Shown: piece after piece, positions 1 through 56,506 of the stretch
Layout: every line of letters begins with the position of its first letter
Numbering within the stretch: position 1 is the first letter of the stretch
Assembly: GCA_964187785.1 (NCBI GenBank)
Contig: CAXLNC010000268.1
Span: 1 to 56,506 of the forward strand
Reading direction: 5' to 3'
DNA length: 56,506 bases
DNA from: Amphiscolops sp. MND2022
Lineage: Eukaryota
The notes under the pieces: generated by a model
Seen by the model: only the letters and a program-made list of their open reading frames with translations
Databases searched by the model: none
What the model was told of the DNA's origin: nothing
Program-made: the position numbers and the translations under genes

Positions 1-600
1 ATCTCCTAATTATTATATATCCTGATTATATATATCCTACTTACAGATTATATATATATATATATATATCCTATACAGAGATTCCCTCAAATAATCTTGA
101 CAATTAGGTTGAAGATTATAAATGTTACTTACCTTGATTTAGAATCAAAAGAAGACTAAATTAGTAAAGATCAAAAGAAGATTGGTAAGAAGACTTCGAG
201 AATTCTTCAACTAGTTTTGTAAAGATTATATATTTCGATTATGAATCTTCAAATGTTCAAATGAGAGTTATTATTCAATAGCTGGGCAACTTGTCTTGGC
301 AGTAACTAATCACACACTGTCAGAACGGTTTGTTTATTTTACTCTGTAATCGAACAATTTCAGTCACGTGACCAATGCATCGTTCTCTCAAACGCAGAGA
401 AGAGTGAGATTGGCGCCAGTCCGCTTATGACGGCCGGCGCGTTGCTATAGTTACCGACAGAAAACGGTTTGTTTATGTTACTCTGTAATCGACCAATTTC
501 GATCACGTGACCAATGCATCATTCTCTCAAACACAGAGAATAGTGAGATTGACGCCAGCCCGTTTATGACGGTCGGCGCGATGCTATAGTTACCGACACA
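1..600 (-). mobile_element. LTR-like segment with (TA)n microsatellite (about 49-69) and 139-bp tandem duplication (324-462, 463-598)
   Basis: Two near-identical 139-bp units, each containing TCACGTGACCAATGCATC. The minus strand of each unit begins TGTCGGTAAC (LTR-like TG start). No partner LTR in the window. Confidence 0.4.
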
Positions 601-1743
601 TTTTAGACACGTATTATATATACCAAGATATAATGTAGCGTTCTAAAATATCGCAACCTCATTGCTTAAAATGACAAACTGAAAATCAAATATCTCGGCA
701 ACTGTCACGAATCAAAAATTTTGCCAGCTACAAAAGAATTTTTGTTACACAAATTTAGCACAAATTATGAAGTTAATACTGATAACATTTTTACAGAATC
801 AATACAAACAATGCATTCTCTTAAACACAGAGAAGAATGGTAAAAGAAGATTGTTTTTTACAAAGTTCGGACAACTGAATATTGACTGAAATTGGCTCTT
901 TTCTTCATTGATAATATAAGCATACAAAAACTTAATTACAACACATTTGACACAATATAATTGTTACCAAAACTCAGCACAAATTATGAAGTTAAGTATT
1001 GATAACATTCTTACAAATCAATACTATAATTGTTATAATTAAATAATAATTTAGAAATTCTTTAAATCACTATAGATCAAACGGCATATACTGCACCAGG
1101 TTCGCATAGTTTTGAATGCGTTTGAACAAATTGACTAAAATTGATTCAACTAAAATTTATCAAGTTTGAAATAATTAATTAATTAGAACATTTAAAAAGG
1201 CTATAGTGCAGCCAAATCCAAATTATGTGTGTCATTCATTGAAGTGTCTTTGATGTGTGCTGATGGGTGATCAACCAGAAGGAATACAAATGGTCCTAAA
1301 ACATAAATGTTGTAAGTGTTGTATTTCTAACTAAGTCTATGAAAAGAATAGAGTTTCTAAAATAGTATCTCTTTTGATCACAATGTATACTGAGTTAGGT
1401 TACATCAATAACATAAATGGATGTAGCAACTCCACATCTAATGTTTGTAAATATAGCTGGTATGTCTACAACCGAAATACGGTAAAGGTCAAATGTCTCT
1501 GGGATTAAGATTACTGTCTCCATTATGTATTCTACTATGGTCTCTGGGATTAAGATTACTGAGATAAATTAAAATATGTATCATACTTCTGTATTGCTCG
1601 TAATCTACTACTGTATTTTGTGTTTAATTGGATGTGTTTTAATCTAGTTCTATGATAAGAAACTATGATAATTTCATTGAATTCAAACTTTTGGAGCCTT
1701 CAGAAGTGCTGATTAAACGAGGTACATATTTCGCGATATCTTG

Positions 1744-2160
1744 CAGTGGAATCCACTGTTAAAAACAGCAGGTGTCAAAAACTGCGGAATTCGCTTGCAC
1801 AACAGCGGAATCCACTGGTGCTGTTGCGGAATCCGCTGTCGCAGCAGTGGATTCCACTGTTTTTTCTTTTACATTACGAAAGCTTGTCCTTGGAATCCAC
1901 TAATTTTATGCTGTGTATTAATATGTGACCCCGGATTCCGGTACAGCGACTGTGGAATCCACTGTTGCTAATATAATAATATATGCCTCTGAATTCCACC
2001 AAAAACTCAATGTAAAGAGATTTGTCCCCGGAATCCAGAAAACATTGCAAGCGGAATCCGCTGCACATGTTATAAAGTGTGTCTTTGAAATCCGTCATTT
2101 TAAACAGCGGATTCCAGGTCTGGTAGGTGCTACCTGCGGTTAGCAGTCAATTCCGCAGTT
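1744..2160. repeat. Cluster of about 12 palindromic CAG(T/C)GGA(A/T)TCC(A/G)CTG motifs
   Basis: Copies at about 1744, 1803, 1826, 1845, 1891, 1931, 1951, 2028, 2050 and 2105, in both orientations with irregular spacing. The overlapping ORFs are by-products of the repeat. Confidence 0.8.
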
Positions 2161-2439
2161 TTCAAAAAGTGTAGGGATATGCGTCGTAATGTGGTTTAGT
2201 GCGAGAATCGAACCCCCGCTCTCCGCTTCAGGAATTTAGTCGAAGAAGATGAACAACAGAACAGATGAACAAATTGTAAAAAGTGGACCATTCAGAGTGA
2301 GATTGTAGGCTGAAAAAGAAAAAAAACTACCCACTGTAATAGTCGGGCTTTTTTCCTTAAGGGAAAAGGAGCCGACTAAAAACAGGTGTTTGCTCAGCTT
2401 TCACGACTATCATCTTCAAACCGGTGCCTGCCAAGGATG

Positions 2440-4820
2440 CAGATGAAGGATGCATTGTTTGCTCAAACTAAGGTAATCGAAACATTGAGGAAAATACCTT
2501 TTGATTTCCGCAAATGGACGTGCAGCGACACTTTGCTGACATAAAGTCTATCACCTGAATACGAGAAAGCAGATGAATCGTTCAACTTTGTGGATTAAAG
2601 TCACACAAATAAAACGCTTGGAATTATCTGGAGCCTTGTCAGAGACAAAATCACGTTCACTTGAATCACTTGACAGAGCATTGAATGATCAAAGCGCTAC
2701 TTATTAGATGGCATTGTGAAAACAGTTAATCCTTTGGGATGTTTTCAACTTTGACACTACAATTGAAAAACATTGCAAAAAGTTCGGCAGCCCAACACGG
2801 AGGGGAACGAGTCACTGTCAACCACATTTACGACCTTGTATGTACTCTCACTAGAGGTTCGATTGAGGTTTTTGAGAGCAAGTGAAATCAATTGCTCTGC
2901 TCCAAGCAGGGGGCAATCTGATGACGTCAATCTTCACATTCTTCCTAGTGACACGAATCTTGGCACGCTTGCCAAGATGCATGGGTATGCTTGCCAAGAT
3001 CTTGCCAAGATCTTGCCAAGATCTTACCAAGCGTAGCATGCATCATGTTTTTCCATGCGTCTTGGTAAGCCTACCATGCGTTTCCATGTTTTTCCAAGAT
3101 CTTGGCAAGGCTACCAAGATTCGTGTCACTGGGTTCCTATGCCTCTTAGAAGGGATATGCAGCATGCGTATACAGACTATCTTGGGTTTTCAGGATTGCA
3201 AAAACTCAGAAACATGAAGACAATTGCTGGTGACACGTACCAAATACACATCCTGCTGATATTGCTTCAAGAGGTCTGGATCCCGAAGCTTTTGTATATC
3301 AAATTACTATGGAGTGAACCAGAATTGTTAATACCTTATTCTTTTCCGATACAACTTCAGGTGGTAGAGACTCAGGAGAAAGAAAAACGTGCGGCCGGGA
3401 AGAAAGAAGAACGACCATCAAAAGAAATCGTTGCAGCTGCCACTGATATTACACACTCGCAGCCGATACATTTACATCATCCAACAGAATTGTTCGAATA
3501 AATCTAGAGAAAAGTTGCCACTGTCAAACGCACAGTCAGCTGATTAAAACATGAAAAAAAAATATTTTCCCAGTACGTTACGGCTGGAAAAAAAGCTGAC
3601 GGACTTTATATAACTCTACACCATTATCAGAAGTTGTTTTACAGGAACGAAATTGCTGCGATACAATCGACAGTCCATAAACCAAGTGAAATCCTCAAAC
3701 TTTATACTATTGCTCCTCCAGTTCGTTTTATGCTTTGGTGGACTGTTAGTCCATGCAGATCTACCCAGGAAAGCCAAGTATCAACACAACTCTCACATAA
3801 GTCACTTAGCAAAACTGAATTTTGCGAAGAACGTCTATTGGAGGAACGTCTAATCAAAATTTGGCTCCACTTCGGAATTATTTTGGATTCCGTCTTGACG
3901 TTACAGTTTACGAAAACGTATTTTGAACTGCGTGAAGTGCCCTTTATTCCCGTCAAAGGCTACTATACCAATGATATAGGATCTTCAAACGTCAAGAGTC
4001 GATGTTCTGCTAGAGCATTTCAAAAATGTCGGAATATATTTCGGAGGTCCTTTTCAAGTCGAAGACAATCTCGCAAACCATTAAAAGCGCACCTTCCTGT
4101 ATTCGTTTGTTTCGCGAGTTGCACAGCACACTTTTAAGATGTTTCCTGTATCTGAAGTAGCGACCAACGCGTGTATTGCTGCTCTACGTCGGTTTGCAGT
4201 CCGAGGAAGATCTCCTGAAATCTTTCTCCGGGAAGTCGCCGTTTTCTCACAGGCTCAACTAGAGAAGCTACTATATAGTTTGAGTACAACATCATGCTAA
4301 TTCGTTTCAAGCTGCCGAGGCAGGGCTTTCAATAACCTGAAACTTCACTCCCTTACGATAACCTACTTTACGAAATCTTTGGCAAGCCTCGAAGCCAAAC
4401 ACCACTTGGTGAGAGTAATGGGGAATAACTTTCTCTCATTTGAAAATAAAATACACTGTTCTGTCAAACTGAAAGAATAGTGAATACTACTCATAAAGGA
4501 ATCCCATCCGATGGACACCAAAAATCCTCAACATCTAACAGCGGTTCACCTATGTTGCCCTGTAAAACTGTAACCTTTAATAGCTAGAACAACTAGAACA
4601 GATATGTCATGCCCCGCATTTTTTCGACATGGTCAAAGAACAGGAAGTCAAATTGTTGCGATAAACTCAATAAAACCAGCTCATCCGACAAGGTGGCAAC
4701 CCTAACACAGACTTCCCCGGATAACCCACGGACTCCTCCAAGACGGTCTCAGAGAGAAAAGCAACACGGCTCTCCGCCCCGATATACTAAGACCAGTTCG
4801 GACTGGAGGGGGTAGGGAGA
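2440..4820 (+). pseudogene. pol: Degenerate BEL/Pao LTR retrotransposon pol (RNase H + integrase)
   Basis: IKRLELSGAL at 2609-2638 (BEL xPRLELxxA motif); GGLLVHADLP (about 3735-3770); KAHLPVFVCF; ACIAALRRFAVRG (about 4169-4207); KHHLVRVMG (about 4400). Many stops and frameshifts. Ends in a purine tract GGAGGGGGTAGGGAGA followed by TGT at 4821 (PPT/LTR junction). Confidence 0.8.
2944..3133. mobile_element. 190-bp CACTA-type MITE inserted in the BEL element
   Basis: TIRs CCTAGTGACACGAATCTTGG / CCAAGATTCGTGTCACTGGG (19/20 match), TT on both flanks, internal CTTGCCAAGAT repeats. Confidence 0.8.
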
Positions 4821-6928
4821 TGTACATTGTCGTAAACTCTATTCTAACAGATCGTAAATTTTATAGAAGTCTTGTGCATGTATCTCTTGATTTCAGATGA
4901 TCATTGTATGAACAAAATGTTTCAGATGAACCTGTCACAACAAATAGAGTTTTCGAAACAAATTGTTTATGATCGAAATAGTTTTTTAGAACAATCCAGT
5001 TTGAGAGATCTCCTTTTAATGGGGCTCCTGTTCAAAGATGTGACGAGCATTTTCAAATTTCTTCGGCTTTTCATCATCTAACATTGAAAGTGATGCCTTA
5101 TGCTTTTGGGCTATGTCGTGGCGTATTTTCGCCTTGTTTGTGGATCATTTCAATCACTCATCGATGTCAATGGTTTTGTCATCGAAAAGTGCTGGGGTAG
5201 TGTCGTTCGGGAAGTGCTCTTTTTTGTTCCAGCTCTGTCCGCGGACAGCGCGGAAGCTGAGATGACCTTTTCGATGATTGTGGCAGAGGAGATAGAGGCT
5301 GTATCTACGTTGAAATTTGAAGGTGTATGTTGCACTGAGTCTTGTGCTGTGGCATTTCGTGGTGTATTAGCTGTCCTTTGTTTGGCCGTCATCGTAGGAG
5401 GCAGGTAGGGTCGGCCCCACAGGCTGTCAACAGTATATTTAATCAAAGTCCTGAGAGCCCCAATGAAAATTAAGCGTCTTGTCGCTTTCCGCCTGAAGAA
5501 ATCAAGCCACTTCTCGCTTGTTGCTATAAAATACTTCGATCATGATCGTCCTTTTCAAATTTTCAACAACAAAAAACAATCCAAATTCTTCAACATGCCT
5601 TCAACACAATAATAGTAAGAACTGTTCTCCAATATTGCTTCGCTGTCATCCAAATTGTAATGCCAATCTCCCATTTTTGTATACGACTTCTTCATATGTA
5701 TCATATGATTTTTGAAGCCCTCAAGACCTCAATTATGACCATTATGTATTTTATGCTTCTAAAAACCTTGAAAAACTCTTCTTTTTACAAACGTAAAGGA
5801 TCCGATTGTCCCAGTTTCAATTCAGTTTGTTAAAACCCATTGAGCATGACCTTAGTAGGAATCCCAGCGACATCTCCGTCTGTTGAAAAACTTCACCACC
5901 AACCCTACCAACCCATTCTCGAATAAAAACACCTCCAGAATGTCACTTTTCAATGCCAAAAACTTACTTCACGTTTTTATACCACGCGCACTATTCACTG
6001 AATCACCTTTTTCACTATTGTCATTGTAGGCAATTATGACCCTACCGAACAAAAAAATACTATCTATCCATAAAATCTCCTTTATACAACTCCTCTATAC
6101 AACGTCCTCCATACAACTCGTCCTCTAATTGTTCTTCAAGAAGCCCTCAATTAAATGATGATTCCAAACGCCCACTCAAATTTCTGTCAGTGTTGCTAAC
6201 TTCTTCCCAAAAATGAAAAAAAAACAGAGAGCTACCTTCCTCTTGAATAACACACACACACACTCTCTCTCTATCTCTTTATATACTTTTCTGGTTCATA
6301 AGCAATGGTCAATCGCACAATTAAACTTCATTTTTGCAAAATTCTCTGCCTTCATTCTAAAGAAACAAGATAAATTTTTTCCTGCAATTGCAAATACTTC
6401 TGAAGAAATAACGAATCCCTTGCCTAAATTAACGCCTCCTCATTATTATACTTTTGACACTCCCAAGAGTTCTAATCATACTTTTCTTCAAACCTCTAAT
6501 ACCTTTTCCTATGTCCTCTAAACTCCCAATGTATGCAAAAACTCGTTAATATGCCCCACTGTTACATTCGTTACTGAAAATTTTACCTTGCTACGTCCTC
6601 ACGTTGAGATAGCTCCAAAATCTTCTCGAACTTCTTACTTCACGAACTTACAATGTCAACTTTATATGTCATTGATTCACTCAAAAAACATTTTCTCGAA
6701 ACTCCCACTTCTTCATTTAGATCATCCTGAAAACAGGAAGATCAATTTATCTCTCTATAATCTTCAACCTCTTAAAATCTCCTTTAAAGTACTCATCTTC
6801 GCAAAAACGCCCACCAAAAATTTCATCCTTATCACTCCAGGCAAATATATTTTTTTCTCTGTCAAACTTTTCCAGTTTTCTCTAACTTTTTTTCTTTGGG
6901 ACTACAAAAAATTCAAATAACTAAATTG

Positions 6929-9900
6929 AGTCTTTCGAAAGATGCAAGTTTCGTTAAGTTTATCATTCCCCTAAGTTCAAAAATGACACACTATTAATAG
7001 CAAACATAGCACTCCCTTGCATACTTTTCTACTTCTGACATCTCTTTCAATCTATTTCTTTCCAAAAATTATTCTCCTCAATCATATTTCTCTATCTCAC
7101 AAAAACTCGAATTCATCAGTTTCTAAAAATGTCTAAAAATTTCAACACAAGTATCATTTTTCTTACAAATATCGTTTTCCATTTCAGAAACACAATTCGT
7201 TCACTTCGACTTATTCTACCAGTCTTTCAGCTTCTTTCTACCAGTCTGACTGCTTAAAGTTTTCTTAAATTTTGCAAAAAGAAGCACTTACATTTTCCTC
7301 CACAAAATTTGTTGTCAAAATTGCTCCTTGCTCCAATTTGAAAACGACTATAGTGAAAAAAAACTGCATCTTCAAAAAATCAAAATTTTAGTCCATCACA
7401 ACCTTGTTGCTTTTATTCATCGTTATTCCACGCTTTTCTATAAAAACTTCCTCAAAAATTGTCTTCCACCTACTTTTAACCACAAAACGATACAACATTT
7501 TAACAACATTCACTAGATCCTCTGAAATAATATTCACATGAATTCGGTTTCACCAACTTCTCTTTTCAATATCTGTTCTTTCTTTCATCATGCCTTTCCC
7601 CATCATTGTCCACTGCTTGTACCGATTCCAAAACGACTGGTCAACTCATCAACCAGATGTTGGATTCATCCACAACTTGATCCATTTCTCTATCCAACTC
7701 TACTTCCACATAGCTCCTACTTTGCCTTCTGTTTCTTGACAATTACCTTTGAATCTGCCCCGCCGAGTGGAACATCAATCCTCAGGAAATTCTTCCTCTG
7801 CCTCCTTCACTCTTCCTCTCTAGCCTCAAGATGCAGTTGCCACAAACACATTTCCGTAACAATGCCCTCCTATGAAAGAACTGACCCAGCCGTTGCAACT
7901 TCGCAAGCCTCGTCACACGAAACGTCCTCAATTGCACCCAGGTGAAGCTGGTACAGAAACTAAACGAATCGTTCCTTCTGTTAGTTATAAACGAAAACGG
8001 TCCAATTTATAATGATGCCCAAATAAATTATGAAAAGTATTTAGACTCACGGCTTCATTATCAAACCAATGACTTTCATATATATTGCCTCAAAATTGAA
8101 TGAGATTGCGAATACATCACAGCCACTCACTCAAAATCAACGAAAATAAAAACTCCCGCTACAATAATAATAGTGCTTACCATCAATCCTAATACAAATA
8201 CCCCATAATCACTCTATACACACTAATCATTTCCTCAGTTTTCAGCAAACCTGCTCTTTTTCAAAATCAAATCGTTTTCCAACTCAATTGATAACAATTC
8301 CTCTGCCAGCCTATTGTGCCTATTGATACAAAAATTGAGTCTCTTATCGTTCATTATTGTTGAACTACATTGACGTATTCATTTTTCCCTCAATTGCAAT
8401 CATCTTACTAATCTTTTTGCACTACATGTATCTATATAATGCCTCTAATAAAAACAGAATAAAAAATTACACAACAAAATCAGCATAAAGTTTTTTTTAC
8501 CTTCAATATTCACGACTCTACATCACATATGTAACCTTTTACTTTTTCCGTATTAACATCTATAAACTTTTAAATTCGAAATACTGTTACTCCAAGTCAA
8601 CATTGTTTTGTCTGAGATTTTGTCAGCTATAACATGGTACTGCGCAATTTGTCGGACAGCGAGGAGATTGCAAAAGTAGCCACAACGACAGCAGTTGCAG
8701 GATTGACAGCAAATTGGGACTCGCCAGAATCTGCTGCTACTATAGAATGGGAGGAGTGGTGGAACCTGTTTATGATTGCTGTAAACCCAAATATTCAATA
8801 TCTGTGGACGAGTTACTGCCAAAGGTGATCAAAAACAGACCACAAATTGCAGCATTGAATAATAACCGGCACGAGCAGGCAGCAGATACAAAGTTCGTTA
8901 GTCTTCTACTCCTGTCATTTAAAACAGCAGCAAGCAAACAATTGACGGACAAAGTTCTGCAAATGATAATAGCAACAGGTTCACTGAGAGAAATCAGGGA
9001 AAACTGCGAACAAGCTTTCATGAAATCTGGCAATCGAACACTAGAACGTTACAAATTTTTGGCAAGAAAACAGAAGGACAGGGAGACGCTTAGCCAATTT
9101 TGGCACACACTAACGTCCTTTGCAGCAACGTGTGAGTTTGGCGAGCAATTACAGAGCCCTATATTGGATGTGTTCACATCGTAGAAAAGATGAACAACAA
9201 GTCTGTACAAGAACCATTTTGCACAGAACCGAAAGGAGACACGCAAGAAGCTTTTATAATTGCTATAGAATATGAAGAAGGAATACATTAACATCAAACA
9301 CAACCGAGGGACACAGCAAAAGAGGTTTAACAGGAACCAGTGTTCATTTTGAACGAAAAGAGAAATCGAGTCACAAGATGTTGGTTTGAAGTTATAAAGT
9401 TTCATTAAGCTAGTTGCGAGGCCAAAAAGGAACAATGCAGAATCTGCTACAACAATGGACATTTTGCATGAATGTACAGAACCATAAAATATGGCAATTC
9501 AAGAGGAAGAGGACGAAACTACAATCGTGCCAGAATGAGACGCGTTAAGCTAAATGGATGAGACAGCGCCAAATCAGAAACTGGCAGTGACAACGAAGAA
9601 GACATCATGGTACTTCACGTGAACGGAAGTGGTAATCAACTATTCGTAATGAACGGAAAAAAATGTCGTTCCACCCCATGATTGATTCAGGTTCCCCGAT
9701 TACAATCTTCACTCAAGCAGACTTACGAAAAGTTCCAAAAGTGGACGTAACTTTTGCACGACTAATGCCAAAAAAAGAACTACGTCGATTACAAAAAGAA
9801 ACCGTTGAATTTAGTGGGATTCGTCACAGCAGATGAACATGTGGGAGAAACAAAATCAAAAAAGGAGTCAAAGGCATTACACGCGATGGAAGAAGATCAC

Positions 9901-10053
9901 TGATCGGAAGAAACTGCTAGTCGTACTGAACTTTAGAGTAGGCGAAGCAAACAAGTATAATAACGCTGTTAATAAAAGAACTAATCAAAACATTATTATT
10001 GAAAAACTAAAACAAACATTCCCAAAACTATTAACGAGAATGGGAAAAATTAA
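6929..10053 (+). repeat. Copy 1 of a 3.12-kb tandem duplication (upstream/LTR-like region + Gypsy gag-protease)
   Basis: AGTCTTTCGAAAGATGCAAG at 6929 recurs at 10054. ORF pairs are offset by 3118 bp (8553/11671, 8714/11832). The copies differ by scattered substitutions. Confidence 0.95.
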
Positions 10054-10055
10054 AG
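8634..10055 (+). pseudogene. gag: Gypsy/Ty3 gag-protease, degenerate, truncated at the duplication junction
   Basis: WEEWWNLF; NRTLERYKFLARKQKDRETLSQFW..L..AATCEFG (homologous to the gag at 55454); protease MIDSGSP at about 9680. Multiple frameshifts. Confidence 0.85.
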
Positions 10056-13000
10056 TCTTTCGAAAGATGCAAGTTTCGTTAAGTTTATCATTCCCCTAAG
10101 TTCAAAAATGACACACCATTAGTAGCAAACATAGCACTTCCTTGCATACTTTTCTACTTCTGACATCTCTTTCAATCTATTTCTTTCCAAAAATTATTCT
10201 CCTCAATCATATTTCTCTATCTCACAAAAACTCGAGTTCATCAGTTTCTAAAAATGTCTAAAAATTTCAACACAAGTATCATTTTTCTTACAAATATCGT
10301 TTTCCATTTCAGAAACACAATTCGTTAAATTCGACTTATTCTACCAGTCTTTCAACTTCTTTCTACCAGTCTGACTGCTTAAAGTTTTCTTGAATTTTGC
10401 AAAAAGAAGCACTTACATTTTCCCCCACAAAATTTGTTGTCAAAATTGATCCTTGCACCATTTTGAAAACGACTATAGTGAAAAAAAACTGCATCTTGAA
10501 AAAATCAAAAATTTAGTCCATCACAACCTTGTTGCTTTTATTCATCGTTATTCCACGCTTTTCTGTAAAATTTCCTCAAAAATTTTCTTCCACCTACTTT
10601 TAACCACAAAACGATACAACATTTTAACAACATTCACTAGATCCTCTGAAATAATATTCACATGAATTCTGTTTCACCAACTCTTTTCAATATCTGTTCT
10701 TTCTTTCATCATGCCTTTCCCCATCATTGTCCACTGCTTGTACCGATTCCAAAACGACTGGTCAACTCATCAACCAGATGTTGGATTCATCCACAACTTG
10801 ATCCATTTCTCTATCCAACTCTACTTCCACATAGCTCCTACTTTGCCTTCTGTTTCTTGACAATTCCCTTTGAATCTGCCCGCCGAGTGGAACATCAATC
10901 CTCTGGAAATTCTTCCTCTGCCTCCTTCACTCTTCCTCTCTAGCCTCAAGATGCAGTTGCCACAAACACATTTCTGTAACAATGCCCTCCTGTGAAAGAA
11001 CTGACCCAGCCGTTGCAACTTCGCAAGCCTCGTCACACGAAACGTCCTCAATTGCACCCAGGTGAAGCTGGTACAGAAACTAAACGAATCGTTCCTTCTG
11101 TTAGTTATAAACGAAACGGTCCAATTTATAATGATGCCCAAATAAATTATGAAAAGTATTTAGACTCACGGCTTCATTATCAAACCAATGACTTTCATAT
11201 ATATTGCCTCAAAATTGAATGAGATTGCGAATACATCACAGCCACTCACTCAAAATCAACGAAAATAAAAACTCCCGCTACAATAATAATAGTGCTTACC
11301 AATAATCCTAATACAAATACCCCATAATCACTCTATACACAATAATCATTTCCTCAGTTTTCAGCAAACCTGCTCTTTTTCAAAATCAAATCGTTTTCCA
11401 ACTCAATTGATAACAATTCCTCTGCCAGCCTATTGTGCCTATTGATACAAAAATTGAGTCTCTTATCGTTCATTATTGTTGAACTACATTGACGTATTCA
11501 TTTTGCCCTCAAATGCAATCATCTTACTAATTTTTTTGCACTATATGTATCTATATAATGCCTCTATTAAAAACAGAATAAAAAATTACACAACAAAATC
11601 AGCATAAAGTTTTTTTACCTTCAATATTCACGACTCTACATCACATATGTAACCATTCACTTTTTCGGTATTAACATCTATAAAGTTTTAAATTCGAAAT
11701 ACCGTTACTCCGAGTCAACATTGTTTTGTCTGAGATTTTGTCAGCTATAACATGGCACTGCGCGATTTGTCGGACAGCGAGGAGATTGCAAAAGTAGCCA
11801 CAACGACAGCAGTTGCAGGATTGACAGCACATTGGGACTCGCCAGAATCTGCTGCTACAATAGAATGGGAGGAGTGGTGGAACCTGTTTATGATTGCTGT
11901 AAACCCAAATATTCAAAATCTGTGGACGAGTTACTGCCAAAGGTGATCAAAAACAGACCACAAACTGCACCATTGAATAATAACCGGCACGAGCAGGCAG
12001 CAGATACAATGTTCGTTAGTCTTCTACTCCTGTCATTTAAAACAGCAGCAAGCAAACAATTGACGGACAAAGTTCTGCAAATGATAATAGCAACAGGTTC
12101 ACTGAGAGAAATCAAGGAAAAACGCGAACAAGCTTTCATGAAATCTGGCAATCGAACACTAGAACGTTACAAATTTTTGGCAAGAGAACAGAAGGACAGG
12201 GAGACGCTTCGCCAATTTTGGCACACACTAACGTCCTTTGCAGCAACGTGTGAGTTTGGCGAGCAATTACAGAGCCCTATATTGGATGTGTTCACATCGT
12301 AGAAAAGATGAACAACAAGTCTGTACAAGAACCATTTTGCACAGAACCGAAAGGAGACACGCAAGAAGCTTTTATAATTGCTATAGAATATGAAAAAGGA
12401 ATACAACAACACCAAACACAACCGAGGGACACAGCAAAAGAGGTTTAACAGGAACCAGTTTTCATTTTGAACGAAAAGAGGAATCGAGGCACAAGATGTT
12501 GGTTTGAAGTTATAAAGGATCATTAAGCTAGTTGCGCGGCCAAAAAGGAACAATGCAGAATCTGCTACAACAATGGACATTTTGCATGAATGTACAGAAC
12601 CATAAAACATGGCAATTCAAGGGGAAGAGGACGAAAGTACAATCGTGCCAGAATGAGACGCGTTAAGCTAAATGGATGAGACAGCGCCAAATCAGAAACT
12701 GGCAGTGACAACGAAGAAGACATTATGGTACTTCACGTGAACGGAAGTGGTAATCAACTATTCGTAATGAACGAAAAAAAAGCGTCGTTCCACGCCATGA
12801 TTGATTCAGGTTCCCCAATTACAACCTTCACTCAAGCAGATTTACGAAAAGTTCCAAAAGTGGACGTAATTTTTGCACGACTAATGCCAAAAAAAAAGAA
12901 CTACGTCGATTACAAAAAGAAACCGTTGAATTTAGTGGGATTCGTCACAGCAGCTGAACATGTGGGAGAAACAAAATCAAAAAAGTAGGCATAGGCATTA

Positions 13001-13176
13001 CACGCGATGGAAGAAGATCACTGATCGGAAGAAACTGCTAGTCGTACTGAACTTTAGAGTAGGCGAAGCAAACAAGTATAATAACGCTGTTAATAAAAGA
13101 ACTAATCAAAACTTTATTATTGAAAAACTAAAACAAACATTTCCAAAACTATTAACGAGAATGGGAAAAATAAAAG
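10054..13176 (+). repeat. Copy 2 of the 3.12-kb tandem duplication
   Basis: Matches 6929-10053 and runs on into RT coding sequence (KIKGHQIKIEF). Confidence 0.95.
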
Positions 13177-13450
13177 GGCATCAAATAAAAATAGAGTTCA
13201 AGAAAGATGCAAAAATCACCCAACAGAAAGGGACAAGATAGCCAATTCAACTTCAGGACGCAGTAGAACAATAGATTGAAAAACTGCTAACAGAGGGACC
13301 CATATGGCGGAATAAAATTAAATACTGAAGTCCTTATCCAATCAGTGGTGAACCTGTCAAGAAAGACAAAAGTGTCAAATTTGTATTAGACACCAGGTAT
13401 TTGAAGAATGCCATCCAGAAAGAAAAGTATCAAATGCCCAATTGGGGCTT
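11752..13450 (+). pseudogene. pol: Gypsy/Ty3 gag-protease-RT 5' part, interrupted at 13450
   Basis: Gag motifs as above; protease MIDSGSPIT (about 12798); RT start GHQIKIEFKKDAKITQQKG; ...LDTRYLKNAIQKEKYQMPNWG then cut by a TIR. Confidence 0.88.
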
Positions 13451-13700
13451 CCCCAGTCGAACTCCCATACATTTCTTGCAAGAATCTTGCAGAAGTGGTA
13501 CATTTCAGACACTATCTGCAAGAATCTTGCAAGAATCTTGGATTTCAGACAAACCTGTCAGATTCTTGCAGATCAGACATTTCTTGCAGATTGAGACGTT
13601 TCTTGCAAGATTCTTGCAGGTCAAGACATTTCTTGCAAGATTCTTGGACGGATCTTGCAAGACAATGTCTGAAACTTGAAAGATATTCTGCAAGAAAATG
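13451..13700 (+). repeat. Left TIR plus subterminal palindromic CTTGCAAG repeats
   Basis: CCCCAGTCGAACTCCCATACATTTCTTGCAAGAATCT followed by more than 10 (T)CTTGCAAGA/CTTGCAGA motifs. Confidence 0.9.
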
Positions 13701-14120
13701 TCTGGAATGTACGGGAAACAACAAGGCTTTTTTCCAATTTTAAACCAGGAATATGTTCAAATTGAATGTAAATGTCTGTTATATGTAGTGGCGCGGACTT
13801 AAATGTGACCAAGAATTCTAAACCAAGCAAGAATTTTGAACCAAGAACCAAGCCATCTTGGAAGAAGTTATGCGACGCGTGCCGTTAACTACCCTCAAGC
13901 GCGCTGTTAATTACCCTCTTGAGTCGAGTCAACTTGTTGACAACAGTTCGAGAGTCTCTTGGAGTGAGTGATGATGAAGAATAAACAAGCCATTTTCAAA
14001 GGAAGCCGACAACTAATGGAATTCCATTCAGGAAAGTTTACGCCGACTTAGGACAATTAACCGGGGTTTTAGCCGCTAAATTGATGTAAATGTCTCGTAT
14101 ATGGAGTCGCACGGACTTAA

Positions 14121-14620
14121 CTGTGACTGAAGATGTTGAAACATGATTTGTTCATTTCAGAACTACCGCGTTTGGGTGCTGTTCGTTTGACACGATGGTG
14201 ACCTAGGTAGGACCTAGCTAGGACAGCCGTCTGAACCGTGCCCTAACTTGCGAGGATCTTGATGAAGGAGCTACTCAAGTGTACATGTACAGTGAGATGA
14301 AACATACGTCAGTTCATCCAGAAATTGTACAGGTGTAAACAATTTCTGCTACTGCTTCCTATACAACAGGTGCAGCCCAGAAGGTAGTCTTATTCTTTTT
14401 GAAGTTTGGACATTCGGTCCACTTGACAGCAACAACAAACTTGAATCACATATGTCGAAAGAAATCTTAATCGTTGAATAAGTGTACAAATTTATATTTA
14501 TTTTTATCTATATTTGTATTGCTGATGCTGTAAAAAGTTTTCATTTGGAATTTTCAGACTCTTTTTTTAATTTACTTTCAACATTCAAGCATTTCCTTCC
14601 AAGTTAATTCCAAGATCAAA
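14121..14620 (+). repeat. Internal segment repeated in direct orientation at about 49201-49740
   Basis: Shared blocks include CCGTGCCCTAACTTGCGAGGATCTTGATGAAGGAGCTACTCAA and GAAGTTTGGACATTCGGTCCACTTGACAGCAACAACAAACTTGAATCACATATGTCGAA. Confidence 0.9.
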
Positions 14621-15812
14621 AGTGAAATAAAATTGGTTTGCCGAAGGTCAAGGAAACTAGATGAAATCAAGGTGCTTTCCCATCTGCAAAATAGTTTAAG
14701 AAAGGTTGAAAACGGGTTTTAGTTCATCGGATTCCGCAAATTGTAAAGATTTCAATGTATTTTTTGTTTCGAAAACACTCTAACTTAAAAAATGATCGCT
14801 TTTGTACACCACGAAAAGTTCATTACCTATTTTAATACATGTATTTTTCAATTTCGGCAAGTAAATGGAAATCCAAATGTAAATATATGTAAAAACCATA
14901 TACGTCACAGAAAATTTGATAATAATAAGTCACAGAAAAGAATGAATGAAACGAAAATGCCGAGTACGGCTACTTTCCCATAGGAAAAGAATGTAATCTC
15001 ATGCCGTTCTGTCAATCAATTGAACTCGTCAGAACTAACGACACTTTTTATTGGCTCATATTATCAAAATCCCCACTCGGCCAATCAGAAGCGTTGTTAG
15101 TTAAGAGTTATTAGAATGTACAAATCAGTAGTTAGTGGTAACGGTGAAAAAAATCCAAACAAATGAGGCTAAGAGACAAGTGAGCGAAACTACAGTAAAA
15201 GGTATACTATTGGACAACAGATTCAAATTAAAAATCTAGTTGAAAGCTGTGAGAAATCAACTTTCACGGCGAAAGAATGACAAGCAGAAAATGATTCCGT
15301 TAATCTTACGGAAAATTCCAATTTAGATTGCTGAAAATATTTGAGCTTTGGACCATGTCATCTATTCCCCCCGGTACATTTTGTTAGGAATTCCTCGCCC
15401 CCAACACGAAACCACATTTTCGTCTTGAATAATTGTCTCTACGACTGTTTGGACACTTCAGGCAAAACAATTGCCATAAAGTTTTAATATTATTGTCCAA
15501 AATAGCAAAAATGCACGCTTGGAACAAGCTAGAATGGTCTAAAAAGGTTGAGTCCTGAAATAACAATTGAATTTACATGTTTCGTAACATTGTATTATTT
15601 TGCACAAACTAGGTATACCGTAAAAAAACTAGGTATACTGTATATATTTACATGTTAGGAACTAGCAACAAAATTTGATTATGATAAAAATATATAACCA
15701 GTTAAAAATTACCAGTTAGTACAAATGTTGGTAACTTAAAAGTAGAAAAAGAGCACCTTTCAGAGAGCACTGCAGTTATTTTAAAAGTCCAGTGGCGAAC
15801 TTGTGTATGCCT

Positions 15813-16708
15813 TCATGGCAACTTCACGGCAAATTCATTTTCCTCAGTCTTTGTAGATGTGAAGGAATTTCCTCGTCCGGCTAGGCAGTAGAACTCGTTG
15901 TCGTCTAGTTTGATGTCATAAATTTCTTCAATTTCTCTAACAGATGGTTCGTTCAGCTCCTCCGTTTCCGCGGGGGGGAGAGGGGTTTCGTTTTCTTGGT
16001 TGTTTTTATTCAGGGCAGGCGCTAGCTCGGGCATATAGTCCGGTTCTTCATTGTCGGATTCACTCTCCTTTTGTGTTTCTGCAACGAAAGCCTCTTCTTC
16101 ATCAGACTCGAAAGTAGATTCGAGTTCAGCCTCGCTGCCCCTCCACACTTCTATTGATGAATTTAGCATCCCCACCATATTTAAGGGCAGGGTTTTAATA
16201 GGAGTACTGTACCTATCAGGGGTGTTCAATTAAGTTTGCAAAGAAAAATTATTGCAATTGAACAATTACAATTATTTATTTAGCGACTCGGTGTTCCAAC
16301 AATTTTTGATTGCGCGTAATCCTGCGGGGTGATTATTAATTGCAGTGTAGCATTTTAAAGTATTGGTTTTTTTAGTCGAGCGAAATTTATGATGACTGAT
16401 TATAGAAAGGAACTTTCGCCAAGCTATTTTTAGTCTCAAATGTTTTTGATGATAAATGAAGCATTTTGGACTCATTTTGATGTTCAAGAAATTTTGTAAA
16501 TTCAAGTTTCTTCATCAGTTTGTTTGAGTACAATAATTTTTTTATTTTTTTTTAGAAGTGGAAAATTACAATATTGATTTTTGTAGGCTCAGATTTGAAT
16601 ATATTGATTATTTTGAGTCAATATATGACAATACAAAAATGAACACCCCTGGTACCTATGGTTCTCCTCATCCGATGAGATATCGATAACGAGGGCGTAG
16701 TTATCCAT
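15813..16708 (-). CDS. Predicted 150-aa acidic orphan protein (exons 16708-16656 and 16212-15813; intron formed by a MITE)
   Basis: MDNYALVIDISSDEENH + RYSTPIKTLPLNMV... joins in frame once the MITE and one TSD copy are removed. D/E-rich; no recognisable domain. Confidence 0.55.
16217..16651. mobile_element. 435-bp hAT-type MITE, precisely spliceable
   Basis: TIR CAGGGGTGTTCA / TGAACACCCCTG; perfect 8-bp TSD GTACCTAT (16209-16216, 16652-16659). Confidence 0.92.
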
Positions 16709-16835
16709 TTGGTCAAAAATTTGGTTAAATTGTTATAATTTAAATTATAACTCAAATTTGAGCAAACTGCTTTTTTCGATTGATGTACGGCAAATGGAGG
16801 AGTCAACTTTCCTTCGTAATTTTCACTGAAATTTT

Positions 16836-16940
16836 ATTGGCCGGTTTGCTTCCGTCTGCGCTGGGATTGGTCGAAATATGAATTAAAGATTTTGTATTCT
16901 ATTCTTCGTTTCATTCTTTACTGACGCTGTTATGACGTCA
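16836..16940 (-). promoter_or_regulatory. Putative promoter of the acidic ORF (two CCAAT boxes + CRE)
   Basis: ATTGG at 16836-16840 and 16866-16870 (CCAAT on the minus strand); TGACGTCA at 16933-16940; 130-230 bp upstream of the ATG at 16708. Confidence 0.3.
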
Positions 16941-17089
16941 TCATTTGCCTCATGTCTCACTAGCGAGTGTTTTTCATGTTATTGTTTACTCTTTTGTCTA
17001 ATTGTGTCCAAATGGACATTAGACAGACAAGCTCAAAAGTGCATGTACACTCTTTTTGTGATTATTCCACGATCTCCAATTAACCACTG

Positions 17090-17216
17090 TAATTTGTTCA
17101 CACCTTAACACTTAACGAACATTCATTTGTTCGTTAGGTGTTAAGGTGTGAACAAATTAGAACATTACTTAGGTAATGTTTAATGTAGTTTGTTATAATT
17201 ATAACAAACTACATTA
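17090..17216. repeat. Three consecutive hairpins/palindromes
   Basis: 31-bp arms 17090-17120 / 17129-17159 (1 mismatch); 8-bp stem at 17161-17180; perfect 36-bp palindrome at 17181-17216. Confidence 0.9.
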
Positions 17217-19045
17217 CACATTCATGGATTTTTTCTCAGGAACAGTTCTGCTTAAACTTTTTGTTTAGATATATCCCTTGCGAGAAGGAATTTCCAATTC
17301 AACAGCTTTGAAGCATCACAATCTAGCGTGAGCAGAAGATGTCAATCAATACGCCAACATTTGTGTGATGCAAGTAGAGATGCAACTGAGTGAAGTCTCC
17401 AAGACAATTTGTACTCCTGAGCCGCCTGAGATTGGTAGAATTTGTCGGGGCGAAGGCAATTTAGTAGATGAGTTTGCGAATTTATGTCCAGCAGACATAG
17501 ACGTTGGACAAATCTTGGAGACCTCACACGTGTGACTAAATCTGATGTTGTTCGATGTATTAGCAATTTGCGAAGGGGCTCCTCCAAATATTAATCTTTT
17601 ACATCATTTTGTTCTGTGATGTAAACTTGATAGCTATAAAGTATACTCTGATGTTTTACTTTTATGTCTACCATTGTCTTTGCGACTTTGGTTTTACTTG
17701 TAAGTCTTGAATATACAGTTTTATTTACATTTATTTCGTTTCAATGCCTGTGACTCGGGCTGTTCAAAACAGTTTAGTGCCCTGAAGATATTATGAGATA
17801 AAGAGAGGGGCTATTAATTTAATCTTCTGTCTAGCGTGAAATTCTGCTATTTTGGACAAAATTACCAAAAAATAGGGTCTTTTTCACTGAAGAATAGATA
17901 CGTCTTTTCTATAATCCAGCGCAATAGTTGACAACAATTTGTTTTATTTTTCGGGAACTTAAATAGAAAGCGTTGAAAGCAGGAAAGCTTGCGGTCGGCG
18001 TGATCAAACGTCAAAACCACTTCAACATGTTATCATCATAAATATTTTTCAAAAACACATTAACGCGTTTATTCAGATATGAATTTTTCCCGCATTATGA
18101 AATGTTTAAACAATATAACGTCTTCACCTGATGATGATAGCTAATAAACATTCAAGTGGAAGATATCAAAGATTCATTTTATGTTGCCGCGTTGTTTAAT
18201 CGTGTCGGTTCGGGTTAGAATCGGGAATTCCCAAATTCTTGTAGAAACGTTTCCCACTTTTCCAAGTACGAGAGTTTTCACAGAGTATTTTTATTATTCA
18301 TTCAACTAATTTCACGTAAACGTAAACATCTCGCTAGTTGTCTGACTTTTTCTCACAAGAAATCATCTTTCTGTCTTAACACCTTAACAGGTTCTCACAT
18401 CAGCTGCATCTTCATGAAGAAACCTTATTGCAAAACAAATTTGAAAAATGTATACAGAAACTCACTCATCCCTGTAAGGCAGAATTCAATGCATTGAAAC
18501 TTGCCCAAGAGGGATGAGTGAATTTTTGTTTATATTTTTCAAATTTGTACTTCAATAAGGTTTCGTCTTGAGTCAAGTTATTAAAGACTGCCATTCACAA
18601 TTGTCATCCACGTGTCCCAAACTCAATTCCAATGCCCACCAGTCCGCAAGATTGCTGAGCTGTCTTATTTGTATTTTACTGTTATTTAGCGACTTCATTC
18701 AGGTATGCAATTAAATATTCTGCGCGTCAAAGGAACGAATCCCACGGAAAGTTGAATTAAAACTCAAAAATGTCTGGAAACTTAGCTTCAGTAATAAGTT
18801 AAAGTGTTTCGTTTCCTATAGTAAACAAGAGGTAAAAAACACTTGCAAAAGAACATGAAAAAGTACAAATTAGATAGCTAAACTCTTAGTAATTGACAGA
18901 TTAATAATTAGTATTTACAAATTTTTATTATTCGTTTGATATTGCTGTGGGTTTTTTATTGTGTTTCATGGTTTATGGGGTTTTGAAGCCGTTTCCAGAC
19001 ATTGCGGTATGTACTAATAGCTAATTTGTGTTCTCCCGTTATAAA

Positions 19046-19756
19046 TTTTTGTGCTTTCCCGTATAATTTTTTTTTGGCCAGTTTTTGGTGTACGTCATTG
19101 AGAAACATTTGAAACACTGGGAAAATTTTTTATTAAATCTGAAATGGGAGGTTTTAAATTCATCAAGGGATTCCAAAAATTGACATATACACATGCAGCA
19201 GGTTTCAACGGAACATTATTTTGGCTTCGATTTTTGTGCTTTCCCGTATAATTTTTTTTGGCCAGTTATTGGTGTACGTCATAGAGAAACAACTGAAACA
19301 CTGGGAAAATATTTTATTAAATTTGAAATGGGAGGTTTTAAATTCATCAAGGGATTCCAAAAATTGACATATACACATGCAGGAGGCTTCAACGGAACAT
19401 TATTTTGTCTTCGATTTTGTGCTTTTTTCGTATAATTTTTTTTGGCCAGTTATTGGTGTACGTCATAGAGAAACAACTGAAACACTGGGAAAATATTTTA
19501 TTAAATCTGAAATGGGAGGTTTTAAATTCATCAAGGGATTCCAAAAATTGACATATACACATGCAGGAGGCTTTAACGGAACATTATTTTGTCTTCGATT
19601 TTGTGCTTTTTTCGTATAATTTTTTTTTCGGCCAGTTATTGGTGTACGTCATAGAGAAACAACTGAAACACTGGGAAAATATTTTATTAAATCTGAAATG
19701 GGAGGTTTTAAATTCATCAAGGGATTCAAAAATTGACATATACCCATGCAGGAGGC
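19046..19756 (+). repeat. 184-bp tandem repeat, about 4 units (related copy at about 30280-30510)
   Basis: Repeat-derived ORFs recur at 19193, 19377 and 19561 (period 184). The unit contains GGGAGGTTTTAAATTCATCAAGGGATTCCAAAAATTGACATATACACATGCAG. Confidence 0.92.
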
Positions 19757-20290
19757 GTCTCGGATTTGTCCAAAAAGCGTCAAAGGAATGAAAATCTTCC
19801 AAATGCGGATGAAAATAAAAGTAAAAACGATTGAAAATAAACGTGTCTCGGATTTGTCCAAAACGCGTCACAGGAATTAAAACATTCCAAACGCGGATAA
19901 AAATGAAGGTAAAAACGAATGAAACTCAAGGTGTCTCGGATTTGTCCAAAAAGCATCAAAGAAATAAAAACAATGGAAATGCGTATGAAAATGAAAGTAA
20001 AAACAATGAAATCAACGTGTCTCGGATTTGTCCGAAAAGCGTGACAGGAATGAAAACATTCCAAAAGCGGATGAAATTAAAATTGTTCATTTCTTTGGAA
20101 GGAGAGTTGCTTCTCCGCCCGGCTGGACCGTAGCTGAATTCTCACAAGAAGTGATCACATCTGCAGTCTACCTGTCAGGCTAGAAATAGAGGAGCAGCTG
20201 CTAGAGATCACCCTTCATGCAGAGGTCCAACCGAGACTAATTTATATTGGTAACTGCGAAAGCTGTTACCATGCTAGAACACTGTATGAT
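19757..20290 (+). repeat. About 87-bp tandem array (AACGTGTCTCGGATTTGTCCAAAAAGCGTCACAGG...) followed by a conserved tail of about 210 bp
   Basis: The same array plus tail occurs at 37116-37807; an inverted tail at about 35274-35415. The tail has a GGTAACTGCGAAAGCTGTTACC hairpin followed by CTAG. Confidence 0.8.
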
Positions 20291-21207
20291 TTCAATGCAA
20301 ACTAGGTCGCGATAATGGTATTTGACCCTTCTGTCTTATTCCCCACCCCAGCCGCAGTTTGGGGGGGGATTGAACACATGGTCCACAAACTTAGACAATA
20401 CCATGGAACCTTTTCTATAATTCAACGCAGACATCATATTGTTTTAATTTTCAGGAAATCTGAACAAACTTTAGAGCAAAAAAGCATCTTGTCGGCGTGA
20501 TTAAACATCAAAATTACTTCAACACTTTATCATCAGATGATAATTATTTCAAAACACAATAACGCGTTCAACGTTTAACGTTTATAATGCGGGAAAAGTT
20601 CATATCTGATTATAGTCAGATATGAATTTTCCCGCAATATGAAACATTTTAAACATAACGTTTTTGAAAGGATCGATCGCTAATAAACATTCAAGTCGAA
20701 TATATCAACGAGTCATTCCATTCCATGATATCGCCAGCCGAAGAGTCAAACACTGAATGTCTTTTGAATGTTGAAAACTGAAAATTCCAAGCCGATTACG
20801 ACTTGGAGTCTAAATTCCCATGTGAGATTCCCATATGTGAATTGAGTAGTTGGAATTCACACTTCCATAGAGCATCGAAAGCTATTGCATTAATAAAACA
20901 ATTACATTATTAACATATTGCGAACTTCTTTCTTCTTGCTCGGCACAGTCAACTCTGTGAAAACTATCGTACTTGGAAAGGTGTGAAAATTTCTACATGA
21001 TATGTATTATGTACATTTTATGTATATAGAATCCTTTCACACCTTTTCAAGTACGACAGTTTTCACAGAGTCATCCTAACACCTCAACACATCAACATTT
21101 ACCACCTCAATATCTTCTCACACCAGCTGCATCTTTATTATATTTTGCCGAACAGTGAGTAACTGTAAACCATTTTTCAGATTTTCCTTATAATTGCGAC
21201 TTGAATC

Positions 21208-21598
21208 GGCTCTTTTCTGTTTCCCCACCCCACCACCAAAATTTTTGGAAGTAAATTTTCTTAAAAACTTTAGACTAGTCTAATTAAAAGTAAAACCGTA
21301 TTTCATAATGGGAAGTTAACGTCTATTGAAATTGTTTTTTGCTTGAAAAAAACATTGTTCACGCTTTTTGACTATGATTATGTTCGTATTAAGTTTTTAT
21401 TGATGACTTAAAACAGGAAGCTGTTAATTTCTTCATCAAAAATGTGTGACTACTCATTGAAAAAGTGTGAACAAAGTTTTTATCGGAATCCTAAACTGTC
21501 ACACTAAGAATAAATGCAAGTTTGAAGATTTCTGGTTTGTATTCAAGTCTTTTTGGTATACGATTTCCACTAATTTTCCAGGGAAACAGAAAAGAGCC
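21208..21598. mobile_element. 391-bp MITE, GGCTCTTTTCTGTTT TIR family
   Basis: TIRs GGCTCTTTTCTGTTTCCC / GGGAAACAGAAAAGAGCC; perfect 8-bp TSD CTTGAATC. Confidence 0.9.
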
Positions 21599-22388
21599 CT
21601 TGAATCATATTATTCACTAGCTACCATTCACTTCACACTGTCATTATGATGTCTTCCCTCGAATGCGAAGGGTCCCCATGAGTCCGAAATCTAATCTTGC
21701 AAAAAACATTCATGTAAAAAATCAGCGAAGAACCATTTGCTACTTGGTAATCAAAACATTATTCATTGGAATGCCAAAAAATATATTTATTATCGACTTT
21801 CATTTTTTTGTTTTTTGACTTTTTTTAACTAGTTACTTAGTTAATTCAATTCAATTCAATTTTCTGTAAGACTCGCTTTTCCAACGCTGAGTATAGCTAT
21901 ATTTTAATTAAATACCGTGAGAAAGTTGCAAAAGAACTAAAATAGGAACAAAACGTCTCAACATTCTTTCGGATTCGTGGGAATCAAAATTTATGTTCGG
22001 ACTCGTGAATATAAATTATCATTATTATCATTATGAATGTCTATTCTGTGCAAGATTACTTTCGGACAAGTGACCGACTGAGCTTTCATGAGATATTTTC
22101 CGCCATCAAATACAAACAAATGAGTTGTAATAATTGTTACACTTTAGTGTTATTACTTCACAGGAACTTTAGAAAACGTTATTCATTTTTCATCCCTGAT
22201 CCAGATATAATCCTTGTTTATCCGTGAGTACGTATTTGTGACCATGTTTTTTAATCCCCCTTGAGATACAAATCACAGTTTAAAGACCATAATGTAAAAA
22301 TAGATGTCTTTACAATATGGTATTTTAATCGTTTATAACGTTTTTACTCCAGTCATAGCTACGAAGAAAATAGCTATGAAAAAAAACG

Positions 22389-23040
22389 AAAAAAATCAAC
22401 GTGTCTCGGATTTGTCCAAAAAGCGTCACAGGAATGAAAACATTCTAAATGCGGATGAAAATGAAAGAAAAAACAAATAGAGCCAACGTGTCTCGAGACA
22501 CGTTGGCTCTATTTGTTTTTTCTTTCATTTTCATCCGCATTTAGAATGTTTTCATTCCTGTGACGCTTTTTGGACAAATCCGAGACACGTTGATTTTTTT
22601 GACACCGATCGGAATTGACCAAAAAGCGTCACAGGAATGATAACCTTCCAAATGCGTATGGAAATGAAAGAAAAAACGATTGAAAATCAACGGGTCCCGG
22701 ATTTATCCAAAAAGCGTCACAGGAAAGAAAACATTCCAAATGCGGATGAAAATAAAAGTAAAAACGATTGAAAATCAACGTGTCTCTACTTTGTCCAAAA
22801 AGCCTCAAAGGATAAAAAGCATTTCAAATGCGTATGAAAATGAAAGTAAAAACGAATGAAAACTTTCATTGATTAATTTGTTGATTAACCAACGTGTCTC
22901 GGATTGTCCAAAAAGCAACAAAAGGATGAAAATATTCCAGATGCGATTGAAAATGAAAACTATGCCTAAACGAAAATCAGCATGTCTCGGACTTGTCCAG
23001 ACAGCGTCAAAGCGATGAAAACATTCCAAATAAGCATGAA
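22389..23040. repeat. 87-bp satellite array starting with a perfect 212-bp spacerless palindrome (22389-22600)
   Basis: The 106-bp arms are exact reverse complements centred on GTGTCTC|GAGACAC. Plus-oriented degenerate units follow. Confidence 0.9.
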
Positions 23041-23049
23041 AATGATTTA

Positions 23050-23240
23050 CAAGAAAAAGACAATCTTGAAAATAATTTTTCAACCGAGGAAGATATTACC
23101 GTGCCCGGAATATCAGAAAATGATGGAAATGGGGAAATGAAAGAAAATACTAGTTCCAGAGTAGGGAAGTATAATCTTCGACCTAACCCCACCCCAACTA
23201 CACTTTTGAATACAGATATTAGACTCAAAACTGAATTTTC
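23050..23240 (+). pseudogene. Remnant resembling the C-terminal end of a Gypsy pol
   Basis: ...SSRVGKYNLRPNPTP, resembling the RY-LR-type tail often seen at the end of Gypsy integrase. Isolated fragment. Confidence 0.35.
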
Positions 23241-23490
23241 GTCACCTCCATTTTAATAAGTATAGTGTTTTTCAGGGGGACACAACAGATTAACTGATTT
23301 AGTACTAGAATAACCTAACTTTCAGGCAGCACAATAACAAATAAATACAAAGCTGCACTCAACAACTTTACAAATCAAACTGAAAAGAAATATAAAGCCG
23401 GAAACATAAATAACATCAGACAACATGTAAGATTGGCTATAAATGCGTGACACGCGAAGTTTAAACATCAATCCTTTGAAGAGCTTTCTC

Positions 23491-26400
23491 TCAGACTTGT
23501 GACACTCCGAAACATTGACTGGTCCGAACTCGACGGGATGTGCGAAGAGGAGCCGTCTCAGACGAAAATCCCTCTGGTCCACGAACCTTGGTTCGTCGTG
23601 GGCCTGCTCGTGACGCTTGAAGACTTTTGTAGCTGGCTGAAAGCCTCTTATGAATCTTTGCTCGACCAAAGAGGTCGACACTGCGCCAAGGATCATAGGT
23701 TGCGTCGAGTCCACTGTCTCCGAAATCAGCAGTCAGGGCATGGAAATCCTCGAGAGCACTATCAGAGGTACATACAGGTACCGAGTAAGGAAGGTTGGCG
23801 AGGATAGATTGTACAGGCATGATAACATCCGTAGAACGACAATTCAAACTATCAGTGGTAACCGCTCCGAAACGAACGACTGGCAATGTAGAGGACTTAT
23901 CGGTTAAACATAAGCAGCTAAGTTTGAACAGATAGTAAATATGTCCGCGTTTTTTGAGAGCTGGCAAATTAGACAAGAAGTCAACAATGTCATGCAAGGC
24001 ACTAGGGCTTGAAGTCAATGAGACACGAGACCCCCTCAGATGGGTGAGAACTCCAATATACTCATCCCGGCAGATTTGCTCATTGGTGTCTTGTACCCAT
24101 CCTCGAAGTCTGAACCCACGGTAAAGATCGGCGAAACATCGGGTGGCGAAATTAAGGGGCATCTCGAACATGACGTGGGGATCGAAACTGGCCATCCCCC
24201 GGACGTTATTTGTAGTCATTGTCACATGTTTTCTGACTCCTTCAATCAGAAAGAGGTAGTAATGGCGAGCCAGATCACAAAATTCTTTTTTGAGTTCGGC
24301 AACTAGATCATCAGCCTTCGCTCGGTCCAGCTTCTTATCGCTGAGTTCAGCAGCTGCCTTCCTGTTCAAAGCTTGTTCCAATTTCTGACTTAAGTTAAGT
24401 CTGTGCAGGAAGTCGTCGGGTAGAAGAGCCTCCTGGCCTTCAAGGTGCAGGGACAAAAGGCCGACCCAGTCATCATCAGCAGGGATACAACGGTCAATCA
24501 AGCAGCGGACGCATAACTTACGGATAAAGCGGGAGAGTTGTTCGAACACATAAAACCCAGCATCGCGCTTATTGTTCAAAGATTGGTCGAAGCAAGAAAC
24601 GACTGAAACCAAATATACACAATCATGTGATCTAACCGAAGTAGGAGTTAGTAAACAACAAGGTTGGCATTGTTTTAAACAAGTGTTTTAAACACGGGAT
24701 AAAAAACATGTTTTAAATAGCATTGAAAAAAAAACAATATTTTTTATTTTGTTTTCTTTCCCACTACAGTATTATGACACAAAGCTTGTCTTCTGTGTCT
24801 TCTGTTTTGGAAAACTACTTAAACCTCTTGTACAATCATTTTCATGGGGCTTCTCTTACTTCATCTTAAAACGTAAAGGGCTTTGATTATTTTCGACATT
24901 GTAAGTCCGATATCATTCCTGAAATAAATAAAATTGACTGTGTTGTATGTTTTTATTAGACGAGTCTGTAGTTATTTAGCATTTCTTTAAAAAACAAAAA
25001 AAAACAAAAAACATGCATTTTTCGAAAAATTCAAAAAAACTGTGTAATACAAAAAAACATGTTTGAATCGCAACCTTGGTAAACAACGTACTCACAGTCA
25101 TGGATGATACGGGAGAAAAGCTCGAGACGCACAGTGAAGAGGTCGTCCATTAGGATCATCCAATCTAGGGATTGAGGCTAAAAAACAAGATTAAGGATTG
25201 CTACACTGGATTAGTGGATGACAAGAACTCAGGGGAGTGACTCCTAAAGAGGAAGTAAACCTTGTTTCTGATTCCTTGCCATTCTTGCTTCCACTGTACT
25301 TTCGGAGGAAGGAAGAAACCTCTGCCCAATGGGTCAACAGTTCATGGCACAGGTGAGGCAAAGACAGCAAGTCAAATTTGCAAGCGACAATGGCCTGGGA
25401 AAGAAAAACAGGAAGGCAACATAAACTCTTTCAATGGAACATTGATGACAATGTGAGGACACGTGACATAAAATATACATTACCTTGGATAATTCAGGGC
25501 ATTCCAATGTCCAGGGACAAGTCAGACTGCCACCAAGAGACACGATCAAGCCTTGCAGGACTGAAAAGAAATCAATTTGCTGGAAGACACTATGGCTGTC
25601 TCGGTGCATGATGGTCTGTAAATCCACGCTCTCAAAGCGGAAAGGGGATTGTAAAGTCCGCTTGAATATCCCTGAATCATCCACTGTCTGCACAAAATCA
25701 ACAGGGAAACCAGAGCAGGCTACGAACTGTGGTCTGGTGGACACCACGGACAGAATACGGGACAGGGCTCCCAACTCTCCTGCTAGCGGGGGACTTTGTA
25801 CTCCGTAACGGCAAAGGAAGACTTTCACGAGGTTGTCGTCTTTCCAAAAACGCACATACACGAATTTGAATCGTCCAGATTCCTCAATTTCTAGAGCAAA
25901 TTGTACTGTGATCAATAAGTGCTGTCCCAGATCTCAAAGGCACACAAAGAAGTGATGGAAGATAGCCTGAAAAAAACTCAAATTACAACAACATAAAGTC
26001 GTAACTACAAATAGGGAAGACACAATTTACAGACACTATAAGAGGATAGTTTGACTACAAAGAAAGCAACTACGGGTGAAATACGAGTACTTACTGTGAT
26101 TCTCTCATCACTCCAGTCGAAATCGGAAAAGAGGCTTTGATGGTTGGTGAAGATACCAACATTAGTCCAGATACTGCGCAATTGAGCAAAATTTCCTCCT
26201 GTCTTGAGATAATCACCGATGAGACACAGCTGAGTATACGATCGACTAGTTCCTGGCGTGACACTGACCCTTGAGGCCTTGAAATCTTCGTAAAAGGGAA
26301 GTTTGTCTCCAATTTCTACCAGTTCTTCCTTAATGAACTTGGGTAATTCCTGCTCCAACTCGAGGTGCCCCAGCAAATTACCTCTCTTGTCCCTGACGAA

Positions 26401-27891
26401 ATGGCTCACATTCCCGCTAATGGGATCAGTCTTTCTGAGATGTACGTAACGCCATTTCTGGTCTCTCCTAAAGTGTTCACGAGAGGAAAAATGACGCTTG
26501 ACTTCAGCTGCTCCTTTGCCGTATATATAAACATTGCGGCAGCAGATCTGACAATAGAAGCAGTGAGGGTTCTCGAGAGGGTTCATTGGTCCGGAGACAA
26601 ACACTCGGGCCCATTCAATCTTTCGAAAGTAGCTCTCATTGAAAATCGTGTCGGGCCTGCTCATTCTGGTTCTCTTGGGAGGAGGATCCCCGACTGCTAC
26701 CGTCCTAGTGGACTTGACACCACTTCTGGCATGACAGTATTCGGAAAAAGCTTCTTTCTGAAGAGAAGCTAGGGTAATCCTCTCTTGGCTGCTACCTGAT
26801 GCCTCAGGAGTTTGTGGTCCACTAGACCCCAGGTTGGAGTGAGACCTTTCAATAGAAGCAACTTCAAGGTCTGTATTGCTTAAAAAGCCTATATCGCTCT
26901 CTCCGGTCTGAATTGCTCCGCTGGTATAGCTTTCAGAGTCACTGGTAACAGGGCAGATGTTACTTTCAGCGGAAGAACCGGCTAACGACGGCAAAGGGGT
27001 TGCGGCTCGGAATCTACTGGAAGGTTGTGGTCTCTGGGACTGTGGCTGGGGAACAGAGCCACCCGGTAGCCGAGAAGCGCGTTGGAGCAGTCCGCTCATC
27101 ATTTCAAACGACGCGTGGGCAGTCTCGTCACAAGCGACCCGGATTAAATTATACACCTGCTCCTCGCTGAAAGCTACTGTAGTGTGATCCTTAGATAGTT
27201 CGACAGGTGGATTTTGATCAAAATACTTCTTTAGTAAGGAGCGACTTGGGCCACTAAGTCGTCTCAAGAATGGGAAAGGATCCAAGGAATTTAATACTGG
27301 ATCACCCCTCGAGTTCTCAACATCAGTCTGGCCGCCATCAGCAGTGTCCGTATCTAGGTCCCCCACTTGGCCCGCCAATTGATGAGGTCGGTACAACACT
27401 GAGAAACATGATTCCCCTTCAGCTGCCTCTTTAAGAAGTGTTGGTTAAGTAAAGAGCGGTTCAGAGTTGGGTACCTTTGTACAATCCCCTAAACTGAGGA
27501 CATCGGAGTCGCTGTCTCGCAATAGGTCGTTGGCCCGAAAGGCAGTAGTAGGAGGAGGCTTATCAGTGAAGGAAAAGAGAACTTCCTTGGTGGAATAATC
27601 TTTCTCTCCGCTGGCAACCTGGTCAACTGGTAGGGGTGTAGATGAAGTAGGACATGAAGCGGTGGCTGCGGTGGGAGCAGGGGAATTGCCCTCGGTCTGA
27701 GGATCACCTTCATAGTTAGGAGTTGAAGCCTGAGCAATTTGCGCTTGAACCACGTTATCACAGGCGTTTCGGTTTACATCCTCTTGCTCCTCTTGCGAAC
27801 TTCCACTCGAAGCGAACAAGGCAGAATGAGAGCTTGGGACTCCAGCATGGTCTTGCTGAGTTTTTTCTGTTGATTCTTTTCCGGCTGACAT
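23491..27891 (-). pseudogene. Multi-exon hAT-transposase-derived gene (N-terminal C2H2/BED-like finger; degenerate RNase H fold)
   Basis: ATG at 27891 after TTTCAG|C. Finger FYCQICCRNVYIYGKGAAEVKRHFSSREH. GTAAGT donor after 26095. FALEIEESGRFKFVYVRFW...VKVFL resembles the hAT FSxxxDES...VRY...FL block. Further exons at about 25398-25262, 25178-25098 and 24607-23491. In-frame TGA at 25934-25936; two junctions unresolved. Confidence 0.6.
24659..25078. mobile_element. 420-bp hAT-type MITE inside an intron of the hAT-derived gene
   Basis: Termini CAAGGTTG / CAACCTTG; perfect 8-bp TSD GTAAACAA (24651-24658, 25079-25086). Confidence 0.9.
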
Positions 27892-28747
27892 GCTGAAACG
27901 GAAAGGAAACATAAATTTCTCAATGTTCACGAAATGTTCATTGGCGAAGTGGTGAAAGAGGTTTTCAAACAATTACGACTCGAGTCACCCAGGGTATACC
28001 TTGATACAAGTTTAGGTGGTCATGAATACAACACTAGAAGAAAACAAAAAGGTCTGCTACCTTCTACATACAACAGACTGGTTCTAAAATAGCGTTTTAA
28101 AGTTTAACTAATGTACTCAGAAAAGCCTACAATTGGCTTCATATACTCAATTTAATTCCTCCGGAACTGAGGAACTTTACTGCGGAGCAAGTCACAAAAA
28201 TTGTAAGAAACATAAATGAAGTCTACGTAATCGATAACAAGGAACTATTCGAATTCTTTTTTCTAATTCCACAAAACCTGAAAATTTATTGCGGAATAAA
28301 AAAACGACGTTTGTTGTTCACAGACACAGAAAATTGGTTCTCTTGGGCAAAAGCTCGACGAGCTGGAAAGCTCTTCTTTTGTCCTTTTCTAAAAGATACT
28401 TCCTGAGAAAAAATCCATTTAGAGCCACATTTAGCCACGGAAGCAAAATTGAAACTTTTCCACGTGTTCAAAACGTGTATTTTTGATGGAGGAAGTATCT
28501 AGGAAGTAGATTGAAAGTCGAGATGTCGGACTTGGTAACCTCCTGTAAACAAATTTCACAAATTGGTTAACGAGTCCTTATGCTGTATTTTTAAGGAGGC
28601 ACTCAGCTCATGAGATACATAGTATCCCACTTGACGGGACCCACGACGAGAACGTGGCCTCCGTTGGGTCTCAAAATCTAAATTTTGGGCAAAATAGCTG
28701 TTAAATTATGGAAATCAGATATTGAAATAGGAATTAGATCTAAAACC

Positions 28748-29293
28748 TAGGTCGTTGCAATTTAAACATGTTTTTTTCGTTTTATACGTTTTTTTTTCGA
28801 AAAATGCATGTTTTTTGTTTTTTTCAAAGAAATGCAAAATAACTGCACACAGCCGGTAAAAGAGACAAAGCAAACTGCAAAATCCTTCCAGGAAAGCCCA
28901 TACGTAATCCCAGCTTCCACCATGAGGTTGTAGATGCCTCTTCAAAATTTTCAAAAACACTTGGCGCAAAGGGATCTTCTTTTGCTAAAACTTTCATGAC
29001 TTCAGGCATGATATCGGCCTTACAATGTCGAATCTTTTCAAGGCCCATTACGTTTTCAGATGAAGTAAGCGAAACTAGTAGAAAAAAAAACAAATTAAAC
29101 AACCTTGTTTTTTTCAATGCTGCTTAAGCAGCATTGAAAAAAAAACAATGTTGTTTATTTTGTTTTTCCCCACTACAGTTTCTTTTACCTTCTTTAAACA
29201 AGTGGTTTAAACAAGGGTTTAAAAACATGTTTTGATCAAAACATGTTTTATAACCCTTGTTTAAAACACTCGTTTAAAACAATGCCAACTTTG
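28748..29293 (-). mobile_element. Inverted relative of the 24659 MITE retaining a hAT dimerisation-domain-like fragment
   Basis: Both ends match the 24659 element in reverse. ORF 28824-29117 contains TSWWKLGLRMGFPGRILQFALSLLPAVCS (WW...P..L..A..L-like pattern). RHCKADIMPE sequence is shared with 24894-24923. Confidence 0.6.
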
Positions 29294-30676
29294 AAGTTTT
29301 TCACGTGCTTGAAACGTACGTGTTTTTTGGAGGAAGTCTTAGTGTAGAAAAACCCTGATCAAGTTTGTTCTGCACAACATAAAAACATCGAAACGGGAAA
29401 CTCACCTGATTCCGGAAGTGATGGCTGATGAAGTTGTTTCTCTTTTCAGGAAATTAAGATAAGACGTTTCTGAACAGACAAGATAAACAAAGAAAATCAG
29501 GCGAGCATTTGTGGATATCGTGAATGTGACACAGAATGGCCAGAAGGGACAATAAAAAGGCAACTAAAATGCTTTTTGAATGACAAATGACCGATGGAAT
29601 ACTGAAACTATAAAATAAAGTAACAATAAGGGGCAATATGAAACAACAATACAATAAATCAGCCAAAACTGAAACAATTGAAGTATTTAGAGGGAGAGAT
29701 TAAGTTGATTGAAGTGTTGATAGTGAATTTAGACAATTGAGCAAATCTTAAGGCAATTGAGTACGACTGTATAGCAGTGTAAAGGCAATGTATGAGGTGA
29801 TGGAGTGAATTGATTTCGACCAATCAAATTCGAGCATTCAAAATTACGATAACGTTTCTTTCAACGATTTGAATGTTCCCGGCAATGAGCGAATGGACAA
29901 ACGAATAAATGTAGACAAGGCGTGAACAAATTAGAATGGGTAATTGAAGTTCAATTAAATGTACACGCTTAGTCTGCCAGCTAATGCACTTCAATTTGTC
30001 CATCCAATGTTTATTTAGACACAATTGGACAAAGAAAAATACAGAAAGAAAATCGAATAATATAAAATGAACAAATATATTTCGACATAAAGATTAAATT
30101 TTAGTAGATTAGAACATGAAAAATTATAATTTTATCAAAGGCATACGATTGGCTTAGAGTAGTAGTGAGGTAACTTGAAAACAAAGTTTAATTATCCACT
30201 GAGGTGAAGATGAGTGGTAAAGAACTGAATTGGTTGGCGTACATCATGGAGAAACAGCTGTAACAATGGAAATTTTCTATTAAATCCGAAAAGGGAGGTT
30301 CTAAATACATCTAGGGATTCCAAAAATTGATATGTACACATGCAAGATTGTTCAATGGAAAAATGTTTTGTTTTCGATTTTTGTATTTTTTTGTAAAAAT
30401 TTTTTGATCAGTTATTGGCGTACGTCATAGAGTTTTCGATTTTTGTGTTTTTTCGTAATAAAAATTTTTGACCAGTTATTGGCGTACGTCATAGAGAAAC
30501 AACTGGAGCACTGGTAAATTTAAGTGGTAAACACCTTTAGGATTTGCACTTGAATAAGTTATCCCCAGAGATATGATACATTGGATATTTCACTAGAGCA
30601 AATGAAATGTCATTGGTTGTACGTATACCAGAATAATAATTATTACTCTGGTATATTTGAACTGTAGTATCTGGTA

Positions 30677-30730
30677 AATTTGAATTGTAGTATCCAATGT
30701 ATTAATACATTGGATACTACAATTCAAATT
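30677..30730. repeat. Perfect 54-bp palindrome
   Basis: AATTTGAATTGTAGTATCCAATGTATT|AATACATTGGATACTACAATTCAAATT. Confidence 0.9.
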
Positions 30731-31542
30731 AGGAATTCTAATATTCAAAAGTTGTGTAAGGAAGCCTATTTTCAACAAAATTCAAGTAAGAGTAATAGGA
30801 TTTATAATACAAAGTGTCAAAAAAACTTGTTTTGAGTTTTAGGAAAACTTATCATGCGGGGGGAAACTTTCTGAGGCATTTGTATGCGGATTATACACAC
30901 ATCTGTAATATACATATAAGGAATTCTGGAAACTATCAAAACTAAGGAAACTTGATGCAAATATAATGCATTAACAAGTGGAAAATGTATCAGTAATACT
31001 TATACTTCAATGCATATTGGCTCATAAGGAAAAACTCAGACACGTACATTTACGCGCACTCTGAAAGTTGTATCTTGTAATGTTGTGAAAATTTGCAATT
31101 GAGATATAAAATTTGTTCACACTATTTTTCCTTATGAAGTAACTCGTTTTTGACAGCTTCTTTTTTTGAGTCACAGATCAATTTTGTAGTTAAAATGTCG
31201 AAGTTCGGATTCAACAGACCAGTTGAACGATTTTTTTTTCATTTTGTGTTTTAAAACTTCACATTTGCAGCTAATGTTAGCACTATTTTCTTTATTGTTA
31301 CTAATTATGAAGTGAATTGAAGAACTTGTACATCCAATTCATTCCAACTGGCCCATGGTTTTTTTCAAAAAAGCAATACGCCCCGGAATTTTGACGCGAG
31401 AAGCATGCGATAAATGTGTAGGGTATCACGTTTTCTGTACCTTTCTGATACATTCCCCGTATGTCACTTGAGCGTAATTTGGTTTTAATAAGGGGCATCT
31501 CATCGAAGCTTCTTCTTTTTCAGATCTTGATTTGATTTCCAG

Positions 31543-34089
31543 ATGAAGAAAGCTGCGAGTCAACCTTCAACTCAAAGTCGGAGTTCCCGGTGAGCCGAAT
31601 GAAATTTTCGGAGACTGTTTAGATTGTGCATATATATGCTAATCGTTCAGGCAAAAAGAAAATCCGTTAAGTTTTTTGAATTGTTGGTCACACGCAAAAA
31701 ACCTTCGCTCAGTGACGAGACTTTGATTCTTCAACTTTTTTTATTCTAGCAGGAGATAAAACGGGATTTTTCTGGTACTCGATATCCGATAAATCATTTT
31801 ATACAAACATTTCAACAAATAGTATGTTTCAGACTGGCTGAGTTACGAAGACTGGAGAGCGAGAACTTCGCTCTTCCTAGTGATTATACATTCCTCTTCT
31901 ATTTCGAGCGCGAGAAGAAATTTATGTCCATTAATTGTCAATCTGGCTTCTGGAAAAAGGATTTCACCACTGCCAAAAAATTGCTCTGGAGAAAGGCACT
32001 TATGTTGCTTTCAACAGCATTGGTACTGGCCAATTTCTTTGCAAGGGACCAGTTTTTCTTCTGGAGGCTGTTGCAAAGCATGTTGACGACAAAGTAGATG
32101 CTGGCTTTGACCTCGAAACGCTAGATATTACCATTGCCATGGAGGAAGCAAAAGACCAGCTAGAAAATCGAGAAGAAGAAGAAGAAGAAGAAGAAGGGGA
32201 AGAAGCAGAAGAAGTTGAAAATGAAGATATCAACACAACTTTCCTCCAAGTTAATAACGCGCCCATTGAAAGGAATACTTCCCAGGAGATTTTCGACAAC
32301 GATAATCCCCCAGTTGAGCCACATTTGGAGACACCCACAGCCTCAACCTCCAAAACGTGCCCAACTTGTAACCAATATCTGGATCATAAAAAACAGGTCT
32401 TTGGTTTTTGTTTCATTTGATTGCCGAAAAAAAAACAAAACAGTAATTTTGTTTTTCTTAAATTACTAAGGTCTTACTGTATACATTCATTATTTTGCTC
32501 ATGTATATTTTTCAAAGAAGATGGATGCTGCTTTATTCGTGTATTTTTAAAACATTTTTATTTGATCCTGACATGAAAACAAGTTCTTCAACGATATTTA
32601 TAACTAAAAATTAGTCTAAAAACGTAAATTCAAAAAGCAATAAATCGTCTCATTTTGAAGGGCGACAATTCGTCCCAATTTGAAAAGGTGACAATTTGTC
32701 CCATTTGTATAAGGCAACAATTTGTCCCAATTTGTTCAGTTGATCGGCAAATTTGAAGATTGAAATTGAAGAATTGAACAAAAAAACTACAATTGATTGC
32801 ATTTAAACAAAAATTTACATTACATTCAGGACCTATTGATTGGTGTTACTTGTTGGTACCTGCCTCCAAATGGAATAGATCTGGTTACTTTATTGCAAAG
32901 GTATTGATTGGCAATTAAACTGGGAACGAAGTGACGTTTTTATTGTAGGGGACGATTTCAAGCTTATTGTGAGGTTAATCGTATCAACAGTTCAATTTTG
33001 CTCAGATAATATCCGTTGATGTTATTTAAAATTACAATCGTTGTTTTACATTTGAGGCTTTATTTTTTCCTCAACCTAAGTGATTATGTTTAGAGAGAGG
33101 CGTGGGACAGGTTTACTCACTTGCTAACACGGCTAGAAAGTCGTTTGGATAGGGCGGCGGACATTAAGGAGGAGTCTCTAAAGTTTGCCCGAAAAGCTTT
33201 GAAAGAATTCAACTCTCTTTCAGCCATGTCAAGTCAAAGTTCGTTGAACGACGCTACTGGAAGCCAAACCTCTAATCCTTCAGGCAGGGGTGTTCAATAT
33301 TTTTTTTTCAAATTTTATTATTGCCTAAAACCTAATATATTTTCAGGGAGGACAAAATAAAAACTTTATTATTTTTATTGCTAAAATAATCATTTGTATA
33401 CTCAGCGAAAAACGGATATCAACAAAAACTTAAACCGGCCATCCATAATCAACCAAAACGCGTTGACAGGGCTTTTTTCTTGGACCCTAGGTATTTGACA
33501 AAGGTATTTCCAGAAACTAGCTCAAATTTTCAGTATTTTTGAATTTCATTGGCTGACGAAATGTTGAATCGAACGATCTTATTTTTAGTTATCTCAAGAA
33601 AAATTACTTTTATACTGAAAGGTCCAAAAACAATTTTGATTCATTAGAGCTCTAATTATTAAGTTCTAATATTACGCTAGCGTAAAAATAATTTTTTATT
33701 TTTTTTATTTATTATAATTATTTCTACCCAAAATTGTTTTTTGAACACGCCTGCCTTCAGGAGAAGAAGTGATGTTCAATGGTTTAAATCTTACCAATTT
33801 GAGGGGCGATACTCCTGCTCAGAAGACCAAAAACATTGCTTTGGCCTTGTTCACGACTGACGAGCTGGGAAAAGTGGTTATTGACCCCAGAAAATCGCTG
33901 AATAATTGTTCTCAGCGAGTGCCAGCCGACGAATATCGGACGGAATTGTACAGGAAAGCTGTACGCGTAGCTTTAGGTCAGCATTTTACGACCGACCTGT
34001 ACAGAAATACACTACGTCTTGTGAACCAGATGGGAGTGGACAAAAGTGCCAAGCCGAAACAAAACAAACTCGAAACGAATTATTCTTGA
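31543..34089 (+). CDS. Gene A: about 376-aa protein with poly-Glu tract, coiled-coil-like segment and C-terminal BEN domain (one homopolymer frameshift)
   Basis: Exons 31543-31589, 31833-32396, 33094-33283, 33761-34089 with consistent phases. A 1-bp shortfall in the A6 run at 31975-31980. BEN-like pattern KNIALALFTTDELGKVVIDP...PADEYRTELYRKAV...LVNQMG. Confidence 0.65.
33285..33753. mobile_element. 469-bp hAT-type MITE in a gene A exon, precisely spliceable (GC-AG)
   Basis: TIR CAGGGGTGTTCAA / TTGAACACGCCTG; perfect 8-bp TSD CCTTCAGG (33277-33284, 33754-33761). Confidence 0.92.
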
Positions 34090-34387
34090 AACTTTTGTCA
34101 ATATTTCCGAAAACTTTGTCCGTATTTATTCTTGACATATGAACTTTGCATTAAACTTCCTGTTGTTGACAACATTTGAAACACTTTTGGGCATTTTCTA
34201 CTCGAGCGGATCGTTGAAAAGTTATATGTTCAATGTTCGATTCAATGAGTGTACTTATTATTATTAGTACAAAAGATGTCTAATACGAGTTTCCTACGAA
34301 AGTAGTTGTGTTTTGCGCAGAGAATTTGCATTTTCCCACTCGAATGACTTTTGCAACAATTGATTTAAAGATGAAACTTTTTCAGAT

Positions 34388-35200
34388 ATGTTTGCGGATG
34401 CTGAAACGGTTAACAACCTGATGACCAGAATTGAAAAACTGGAGGAGACCTTGGTTCAATGCGATACCATTGAGATAGAATATAGGAACACCATGCTCAA
34501 AATCTACCAGCATTTCAGGTTGCAGGTTAGCAACAATCTTCAAAATCAATCTTGTCTTTGGAAAAAGAATTTCTGAACTTTTGATTCAAAAAACGCAACT
34601 AGAGAAATTTCAATTGCTCTAGAGTTAGTCTCAAACTATTGAAAGAGTTTAAACTAGAACAATTGTTACTAGAATGAAGATCGCGCGAAAGCATCACAGC
34701 TGAAAGACGTTACCGAAGAACTGTGGTACAATTCAAACAATTTGTTGGAGTATCAAGGTGACAGAACGGACTATCGGAAAGTCGGGAGAGTTCTCGTCAA
34801 AAAAATTTACTCAAAAGAAGAAAGACAGCAGTACAGCTTTTCTCCGAGGAAGCGAGCACCAATGGAAAGATTCCAGCAAGAACCCGCAACTGCTGAAAGT
34901 CTTGAAGCATTCAAAGGTGAGCTACAACTTTTCCCGTTGTGTTTAATTTCTGTCTCCGACTTAACAGTATATACTGTATAGTATATACTTTAGAGTTAGT
35001 AAAAACTCATGTTCCAATATTTTCTATTTTCTCTAGGGTTGATTTTATCATTGCTCTAACTTCGAAGTTAGACCGATGATAAAATCACCCGTGCAGAAGA
35101 TAGAAAATTTTGGAAATTGAACTTTGTGTCTCTAATATCCCGAGAAAAAAAGGAATTTGAATGAAGATGGGAAAACGAAAAAGAGCCGATGTTTAAAGCG
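34388..35200 (+). CDS. Gene B: coiled-coil + BEN-like domain protein (last exon unresolved)
   Basis: TTCAG|AT ATG at 34388. Exons 34388-34525 and 34673-34916 are in phase. RKVGRVLVKKIYSKEERQQYSFS...EPATAESLEAFK fits the BEN pattern. The next exon, from 35037, stops early. Confidence 0.5.
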
Positions 35201-36065
35201 TTTTGGTCAATTGGCCTTTTTAGTTTGTGTGCTCGGGTGATAACCACTTTCGCAGTTATCGGTATGAATAAATCTCGGTTGGACCGCCGCATGAAAGATG
35301 ATCGACAACAGCTGCCCCTCTATTTCTAGCCTGACAGGCAGACTACTGTTGTGATTACTTTTTGTGAGAGATCAGGTACGGTCCAGCCGAGCGGAGAAAA
35401 TACTCTCCTTCCATGAAATGATCAATTGGAGTTTGTTCTATATCTATTTTTTGTTCGAAAAATATTGGTTCAGCGCAGAATGTCAAATGTGGTATTGGTT
35501 TGCGTGCAATACATGTATTTAAAACAAATGAGAAAACTTTTACATATATTTATTTTTTTTTATAGAAAAGCAACCATTTCCCCCCGAAACCTTCGTTTTC
35601 CAATCCACACTGCATGGAAATCAAACGCTAGGTGTAACGCGGATTATATTATCAGTAATTCATTGTATGCTGTTCTGCGCTATTGAACAAGCCTTCCTAA
35701 TTGATGCTACGTACCGGTAGCAAGCAAACAGTACCAGTAGCTAGCATACTTGTTAATTAAGTTTGTTTACAAGTACATACAAGTACAGTAGCGTTGTAAA
35801 CTATAGCAACTCCAATGCTCAAAATTGCAAAGTTCAAGTCCAAGTTTTTTAAAGACTGACACAAACACGAAAAATTGTCAGCTACAAAAAGTTCTTACAA
35901 TTTCATCTAGTTTACAAAAAAGTTTGTTTGAAAATTTTGTGACAAAAATTACAAAAATTAGAAATTGTAAATTAATCAGTCAAAATTTTGACAGTTCAAT
36001 CAAACTTGTACATTTTTTGGAGTTTCACAAAGTTGAAAGAATAATTTTGAAAAATTTTTAGTCTA

Positions 36066-37807
36066 TCATTTTTTTTCGTTTTTAGTTTTTATTTCATCCG
36101 CATTTGGAATGTTTTCATTTCTGTGACGCTTTTTGGACAAATCCGGGACCCGTTGATTTTCAATTGTTTTTACTTTAACTTTCATCGGCATTTGGAATGT
36201 TTTCATTCCTATGACGCTTATTGGACAAATCCGGGACCCGTTGATTTTCAATCGTTTTCACTTTTATTTTCATCCTGATTTGGAATGTTTTCATTCCTGT
36301 GACGCTTTTTGGACATATAAAAATAAAGGTAAAAACGAATCGAAATCAACGTGTCTCGGATTTGTCCGAAAACCCTGGTCGAGAAAAATGCGTTCCTTGC
36401 AAGGATCTTGCAAGCTCCTTGTAAAAATGCAATTACTTGTAAGATCTTGCAAGGAAATTTGTTCCTTGCAAGATCTTGCAAGGAAATGTTTTCCTTGAAA
36501 GATCTTGCAAGGAAATGTTTTCTTGAAAGATCTTGCAAGGAAATGCTTTCCTTGCAAGATTCTTGAGTTCAATGTACTTCATACTGAGAAATTATGTTAA
36601 CGTAGTTGTGATTTGAGAATAATGTCAAAAACGTTAATAACTATTATTTCAGAAGGGTAATTTAACAAATTGAAAAATAATTTCAATCGAAATATTATGC
36701 ACAGTCTAATTTCAAATCAATAACTGGTAAATAACACAAACTGTATTTTAAATGTTGCGTCACTGAAATGTACTACTATTTTTCAAATAACTTCACTATC
36801 ACACTTTTAGAGATAGTTTCTACAGTTTGCATCTTTTTGGTGGTTGAATCCTCTAGTTAGTAAACCCCGTTCTGTGACAGAATCTAATAGTCACGATGCA
36901 GTAGTCAACTTGAAGTCAAAAACAATGAATATAAAAAATAAAAAAAATTGTCGGGAACCTTCCACGAAGTTTTTCTCCTTGGAAGAATATTGCGAGGAAT
37001 TTTTTTTCTTGCAAGATTCTTGCAAGATGTCTTGCAGAAAAATGCATTATCTTGTAAGACCTTGAAAGAAAATCTTGCAAGATCCTTGCAAGGAACGCAT
37101 TTTTTTCTACCAGGGAAGCGTCACAGGATTAAAAACATTCCAAATGCGGATAAAAATAAAAGTAAAAACGAATGAAAATCAACATGCCTCGGATTTGTTC
37201 AAAAAGCGTCAAAGGAATGAAATTATTCCAAATGCGGATGAAAAGGAAATTAGAAACGAATAAAGTCAACGTGTCTCGGATTTGTCCGAAAAGCGTCACA
37301 GAAATAAAAACATTCCAAATGCGGATAAAAATAAAGGTAAAAACGAATGGGAATCAACGTGTCTCGGATTTGTCCAAAAAGCATCAATGAAATGAAACCA
37401 ATCGAAATGCGTATGAAAATGAAAGTAAGAACTAATGAAAATCAAAGTGTCTCGGATTTGTCCAAAAAGCGTCAAAGGAATGAGAACAATCCAAATGCGG
37501 ATGCAAATAAAAGTAAAAACGAAAAAAAAAATCAACGTGTCTCGGATTTGTACGAAAAGCGTGACAGGAATGAAATTATTCCAAATGCGGATGAAATTAA
37601 AATTCGTTTCTTTGGAAGGAGGGTTTTTTCTCCGCTCGGCTGGACCGTACCTGAATTCTCACAAAAAGTGATCACATCAGCAGTCTGCCTGCCAGGCTAG
37701 AAATAGAGGAGCAGCTGTTGTAGATCACCCTTCATGCAGCGGTCCAACCGAGACTAATTTATATTGGTAACTGCGAAAGCTGTTACCATGCTAGAACACT
37801 GTATGAT
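36066..37807. repeat. Back-to-back 87-bp satellite arrays (minus then plus orientation) with conserved tail, split by a CACTA-type MITE
   Basis: Minus-oriented units 36066-36313; orientation switches at about 36315; plus units to about 37600; tail to 37807. Confidence 0.85.
36373..37115. mobile_element. 743-bp CACTA-type MITE
   Basis: TIRs CCCTGGTCGAGAAAAATGCGTTCCTTGCAAGGATCTTGCAAG / reverse complement ending CTACCAGGG. AA TSD: the host unit CCGAAAAGCGTC is restored on removal. Subterminal CTTGCAAG repeats. Confidence 0.9.
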
Positions 37808-38966
37808 ACGGCAAATCGACTGAATGCTACAACAAATCTTGGTTGGGTGTTTTTCAACCACAGTCAATTGTCCGTACTTTTGTTCGTATCAGTTGACAGT
37901 TAATGTTACTAAATATGTATTGACAAGATGTTGCTTAAGCAGTTTTCAGGGTCGACAAGTAAATCGTTTTACTTCCAGATTTTACATGTTTTTGTTTTCT
38001 TTTTGCATAATGACTACGTTATACCAATTGAAGACAAATTCTTTATCAGTAAGTAAATAGGAAACTACATATAGTTGAATGGCTTTCCTGCTTGGCGTAT
38101 TGGACTAGCAGTCCAAAGAACTAGTATACAGCCAATCACAGTGCAGTAATCACTTCGTATAAATATTTAGTCTGGCTAACTGAATGCAGACAAATAGGAC
38201 ATGCGCCGGAAACAGCAACAAACAAATATTTTTCCACAAAAACTTTACACTAGTTCAAGTAAAAGTAAAACCTCTTTCATAATGGGACTATAACGTCTAT
38301 TTTTAAAACAGTTTTTTTGCTTGAACAAAACGTTTTTCATACATTTTGACTATGAATATATTCGTAAAAAGTGTTTATTGATGACTCAAAACAGGAAGCT
38401 GTTGATTTCTTCATCAAAAATGCGTGACTACTTTGGGAGAAAGTGTGAACAAAGTCCGTATCTCATTTCCAAACTGTCATCCTGAGAATATACTTAAAAT
38501 TGAAGCATTCTGGCTCGAATTCAAGTATTTTTAAATCAGATTTTCATTAAATTTACAAACAAACTGGCGGTGGGGGAAAACAGAAAAAAGCCGACGAGAC
38601 ATCACATTGTAACAATATTGAAACTTTTCAATGGCTCAACTTATAGGCTTGAACAAATTATAATTCATACCTGGTTCATTAACAGTATGTATTTTTCTAC
38701 GCAGGTGCTGTTCGAATTCTCTGTGGCACCAGCAGTTATGCCTATCTGAGAGCAAAGGATGGTGCAAATCAAGTTGGACTGGAAGAGCGATACGAGGAAA
38801 TGATGAAAACTAAAACTCCAAACATTAAATGCTCTGAATTTTGAAATATTCTCATTTTGTTTTAGCATTTGCGGGAAAGAAAATCAACTTTACGCATGTT
38901 TTTTTTGCAAAATGCAGAAAAATTAGGATTTATATTTTCTTTTAGCGCGTTGCCATTCTCTATAGC

Positions 38967-39092
38967 CAGGGCTGGGTAAAATACAATAAGTGATTACAAT
39001 ATTTGCAATAATTGTGGAAGCAAAAAAATGATAATTGCAATAACTGTGTACAATGGTAAATATTGAGAGAATATTGATTGTACCCAGCCCTG
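38967..39092. mobile_element. 126-bp hAT-type MITE
   Basis: TIR CAGGGCTGGGTA / TACCCAGCCCTG; 8-bp flanks TCTATAGC / GCTATAGC (7/8). Confidence 0.85.
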
Positions 39093-39310
39093 GCTATAGC
39101 ACTATCTTTTCTGATAAGAAAAAAAGTGCTCTAATTTTTCCGCATTTGAAAACTTTGGCTTTGAGCCCCTTCCCTCTGTTGAGAAAAAGAAAGAACTAAA
39201 TAGGAAATACCGCATAGGGTACTTTCCGTTGAGAAAAAGAATTATTGTATCAACTTTGCTCCGAATTTGTCACGGTTCTTATTAGCTCAGCTGTAAATTT
39301 GTTTTCAGAG

Positions 39311-39826
39311 ATGTCGAATATCACCGCAGTCAAAAACGTCAATTGGAAAAAGCTGGCTGCAGTTGATGCATCCCTTACCAGTGAAGTTATAGATTCTTGT
39401 GGAATTAGAACACACAAAATTCAAACAGAGTTTACAGCTAACGAGGATTCAGTGATTGTGGAATCCTACCTGAGGACGCAATATTTAACAGCAAAAAACA
39501 CGTTGTCGTTTAAACCAGTGAATTACTTGACCTCGGAAAACTACACCCCAATGGGCGTATTTGCGAAAAAACCGTTTCCTGAAGGTAGTAAAATTGACGG
39601 CCTAACAGCTTTTTTATCGAAGATGCCGGAGGAAGAAGTCAAGGAAGGTGAGAATGATTTTTCACTGATAGAGAGTGGGCGGTTGGGACGACAGTGGCTG
39701 ATGCTTGGACCGCTAGCATTTGTAAATGCTTCTTGTAAGCCAAACATAGAGTATAAGCATGAAGGTAATCAATGGTGGGAACAACCCAAACTTCAAATCT
39801 TTTCATTTTTCGGAAATACTGAATAA
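39311..39826 (+). CDS. Suv4-20/KMT5B-C-like SET domain gene (SET1), 3' part of the domain missing
   Basis: [26 protein letters not shown] parallels Suv4-20 [59 protein letters not shown] parallels [33 protein letters not shown]. Candidate donor AAG|GTAATC after 39764; no next exon found. Confidence 0.8.
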   Translation: [171 protein letters not shown]

Positions 39827-40777
39827 GAAAACAATCTGAAACAGGGTTGTTGTGTTTTTAAACATTTGTTTTTCAACACCTGTTTTTAACATAATATTTA
39901 ACGTTTTTCAACCATGATTTTTCAACATATTTTCAACACCCTCAATGAATCATTTGTATTTCAGAGAAGAAAAAGCAAATTTGACAATGGAACGTTTATC
40001 AGCTCAAATTGAAATGGTGTTTTCCACCATTGGCTTTGCGTACATTGATAAAAGAAACAGATTTGGGCTGCAAAAATGGCTATTGTCCTTCGCCCCTTGC
40101 GTTGTGATGTTGTTTTATTTCAACGACGTTCTTAACTTTCTCTCAATTTTTAAGTGTTTTTAACTTTATTTAACGTTTTTAACGCTTTTGAACGTCAAAA
40201 TGTTTTCAACGTGTAAAAAATACAACCCTGATCTGAAATCTGAAATACAATTTTCAAAAAAAAACAATTTCCAATTTCAATTTTCACTTTCACAAATAAT
40301 TGTTTCCCTCCTTTGAAGGTAATATCATGCTTTAAAATGTCATCGAAGACATCCGAGAAGGAGCCGAAATTGTAGTCTATTATCATAAACATTACTTTGG
40401 CGACTTCAATGTTAATTGCTTGTGCCCCTTCAAGTCTAAGCATCGTGAATATTTCACCGACAATTTACCAAGGACGAGAATAGCAAAAAAACGCAAAACT
40501 CATGAAATACTCATCTTCGTATGTCAAAGATTAAAAACTTCATCTGAAGATTTCAACTACTTTTTGCCCATTACCTTGGCAATTTTTAAATGCTCAGTTT
40601 ATTTTTATTAGTATTCGTATGCTGAATATACTGAAGAAGAAAATATCATACCAATACCGAACAATAATTGAATTTGTTCACAACAGGTCCGCTCAAATTT
40701 AAACTTTGGTCATTTTTTACTTGAAACTCACATGAAAGTTTATAACTATAGTTATAGCGTCTTCTTCCATTTCAGAT

Positions 40778-43700
40778 ATGTCTGGCAACATCGTCATTCC
40801 TTGGCGAAAACTGAGAACGATAGATAGCTCTATTTGGAAGCAGACTGTCGTTGACAACATAGATTTCACAACAGAGATGTCAACGAGTACGAGTGAGTAG
40901 ATATCTAGTGATAAACATATATAAACATATAAACATTATCGGAGACTCAAATTCGAAAATTGTTTTTGAAAAAAAGGAAAAACGAGAAATGAAGTAATCA
41001 AATGAACATCATTCAAACGACTGCGAAGCTTTTGATTATTATTGATAAGTATTACTCAAGTCCTCGTATTTACAAGAAAAATATCGAAATTTCAACGAAA
41101 ATAGAAAAAAAGATATGAGTTTTTGAAATGCAGTTTGTCTTGAAATATTTTTTCAGGTACATCTGGCGACGATGATTTGTTGAGAAAGTTTCTCTCATCA
41201 GAGTATGGTATCTTCCGAGAATTATTTCAACATAAGCAATGCAGTGGAGTCATCACCAGACAGCCGTTAGAAAAAAATGTGATGCTATCAGGATTGATAG
41301 GCGTTGTTGCCTCGATATCTACTGAAGAATTTCTGGAACAACAACAAAAGGACTTCATGGTCTACAGAAAAAGAGAAGAAGAGGAGTTGTTTCTGCTTTG
41401 AGGGCCTTTGTCATTGGTTAGAAACTCATGTACACCCAATGTTGACATTATAAAGTCTGGAAATGTTTTGTCCTGCCAACCTACCAGACATATTAGCGCT
41501 GGTGAAGTAATTTCGCCAGGATTTGATGTTTTTCATTCAAAAGAGTACAGTTTCAGCGGAAAAGAAAATTTAGATACAGTAAGTCTTTTGTCACAACAGA
41601 CTTTAATGGGCTCTCCAGTTCCAGTGAAACGACCGTATTTTCTCTCATCGACTCCTTTACATCGTGTTCGTGATCCTTTACATCGCTTCTCAATCAACGT
41701 ATCTCGAGTTGAAGAACAAACACCGGAAGACGATACAGACGAAGAAGAACTTCTGAACTATGATGACGTTTTTGGTGATTATGGCAACCGAAGTGATGAG
41801 CGTTTAATCAGTATCGAGGACAGCAACAGTATTGCCCAAAACAACAGCGAGACCCAAGACGATACAGCAGAAAATCAACCAGATAATTTCATTCTGGAAG
41901 AAGACATACGAAGTAAGTTTATTTACTTTGCTATAGCCTTTTCGACAACCCGTTTGTCGGAATACTATTGTCTGATTTTCAAATTACCACTAGGTGTACA
42001 GTAATACACTGGTAACTACATGTACAGCGAATTAAAAAAAAACATCAATTTCCAAATAACATTCTGTTCATATTTTGCCATGAAAGTTACATTGAGGAAA
42101 CTTGCAATTTTTTTTCAAAATTTCAATAAACCAAACTTTTCAGCGAAAATATTAGTTTTTAAAGAAAAAATTAATGGTTTTTGTTCTAACTTTGTGATTC
42201 GCATTTTCGGGACGTAGCATTAGGATTATATCAACACAGTGGATGTTAACAAAAACTCTAAAATTACGATTTAAAAATCATACTTATATTTGGAATTCTT
42301 CATTTTTTGAGGAAACGATCAAGCATCAGACTCAACTGGAGACCCTGGCAAGCTACCCGGCGAACCACCTGGCGAAACACCTGGCGAACTACCAATTGTT
42401 CATGGATCAGCACATTCAGTTTCTTCTTTCATGAGAAACCTCCAATCCTTCCATATTAGACATAAAACTTCCAAAGTTGCTCAGAAAGAATTGTTACGCC
42501 TAATCAACAATTTTTTTGGTCCTCTCCAGATCTCATCAGAATGTTACTTGGAGGAAAAACCTTGTCTCACTGTTTTCGACTTCGCAGATTGCAAGTTAAT
42601 CTGTGTAGACGCTGTAAAACAACTCCAGTTTTTGATAAACAGAAGTTTTCGTCATATTGAGAAATCTTGGCATGCTGATTGCGATTTCCAAATACCACAT
42701 TACCCGATGAAAAAAGGTGAGATTCAGCTAAATCTAAATTTGGATGGAGTGCCTATTTTCAAGTCTCGGAAATTCAGCATTTGGCCTTTCTGGTTACAAG
42801 TTGTTAATTTGCCTCCAAAACTGCGGTCATCTTTCAAAAACAACCTTTTGTTAGGATTGTGGCAAGGGATCTCAAAACCTGATTGGGAAACGATTTTACC
42901 AAAAATTAGCTTTGAGATGGAATCTTTGGAGAAACCGAGTTTCAACGAACATATCGGAACATTCAAATGTAAATTTTGTCTACTAATCTGCGACATGCCT
43001 GCAAAAGCTGCTGCTTTGAACATGAATCAATTTAATGGTTTTAATGGGTGCACCCATTGTTTGATGATTGGGAAAAGAGAAGATCATCGCACGTTATACC
43101 CTTGTACGGATAACGCTCCCTTAAGAGATGAAAAAAGTTTTTCGCAAAATGCTAAGAAAGCCGAGGAAACCAAAAAAAGTTGTCGCTGGCATCAAAGGGC
43201 AGTCTTTTCTCAAGTCACACTTCGCTTTTCCCTGGGATGCTCCAGTTGACCCGATGCATCAGATTTATCTAGGCACAGGAAAATCTCTGAAAAAGCTTTT
43301 CGTATCGAGCTTGAAAAAATTTGAATTATCAACATTGAATACATTTTTGCAAATTTTAAGAATACCCAATGAGTTCCTCCGTCGCCCAAAGAAAGTTGAA
43401 GAGATTTCATATTGGAAAGCTGGTGACTTCAAACTTATGTTTTTACACATGATTCCGCTGATCATTGGCCAATTCAAAAGTCTTGCTGATGAAAAGAAGA
43501 AAAAGTATCAAAAGTTTTCTTTAGCTGTTCGGTTATTGTCCCTGAAGCAGGTTCGTGAGGAACATGTGAAGGAAGCTTCTTCTCTGATTCAATCCTTTTT
43601 TTCCAACTTCACGGAGATTTACGGAACAAATATGCAATCGTATAACTTTCATTCAATGCGACATTTGTGTGATCAAGTTCGACGAGTGGGACCTCTTCGG

Positions 43701-44276
43701 AACACATCAGCTTTTTCTTACGAATCAGCCAATCATTTTCTTGTCAAAAATGTGGCGGGTACAGTAAAATCACCAGAAGCTATCGTCGAGGCTTTTTTGA
43801 AATCTAAAGAAGTGTTCATTTGTGATGATACCGAACCAGATTTTGAAACTTTGAAAAAGTTTTCGAAAGTTTCTACTGATTGTCACAACTTCTGCAAAAT
43901 ATTCCCAGGTCAACAAGACTTTTTTGGTCGCTTCCGTACTCCTGACGGAGTAATTCTATCCTCTTTGTCCTACTCAAGGCCGAACGACAATGTGTCAAAC
44001 TGCGTTATTCAAACAAGAAGTGGGATTTTTGTACAAGTGGAAAGTTATCTTTCCATTGAATCTACTTTGTTTGCAATTGTCCGTACATTTCGGAATGTCA
44101 AAACCTTTGACGAGTTACCACGCAGTTTGCAAACTAATTTTTTGTATCGTTTAGAAGATCTAGGGCCACTAGAGAGAATTAATACGGATCAATTGGCGTA
44201 TAAATGTGTTCTGATTGAGTTGCAAAGTGGGACATTTCTTGCCAGTGTTGTTAAAGAAGGATTCGAACATAATTGA
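40778..44276 (+). pseudogene. Predicted SET2-CACTA/CMC transposase fusion gene (about 945 codons; one premature stop, one +1 homopolymer indel)
   Basis: Exons 40778-40892, 41157-41912 and 42312 (or 42330)-44276 are in phase. SET motifs GPLSLVRNSCTPN and RHISAGEVIS. TGA at 41399-41401; extra A in the A7 run at 43172-43178. Confidence 0.6.
42431..44276 (+). CDS. CACTA/EnSpm (CMC superfamily) DDE transposase domain, split by one frameshift
   Basis: LNLDGVPIF, WP..LQVVNLPPKLR, LLGLWQG..KP, CDMPAKA, FNGFNGCTHC, PVDPMHQIYLG, WKAGDFK, YNFHSMRHL, GPLRNTSAFSYES: the conserved CMC motif series including D, DxxH and E. Confidence 0.9.
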
Positions 44277-45218
44277 ACTTTGAAACAAGAGTAATTATTT
44301 TTCGAGAAGAGTACTTAGACGTCTATTGTTGTTCACAAATGAAGTTGTAACTTTTTTAATGGACAAACCATTTTCAGAATCATTTGATGATCATTAACAC
44401 GAAGGATGAAAACTTCGACACTCTTTCGTAAGTTGAATTCGATTGATCTGACAATTGCAATCTAAAATAGTTTTTGTTTTCGTTTTTCTACTGATAAAAT
44501 CCTGTTTTTATTTTAGCACTTACTCTCAGGTATTGATCCGGATCAGGCCCGCCTATACATCAGTCGGAGTCGCAATTTCTAACAAAAAATGCAGAACCTC
44601 TCGCGGTAAGTTTGACCAAAAATTGAGACACAAGACTTTCATAATCCCTCTCGTTTTTTTTGAAATCTAGACATCTTTTCATCATTTTCCATAGAAAACG
44701 ATATAATCATTATAAAAGGATCATATTATAAAATGTTCATTAAGAAATGATGATAAAATCGGCTCTTTTTCCTTTTCCTCCCCACACTTTTCAAAGAAAA
44801 CAAACTCAACATAAAGGATTATATTTGACTATATCATTCAATATTTCTTCGAATAAAACTTTTCCTTTGTTTTGTTGTGTCCACACTATTAGAGTAGGTT
44901 TCCGCTTGAACAAAACATTGTTCACACAATTTGACTAATTATGTTCGTATTGAGTGATGACTCAAAACAGGAAGCTGTTGATTTCTTCATCAAAAATTCG
45001 TAACTACATAGGAAAAAGTGTGAACAAAGTTTGTATCTGAATCCTAAACTATCCCCCTGAGACTAAATTTAAAACAACTGTTTCATTGGAAACGTAATTG
45101 AGATATATTTAATTGCAAAAACATCATCTTGAAAAGTGTAGGGGGGAAAGGAAAAGTTCCATAAACTCAATATATAAAATGATATTCCGCAAGATGACTG
45201 ATTTGGAAAGCAAATTTC

Positions 45219-45629
45219 GGCTCTTTTCTGTTTTCCCCCCCACCACCAAAATTTTTGAAAATAACTTTCCTTAAAAACTTTATACTAGCCTAATTAAAAG
45301 CAAAACATTCTTTCATAACAGGAAGATAACTTCTATTAGAGTAGTTTTCCGCTTGAACAAAACATTGTCCACGCTTTTTGACTATAATTATGTTCGGATT
45401 AAGTGTTTATTGATGACTCAAAACAGGAAGCTGTTGATTCTTCATCAAAAATGCGTAACTACATATTGAAAAAAGTGTGAACAAAGTTTGTATCTGAATC
45501 CTAAACTATCACCCTGAGAATAAATTTGAAACTGAAGCTTTCTGGTTTGTATTCAAGTCTATGTGTTATAAGATTTTCAATAATTTTCCAAAAAAAATTT
45601 GGTGGTGGGAGGGAAAACAGAAAAGAGCC
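45219..45629. mobile_element. 411-bp MITE, GGCTCTTTTCTGTTT family
   Basis: Long TIR including CCACCACCAAA; perfect 8-bp TSD CAAATTTC. Confidence 0.92.
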
Positions 45630-46155
45630 CAAATTTCTGAAATTTTGGACAACGTGTACACTACGTGAGCGACCTCAATTAGGCGAAGCCGAGACAAGAA
45701 ACGAGACAACTACTACTCGCATCCAATACTGACGTCACTGACGAGTCCGCGCGACAGAAGGCAATTACAGCGTAATGTAATGTAATGTATATACTGGTGA
45801 CGTCGATTATAATAGCGACGTCACAGAGCAACTTGAAGAAACAAATTATTCCACGTGTCTCTGTTTTGTCCAAAAAGCGTCAAAGAAATGAAAACATTCC
45901 AAATGCGGATGAAAAAAACAGTAAAAACGATTGAAAATCAACGTGTCTCGGATTTGTCCACAAAGCGTCACAGGAGTGAAAACATTCCAAATGTTTTTTT
46001 TTCGTTTGATTTTTTTCGTTTTTTGGCACTATGCGACTTTTTTTTCGAAAATTTTTGGGTTCTATCAAAAAGTAACCCCTTGCATTTTTTTGTTGAAGTT
46101 TTCGGTTTGTAAAAACGTTTAATGGGCCTGAATGGCCTCTTTTTGAGTTTTTCGA

Positions 46156-46572
46156 GGCTCTTTTCTGTTTCCCCCCCCCCCCACCACCAAGTTTTTTTTT
46201 GAAAACTAGTGAAAATCTAATAACAAATAGACTTGGATACAAACAAGAAAGCTTCAGTTTTAAATTTATTCTAAGGGTGATAGTTTAGGATTCAGATACA
46301 AACTTTATTCACACTTTTTCCCTATGTAGTTACGCATTTTCGATGAAGAAATCAACAGCTTCTTGTTTTGAGTCATCAATAAACACTTGATACGAACATA
46401 ATCATAGTGAAAATGTGTGAACAATGTTTTGTTCAAGCGGAAAACTACTCTAATAAAAGTTAACTTCCTGTTATGAAAGAAGGTTTTACTTTTAACAAGG
46501 TTAGCCTAATGTTTTTAAGGAAAGCTATTTTCAAAAAATTTGGTGGTGGGGGGGGGAAAACAGGAAAGAGCC
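46156..46572. mobile_element. Inverted copy of the GGCTC MITE family (no TSD); partial copies at about 38220-38590 and 44810-45070
   Basis: Same TIRs; the interior is the reverse complement of 45219-45629. Confidence 0.8.
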
Positions 46573-46574
46573 AA

Positions 46575-47275
46575 AAGTAAAAACGATTGAAAATCAACGT
46601 ATCTCGGATTTGTCCAAAAAGCGTCACTGGAATGAAAACATTCCGAATGCGGTTGAAAAAAAAGTAAAAACGATTGAAAATCAACGTGTCTCGGATTTGT
46701 CCACAAAGCGTCACAGGAGTGAAAACATTCCGAATGCGAATGAAAAAAAAGTAAAAACGATTGAAAATCAACGTGTCTCGGATTTGTCCACTAAGCGTCA
46801 CAGGAATGAAAACATTCCAAATGCGGATGAAAAAAAAGTAGAAACGATTGAAAATCAACGTGTCTCGGATTTGTCCAAAAAGCGTCACAGGAATGAAAAC
46901 ATTCCAAATGCGGAAGAAAATAAAAGTGAAAACTAATGAAAATCAACGTGTCTCGGATTTGTCTGAAACGCGTCACAGGAATGAAAACATTCCAAATGCG
47001 GATGAAAATAAAAGTAGAAACTAATGAAATCAACGCGTCTCGGCTTTGACCAAAAAGCGTCACAGGAGTGAAAACATTCCGAATGCGAATGAAAAAAAAG
47101 TAAAAACGATTGAAAATCAACGTGTCTCGGATTTGTCCAAAAAGCGTCACAGGAATGAAAACATTCCAAATGCGGATGAAAAAAAAGTAAAAACGATTGA
47201 AAATCAACGTGTCTCGGATTTGTCCAAAAAGCGTCACAGGAATGAAAAAACATTCCAAATGCGGAAGAAAATAAA
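46575..47275 (+). repeat. 87-bp satellite array, about 8 units (short array also at 45855-45990)
   Basis: A 29-codon unit SKKRHRNENIPNADEKKVKTIENQRVSDL repeats in ORF 46610-46936. Confidence 0.92.
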
Positions 47276-48404
47276 ACTCAAAACCAGAGAAATTTCTCTG
47301 ATTTTTACTTTCATTTAGAATTTTAATAGTAATTTTATTTACTTTTTCATTAACGAATTCTTACTTTTCTTCATTGACAATTGTTACTTTTTTCCGATAT
47401 TCCAAGCACGGTAATAACTCCTTCGATGAGAGAATTATTTGCATCCCTTGAACACGAACAATAGTCAATTTCCGTTTCTTCAAAGAGTACAACTACTAGG
47501 AAGAATTCAAATAATAAATTGTTAACTCAGGACTCATGCAGTAATTACAGGCATAACAAACATATGTAAGATGTGAGGACAGAAAAACAAATGTAAATAT
47601 AAATGGTAGCAATTTTATAAATACAATTTTTGATAGCAAGTTTGTGTTTTCGGTTCTTTGTTTATGTTCAAGTCGAGCCAATCGGGTGAAGAAACTCAAA
47701 GAGACCCTAACTGAGCCAAACACATTATACATTGAAGGTAAGTGCAGAAGTTAACCGAAAACACCCGAGATGCATTCATGCCTTTCAAAATGTTGACAAA
47801 TCCACTGAGTCTTTTTTAGGATTGTTGAAGACATGTCTGCAGGCGAATTTCAGTCGAGGCAACTCAGCTTGAACAACTAAAACAAGTAAAACAATACCAA
47901 CTAGAATGAACCTCAAAACGGCTGCAAAATGAATAACGTAAAAGTTATTGACACTGCAGTTGAACGTGTTTTTTGCGTTACTCATTTTGCAGCCGTTGTT
48001 AGGTTCATGATTACATTCAACTAATTTTTTGTTCAGTCGCGCTGTCCAGAATTCCTTTCAGCCAATCATGTTTTGCATCATGTTATCACCATACTACAAA
48101 GTGTCATCTTAAGTTTGCTATTCCAGAACTACAGCACCGCAGATACGTCTCGACTCGAGGTCAATTTAAGCTGACATAGAGACAACAAGGAACATGGAAC
48201 TAAGTAAGTTCACTTTTGCTCCTTTTCGGTAGCCTTCGATTGTTTCGTAGTTCATTCCTGAAGCGAATTCCAGCAGAAGTAACAATATTCTCAAAATTGG
48301 GAATAACATCTAAAAAATGGGAATAATGTCTAAATATTGAGACGTTACTGCTGAAAATTGAATGATATTTAGACGTCTAGATTTGGATCTTTTCTGTCAA
48401 TCCC

Positions 48405-48566
48405 CCCACAGTAAGCGCGAAAAATTTTAATTCCCCAACACTCCCCGGTAAAATTGTTCCTTTAGACGTATTTCCTCATAAAATTTGATAGACTTTTTAA
48501 ATTTAAACTTCTATAGACGTTATTATAATAACGTTGAGGAATTAAATTTTCCCCGCTTACTGTGGG
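48405..48566. mobile_element. 162-bp MITE with CCC termini
   Basis: CCCACAGTAAGCG / CGCTTACTGTGGG with imperfect extension to about 35 bp. No clear TSD. Confidence 0.6.
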
Positions 48567-49200
48567 TGGTGGGGGAGGCTAATAAATAGACAAGATTTGT
48601 GATCACCATGTTTCATAGTATGAGGAACGTTGAATTCTAGATTGAAAGTCGAACGTTTCTTTCTCTCCAATGTGATCTCTCTCTGACACGGGCGGACTGG
48701 AACAAAACATTTGTAAAAGAAGTACCACTGCAAGAGAAGCCTTTCGTATTTTCGAGTTAGTGAAACATTTCTTGAATCCGTGACGCCCCCCACCGCGGCT
48801 AGTTAGTACTTATAAGCAAATGCCGTATGGGAAAAATATCAAATGTTTGCATATGAATTATTGCAACTACAGCATACTTTTGCAAACTTTGACCTGCTAA
48901 TTTGTATTAAGAGGAAATTATTCAAATCAACGCAAAGGACATGTCAACATGATAGTATTGGAACCTTGTGTACCATATTATTGGCAAATTAGCATGTTTT
49001 TTTTCTATTATATCCCTTTCGGGCAAAATTGGGACTTTCAAAACAGTTTACCAATTTTCAATTATTCAATTCAATAAAAAAAAATAATCAATATATTAAA
49101 CGAAAACAAAGTTGAGATCTTATTATATTACAACTAATTCATTCGTTATTCCTCACTATTTTGAAAATTAACTATGTGTCTTATCCCCCAATAAACTATA

Positions 49201-50037
49201 ATGTGACCAAAGTTTTTGAAATATGATATGTTTATTCTAGAACACTCGGTTTTGGGAGCTGCACATTTGCCACAATTGTGATCTAGGACAGTCGCTTGAG
49301 AGCCGTGCCCTAACTTGCGAGGATCTTGATGAAGGAGCTACTCAAATGTACATGTACCGTGAGATGAAACATACGTCAGTGCATCCAGAAAATGTACAGT
49401 TGTAAACAATTTCTGCTACTGCTAAATAAAAGGTGCAGCCCTGAAGGTAGTGTTTTTCTCATGAAGACGGAAGCAGCAGACTACCTGCAGAGTGATTTGG
49501 ACGACGAGTGATTCGTCGAAGTTTGGACATTCGGTCCACTTGACAGCAACAACAAACTTGAATCACATATGTCGAACGAACTCTTATTCTTTGAATACGT
49601 GTACATATTTATCTTTATCTTCATCTATATTTGTTTTGCTGAAGCTGTAAAAATCTTTCATTTGGAAATTTTCAGACTCCTTTTCCAATTTACTTTCAAG
49701 ATTCAAGCATTTTCTTCCAAGTTACTCTCAAGGTTCAGGCATTTTCTTCCAAGATACTTCCAAGATCAGGCATTTTCTTCCAAGTTACTTCCAAGATCAG
49801 GCATTTTCTTCCAAGTTACTTCCAAGATCAGGCATTTTCTTCCAAGTTACTTCCAAGATCAGATATTTTCTTGCAAGATCTTACAAGACCAGACATTTTC
49901 TTGCAAGATCTTGCAAGACCAGACATTATCTTCCAAGATCTTCCAAGATACCTGCAAGAATAATGCATTGTCTTCCAAGATCTTGGAAGTGAAATCTGAC
50001 AGATTCTTGCAAGACATGTATGGGAGTTCGACTGGGG
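49201..50037 (+). repeat. Right end of the large element: direct-repeat segment, CTTCCAAG/CTTGCAAG subterminal array, right TIR
   Basis: Homology to 14121-14620; tandem TTCCAAGATCAGGCATTTTCTTCCAAG units; ends GTATGGGAGTTCGACTGGGG at 50037. Confidence 0.9.
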
Positions 50038-50945
50038 TTGTTATTGGGACCAGTGGTAGGGATCATCAACACGAATGAAGAAGGAACAGTAATGTTCACA
50101 TCGCAGAATATCTTGTACGCATATGAACAAACCGAATTGCATCCAGAGACAGCAAAGCACGGCAATTTCCAAATGATTGGAGGGCGAGCAACAGGAACAT
50201 ATGCTTTCAATACAGGATACTACGGGTTGACGATAATGCCAACAGAGTTCCAAAAGATTTGAATTAACTTCTTTATATCATCAGAAACACATCGCGTTCA
50301 TAGATGACGTTTTGATAGTAGCGAAAGAAAGCAAAGAGCATTACATGGAGAAGGTGGAAGAAGTGATGACAACACTCGACGAAGCAGGAAACCGGCTGAA
50401 TTGAGAAAAATGTAAATTTGTGCAAAAACAAACCGAATGGTTAGGTTTTCCACTCTCGATGACGGGGATCAAACCAATTGATGAAGAAATCCGAGCAAAA
50501 TATGAGAGAATAACACCGAAACAATTGAAAGAATTTCGCTCATTCATGGGGCCCATCAATCAAAAGAACAATTTTGTTCCATATCTGGCACAACTATGCG
50601 TTCCGCTACGACCCTTCCTGAGCAAAGAAAACGACGGGGTTGACAATCATAAAAGTGCATTTGAAAAAATAAAGAAAACCATACATACAGTAACAGATTT
50701 ACAACATTTCAAAAGAAACCAACCCATGAGAATCGTCTGCGATGCCAGCAGAAAACAGAACTAGTTTGGAACCAGTTCACTTTGCATTACGATTCTTGAC
50801 CACCTTTGAACAAAAAAATTCAATAATTGAATGAGAACTTTTAGCAGTTGTTTGGGGAGTGGAAAATTTTAAAAACTACGGTTATCGAGCCGCTTTGGAA
50901 ATAGTATCAGATCAAAAAGCCTTAACATCAATTTTGGATATAGAG
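50038..50945 (+). pseudogene. pol: Gypsy RT-RNase H, continuation of the pol broken at 13450
   Basis: LLGPVVGIIN...GYYGLTIMPTEFQKI; FIDDVLI (about 50297); KCKF..K..EWLGF; FRSFMG; MRIVCDAS; ELLAVVWGVE; EIVSDQKAL. Confidence 0.9.
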
Positions 50946-52295
50946 CAAACCAAACACAAGGATTTCCACTCAAACGAAGCTTTCAATTACTCCACTTCTA
51001 ATGACAAAATGTTTCGAAATTTTTCCTACCCGACGCACGTGAACAATAATGATCGAACTTGTGAACCCATATTGAATAAATCTGATTTGTTTTTGAACTG
51101 CATGAACTTTGAACACGCCGCCAGCTTGCCAATGAAATATTTCAATTCTCATATATTTTTAGTTTGTACAAAATGACGCCAAAGAACCCGTCCTCTTCAT
51201 GTTTGTCAACACGGCCGCGCCTCAATAACTTTTACGCCTTTCTGACTTCTACCACAAGTTTTTCAAGTTCACTCAAGGTCATTTTCATCACTTTTCAGGT
51301 GTCACCACTTGTTCATTTCTCCTCACTTCATTTTCAAATCTCGCTCGAAAAAACAAGCCGTGAGCGGCCCAAGTCGGCGCCATATCTAAGGCTCAAAAAT
51401 AGCAAAAGTACTTCAACGTGTCAATTATTCTATTCTACAGTACCCACATGAGGAAAAAATTGAAAAAATCCCATTTTTCTCCGAAGTTTTTTTCAACTTT
51501 TTTTTGGTCTCCGGTAAGTCACATAGTGCCGAAAAAGGTAGAAGCGGACTTCAAAAAAGCCTATATAACCTCTATTTCAGGTGCCAGTAGAAGTAGCGTG
51601 GCATTTAGTGTTAGTTGAAGTCAGCTTACAAAGCCTATAAAATCTGTTACTTCGTTGGTCTTAAAAAAAGAAATGTCACTACTTACTATAGTCTGCGTTT
51701 TTCTACGAAAAAGCGCCCACTAATAAAAATGAAATCATTTCTGAAAATTCAGTCGGAAAAATTTTTACAAGTACACGATAAAAATGAAACAAAAATTCAG
51801 ATCCTCACACCCGCTTAAATTTATTTTAACTTGAAATTATTTTACCTGTAACTCCAACTTTACTAAATTGTCTGAATATCGATATTACATATTGTCCGAA
51901 TCTTACGAAAGGAAAAAAAATTAATATATAGTCACAAGTCTAAGATATAAAAACAATTTAGAACTACTTCCAGTTCTCAAAAATTCAAACACCATCTCTA
52001 CCTATATTTCAACCACAACTCAAACATTCTTTCATTCCGAACTTCAAACTATTTTGATCCTGAAATCAAAAAATGTTTTTTCGTCTCAACCCACCTACAT
52101 ACTTTTTCTTTTTTCAAAACCCGGTGGAATGATATACCTGTCCAATGATTCATTCCTTAATATCCCTGCCATCTCTAATCTAGCCATCTAGACTCTCCTG
52201 CACTGCTTTGAATTTAATTGTATCTAATTTGTATTCATCATACAACGTAAATGTAAAACTCGTTTGATTTATACCTCTCGGTATAACTGAAATAA

Positions 52296-52384
52296 AAATA
52301 AAAGTCTTGATGTCCGATTTGTCACTTTATCAAGACCTACTAGGTCTTGATAAAGTGACAAATCGGACATCAAGACTTTTATTT
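52296..52384. repeat. 89-bp palindrome (44-bp arms, 1-nt centre)
   Basis: AAATAAAAGTCTTGATGTCCGATTTGTCACTTTATCAAGACCTA-C-TAGGTC... Confidence 0.9.
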
Positions 52385-54032
52385 CAGTTCTACATATTAC
52401 TGCAGTTTAATTTGCACTAATAGTATTACTGCAACTCTGTTAGCGTCTCCTAAAGTACTATCTTAATGTAAAACTAGATTTTTTAATATCGAACATCAAA
52501 CCAATAAACACAAGTACTTTACTAAATCAACTAAACTTAGATGAGACAAATTCGCTAAACATTCTCGCGGACGCGGACTATCCCAGTTTTGTAGTTTTTC
52601 CTTTAAACAGCGCTCAAACATATCGCAGCGCCACATGCCTTGGATTGTTACCCAAGTTTTTGAGTTACTACGGCTTGGCACAATTTTTGACTACATTCTC
52701 AACAGTTCTTCCGTTTTAAATCTTAGATTGATCTTATTGCGATGCTTGTGGAATCTATTTTACTTTTGTTTGAAGGCGTATCGTGGATTAGAGTGTATCA
52801 ATGACGTCAATTAGAAACCCCCAAGGGTTTGACCCTAACATGTTGTCAGTGTTTGATATGGTTCTAGGTTGCGCCAAAGGACAACACAAACAAGAATATT
52901 ATGCCCAAGAGCATTACGTCCAAAGCGTACATTAGTGCTTCCAGGTGTTTCAAAGGATCGAAGGAGGTCCAAAGTGATTCAAAAGAGGTCCCCATGTGAC
53001 AAAAATGCAACAAAAATGTAGAAAGTCTTACTTCAGACTTTTGTTGTTTGTTGTTTACTTTCTGAAAAAAAATAAATTCGAGGTTTTACCATGAATAACT
53101 TGAAAAAACGTAGGCCACAGTACATTGTTGCTATTTTAAATGACTGAGATCTTAATTTCCGCGAAGTACACGGTATTGATGCCTTTAAAACAACGTTATA
53201 ATGAGCACTTCTGTTGTTTACATTGAAGCGGTATGAACGGTACTAATTAGATGCAATTCAACAGTTAATTCGGCTTGTTTTCAAAACACGACTTGTAATG
53301 TCTTCTGTTTCTTGTTTTGATGTCGTGTCAATACGCACTCCTCCGAGCCATTTCGTTTCGCGTCAGGTGGAAAAACGAGAACCGAAAAACTAACTATTCA
53401 ATTTTTGAAAAAGCTTCAAAGGCTTTTGCCATAACTTGAACAAAGCTGAACTGACGAATAAAAGGTGCTCTCATATTTCCCACGTGATCTCGCGCCATTT
53501 TCATCGATTCAACTACAAAACTTATTGTTTTTCATGGTATGTTTTGTCCCATTTTCAAAATGAAATTATATACATATATATTCACATTGGGGAAAACGAG
53601 GTTTGTTTCGAAGCTCAATTAATTCATTGATCTAATACATTGAACTTATTGATTCTAAATACAAAAATGTTAAAATGCTGAATAAGTTTCAGAAGCATGA
53701 AAAACGATAAAACTAACAGAACAAAATCAACTGATAAAAAAATAAATATACTAATAAGTTAAATAAAAACGTTAATTGCACGCACTAATCAGAATAAAAC
53801 TTCAACTAATGTAGTTATGGGTAAAAAACACCTTTGATTCAAATGAATTTTATTCTCTGACTTAAATCAATCTGGGATATATATATATACTGACACGAGC
53901 TCGTTGATTTGCCTTTTTGGTTTCTCAATAGCTTATCTGATGTATCACCGCTTCTCGAATAGCACGTTGAAAATGACGCTAGTCTGCCGTTTATTTTATG
54001 GATGAAGTTGAATCTTGATAAAATGGCATTGC

Positions 54033-54412
54033 GGGGGACTGTTCAATTCGTCGAACATTCAATTCGTCGAACACGTATTACTTTAGCGAGCAATATATGA
54101 CGTAATGGAATGAATTGATTTCGGCCAATCAAATTCGAGCATTCAAAATTACGATAACGTAGTCAGATATGTTCACATACTCCTAGTGCCCTAAATGCAG
54201 GAGCGAAGCGAAGCGGAGCGACGTGCCATATGGCCATGCCTCAATATTGCTACTTGGCGAAGGGAGCGAAGCGACCGAGCCATACAACAAATATGCTAAT
54301 CGCTACAAAATATAACCAAATGAAATTAATCGCTGATATGGAATTCTTTCGACGCATTGAATAGCTTTTCATTTTTCGACGATTTGAATGTTCGACGAAT
54401 TGAATAGGCACC
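54033..54412. mobile_element. 380-bp MITE with GG termini
   Basis: Inverted TTCAATTCGTCGAACATTCAA repeats; perfect 8-bp TSD GGCATTGC. Part of the interior recurs at about 29805-29880. Confidence 0.8.
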
Positions 54413-55453
54413 GGCATTGCGATTGATTACATGTTAACTGCATTTGAGACCAGATGTGCTTCTGAAGGAACCCCGCAAAACAGTAATGTTTCATATTGCC
54501 ACCAAATCGATGATGCTTCTTTGAATCATCTCCATTAAAGTCGATCACTTCAGGAAAACATTAACGAGGAAAGCTTTCTCACGTGTTTTAGAAAATCCAA
54601 GCAAAAGTTGTTTATAAGTTCCGAAACATGGAAAATGCTCAAGCAGTTCGAACAAGAGAAGAGAGTGAGTTCTTCAACTCTGAATCTGAATGAAGATTAA
54701 AACATGGTATTAACGATAAAAATGTGACTACATTTGTTTAATTCATGAATAATGAAAAATAGATCATAGAAAAAGTATTTTCACACTGCAAAGAAAGCAT
54801 CATTTTCAGCACATTGTCTATTGTCACTTAAGAGGAGTCCTCTCTGCTTCATCCAAAATTTCCCCTCCCTCTTGATATTTAAGAAGTGAGAACTATATTT
54901 GCTCGAGAAGTTGTTCTGGTAAGCGTCATGTTGGCATTTGAACTGCTAGGGTAGCTCTTGCGATTTTTTCTGACTTCGCCCATTCGATAGTCCATTGCGA
55001 ATGTTGATTCATGTGAACCTCGATAAAACTGAATATGGCATCAGTAGTAAATCACCGATAACACTCCGTGATTATTTTGAGTAGTTTGAAAGATTCACTT
55101 CTCAGATATCTGTCTCGGGTTGTCTAACTTTTCTTTCTGTTTTTAAATCGCTGATTTGAGTTGTCTACACAGTCCACTATTTCTGTCATTTTTTCAGCAG
55201 TTTCCTTCTTAGTCGGAGCTGAAATTGAATCTTTGTTTCTGTGATAGAGCTAAGTCTAGTCTATTAATTGCCTTGCTGTACTTAAATACCATGAGAAAAC
55301 TGTCAGTGTGAAAGAATTAATTACATAACATAATAACAACCTGCCAAACTGAAGTGAACTGGCAAAACAGAAGAAACTGCCAGAACATCAGAATACGTAC
55401 AATTCAATAGTTTGCTAACTACATTGTTTTCCTCGATTTCGTCAGTCGTAAAC

Positions 55454-56506
55454 ATGGCGCTGCGAGCTAGTTCATCGAATGAAAATGACGATAATTCTAA
55501 TTCACCCGTACCTGGCCTCCATTACTTCTGGCAAGAAGCAGATGAAACCCCAAGTTACGAATGGGAACAATGGATCCAATTATTCGAGGTAGCCGTTCTT
55601 GCACGCCATTCCATTTCTGTGTTGGAGCTAACCCGCGACGAAGATCCAAATAACCCAAGAAATGCAGCATTAATGAGAAATCTGGAAATTGAACCAGCGA
55701 AAATAAAAGTAACGAGTCTCCTATATATCTCAATTGGCAAAACGGGCAGAAAAATGCTAATGGATAACTTTCCCCACATAAACATCTTGTTAATCCAGCT
55801 GAACATCTTTCTGCAGCATTGTAATGAATGCTTCCAGATGAGAAGAAACAGAACTCTGGACCGCCATACGTTCTTATCAAGGAAGCAAAAACCTTCAGAA
55901 TCCTTGCATCAATTCTGGAATGTGCTAAATGGCTTAGCTGCAAAGTGCGACTTCGGGAACCAGGCGGAAGGGCTGGTGTACGACATATTTATTCTGAATA
56001 TGTCCAATAAACAAGTACAGGAAAAGCTCTGCACTGAGCCAAAGGACAACCCTGTGGACGCGCTTCAATTCGCAATTGCCTTTGAAGATGGCTTAAAAAG
56101 GCAAAAGACCTTTGGGTATAATGGCCAAGAAGCGAGAGTGAAAGAGGAACCCGTGTGTGCAATCAGTGGTAATCGCCAAAACAATAGAGAATGCTGGAGA
56201 TGTGGCGCAGGGAACTTCACCCTTGAACATACAAAGATATGCAAAGCAACGACGTGAAATGTAATTACTGCGGCAAAAGAGGCCATTTAGAAAGAGTGTG
56301 TAATCAGAGAAGAAAAGACAACACGCAACAATTCGCCAAATCACGATCCAATGGCGTGCGAGACCAATTTAACAAACGCATGCAATTGGTTGATCAAGAA
56401 GAAGAAGATGAAGATGACGAGAATTACATGGTGCTGAATGTCGAAGGCGATGAAGAAAAAGTAAAACCATACTACCTGGAAGGTTTTATAAATGGAAACA
56501 GGTTTA
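55454..56506 (+). CDS. gag: Gypsy/Ty3 gag (two CCHC-type knuckles) running into protease; 1-nt deletion at about 56250; truncated by the window end
   Basis: WEQWIQLFE; NRTLDRHTFLSRKQKPSESLHQFW..L..LAAKCDFG; CWRCG...H...C; CNYCGKRGHLERVC; PYYLEGFINGNRF upstream of the protease active site. Confidence 0.9.
55455..55467 (+). other. Primer-binding site (tRNA-Ser-like) directly after the LTR-terminal CA
   Basis: ...GTAAACA|TGGCGCTGCGAGC. Decayed equivalents at 8635 (TGGTACTGCGC) and 11753 (TGGCACTGCGC). Confidence 0.55.

Follow-up and report, generated by a model that had tools for sequence, protein, structure and literature searches.

A 36.6-kb, gene-rich DNA transposon, probably of the Mirage group, with BEN-like and KMT5-like SET genes in Amphiscolops sp.

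The 56,506-nt stretch of Amphiscolops sp. MND2022 DNA analysed here (GCA_964187785.1, CAXLNC010000268.1:1-56506, hereafter the window) contains, at positions 13451-50037, what is very probably a single copy of a cut-and-paste DNA transposon with several genes, of the Mirage group within the CMC (Chapaev-Mirage-CACTA) superfamily. The whole unit of about 37 kb is inserted at two different sites at least, and the number of its insertion sites is probably three or more. Typical cut-and-paste DDE transposons measure a few kb and contain one or two genes; the element described here is an unusually large, gene-rich animal transposon of a known superfamily.

A second complete copy (copy 2) was found at positions 64315-101480 of the record of contig ctg182156_91x_l (ENA ERZ25074608). 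This copy measures 37,166 bp and is collinear with window positions 13451-50037, with 98.97% identity across 35,778 aligned columns and just 8 indels of 30 bp or more, which are chiefly changes in repeat number. It has perfect 37-bp terminal inverted repeats (TIRs) and a CA duplication, and its flanks (...GCGCTCA and CACATT...) are unrelated to those of the window, the homology halting at both tips. A third copy (copy 3, L007) has the right 13.5 kb in common and ends at the same right tip, followed by a third flank beginning with AT. The first-pass annotation had proposed to look for the same gene order between the same TIRs with different flanks; copy 2 presents this arrangement and copy 3 supports the right end. 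Neither an excision footprint nor an empty site was seen.

In the window, the left TIR (37 bp, 13451-13487, + strand) begins with CCCCAGTCG and the right TIR (37 bp, 50001-50037, - strand) differs from it by a single mismatch, in agreement with the initial description on both direct reading and motif count. The sequence CCCCAGTCGAACTCCCATACAT has exactly two occurrences in the window, at 13451 (+) and 50016-50037 (-), where shuffles lead to an expectation of 0. Homology with copy 2 ends precisely at the left tip, that with copies 2 and 3 precisely at the right tip, and the element ends are CCCCAGTCG...CGACTGGGG (CCCC...GGGG) in all copies. The annotated 2-bp target-site duplication, TT, directly adjoins both ends (13449-13450 and 50038-50039); related duplications are CA in copy 2, AA at a nested MITE and TT at a MITE in the flank. 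Subterminal arrays, also previously noted, were recovered at both ends by tandem-repeat detection and motif enrichment. The left array (13475-13661, tandem repeats detected at 13563-13646) is composed of the palindromic CTTGCAAG (TCTTGCAAGA) motif, while the right array (49683-50013, tandem repeats detected at 49683-49949) contains 8.6 copies of a 31-bp unit, which bears CTTCCAAG and CTTGCAAG motifs. In total, CTTGCAAG is present 21 times in the window, compared with 1.06 expected, and is confined to both ends and the nested MITE. Inner termini nearer the transposase gene were sought and none was found in the window, where clusters of the end motifs are restricted to the element ends and the nested MITE.

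The transposase gene lies at 42431-44276 (+) and is the only one of the window ORFs to score above threshold in a Pfam scan. The CMC transposase claimed from the first reading is present, though frameshifted in this copy (+1), where an extra A at 43172 (seven A's vs six) splits the ORF. An intact 614-aa transposase is encoded by five distinct ORFs on five contigs, such that at least five other contigs carry one; the cluster at 90% identity has 32 members, of which the 15 listed are distributed over 13 different contigs. The Pfam signals on the transposase are DUF1258, Transposase_21 and DUF4218. DUF1258 reaches 38.7 bits on the N-terminal ORF of the window (cut-off 33.1) and is also recorded, as a precomputed match, for the relatives P0001, P0004, P0005, P0006 and P0009, while Transposase_21, at 19.9 bits, stays under its cut-off of 28.6. 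DUF1258 is equated with the Mirage group and Transposase_21 with CACTA (PMC3985635). CMC transposases combine a DDE triad with additional C(2)C and H(3-4)H motifs (PMC12730594); in a seven-sequence alignment, D105, D273-x-H, E431, C207xxC210 and H411 are invariant. The transposase of copy 2 (P0001) has a Gln at a position where the six other aligned relatives all have a His.

The element was initially labelled CACTA/CMC. The CMC part of this label is retained on account of the DDE residues, the additional motifs and the Pfam matches, whereas CACTA proper does not agree with DUF1258, the CCCC...GGGG ends or the 2-bp duplication. Among the features of CMC elements, the short duplication of 2-5 bp is seen in the element (TT, CA) and in the MITEs (AA, TT), while the 5'-CA...TG-3' or CAC...GTG termini, found in most cases, are replaced by CCCC...GGGG. 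Assignment to CACTA/En-Spm proper was rejected on the sub-threshold Transposase_21 score, the CCCC termini and a duplication of 2 bp vs 3 bp. With the Mirage group, the element has in common DUF1258, the D/D/E triad, C(2)C, the second His of H(3-4)H, the 2-bp duplication, TIRs and subterminal repeats. It differs from described CMC and Mirage elements in its CCCC...GGGG rather than CA...TG ends, its length of 36.6-37.2 kb and its five or more genes, the Mirage placement being made by Pfam match. CACTA/En-Spm elements belong to the same superfamily, are multi-gene and have enlarged multi-ORF relatives; the arrays likewise suggest an end-binding accessory protein similar to TnpA. Unlike in CACTA/En-Spm, however, the accessory genes here are BEN and SET genes rather than TnpA, and the size is about twice that of the Chondrus elements.

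The two BEN genes claimed by the first-pass annotation are supported by profile and fold evidence. BEN-like gene a (33094-34086, +) consists of two coding pieces (33094-33357 and 33745-34086), which correspond to a single 196-aa ORF in the relative L006. BEN-like gene b (34673-34978, +) is a distant homologue of a (hhalign probability 87%, E 4e-6) and has a homologue in L005. Direct Pfam and PDB sequence searches with the window BEN ORFs gave no match, while 5 of 53 profile-detected relatives of the family match Pfam BEN (PF10523, best E 4e-6). The predicted BEN-like structure has a mean pLDDT of 84.6, and its top 14 Foldseek matches in the PDB are all BEN domains, with individually weak (0.7-3) but consistent E-values. 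BEN domains bind short palindromes, as exemplified by BANP on TCTCGCGAGA (PMC10206803).

Downstream, both of the SET domains annotated as Suv4-20-like are borne out by PDB searches, in which all matches at E <= 0.001 are KMT5B/C (2e-9 for SET gene 1, 7e-4 for SET gene 2 and 3e-11 for the SET of L006), while Pfam SET is marginal on the window ORFs (E 0.012). SET gene 1 (39245-40608, +) is in two pieces, 39245-39766, followed by a GT, and approximately 40339-40608, the start of the second piece being approximate. SET gene 2 (41282-42214, +) is a divergent duplicate, which forms a 304-aa ORF in copy 2 and is open solely over 41402-42001 in the window; it is damaged in this copy. The NHxC motif, NHDC in KMT5B/C, reads NASC in SET gene 1, NASC or NAAC in other lineages and RNSC in SET gene 2, and the His is replaced by Ala across all three lineages (the window family, L005 and L006).

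The BEN-SET-transposase order is kept in two divergent families. In L005, the transposase is 43% identical to that of the window, BEN 55% and SET up to 64% locally, while in L006, which comes from another sample, the values are 39%, 37% and 41%, respectively, and the SET ORF shares 44 nt with the transposase ORF. The single acidic ORF of the initial description proved to be two. A 161-aa ORF (31935-32420, +) has a 34% identical counterpart at the equivalent position in the divergent L005 family; for the other, a 138-aa ORF predicted near the left end (15816-16229, -), relatives and domains were looked for and none was detected. By sequence comparison, the core set comprises an acidic, a BEN-like, a KMT5-like SET and a DDE transposase gene, in an order kept across families whose transposases are 39-43% identical. 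The BEN and SET genes had been termed cargo; given the order shared with L005 and L006, they are instead conserved partner genes of a transposase lineage.

Were the BEN and SET genes host genes captured recently and without a role in the element, the decay of SET gene 2 in the window copy would fit, and there is precedent for such gains, since HarbingerS and Phytophthora MuDR families independently acquired a SET histone methyltransferase gene, as cited in PMC12730594. Recent capture is nevertheless unlikely in view of the gene order kept in L005 and L006 despite their divergence and of the His-to-Ala change common to the three lineages, which is indicative of a single ancient acquisition maintained under constraint.

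About half of the element length is passenger DNA, made up of a zinc-finger unit, satellite-bearing repeats and a MITE, which was inside before the last transpositions. The multicopy zinc-finger unit (23067-30200, -), with a C2H2 finger and ORF pieces at 27448-27972, 26008-27444, 25337-25933 and 23494-24687, is GC-richer than the remaining element. A 68% identical paralogue in L011 is solitary, its surroundings lacking BEN, SET and transposase genes; hence the unit occurs elsewhere without the element and is a nested passenger. Its gene had been described as hAT-derived. Pfam detected no hAT domain in the window ORFs or in 25 relatives of its N-terminal ORF, the latter giving only a ZN292-like C2H2 finger, and the relatives have no precomputed Pfam domain on record. 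PDB sequence and profile searches were empty, and the C-terminal ORF gave a poor AlphaFold model (pLDDT 51), for which Foldseek produced no meaningful match. With no hAT catalytic or dimerisation domain and no hAT signal in the Pfam, PDB, profile and fold searches, the hAT identity of the gene at 23.4-28 kb was unsupported and was dropped. The 742-bp MITE (36373-37114) belongs to a related family, with TIRs beginning CCCTGGTCGAG, CTTGCAAG arrays like those of the large element and an AA duplication; it lies within the 88-bp satellite and is present in copies 2 and 3. Two repeat blocks complete the passengers, one at 19045-21580, common to copy 2, with a 184-bp tandem array, the 88-bp satellite and units recurring at 35.2-38.6 and 44.9-47.3 kb, and one at 44886-47284, in which repeat detection revealed inverted repeat units and eight copies of an 87/88-bp satellite.

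This nested composition is what would be expected if a non-autonomous element of about 1.5 kb had entered the retroelement and had then been filled locally by 35 kb through serial insertions, the block never having moved as a whole. The interior indeed includes nested repeats, a related MITE and an independent gene unit, and the left 1.15 kb ends with a direct duplicate (14218-14606, +; about 390 bp, about 90% identity) of the right subterminal region at 49283-49724, as the splitting of a small element might leave behind. However, copy 2 has the 36.6-kb interior in common with the window, with all of the nested pieces as well as the 390-bp duplicate, enclosed by the same TIRs at another site with another duplication, and its flanks without similarity to the window place it at a different locus, which makes a purely local origin highly improbable. 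It had been suggested that the block moved as a unit or grew inside a smaller element. Because the passengers were already inside before the last transpositions, both halves of this statement are true, nested growth having preceded the last moves.

The sequence interrupted in the window is the RT ORF of a host retroelement (+), the left half of which lies at 13329-13450 (40 codons plus TT) and the right half at 50040-50262. As previously claimed, removal of the element and of one TT joins the left piece in frame with the right one, which consists of the G at 50040 and of 50041-50262. The additional claim that no codons are missing at the junction, for which the reading frame and the usual spacing of RT motifs are the sole basis, is unconfirmed; no empty-site homologue was found, the sole full pol compared (L011) being too distant. 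The only domain signal in the flank is a weak RT_RNaseH_2 match in the Pfam scan, and the "Gypsy" label of the retroelement is putative.

The additional copies could also be attributed to segmental duplication, since they are long and about 99% identical, as recent segmental duplicates are. Yet the homology of copy 2 stops to the base at its two TIR tips, as does that of copy 3 at its right one, and each of the complete copies is flanked by a 2-bp direct duplication of its own (TT or CA); transposition accounts for these boundaries and a segmental origin is very improbable. Lastly, a misjoin at the element locus is unlikely, and there is only the slightest chance that ends from different loci were joined through collapsed repeats, since the metaMDBG contig ctg175121_113x_l (ENA), possibly built from the same reads, matches window positions 9637-55621 at 99.96-100% identity through both junctions and copy 2 independently has the same internal order, despite a repeat-rich interior and a perfect 212-bp palindrome at 22389-22600, which differs between the two assemblies.

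For the transposon as a mobile unit, the 614-aa DDE transposase of intact sister copies would bind the TIRs, excise the unit and reinsert it with a 2-bp staggered cut; because it is intact in these copies, it could mobilise the defective window copy in trans. Candidates for sequence-specific end-binding factors are the BEN proteins, which would recognise the TCTTGCAAGA and CTTCCAAG arrays and, by analogy with TnpA of En/Spm, might help to pair ends 36 kb apart. The SET proteins would bind the chromatin of the element or act upon it. Since each of the three lineages has Ala in place of the NHxC His, these proteins may lack H4K20 methyltransferase activity and serve instead as binders or competitors without catalysis. 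It is possible, as a tentative synthesis, that an old animal Mirage lineage possesses a chromatin toolkit, in which BEN reads the palindromic arrays and the His-less KMT5-like SET binds nucleosomes or the H4 tail without catalysis, or serves as a decoy, so that the element would control its own chromatin, synapse ends 37 kb apart and keep moving while loaded with passengers.

Associations between transposons and additional genes take several forms. SETMAR (Metnase) is a primate SET-mariner fusion, a domesticated host gene with a dead mariner; it similarly places a SET domain beside a DDE transposase, while in the present case the two genes are unfused and reside within a mobile CMC element. 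Teratorn combines piggyBac with a herpesvirus in a fusion, and Starships rely on a tyrosine recombinase and transport host-beneficial cargo. Like these, the present element is a unit of tens of kb which moves with extra genes; unlike them, it relies on a CMC DDE transposase, and the additional genes seem either to serve the element or to be nested repeats. HarbingerS and the Phytophthora MuDR families, from oomycete hosts according to the same citing text, are also DNA transposons with their own SET-domain gene, but of another transposase superfamily, and the SET here is KMT5/Suv4-20-like, duplicated and devoid of the NHxC His. The literature searched, to which Repbase reports did not belong, yielded no description of SET or BEN genes in a CMC element.

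The family moves about 37 kb per event and constitutes a natural system for asking what is the maximal distance over which transposon ends can be paired. Because several near-identical copies with intact transposase ORFs are present, the family may still be active. Its passengers (a multicopy gene unit, satellites and a MITE) are carried along by a larger element, which is relevant to repeat annotation and to the interpretation of "gene" duplications. TET-carrying transposons occur in fungi and, together with the SET-carrying Harbinger and MuDR elements of oomycetes, they offer a parallel to the linkage of a transposase with a BEN fold and a KMT5-like SET fold, which suggests transposon-encoded control of chromatin in an animal.

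The element at positions 13451-50037 of the window recurs at other insertion sites. The C-terminal transposase ORF, used as a protein query, retrieved a 614-aa relative (P0001, 94% identity) on the ENA ERZ25074608 contig ctg182156_91x_l (154,578 bp), which was read in four steps, L001 to L004. This contig carries a second full copy (copy 2), collinear with window 13451-50037, in which the similarity ends to the base at both tips. Stitched from overlapping loci, copy 2 is 37,166 bp long and 98.97% identical to the window element across 35,778 aligned columns, with only 8 indels of at least 30 bp, most of them changes in tandem-repeat number and one a 1,069-bp insertion that copy 2 alone possesses. 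Its inverted repeats are perfect over 37 bp and its flanks, unrelated to those of the window, display a CA duplication (...GCGCTCA, element, CACATT...). A partial third copy (L007, contig ctg184891_99x_l) matches window 36545-50037 and shares the right tip, followed by a third flank starting with AT, while its left part is truncated beside retroelement genes (gag/protease-like). In addition, the transposase cluster at 90% identity contains 32 members, the 15 listed lying on 13 different contigs, and five distinct intact 614-aa ORFs were found on five contigs. The first-pass annotation had asked whether the same inverted repeats and gene order occur between different flanks; this is the case in copy 2, with a right-end match in copy 3. 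A segmental duplication is rejected as the cause of the whole structure because the homology stops at the inverted-repeat tips and copy 2 has its own CA duplication, and serial nested insertion at the window locus is likewise rejected in view of copies 2 and 3 and of the transposase ORFs, some of them intact, on other contigs. The element has defined boundaries, occupies multiple insertion sites and holds a conserved gene module together with carried passenger DNA.

The window has exactly two instances of the 22-nt terminal sequence CCCCAGTCGAACTCCCATACAT, at 13451 (plus strand) and at 50016-50037 (minus strand), against 0 occurrences expected when shuffled. Direct reading of both ends gives 37-bp inverted repeats with 1 mismatch and a TT dinucleotide at either side, and subterminal tandem-repeat arrays lie just inside the ends (13563-13646 and 49683-49949), all as initially annotated. 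The arrays carry TCTTGCAAGA and CTTCCAAG motifs, and the core TCTTGCAAGA is a 10-bp palindrome. The palindromic core CTTGCAAG is found 21 times in the window versus 1.06 expected, all occurrences being confined to the two element ends and one nested small element. The 2-bp duplication agrees with animal CMC elements (PMC6004678); the termini CCCC...GGGG are unlike the usual CMC CA...TG or CAC...GTG.

A degraded pol gene of a retroelement is split between the two flanks, with a DSG protease-like motif in the left-flank ORF 12725-12988, reverse-transcriptase halves at 13329-13450 and 50040-50262 on either side of the element, and a weak RT_RNaseH_2 match at 50420-50761 on the right. Removal of the interval had been noted to restore the reverse-transcriptase frame and, without the element and one TT, both pieces do join in frame; the uninterrupted sequence across the insertion point would read ...AATTGGGGCTTGTTATTGGGA... 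The left flank also contains a tandem 3.1-kb duplication (6923-10055 and 10047-13176, spanning 6923-13176, 97% identical) that doubles the host retroelement's gag-like ORF. On the other side, an ORF of 281 aa (55412-56257), gag-like and containing a zinc knuckle, resembles the gag-like ORFs 8714-9184 and 11832-12302, which suggests that a second retroelement copy starts downstream of the truncated pol.

Another assembly of this locus, the ENA contig ctg175121_113x_l (45,782 bp; L008-L010), corresponds to window 9637-55621 with 99.96-100% identity, both element junctions included, and the two assemblies may come from shared reads. Since it begins at window 9637, it confirms the second unit only of the 3.1-kb duplication. 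The window is without any N. It contains a perfect 212-bp palindrome at 22389-22600 (two directly adjoining 106-nt arms with 100% complementarity) within an 88-bp satellite, and the sole structural difference between the assemblies is found there: the ENA contig is about 200 bp shorter, the palindrome being partly missing, which points to a polymorphism or else to an artefact of assembly.

The window ORFs 42431-43249 and 43128-44276 jointly match P0001; an additional A in the A-run at 43172 shifts the frame and separates the two. The N-terminal ORF matches Pfam DUF1258 above threshold (38.7 bits versus 33.1), while Transposase_21 and DUF4218 score below their Pfam thresholds on the window transposase ORF. 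DUF1258 characterizes the Mirage group and Transposase_21 the CACTA group (PMC3985635). When seven relatives sharing 22-46% identity were aligned, D105, D273-x-H, E431, C207xxC210 and H411 proved invariant; these residues correspond to the DDE triad that, according to PMC12730594, the CMC clade combines with C(2)C and H(3-4)H motifs. Hence the original assignment to CMC stands, while that to CACTA gives way to Mirage. In P0001, an otherwise intact ORF of copy 2 (L001 10001-11845), residue 407 is a Gln in place of the His that opens the H(3)H motif; this His is kept in the other six aligned relatives and in the sister copies P0014, P0015, P0022 and P0025.

The minus-strand gene at window 23.4-28 kb was first labelled hAT-derived, a label that did not survive, as domain scans of the gene and its relatives found no hAT signal. 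It is a zinc-finger gene belonging to a large family with members in ENA data only. A paralogue unit of 68% identity, which corresponds to window 30200-23067, lies in L011 beside an LTR retroelement, and the 10 kb around it contain no BEN, SET or transposase gene; judging from these sequences, the zinc-finger unit is a nested passenger. The gene is broken differently in copy 2 and in the window. The private 1,069-bp insertion of copy 2 (L002 2491-3559, equivalent of window 27365) breaks it and shows no clear inverted repeats, with short CCCCAC microhomology at the junctions. Other nested parts are 88-bp satellite repeats, a 184-bp array and a 742-bp related MITE (36373-37114, CCCTGGTCGAG termini, AA duplication), which are common to the element copies and were hence aboard before the last moves. 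The 184-bp tandem array (19045-19756) and a lone homologous unit (30215-30518) form direct repeats flanking the zinc-finger region and might bound a larger nested element of about 11.5 kb. Outside the element, a 190-bp MITE of the same kind (2944-3133; inverted repeats starting with CCYAGTGACACGAATCTTGG, internal CTTGCCAAG repeats, TT flanks) indicates that related small elements with 2-bp duplications populate the source genome.

Direct Pfam and PDB sequence searches with the two BEN-like ORFs (33745-34086 and 34673-34978) gave no match. However, a profile built from four homologues recruited 73 relatives, and Pfam BEN, matched by 5 of the 53 scanned (best E 4e-6), was the sole family matched by more than one member. 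The AlphaFold model of the window BEN ORF (mean pLDDT 84.6) has BEN domains as its 14 best PDB fold matches (Bsg25A, BANP, NACC1, BEND6 and Insv), with probabilities up to 0.92, TM-scores of 0.43-0.59 and weak E-values of 0.7-3. The second ORF, 34673-34978, fits the same profile (hhalign probability 87%, E 4e-6), and the two BEN genes proposed earlier are thus supported by profile and fold. In L006, a locus of a divergent related family, counterparts of 33094-33357 and of the BEN piece are joined in a single 196-aa ORF.

Both Suv4-20-like SET domains were recovered as well. Among solved structures, SET gene 1 (ORF 39233-39823) matches KMT5B/SUV420H1 and SUV420H2 only (E 2e-9); comparison with relatives whose SET genes are uninterrupted placed a second piece at about 40339-40608, its start being approximate, with a GT after 39766. 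SET gene 2 is a 304-aa ORF in copy 2, open in the window over 41402-42001 only, and matches KMT5B (E 7e-4). Mutation of the NHxC His is a common means of inactivating SET enzymes. This His is replaced by Ala in element-borne SETs of three lineages (NASC, NAAC and NASC), and SET gene 2 reads RNSC where KMT5B/C have NHDC, hence the element SET proteins may be non-catalytic. At L006 8947-12004, the SET (365 aa) and transposase (667 aa) ORFs lie in different frames and share 44 nt, making a read-through or fusion product a possibility.

In the searchable literature, Repbase excluded, no description was found of a CMC or Mirage element that is this large or that carries BEN and KMT5-like SET genes. 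The enlarged multi-ORF EnSpm elements of a red alga reach 16-20 kb (PMC6431247), versus 36.6 kb here and 37,166 bp in copy 2. As in this element, SET genes occur in other DNA transposons, HarbingerS and Phytophthora MuDR, according to PMC12730594. The first-pass annotation regarded the chromatin genes as cargo; they are indeed aboard, but their conserved order indicates more than mere cargo. L005, a divergent family from the same sample as copy 2 (transposase P0003, 46% identical full-length and 43% in the C-terminal part used as query), has a homologue of BEN 'b' and, ordered as in the window, homologues of the acidic ORF, BEN 'a', SET and transposase. In L006, from another sample (ERZ25071359; transposase P0006, 39% identical), BEN 'a', SET (Pfam SET, E 1.4e-9) and transposase also keep this order, so BEN and SET are long-standing partners of the Mirage-type transposase lineage. 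The presence of a BEN domain and of a KMT5-like SET gene points to an animal host. By analogy with the family, intact 614-aa transposases would cleave at the inverted repeats and reintegrate the element with a 2-bp stagger, and the frameshifted window copy could move in trans only. BEN domains bind short palindromes, BANP on TCTCGCGAGA and NAC1 on ACATGT (PMC10206803), and the palindromic array core is of the same outline. The BEN proteins could bind the subterminal arrays, a role resembling that of TnpA in En/Spm, while the SET proteins may bind or modify chromatin at the element.

What the first reader, a model, noticed from the sequence alone, without database searches (positions are those of the whole stretch)
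33277..33761. Introner-like insertion 2: same TIR family forms a perfect GC-AG intron in the BEN gene
Seen: TSD CCTTCAGG. The donor CAG|GC uses the last TSD G (33284) plus the first TIR C; the acceptor is GCCTGCCTTCAG|G (33760). Removing 477 bp restores NPSGEEVMFNG in frame with the BEN exon. The TIR (CAGGGGTGTTCA) is the same as in the 16217 element, though the interiors differ. Known: introners often use GC donors built from TIR and TSD. Inference: both copies of this TIR type seen in the window are exonic and exactly spliceable, which suggests an active intron-gain family, here parasitising another transposon's genes.
Basis: partly seen in the sequence, partly recalled or inferred. Interest (0 to 1): 0.75.

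Follow-up and report, generated by a model that had tools for sequence, protein, structure and literature searches.

The report
Transposon insert as probable intron
A small hAT-type jumping element sits inside the coding sequence of a DNA-binding (BEN-like) gene carried by a giant transposon of a probable acoel worm. It is placed so that it can be cut out exactly as a GC-AG intron and has been copied with its host element into at least 14 other places, but no RNA data exist to prove that it is spliced.

Summary
A 469-bp hAT-type MITE lies at 33285-33753, with 13-bp inverted ends (one mismatch) and an 8-bp duplication CCTTCAGG. It interrupts a coding exon, and 33284-33760 (477 nt, 3x159) is an exact GC-AG intron.

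New here:
- Sister transposon families have an unbroken ORF across the site (P0002: ...KGEEVMFNG...), so the insert is derived.
- All 14 other copies fetched (L002-L015, several lineages) carry the same insert with the same duplication. It is therefore old and is multiplied by its host, a giant transposon, not by its own jumping.
- The same holds for the 16217 element in a second gene. It gives a GT-AG intron on the minus strand.
- An exactly restoring geometry has a chance of only 3.6-5.4% per insertion, and both insertions have it.
- A 1.9-kb hAT element with the same ends inserted very recently in copy L003.

No RNA run exists, and the selection tests were inconclusive. I put about 0.6 on real splicing.

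'Active intron-gain family' is not supported for these two copies. The BEN identity is supported only by fold, not by Pfam.

The scan has already noted hAT-made introns elsewhere in this genome (CSN2 and others). I file this as a new member of a known kind (introner-like, TSD-assisted intron gain).

The parts
33277..33284 (+). Upstream copy of the 8-bp target-site duplication CCTTCAGG. Its last G (33284) would be the first base of the intron.
   Evidence: identical in all 15 copies
33285..33753 (+). 469-bp non-autonomous hAT-type element (MITE). Its ends are CAGGGGTGTTCAA / TTGAACACGCCTG, 12 of 13 complementary.
   Evidence: Its first ~46-100 nt are 77-81% like the end of a 1.9-kb hAT element in L003. 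The ends pair in the predicted RNA fold.
33754..33761 (+). Downstream copy of the duplication CCTTCAGG. It supplies the pyrimidine-rich ...CCTTCAG acceptor (AG at 33759-33760).
33284..33760 (+). Putative GC-AG intron, 477 nt, phase 1. It restores ...NPSG|EEVMFNG... exactly.
   Evidence: Sequence, translation of the joined exons in 15 copies, continuous ORFs in MITE-less paralogues. Not verified by RNA.
33290..33760 (+). Alternative in-frame GT-AG intron, 471 nt (3x157). It uses the GT inside the TIR (GGG|GTGTTC) and would add two residues (Gly-Arg).
   Evidence: read from the sequence; inference only
33094..33283 (+). Upstream part of the split exon (predicted helix plus linker). It is preceded by a GT-AG intron at 32397-33093.
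   Evidence: acceptor tttag|AGAGAGG; phase 0 on both sides
33761..34089 (+). Downstream part of the split exon. It holds the whole BEN-like domain and the stop codon. Most other copies stop two codons earlier.
31935..32396 (+). Preceding exon of the same gene (acidic region), with donor CAG|GTCTTT at 32396|32397.
16209..16659 (-). Second element with the same TIR (16217-16651) plus its duplications GTACCTAT. On the minus strand it gives ATAG|GTACC...CTGATAG|GTAC, an exact GT-AG intron 16 codons into a second gene (ATG at 16708).
   Evidence: Shared by the B lineage (L016). MITE-less paralogues P0032, P0033 and P0035 are continuous there.
34975..34982 (+). Empty target site TGTATAGT. In copy L003 it holds a 1,923-bp hAT element with the same TIR and a 502-codon ORF.

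Best explanation
A non-autonomous hAT element inserted once into a coding exon of a BEN-like accessory gene of a giant (CMC/CACTA-type) transposon, at the N-terminal edge of the BEN-like domain. The duplicated target CCTTCAGG happened to end in AGG. The upstream copy's CAG|G plus the first base (C) of the element make a CAG|GC donor. The downstream copy makes a pyrimidine-rich ...CCTGCCTTCAG|G acceptor. The element plus one duplication copy is therefore removed from the transcript as a 477-nt GC-AG intron, or as a 471-nt GT-AG intron from the GT six bases further in, and the protein is preserved. Because the insertion did no harm, it stayed in the master element and has been copied passively with every later transposition of the giant element. 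The 16217 element in a second gene has the same history. Shown: the anatomy, the derived state, the sharing of the insertion by all copies, and the recent activity of the hAT family. Inferred: the splicing itself.
For: (1) Exact TIR/TSD anatomy and splice geometry. (2) MITE-less sister genes in the same assembly read through the site without interruption: P0002 = L001:6001-6531, P0017, P0018, P0019, P0022. (3) All 14 further loci (L002-L015) have the same insertion, the same TSD and the same TIR mismatch. They include a burst of copies no more than 1% apart and older lineages 5-9% apart over the exons and the MITE. Contigs that cross the junction have the same depth as the flanks. The host family therefore kept amplifying with the insert in place. 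(4) The joined ORF is open in 13 of 15 copies. (5) The second MITE with this TIR, in another gene of the same element, is also family-wide and also exactly spliceable. The chance of such geometry is 3.6-5.4% per insertion, so about 0.002 for both. (6) Changes private to single copies are neutral in the exons (38 nonsynonymous: 8 synonymous). Changes shared between copies are 10:16 (Fisher p=2e-4). (7) TSD-assisted intron gain with a gc or gt donor from the element and ag from the TSD is documented for introners (PMC11282704, PMC12130899). (8) Earlier notes of this scan report the same construction in host genes of this genome, unverified here.
Against: No RNA data exist: 4 runs of one sample, none on record as RNA. 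The spliced junction was not found in metagenome contigs. GC donors are a small minority of animal donors (general knowledge), and CAG|GCAGGG is not the near-perfect consensus that GC introns usually have. The selection signal rests mostly on 12 third-position changes in 33108-33234. In the B lineage these belong to a mosaic block (about 32320-33275) that may have been imported from a relative of unknown MITE status. Without them the shared changes are 10:4, not significant. Within lineage A the shared variation per kb is similar in exon 3 (21.5), the MITE (23.7) and the true intron (30.3). The host gene belongs to a transposon and could be dispensable or supplied in trans. The downstream exon alone encodes the whole BEN-like domain behind an ancestral ATG.
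Confidence: 0.6

Rival explanations
1. Tolerated gene disruption. The MITE simply broke a BEN-like accessory gene that the giant transposon does not need, or gets in trans from related elements. The spliceable geometry is coincidence, and the insert is not removed, or only inefficiently.
For: The selection tests are inconclusive once the mosaic exon-5 block is set aside. The A-B divergence of the flanks is only 2-3%, so open reading frames could persist by chance. The upstream exon shows 10 nonsynonymous: 7 synonymous changes between lineages. There is no RNA. Sister families with intact genes exist in the same genome.
Against: Two independent exonic insertions in two genes both have exact geometry, about 0.002 by chance. 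The BEN-like core is strongly conserved across sister families, with 33 invariant columns in 9 sequences. This argues that the gene matters to these elements.
Confidence: 0.25
2. Split gene. The insertion divided the gene into two separately used products. One is an N-terminal protein that ends 26 codons into the MITE. The other is a stand-alone BEN-like domain translated from the ancestral ATG at 33772, perhaps from a transcript that starts in the MITE.
For: The insertion lies exactly at the boundary between a low-confidence linker and the confidently folded domain (pLDDT about 90 for residues 50-146 of P0002). The Met of EEVMFNG is conserved in the paralogues. The gene caller finds 94-115-codon ORFs from that ATG or near it in all copies.
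Against: It needs a new promoter, for which there is no evidence. It does not explain why the second MITE, 16 codons into another gene, is also exactly spliceable.
Confidence: 0.07
3. Specialised introner family. Elements with the CAGGGGTGTTCA end are an active family that makes introns genome-wide and prefers or creates splice-competent sites.
For: The same TIR occurs on two spliceable exonic inserts. The hAT family is recently active. Other hAT-made introns are noted in this genome (unverified). Parts of the MITE interior are high-copy.
Against: Both inserts are old and are propagated by the host element. Only the TIRs are shared. The MITE's terminal ~100 nt have a depth like the flanks, so there is no sign of many full copies elsewhere. 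The only recent insertion seen has a non-spliceable TSD.
Confidence: 0.12

Closest known systems
Introners / introner elements (Micromonas IE, Aureococcus, dinoflagellates; Gozashti et al. 2022 and 2025, PMC9860276, PMC12130899; review PMC11282704)
   Same: It is a DNA-transposon-derived insert with TIRs and a TSD. One splice site, or part of one, comes from the element (gc or gt). The AG comes from the duplicated target, so element plus one TSD copy equals the intron.
   Different: No many-copy family of near-identical introns is shown. This is one old insertion, multiplied only because its host gene sits in an amplifying giant transposon. The element is of hAT type with an 8-bp TSD, in an animal (probable acoel). 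Splicing is unproven.
MITE-derived non-canonical introns of the tunicate Fritillaria borealis (Henriet et al. 2019, as cited in PMC11282704)
   Same: An animal lineage in which MITE insertions with TIR and TSD became introns, often with non-GT donors.
   Different: Those introns are mostly AG-AC or AG-AT and need an altered spliceosome. Here the ends are GC-AG, which the ordinary U2 spliceosome accepts.
Single transposon insertions spliced out of plant genes (Ds/Ac and dSpm in maize alleles; from general knowledge, not checked here)
   Same: Cut-and-paste elements in exons, hAT elements among them, are removed from the transcript by use of splice sites in or next to the element ends.
   Different: Those are usually imprecise and leaky in mutant alleles. 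Here the geometry restores the ORF exactly, and the insert is fixed in a whole element family.
Other hAT-made introns noted by this scan in the same genome (CSN2 GC-AG, Kv3, NFXL1, cyclin; s1-191865, s1-151654, s1-151677, s1-151801)
   Same: The same construction: hAT-type ends and an 8-bp TSD that supplies AG and the donor G.
   Different: Those are in host genes, while this one and its 16217 partner are in genes of another transposon and exist in many copies. I did not re-examine those loci.

Membership tests
hAT superfamily, non-autonomous element (MITE) | 8-bp target-site duplication | tested here: met
   CCTTCAGG on both sides. GTACCTAT for the 16217 element. TGTATAGT for the L003 element, with empty sites in the window and 7 other copies.
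hAT superfamily, non-autonomous element (MITE) | Short terminal inverted repeats that begin CAG... (hAT-like YARNG) | tested here: met
   CAGGGGTGTTCAA, 12 of 13 complementary
hAT superfamily, non-autonomous element (MITE) | A related autonomous element that encodes a hAT transposase | tested here: inconclusive
   L003:4212-6134 has the same TIR and 77-81% identity to the MITE over the first 46-100 nt. Its 502-codon ORF hits Dimer_Tnp_hAT at E 0.001 (19.3 bits, below the 21.4 cut-off) and zf-BED at E 0.31. There is no PDB sequence match.
Introner (intron-generating transposon family) | Transposon hallmarks (TIR, TSD) exactly at the intron boundaries, with splice sites carried by the element or co-opted from the TSD | tested here: met
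   geometry computed
Introner (intron-generating transposon family) | Removed from transcripts by the spliceosome | not testable with these tools
   No RNA run holds the locus. Only contigs of runs of unrecorded type, from one sample, could be laid.
Introner (intron-generating transposon family) | Many similar copies forming introns at unrelated positions in many genes | tested here: not met
   All 15 copies are the same insertion event. The 16217 element shares only its TIRs. The MITE termini have flank-like depth. A whole-genome census could not be run.
U2-type GC-AG intron | GC at +1/+2, AG at the 3' end, otherwise good donor context and a polypyrimidine tract | tested here: inconclusive
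   The donor CAG|GCAGGG matches at -3 to -1, +1, +3 and +5. The acceptor is CGCCTGCCTTCAG|G. No organism-specific splice model or RNA was available.
BEN domain (Pfam PF10523) | Significant match to the BEN profile | tested here: not met
   No Pfam hit at E<=1 for the exon products or for the intact paralogue P0002. A profile of 9 relatives finds no PDB chain.
BEN domain (Pfam PF10523) | BEN fold | tested here: inconclusive
   In the AlphaFold model of P0002, residues 50-146 have pLDDT about 90. The Foldseek top 9 PDB matches are all BEN domains (BANP, Bsg25A, BEND6), with target TM-scores of 0.53-0.64, probability 0.72-1.0, but E 0.1-0.8.

The most novel reading that the evidence does not exclude
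In this acoel, hAT MITEs whose ends begin with C-A-G routinely become introns whenever the 8-bp target ends in AGG or contains AGGT. Such new introns also arise inside the genes of giant transposons. Those transposons then spread them, so one transposon's amplification multiplies introns made by another. This would be an animal introner system with a second, hitch-hiking mode of intron multiplication.
Probability: 0.3. Interest if true: 0.65.

Novelty: new member of a known kind. Interest (0 to 1): 0.45.

Why it matters
Recent transposon-made introns are well documented in algae, dinoflagellates and fungi but are rare in animals. A full-text search found no paper that deals with introners in acoels; the one paper holding both words is a Copia survey.

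This locus offers a clean natural test:
- The ancestral uninterrupted state is preserved in sister families.
- The insert is present in many copies of known relative age.
- A second insert built the same way lies 17 kb away in another gene.

If RNA shows splicing, two things follow. A plain hAT insertion would be enough to create a working GC-AG intron in an animal. A host transposon could then multiply that intron.

If RNA shows no splicing, the locus shows that a giant transposon can lose two accessory genes and still amplify.

Tried and rejected
- **RNA evidence:** The look-up of sequencing runs gave only 4 runs of one sample, none on record as RNA. Read laying on their contigs showed no clean 477-nt joint. 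One low-depth contig leaves the window at 33283 and resumes at 33935. It also carries other rearrangements, so it is a diverged relative and neither a spliced nor a clean empty form.
- **Spliced junction in metagenome contigs:** an exact search for the 24-mer found 0 hits. The second scan was not spent.
- **BEN by sequence:** Pfam on the exon products and on P0002, phmmer against PDB, and a profile of 9 relatives against PDB all found nothing.
- **dN/dS between lineages:** window versus L009 gives w = 0.14. I do not rest on it, because the synonymous changes cluster in a probably recombinant block.
- **The MITE as a neutral yardstick:** rejected as decisive. Both MITEs are 8-9% diverged between lineages A and B, while coding and non-coding flanks are mostly 2-3% (exon 5 excepted). 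Within lineage A, exon 3, the MITE and the true intron carry similar shared variation.
- **Invariance of the intron ends:** the first 14 and last 24 nt are invariant in all copies. I do not count this as evidence, because dead copies also lack private changes there, and splicing selection does not predict that.
- **Upstream partitions:** the singleton counts for 31477-32396 are inflated by misalignment of L011 and were ignored.

Full report
**1. The observation**

- CCTTCAGG stands at 33277-33284 and again at 33754-33761.
- Between them lies a 469-bp AT-rich element. Its ends are CAGGGGTGTTCAA and TTGAACACGCCTG, 12 of 13 complementary.
- The 12-mer, with up to one mismatch, occurs four times in the window against 0.18 expected. 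These are the two ends of this element and of the element at 16217-16651.
- An 8-bp duplication and CAG-initial short inverted ends are the marks of a hAT-type non-autonomous element.
- The frame-1 ORF from 33121 runs into the element and stops at 33358-33360. A second frame-1 ORF resumes at 33769.
- Taking 33284-33760 (477 nt = 3x159) as an intron gives CAG|GC...CAG|G and joins ...SNPSG to EEVMFNG....
- The exon begins at 33094, behind an ordinary GT-AG intron at 32397-33093. The previous exon ends at CAG|GTCTTT, 32396|32397.
- A second in-frame option exists: the GT at 33290-33291 inside the TIR with the same acceptor. That intron is 471 nt and adds two residues.
- In the predicted RNA fold the two TIRs pair, which puts both splice sites at the base of one stem.

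**2. Is the insert derived? Yes.**

A protein search with the downstream ORF found a 176-residue relative, P0002, 64% identical.
- Its gene, L001:6001-6531, lies next to a SET-domain ORF, as in the window.
- It reads ...REKGEEVMFNG... without interruption.
- Four more uninterrupted paralogues (P0017, P0018, P0019, P0022) come from the same ENA assembly, ERZ25074608.
- No uninterrupted close relative was found. All 15 members of the 90% cluster are 94-115 residues long. Most start at or near the ATG just behind the insert, and the two longest start in the insert's 3' end.

**3. How old is it, and how does it multiply?**

I fetched 14 further loci on 14 contigs, L002-L015.
- Every one has the same element at the same site, with the same duplication and the same TIR mismatch.
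- The lineages are:
  - a burst no more than 1% apart (window, L003-L008, L012);
  - L015;
  - L002, about 5% away;
  - L011, about 7% away;
  - lineage B (L009, L010, L013, L014).
- Some loci may be allelic contigs, but at least five lineages are distinct.
- In the read-derived contigs, pieces that cross either junction have the same depth as the flanks.
- The outer ~100 nt of the element are not high-copy. Only short inner stretches are, roughly 33393-33434 and 33584-33610.

This is therefore one old insertion into the master copy of the host element. The insert is multiplied by the host, not by its own jumping.

**4. The partner element at 16217**

On the minus strand it sits 16 codons into a second gene (ATG at 16708). 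Its duplication gives ATAG|GTACC...CTGATAG|GTAC, an exact GT-AG intron.
- MITE-less paralogues (P0032, P0033, P0035) read straight through the site, for example ...SSDEENHRYSTPIK... in P0035.
- Lineage B has the same insertion (L016). An older lineage keeps only its last bases (L017).
- The two elements share nothing beyond 13-14 nt at each end.

**5. Is the hAT family alive?**

Copy L003 carries a 1,923-bp element with perfect CAGGGGTGTTCA ends and duplication TGTATAGT.
- The window (34975-34982) and seven other copies have the empty site.
- Its 502-codon ORF gives a weak hAT dimerisation-domain hit, E 0.001 and below the Pfam cut-off.
- Its first ~100 nt resemble the start of the 33285 MITE.
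- The family was therefore active after the latest burst of the host element.
- That new insertion is not spliceable by exact restoration.

**6. Is the insert spliced?**

It cannot be shown. No RNA run exists, and the junction 24-mer is absent from metagenome contigs. The indirect evidence follows.

(a) Geometry. For a random 8-bp duplication next to CA...TG ends, an exactly restoring GT/GC-AG arrangement on a given strand has probability 0.036-0.054. Both exonic inserts of this TIR type have it, about 0.002 jointly. This is expected if only spliceable exonic inserts survive in genes that matter.

(b) Persistence. The host family kept amplifying, and the joined ORF is open in 13 of 15 copies. 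With flank divergence of only 2-3% between lineages, this test has little power.

(c) Substitution pattern.
- Changes private to one copy are neutral: 38 nonsynonymous to 8 synonymous.
- Changes shared by copies are 10 to 16 (Fisher p = 2e-4).
- Twelve of the sixteen synonymous changes are third-position differences at 33108-33234 that are specific to lineage B.
- In lineage B they lie in a mosaic block, about 32320-33275. Its intron part is unalignable, and its last marker sits 10 bp from the MITE.
- That block may have come from a relative of unknown MITE status. Without it the contrast vanishes (10:4).
- Within lineage A, shared variation per kb is similar in exon 3 (21.5), the MITE (23.7) and the true intron (30.3).

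I therefore treat the selection evidence as inconclusive. I rest mainly on (a), on the known mechanism, and on the scan's earlier, unverified notes of the same construction in host genes such as CSN2. My estimate that the insert is removed as an intron is about 0.6.

**7. What is the gene?**

- Pfam finds no BEN domain in the exon products or in P0002. Sequence and profile searches of the PDB are blank.
- An AlphaFold model of P0002, built on 9 relatives, folds residues 50-146 with pLDDT about 90. A long helix and a disordered linker come before that domain.
- The nine best Foldseek matches in the PDB are all BEN domains (BANP, Bsg25A, BEND6). Their target TM-scores are 0.53-0.64, but E is only 0.1-0.8.
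- 'BEN-like' is reasonable but unproven.
- The MITE sits exactly at the N-terminal edge of this domain. This keeps alive the rival that the downstream ORF is used on its own.

**8. Comparison with known systems**

The construction matches introners. There the element brings gc or gt and the duplicated target brings ag (PMC11282704, PMC12130899).
- The defining many-copy intron family is not shown here, and splicing is untested. I therefore do not file the element as an introner, only as working like one.
- It is a further example of TSD-assisted intron gain by a hAT MITE. The scan has already flagged such introns on other DNA of this genome.
- What is particular here is that two such inserts lie in genes of another transposon and are spread by it.

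**9. Limits**

- The genome itself could not be scanned for a census.

Noticed in passing
L003:4212-6134; empty site at window 34975-34982: A 1,923-bp hAT element with perfect CAGGGGTGTTCA ends, TSD TGTATAGT and a 502-codon ORF (weak Dimer_Tnp_hAT and zf-BED hits). It is present in one young copy of the giant element and absent from the window and seven other copies. It is probably the autonomous partner of the MITEs and was active very recently.
   Followed up: partly
window 32320-33275 compared with L009, L010, L013, L014: Lineage B is a mosaic. The true intron 32397-33093 is unalignable. Exon 5 carries 12 differences, all at third codon positions. The block ends within 10 bp of the MITE's left edge. 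The neighbouring stretches differ by only 0.3-3%. This looks like a recombination or conversion tract from a distant relative that stops at the insert.
   Followed up: partly
window 33285-33753 and 16217-16651 against their flanks: Both MITEs differ by 8-9% between lineages A and B. The adjoining coding and non-coding host-element sequence mostly differs by 2-3% (exon 5 excepted). Against one old dead copy (L002) MITE and flanks differ about equally; against another (L011) the MITE differs about twice as much. This is unexplained. Possible causes are constraint on all flanks, conversion of the flanks, or exchange with other MITE copies.
   Followed up: partly
window 32572-32705; also 33393-33434 and 33584-33610: Short stretches have 10-50 times the contig depth of their surroundings. 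One lies in the true intron and two lie inside the MITE. Other genomic copies join 33434 directly to about 33584. These are fragments of high-copy repeats.
   Followed up: no
L017:1940-1975: An older lineage of the second gene keeps only the last ~10 nt of the 16217-type MITE (..CCCCCTGATAG|GTAC) next to exon 2. Unrelated sequence lies upstream and exon 1 is missing. The insert was later rearranged there.
   Followed up: no
window 6929-10055 and 10054-13176: A tandem duplication of about 3.12 kb at 97-100% identity (repeat families D8-D15).
   Followed up: no
window 19670-20110, 22380-23080, 36070-37630, 45820-47340: Arrays of an 87-88-bp tandem repeat in both orientations, several of them arranged as large inverted repeats. 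One is a perfect 106-nt palindrome at 22389-22600.
   Followed up: no
window 34081-34089: The window copy (with L002) reads Tyr where the other copies have the stop TAA (34081-34083), so the protein is two residues longer. P0011 in the ENA assembly matches the window's ORF from its first ATG (33772) exactly, so that assembly probably holds this same locus.
   Followed up: no

Follow-up and report, generated by a model that had tools for sequence, protein, structure and literature searches.

A transposon gene that may join a degenerate Suv4-20-like SET domain to a CMC transposase by splicing

Introduction

Transposons that carry chromatin enzymes are already known, and SETMAR (Metnase) of anthropoid primates shows that a protein made of a SET domain and a transposase can work in the cell. 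In SETMAR, an N-terminal SET domain is spliced to a C-terminal DDE transposase, and studies of the protein have addressed histone methylation (H3K36me2) at breaks as an aid to repair (PMC2847698, PMC9062482). The Phytophthora HarbingerS and MuDR transposons captured SET genes (Kojima & Jurka 2014, Repbase Reports, cited in PMC12730594) and are autonomous DNA transposons with a SET histone methyltransferase. Fungal KDZ/CACTA-like and other DNA transposons with TET/JBP dioxygenase genes likewise carry an enzyme of epigenetic marks, in this case one that modifies DNA bases and is usually encoded by a separate gene (PMC12730594).

The stretch of DNA analyzed here (the window, 56,506 nt) contains a SET domain (SET2) upstream of a transposase of the CMC (Chapaev-Mirage-CACTA) superfamily. 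The initial annotation described the pair as SETMAR-like, which holds for the order of the domains but not for the kind of gene. SETMAR is present once in its host, as a domesticated gene whose SET domain is of another class and whose transposase comes from mariner (Hsmar1), whereas the gene in the window belongs to a multicopy, apparently mobile element with a Suv4-20-like SET domain and a CMC transposase, and relatives of this element encode the fusion in one open reading frame (ORF). The Phytophthora elements differ in belonging to other superfamilies and to oomycete hosts; the window family is a CMC family in an animal-type genome, with one SET domain physically fused to the transposase and an extra free copy (SET1). 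Unlike the TET/JBP carriers, the family builds a domain of the histone-lysine methyltransferase type into the transposase itself.

An autonomous, apparently mobile element with a Suv4-20-like SET domain in its transposase polypeptide appears to be new: consistent with the initial annotation, which knew of no equivalent, no published description of a SET-CMC transposase fusion was found in the literature searched. The family lends itself to the question of whether a transposase writes or reads H4K20 methylation for targeting or break repair. It includes fusions in a single ORF, a fusion split by introns, and a free duplicate SET domain next to a decaying fused one. The window by itself is more sobering, with a dead copy, a degenerate fused SET domain, and a putative splice.

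The element and its copies

The SET2-transposase gene lies inside a large DNA transposon bounded by terminal inverted repeats (TIRs) (Table 1). The TIR sequence occurs at only two sites within the window, and the homology of other copies to the window breaks off exactly after 50037. In at least eight other copies, the left end is found 28.7-30.9 kb before the transposase, and no fewer than 40 left ends of the element share 98-100% identity. The termini are 5'-CCCCAGTCG...CGACTGGGG-3' in the window, and the right ends of five further copies agree. The dinucleotide TT stands on both sides of the window copy, which suggests a 2-bp target-site duplication (TSD) in this one copy; the right flanks of the five other copies begin AT, AA, TA, AA, and AA, and a pattern search for an empty insertion site gave no match. 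The distance between the SET-like and transposase ORFs does not change across at least 13 copies that are 94-99% identical, so that the linkage first seen in a single copy recurs in every copy. A second subfamily, represented by C12 and C7, is ∼10% diverged from that of the window. The element is apparently a young DNA transposon, still mobile, of which the window holds a slightly damaged copy. Miniature elements (MITEs) are present in the window at 16209-16659 and 33277-33761, and the flanks outside the element contain retroelement fragments only.

Table 1. Coordinates of the element and of its SET-bearing and partner genes in the window
Feature	Coordinates	Strand	Remarks
Whole element (DNA transposon)	13451..50037	+	36.6 kb; SET2-transposase gene inside
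Left TIR	13451..13487	+	CCCCAGTCGAACTCCCATACAT...; 37 bp, 1 mismatch vs right TIR
Right TIR	50001..50037	-	
Conserved partner gene, exon	33763..34053	+	48-52% identical to gene on metagenome contigs L059, L060
SET1, stand-alone gene	39311-40611	+	upstream of SET2-transposase
SET1 exon A	39311..39764	+	N-terminal part, then SET core as far as NASCKPN
SET1 intron	39765..40318	+	GTAAT...GAAG; GC 0.31
SET1 exon B	40319..40611	+	EIVVYYHKHYFG, post-SET CLCP, KKRK
SET2-transposase exon 1	40778..40892	+	ATG 40778
Intron 1	40893..41156	+	GTGAGT...TTTTTTCAG; GC 0.27
Exon 2	41157..41912	+	degenerate Suv4-20-like SET2 (about 41157-41560) and acidic linker
Putative intron 2	41913..42311	+	GTAAGT...TTTTTTGAG; GC 0.29
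Exon 3	42312..44276	+	linker end and DDE transposase (DUF1258/Transposase_21/DUF4218)

The assignment to CMC relies on profile and homologue searches. The transposase scores 36.8-38.2 bits with DUF1258, above the cut-off of 33.1, and 17.9-19.6 bits with Transposase_21 and 17.7-19.8 bits with DUF4218, both under their cut-offs; Transposase_21 is passed by its homologues P0017, P0018, and P0021, which match the query at E 4e-45 to 9e-26. No damage is seen in the DDE-bearing motifs LDGVP, CDMPAKA, and YESANH, and LDG, CDMPA, and ESANH are conserved. By this homology the transposase is of the CMC/tnp2 type, as the initial annotation had proposed, and the element is a Mirage/CACTA-like member of the CMC superfamily. 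With CMC elements (Yuan & Wessler 2011, cited in PMC4079192), it shares homology to Transposase_21 (tnp2), DUF1258, and DUF4218, large size, and subterminal repeat arrays. The TT on both sides of the window copy would, if a TSD, be within the 2-4 bp typical of the superfamily. It differs in its termini, which begin CCCCAGTCG... rather than CAC(TA)..., in its length of 36.6 kb with several cargo genes, and in the SET domain fused to its transposase. The hallmark termini given in PMC4079192 are 5'-CAC...GTG-3', and the element ends in CCCC....

Damage to the window copy

The window copy reads as dead on account of three lesions. The first is a TGA in SET2 (41399-41401), noted in the initial annotation as standing at a Leu-aligned position. 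The stop is present, but all 12 other copies have TGT (Cys) there, and it is in more distant relatives alone that Leu takes the aligned place; the copies expected to combine Leu at this site with the same intron have the intron and Cys. The second is a +1 frameshift in the transposase, where the run of A at 43172-43178 counts seven in the window and six in 12 of 12 other copies. The extra A splits the transposase, taken in the initial annotation as a single ORF, into frames 42431-43249 and 43128-44276. The third is a TAA in SET1 (40333-40335), which is TGT in other copies.

Gene structure and its uninterrupted relatives

The direct reading of the splice sites in the initial annotation stands. 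Exon 1 ends in the donor CGA|GTGAGT (40892/40893, phase 1), followed by the acceptor TTTTTTCAG|G (41156/41157), which has moved by 6 nt in C12/C7 with the frame kept. The donor of exon 2, CGA A|GTAAGT (41912/41913, phase 1), fits acceptors in the transposase frame at TTTTTTGAG|G (42311/42312) and CAG|A (42329/42330), to which a third in-frame acceptor, AAG at 42323, can be added. An in-frame TGA (42308-42310) directly abuts the first of these. Retention of intron 2, which measures 378-398 bp across copies and 399 bp in the window, would end the SET2 frame at the stop 42002-42004. The first ATG of the transposase frame is at 42431, with none between it and the stop next to the acceptor, and the frame ends at the stop 44274-44276. 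The introns have a GC content of 0.27-0.31 vs 0.37-0.43 in the exons.

A match of phase by itself has a chance of ∼1/3, and the strength of the splice case therefore comes from other copies and relatives rather than from phase arithmetic. All splice sites and phases are conserved, also in the C12/C7 subfamily. The conceptual three-exon coding sequence is open over 944 aa in five of the 10 near-identical copies tested and over 928 aa in a sixth. Uninterrupted SET-transposase ORFs are found on four public assemblies (P0008, 1008 aa; P0016, 982 aa; P0040, 1006 aa; P0041, 982 aa) and in this genome (L016, L025, and L027). Because the 944-aa product is colinear with these ORFs, module by module, the SET-transposase architecture is real and ancestral in related CMC families. 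The acidic linker of exon 2 carries the motifs STP, DPLHRF, and YDDVFGDY; with intron 2 retained, the linker would be far longer than that of any relative. Two further ideas were discarded. A surplus of in-frame AGs after 42311, considered as a sign of selection, reflects the codons beginning with G in the acidic linker, and an introner-like origin of the three introns of the SET genes was rejected, as they have no TIRs and no similarity to the two MITEs.

The preferred reading, held with slightly more belief than doubt, is that the window contains the transposase gene of a damaged CMC copy, descended from an ancestral fusion, which in intact copies would be spliced to a 944-aa SET2-linker-transposase protein while SET1 acts in trans. 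The ancestor would have encoded a Suv4-20/KMT5-like SET domain, an acidic linker, and a DDE transposase in one ORF, and the two introns would now interrupt the gene in the window family, with predicted joints 40892>41157 and 41912>42312 or 42330. A search of sequencing runs found the sequence in four, all of DNA from one sample and none of RNA; contigs from these runs cross both introns with no 41912>42312 joint and, being DNA, are no test of splicing.

A different account, which we think unlikely but take seriously, is gene fission: the 399-bp insertion would have broken the ancestral fusion, leaving SET2 as a separate, fast-evolving protein and the transposase as a separate 614-aa product from ATG 42431, the form predicted by the gene caller (P0001). 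In this account, SET2 ends inside the apparent intron, and the transposase comes from its own promoter or from another leader joined to the acceptor at 42311 or 42329. The acceptor at 42311 is a weak GAG, a disfavored type, and the ATGs of SET1 and SET2 are each preceded, at a distance of 2 nt, by an acceptor-like TTTCAG, so that splicing of a leader or 5'-UTR may be usual in these genes. Fission is harder to reconcile with the block P-[LI]-x-x-G-S..., conserved in all relatives and present as P-I-V-H-G-S upstream of ATG 42431, and with the GTAAGT donor and three successive acceptors, which are phase-compatible and conserved in both subfamilies.

Selection on the fused and free SET domains

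Substitutions fixed between the two subfamilies give an omega of 0.13-0.15 for the transposase downstream of ATG 42431, 0.13 for SET1, and 0.93 for SET2, and the sharp change at this ATG, from an omega of about 1 on its upstream side, favors fission. The SET2 counts are six synonymous to 21 nonsynonymous in exon 2 and 0.5 to 8.5 in exon 1, with zero to three in the 40 codons before ATG 42431; the comparison with the transposase gives Fisher P 7e-4, but the omega test draws on few substitutions, and the 95% range of omega for exon 2, estimated from the counts, is roughly 0.4-2.8. SET1 exon A, compared with the subfamily copy C12, has 11 synonymous to five nonsynonymous substitutions (omega 0.13, P 9e-5). 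As the SET2 exons and the 40 codons before the ATG are without detectable purifying selection, ATG 42431 could by now be the start of a transposase made by itself. The picture is one of clear subfunctionalization inside a transposon, in which, after duplication, the free SET1 is constrained and the fused SET2 is relaxed.

Fixed indels between the subfamilies number one, in frame, in exons 1-2 vs 11 in the two introns. This contrast was at first a candidate sign of frame-preserving selection and was dismissed after calibration on the private indels of young copies: intron 2 is ∼10x more indel-prone, and its homopolymer hotspots raise the indel rate, so the contrast is not evidence.

SET2 as a probable pseudoenzyme

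By profile and predicted fold, SET2 is Suv4-20/KMT5-like, in agreement with the initial annotation. When SET2 and its relatives are combined into a profile, the best match is SUV420H2 (E 8.2e-40), KMT5B reaches 2e-38, the matches to SUV420H2 and SUV420H1 span 8e-40 to 3e-37, and the next SET class, KMT2C, follows at E 3.8e-13. With Pfam PF00856, SET2 from an intact copy reaches 14.1 bits (E 0.065), under the gathering threshold of 22.4 bits, which is cleared by the fused SET domains of P0008, P0016, P0040, P0034, and P0039 (31.7-47.6 bits). In the AlphaFold2 model, the blocks of residues 1-125 have pLDDT values mostly of 77-97, with one of 67; past residue ∼125 the confidence is low, and the C-terminal half is predicted to be disordered. 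A Foldseek search of the model against the PDB gave 247 matches at E<=0.001; the best 50 of these all have a SET or PR domain, with SUV420H1/2 in the first 13 places.

The Suv4-20 enzymes (KMT5B and KMT5C; H4K20 di/trimethyltransferases; PDB 4au7, 3rq4, 3s8p, and 4bup), which provide the best profile and fold matches, share the motifs NDFS...LGP..F.N..C.PN and GEE..V.Y...FFG..N..C.C with SET1 and with the fused SET domains of the relatives. The transposon SET domains mostly have NASC where Suv4-20 has NHDC, and a post-SET C-x-C-P-x4-H in place of C-x-C-x2-C; the fused domains of P0040 and P0016 retain NHSC. SET2 of the window family has lost what Suv4-20 keeps, with LVRNSC, GEEISPGFDVFH, and ETVSLLS where F.N[HA]SC, GEE..V.Y, and C.C are expected, and is without the NH, catalytic Tyr, and post-SET Cys motifs. 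It is 24-30% identical to the SET domains of relatives, vs 36-49% for SET1. SET2 is probably a degenerate, non-catalytic remnant that would keep the N-terminal two-thirds of the SET fold only. Because its catalytic and zinc-binding residues are lost and no constraint is detectable, the marking of chromatin by the fused domain, suggested in the initial annotation, is unlikely; SET2 may serve at most as a tether to chromatin or the H4 tail, or as a partner of SET1.

The same losses, together with an omega near 1 and the predicted disorder, would also fit SET2 as an untranslated relic, the dead exons of an ancestral fusion, with SET1 and the transposase as the only functional genes. This is improbable: in both subfamilies and most copies, the 290 SET2 codons stay open over two exons whose splice sites are intact, and SET2 is so much more diverged than SET1 that neutral drift should, by estimate, have yielded many stops and frameshifts. 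The scarcity of stops despite this divergence therefore indicates that SET2 was read as a protein for most of its history. A domesticated host gene of the SETMAR kind, in which a single-copy host SET gene captured a transposase, shares the order of an N-terminal SET domain splice-joined to a C-terminal transposase and deserves next to no credit, being refuted by 13 or more near-identical copies, spread over 10 contigs and all within 37-bp TIRs, and by dozens of derivative copies.

SET1 and the possible link to H4K20 methylation

In the preferred reading of a spliced fusion, SET1 is the upstream, stand-alone duplicate and would supply the methyltransferase in trans. Conceptual removal of its intron makes it colinear with the continuous SET domains of relatives, and the resulting frame is open in four of six copies; an intact copy lies on C3 near 8.34 Mb. 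SET1 keeps NASC, EIVVYYHKHYFG, and CLCP; exon A with its read-through scores 16.6 bits with PF00856, under the 22.4-bit threshold. Its end is set by the length of a poly-A run, with the stop near 40505 in most copies and at 40611 in the window. The conserved motifs and the purifying selection point to SET1 as a candidate enzyme and the likely methyltransferase of the element. Two direct joints from SET1 to the downstream gene were rejected: an isoform from a donor at 40518 in exon B to 41600 is in frame, but its donor is not conserved in C12/C7, and a splice from the same donor to an acceptor at 40775/40776 breaks the frame and runs into a stop almost immediately.

The module might couple cut-and-paste transposition to H4K20 methylation, either through the choice of target chromatin or by marking the break left by excision or integration for H4K20me2- and 53BP1-dependent repair, as is reported for the H3K36me2 of SETMAR. 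A broader proposal, which is tentative and invites more doubt than belief, is that a widespread animal CMC clade carries an active Suv4-20-like H4K20 methyltransferase at the N-terminus of its transposase, represented in the window family by the free SET1 and a tethering pseudo-SET2, and that transposition is mechanically coupled to H4K20 methylation, for target choice or to bring 53BP1-type repair to the breaks. If true, this would be the transposon-borne counterpart of what SETMAR became once domesticated.

Other genes of the element

Pfam searches gave no match for the large minus-strand ORFs at 23.5-28 kb, for the ORF at 31935-32420, or for the conserved partner gene, whose BEN-like identity was not confirmed. 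On the metagenome contigs L059 and L060, the counterpart of the partner gene sits directly upstream of a SET-transposase ORF.

SET–transposase fusions in relatives

When the intact transposase was used as a database query, it recovered proteins of ~1000 aa that join an N-terminal Pfam SET domain to the same transposase in a single uninterrupted ORF. These are P0008 (1008 aa; contig of ERZ21837714), P0016 (982 aa; SRR31017046), P0040 (1006 aa; 396-kb contig of ERZ25071359), and P0041 (982 aa; ERZ27289422); SET is also present in P0043 to P0045. In the same genome as the window, loci L016, L025, and L027 (transposase families 44–45% identical) encode both SET and transposase within a single open frame (at least 882 aa), and at L026 and L029 SET lies directly upstream of the transposase. 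The SET–CMC (Chapaev-Mirage-CACTA) transposase architecture is real. The fusion proposed by the initial annotation is thus borne out as an architecture by uninterrupted ORFs in relatives, but the fused SET of the window family is degenerate.

The transposase, as proposed, is CMC-type to judge from a DUF1258 match above the Pfam threshold, homologues (E 4e-45 to 9e-26) that do pass Transposase_21, and conserved LDGVP, CDMPAKA, and YESANH motifs; its own Transposase_21 (tnp2) and DUF4218 matches fall below their thresholds. CMC elements have CAC... termini (PMC4079192), whereas the window element has CCCC... termini. The full-text literature yields SETMAR, TET/JBP-carrying fungal transposons, and Phytophthora HarbingerS and MuDR transposons that captured SET genes (Kojima & Jurka 2014, as cited in PMC12730594). 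Neither a SET–CMC fusion nor a transposase bearing a Suv4-20-like SET turned up there, so the architecture is undescribed as far as searched, in line with the earlier remark that no described CACTA equivalent was known; Repbase Reports lay outside the search and may hold an earlier description.

Two unrelated metagenome contigs carry a gene just upstream of the SET–transposase ORF (L059:1310-1936; L060:873-1481) with 48–52% identity to the window exon 33763–34053; it appears to be a partner gene conserved in these elements. No domain, BEN included, is called on it by Pfam, and the BEN label once given to this region is not confirmed. Single-ORF relatives also carry a small downstream ORF (L058:3174-3716; L059:6204-6644), 35% identical between both contigs and with a faint GDSL-lipase-like match; the window element has no counterpart.

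Predicted gene structure of the window family

The coordinates, donors, acceptors, phases, and stops of the initial annotation all matched on direct reading. The prior of a phase match is about one in three, so splice arithmetic by itself proves little.

Features of the SET1 and SET2–transposase genes in the window copy
Feature	Position	Sequence or phase	Strand	Basis
SET1 start codon	39311	ATG	+	conceptual splicing
SET1 intron	39765–40318		+	conceptual splicing
SET1 second exon	from 40319		+	conceptual splicing
SET2–transposase start codon	40778	ATG	+	direct reading
Exon 1 donor	40892/3	CGA|GTGAGT, phase 1	+	direct reading
Exon 2 acceptor	41156/7	TTTTTTCAG|G	+	direct reading
In-frame stop inside SET2	41399–41401	TGA	+	direct reading
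Exon 2 donor	41912/3	CGA A|GTAAGT, phase 1	+	direct reading
In-frame stop ahead of first exon 3 acceptor	42308–10	TGA	+	direct reading
First exon 3 acceptor, transposase frame	42311/12	TTTTTTGAG|G	+	direct reading
Third in-frame acceptor	42323	AAG	+	direct reading
Alternative exon 3 acceptor, transposase frame	42329/30	CAG|A	+	direct reading
Transposase stop	44274–6		+	direct reading

Joining the three exons gives an open 944-aa product in 5 of 10 copies tested, and one further copy gives 928 aa; the other four carry private frameshifts. The conceptual 944-aa product is colinear with single-ORF relatives over its whole length, running from an N-terminal W...EYG region through the SET core and the linker motifs STP, DP.HRF, and Y[DE].VFG.Y, then through a variable acidic stretch and a P-[LI]-x-x-G-S...F block, to the transposase. 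This acidic stretch is where intron 2 lies; were it retained, the linker would be ~130 residues longer than any relative's, and the intron contains stops. Introns have a GC content of 0.27–0.31 versus 0.37–0.43 in exons. Splice sites and phases are kept in the C12/C7 subfamily, ~10% diverged from the main subfamily, where the intron-1 acceptor is displaced by 6 nt with the frame intact. The window sequence was found in four sequencing runs, all DNA, with introns present, and in no RNA run.

Intact copies have a 654-codon transposase frame whose first ATG, equivalent to 42431, gives 614 aa. The P-I-V-H-G-S block lies upstream of this ATG, and the preceding 40 codons hold no other in-frame ATG. 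Colinearity, conserved splice sites and phases, intron GC, and this upstream block favour a predicted spliced SET2–transposase fusion.

The start codons of SET1, a separate upstream SET gene, and of SET2 both stand 2 nt past a consensus acceptor (TTTTCAG|AG ATG in 39305–39313 and TTTCAG|AT ATG in 40770–40780) that every copy keeps. Introns in the 5'-UTR or (trans-)splicing of a leader are suggested by this, and perhaps an operon-like arrangement within the element.

Degeneration of SET2 and selection

On its own, SET2 does not reach the Pfam threshold (E 0.065), and its phmmer matches are SET proteins. With a profile built from SET2 and its relatives, SUV420H2 and SUV420H1/KMT5B score E 8e-40 to 3e-37 and the next SET class 4e-13. 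The AF2 model is confident over residues 1–125 and disordered beyond, and its best 13 Foldseek matches in the PDB are all SUV420H1/2; the Suv4-20-like assignment holds. The SAM-binding NH motif of relatives, F.N[HA]SC.PN, reads LVRNSCTPN in SET2; the catalytic Tyr motif, GEE..V.Y..HFFG, reads GEEISPGFDVFHSKEY, with a 4-residue insertion and without the Tyr; and the post-SET Cys motif, C.CP....H, reads ETVSLLS. By these motifs, SET2 is degenerate. Its identity is 24–30% to the SETs of relatives and 23% to SET1. Conceptual splicing of SET1 gives an open 213–248-aa protein in four of six copies, which keeps GVFA, NASCKPN, EIVVYYHKHYFG, CLCP, and KKRK and is 36–49% identical to the SETs of relatives, paralleling the transposase.

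To exclude private decay, the selection test was limited to fixed differences between the main subfamily (11 copies) and C12/C7. Synonymous:nonsynonymous counts are 18:10 in the N part of the transposase (omega 0.13, P 3e-7), 15:8 in its C part (omega 0.15, P 9e-6), and 11:5 in SET1 exon A against C12 (omega 0.13, P 9e-5). SET2 exon 2 gives 6:21, with an omega of 0.93 that is not significant and, power being limited, has an estimated 95% range of ~0.4–2.8; it differs from the transposase (Fisher P 7e-4). Counts are 0.5:8.5 in SET2 exon 1 and 0:3 in the 40 codons ahead of ATG 42431. The contrast is clear: SET1 and the transposase are under purifying selection, SET2 not detectably so.

Along the element pS is a mosaic of 0 to 0.19. 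Between C12/C7 and the main subfamily (40200–44400), divergence is 16–19% upstream of ~41120, 4% in SET2 exon 2 and intron 2, 6–12% at transposase synonymous sites, and 0% immediately 3' of the transposase. This patchwork hints at exchange between element lineages, by recombination or gene conversion.

Evolution of the fused module

On balance, we lean towards a history in which an ancestral single-ORF SET–transposase gene would have acquired introns and its SET module then been duplicated; enzymatic function would have stayed with the free copy, SET1, and SET2, the copy in the fusion, would have relaxed and become a non-catalytic module that splicing still joins to the N-terminus of the transposase. 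A less probable outcome is that the gene has split, with SET2 and a 614-aa transposase now made separately; ATG 42431 would supply the second start, and the block upstream of that ATG favours splicing. That SET2 is an untranslated relic is improbable: for all its divergence, far above SET1's, the two subfamilies alike keep its 290 codons open, and both splice junctions too, and neutral change on this scale would be expected to yield many stops. One possible role of the SET is to anchor the transposase on H4 or nucleosomes. Alternatively, it might deposit H4K20 methylation that guides the choice of target, or, by analogy with SETMAR reports (PMC2847698), recruit H4K20me2/53BP1 repair to transposon-made breaks.

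A 36.6-kb multicopy transposon

In the genome (1.07 Gb, 1929 contigs), the C-terminal transposase piece matches 13 further places at 82–96% protein identity, plus many more distant families, and the SET2 piece matches the same 13 with unchanged spacing. Homology to other copies begins at or before 33149 and stops exactly at 50037, beyond which flanks diverge. The terminal 37 bp (...GAGTTCGACTGGGG) have a single inverted counterpart in the window, at 13451–13487, which differs by one mismatch, and at least eight other copies have their left ends 28.7–30.9 kb upstream of the transposase. Together these delimit an element of 36.6 kb (13451–50037). At least 40 left ends, short derivatives among them, are 98–100% identical; by sequence the element is young and probably recently active. 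TT on both flanks of the window copy makes a 2-bp TSD possible, on the strength of one copy. A SETMAR-like host gene is ruled out by copy number and TIRs.

Read from its lesions, the window copy is dead. The acceptors are in frame with the transposase ORF, as annotated, but a frame break was overlooked: one extra A in the run 43172–43178 splits the ORF into 42431–43249 and 43128–44276, and 12 of 12 other copies, like DNA contigs from four sequencing runs, have one A fewer. The SET2 stop, described as Leu-aligned, aligns with Leu in more distant relatives only; near copies have TGT (Cys) there (12/12). In SET1, TAA replaces TGT at 40333–40335.

Few kilobases would be needed for cut-and-paste transposition, for which this size is very large; the internal layout is common to at least eight copies. 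Pfam has no match for minus-strand ORFs of 464, 373, 193, and 175 aa in a GC-richer block at 23.5–28 kb. Arrays of ~88-bp tandem repeats lie inside the element in both orientations (19757–20082, 22609–23043, 36068–36318, 37116–37602, 46573–47292), one enlarged to ~3 kb in another copy (contig C6 near 13.73 Mb). Deletion derivative L011 (G000:C6:60223389-60227528) joins window-equivalent 16453 to 42905, and a ~720-bp MITE-like piece (G000:C7:52417848-52418569) has the left end and inverted terminus close together. Outside the element lie two near-identical 156-aa ORFs 3.1 kb apart (8714–9184, 11832–12302) and, at 55412–56257, a gag-like ORF of 281 aa whose end resembles a zinc knuckle; the flanks being other repeats, the element inserted into repeat-rich DNA.
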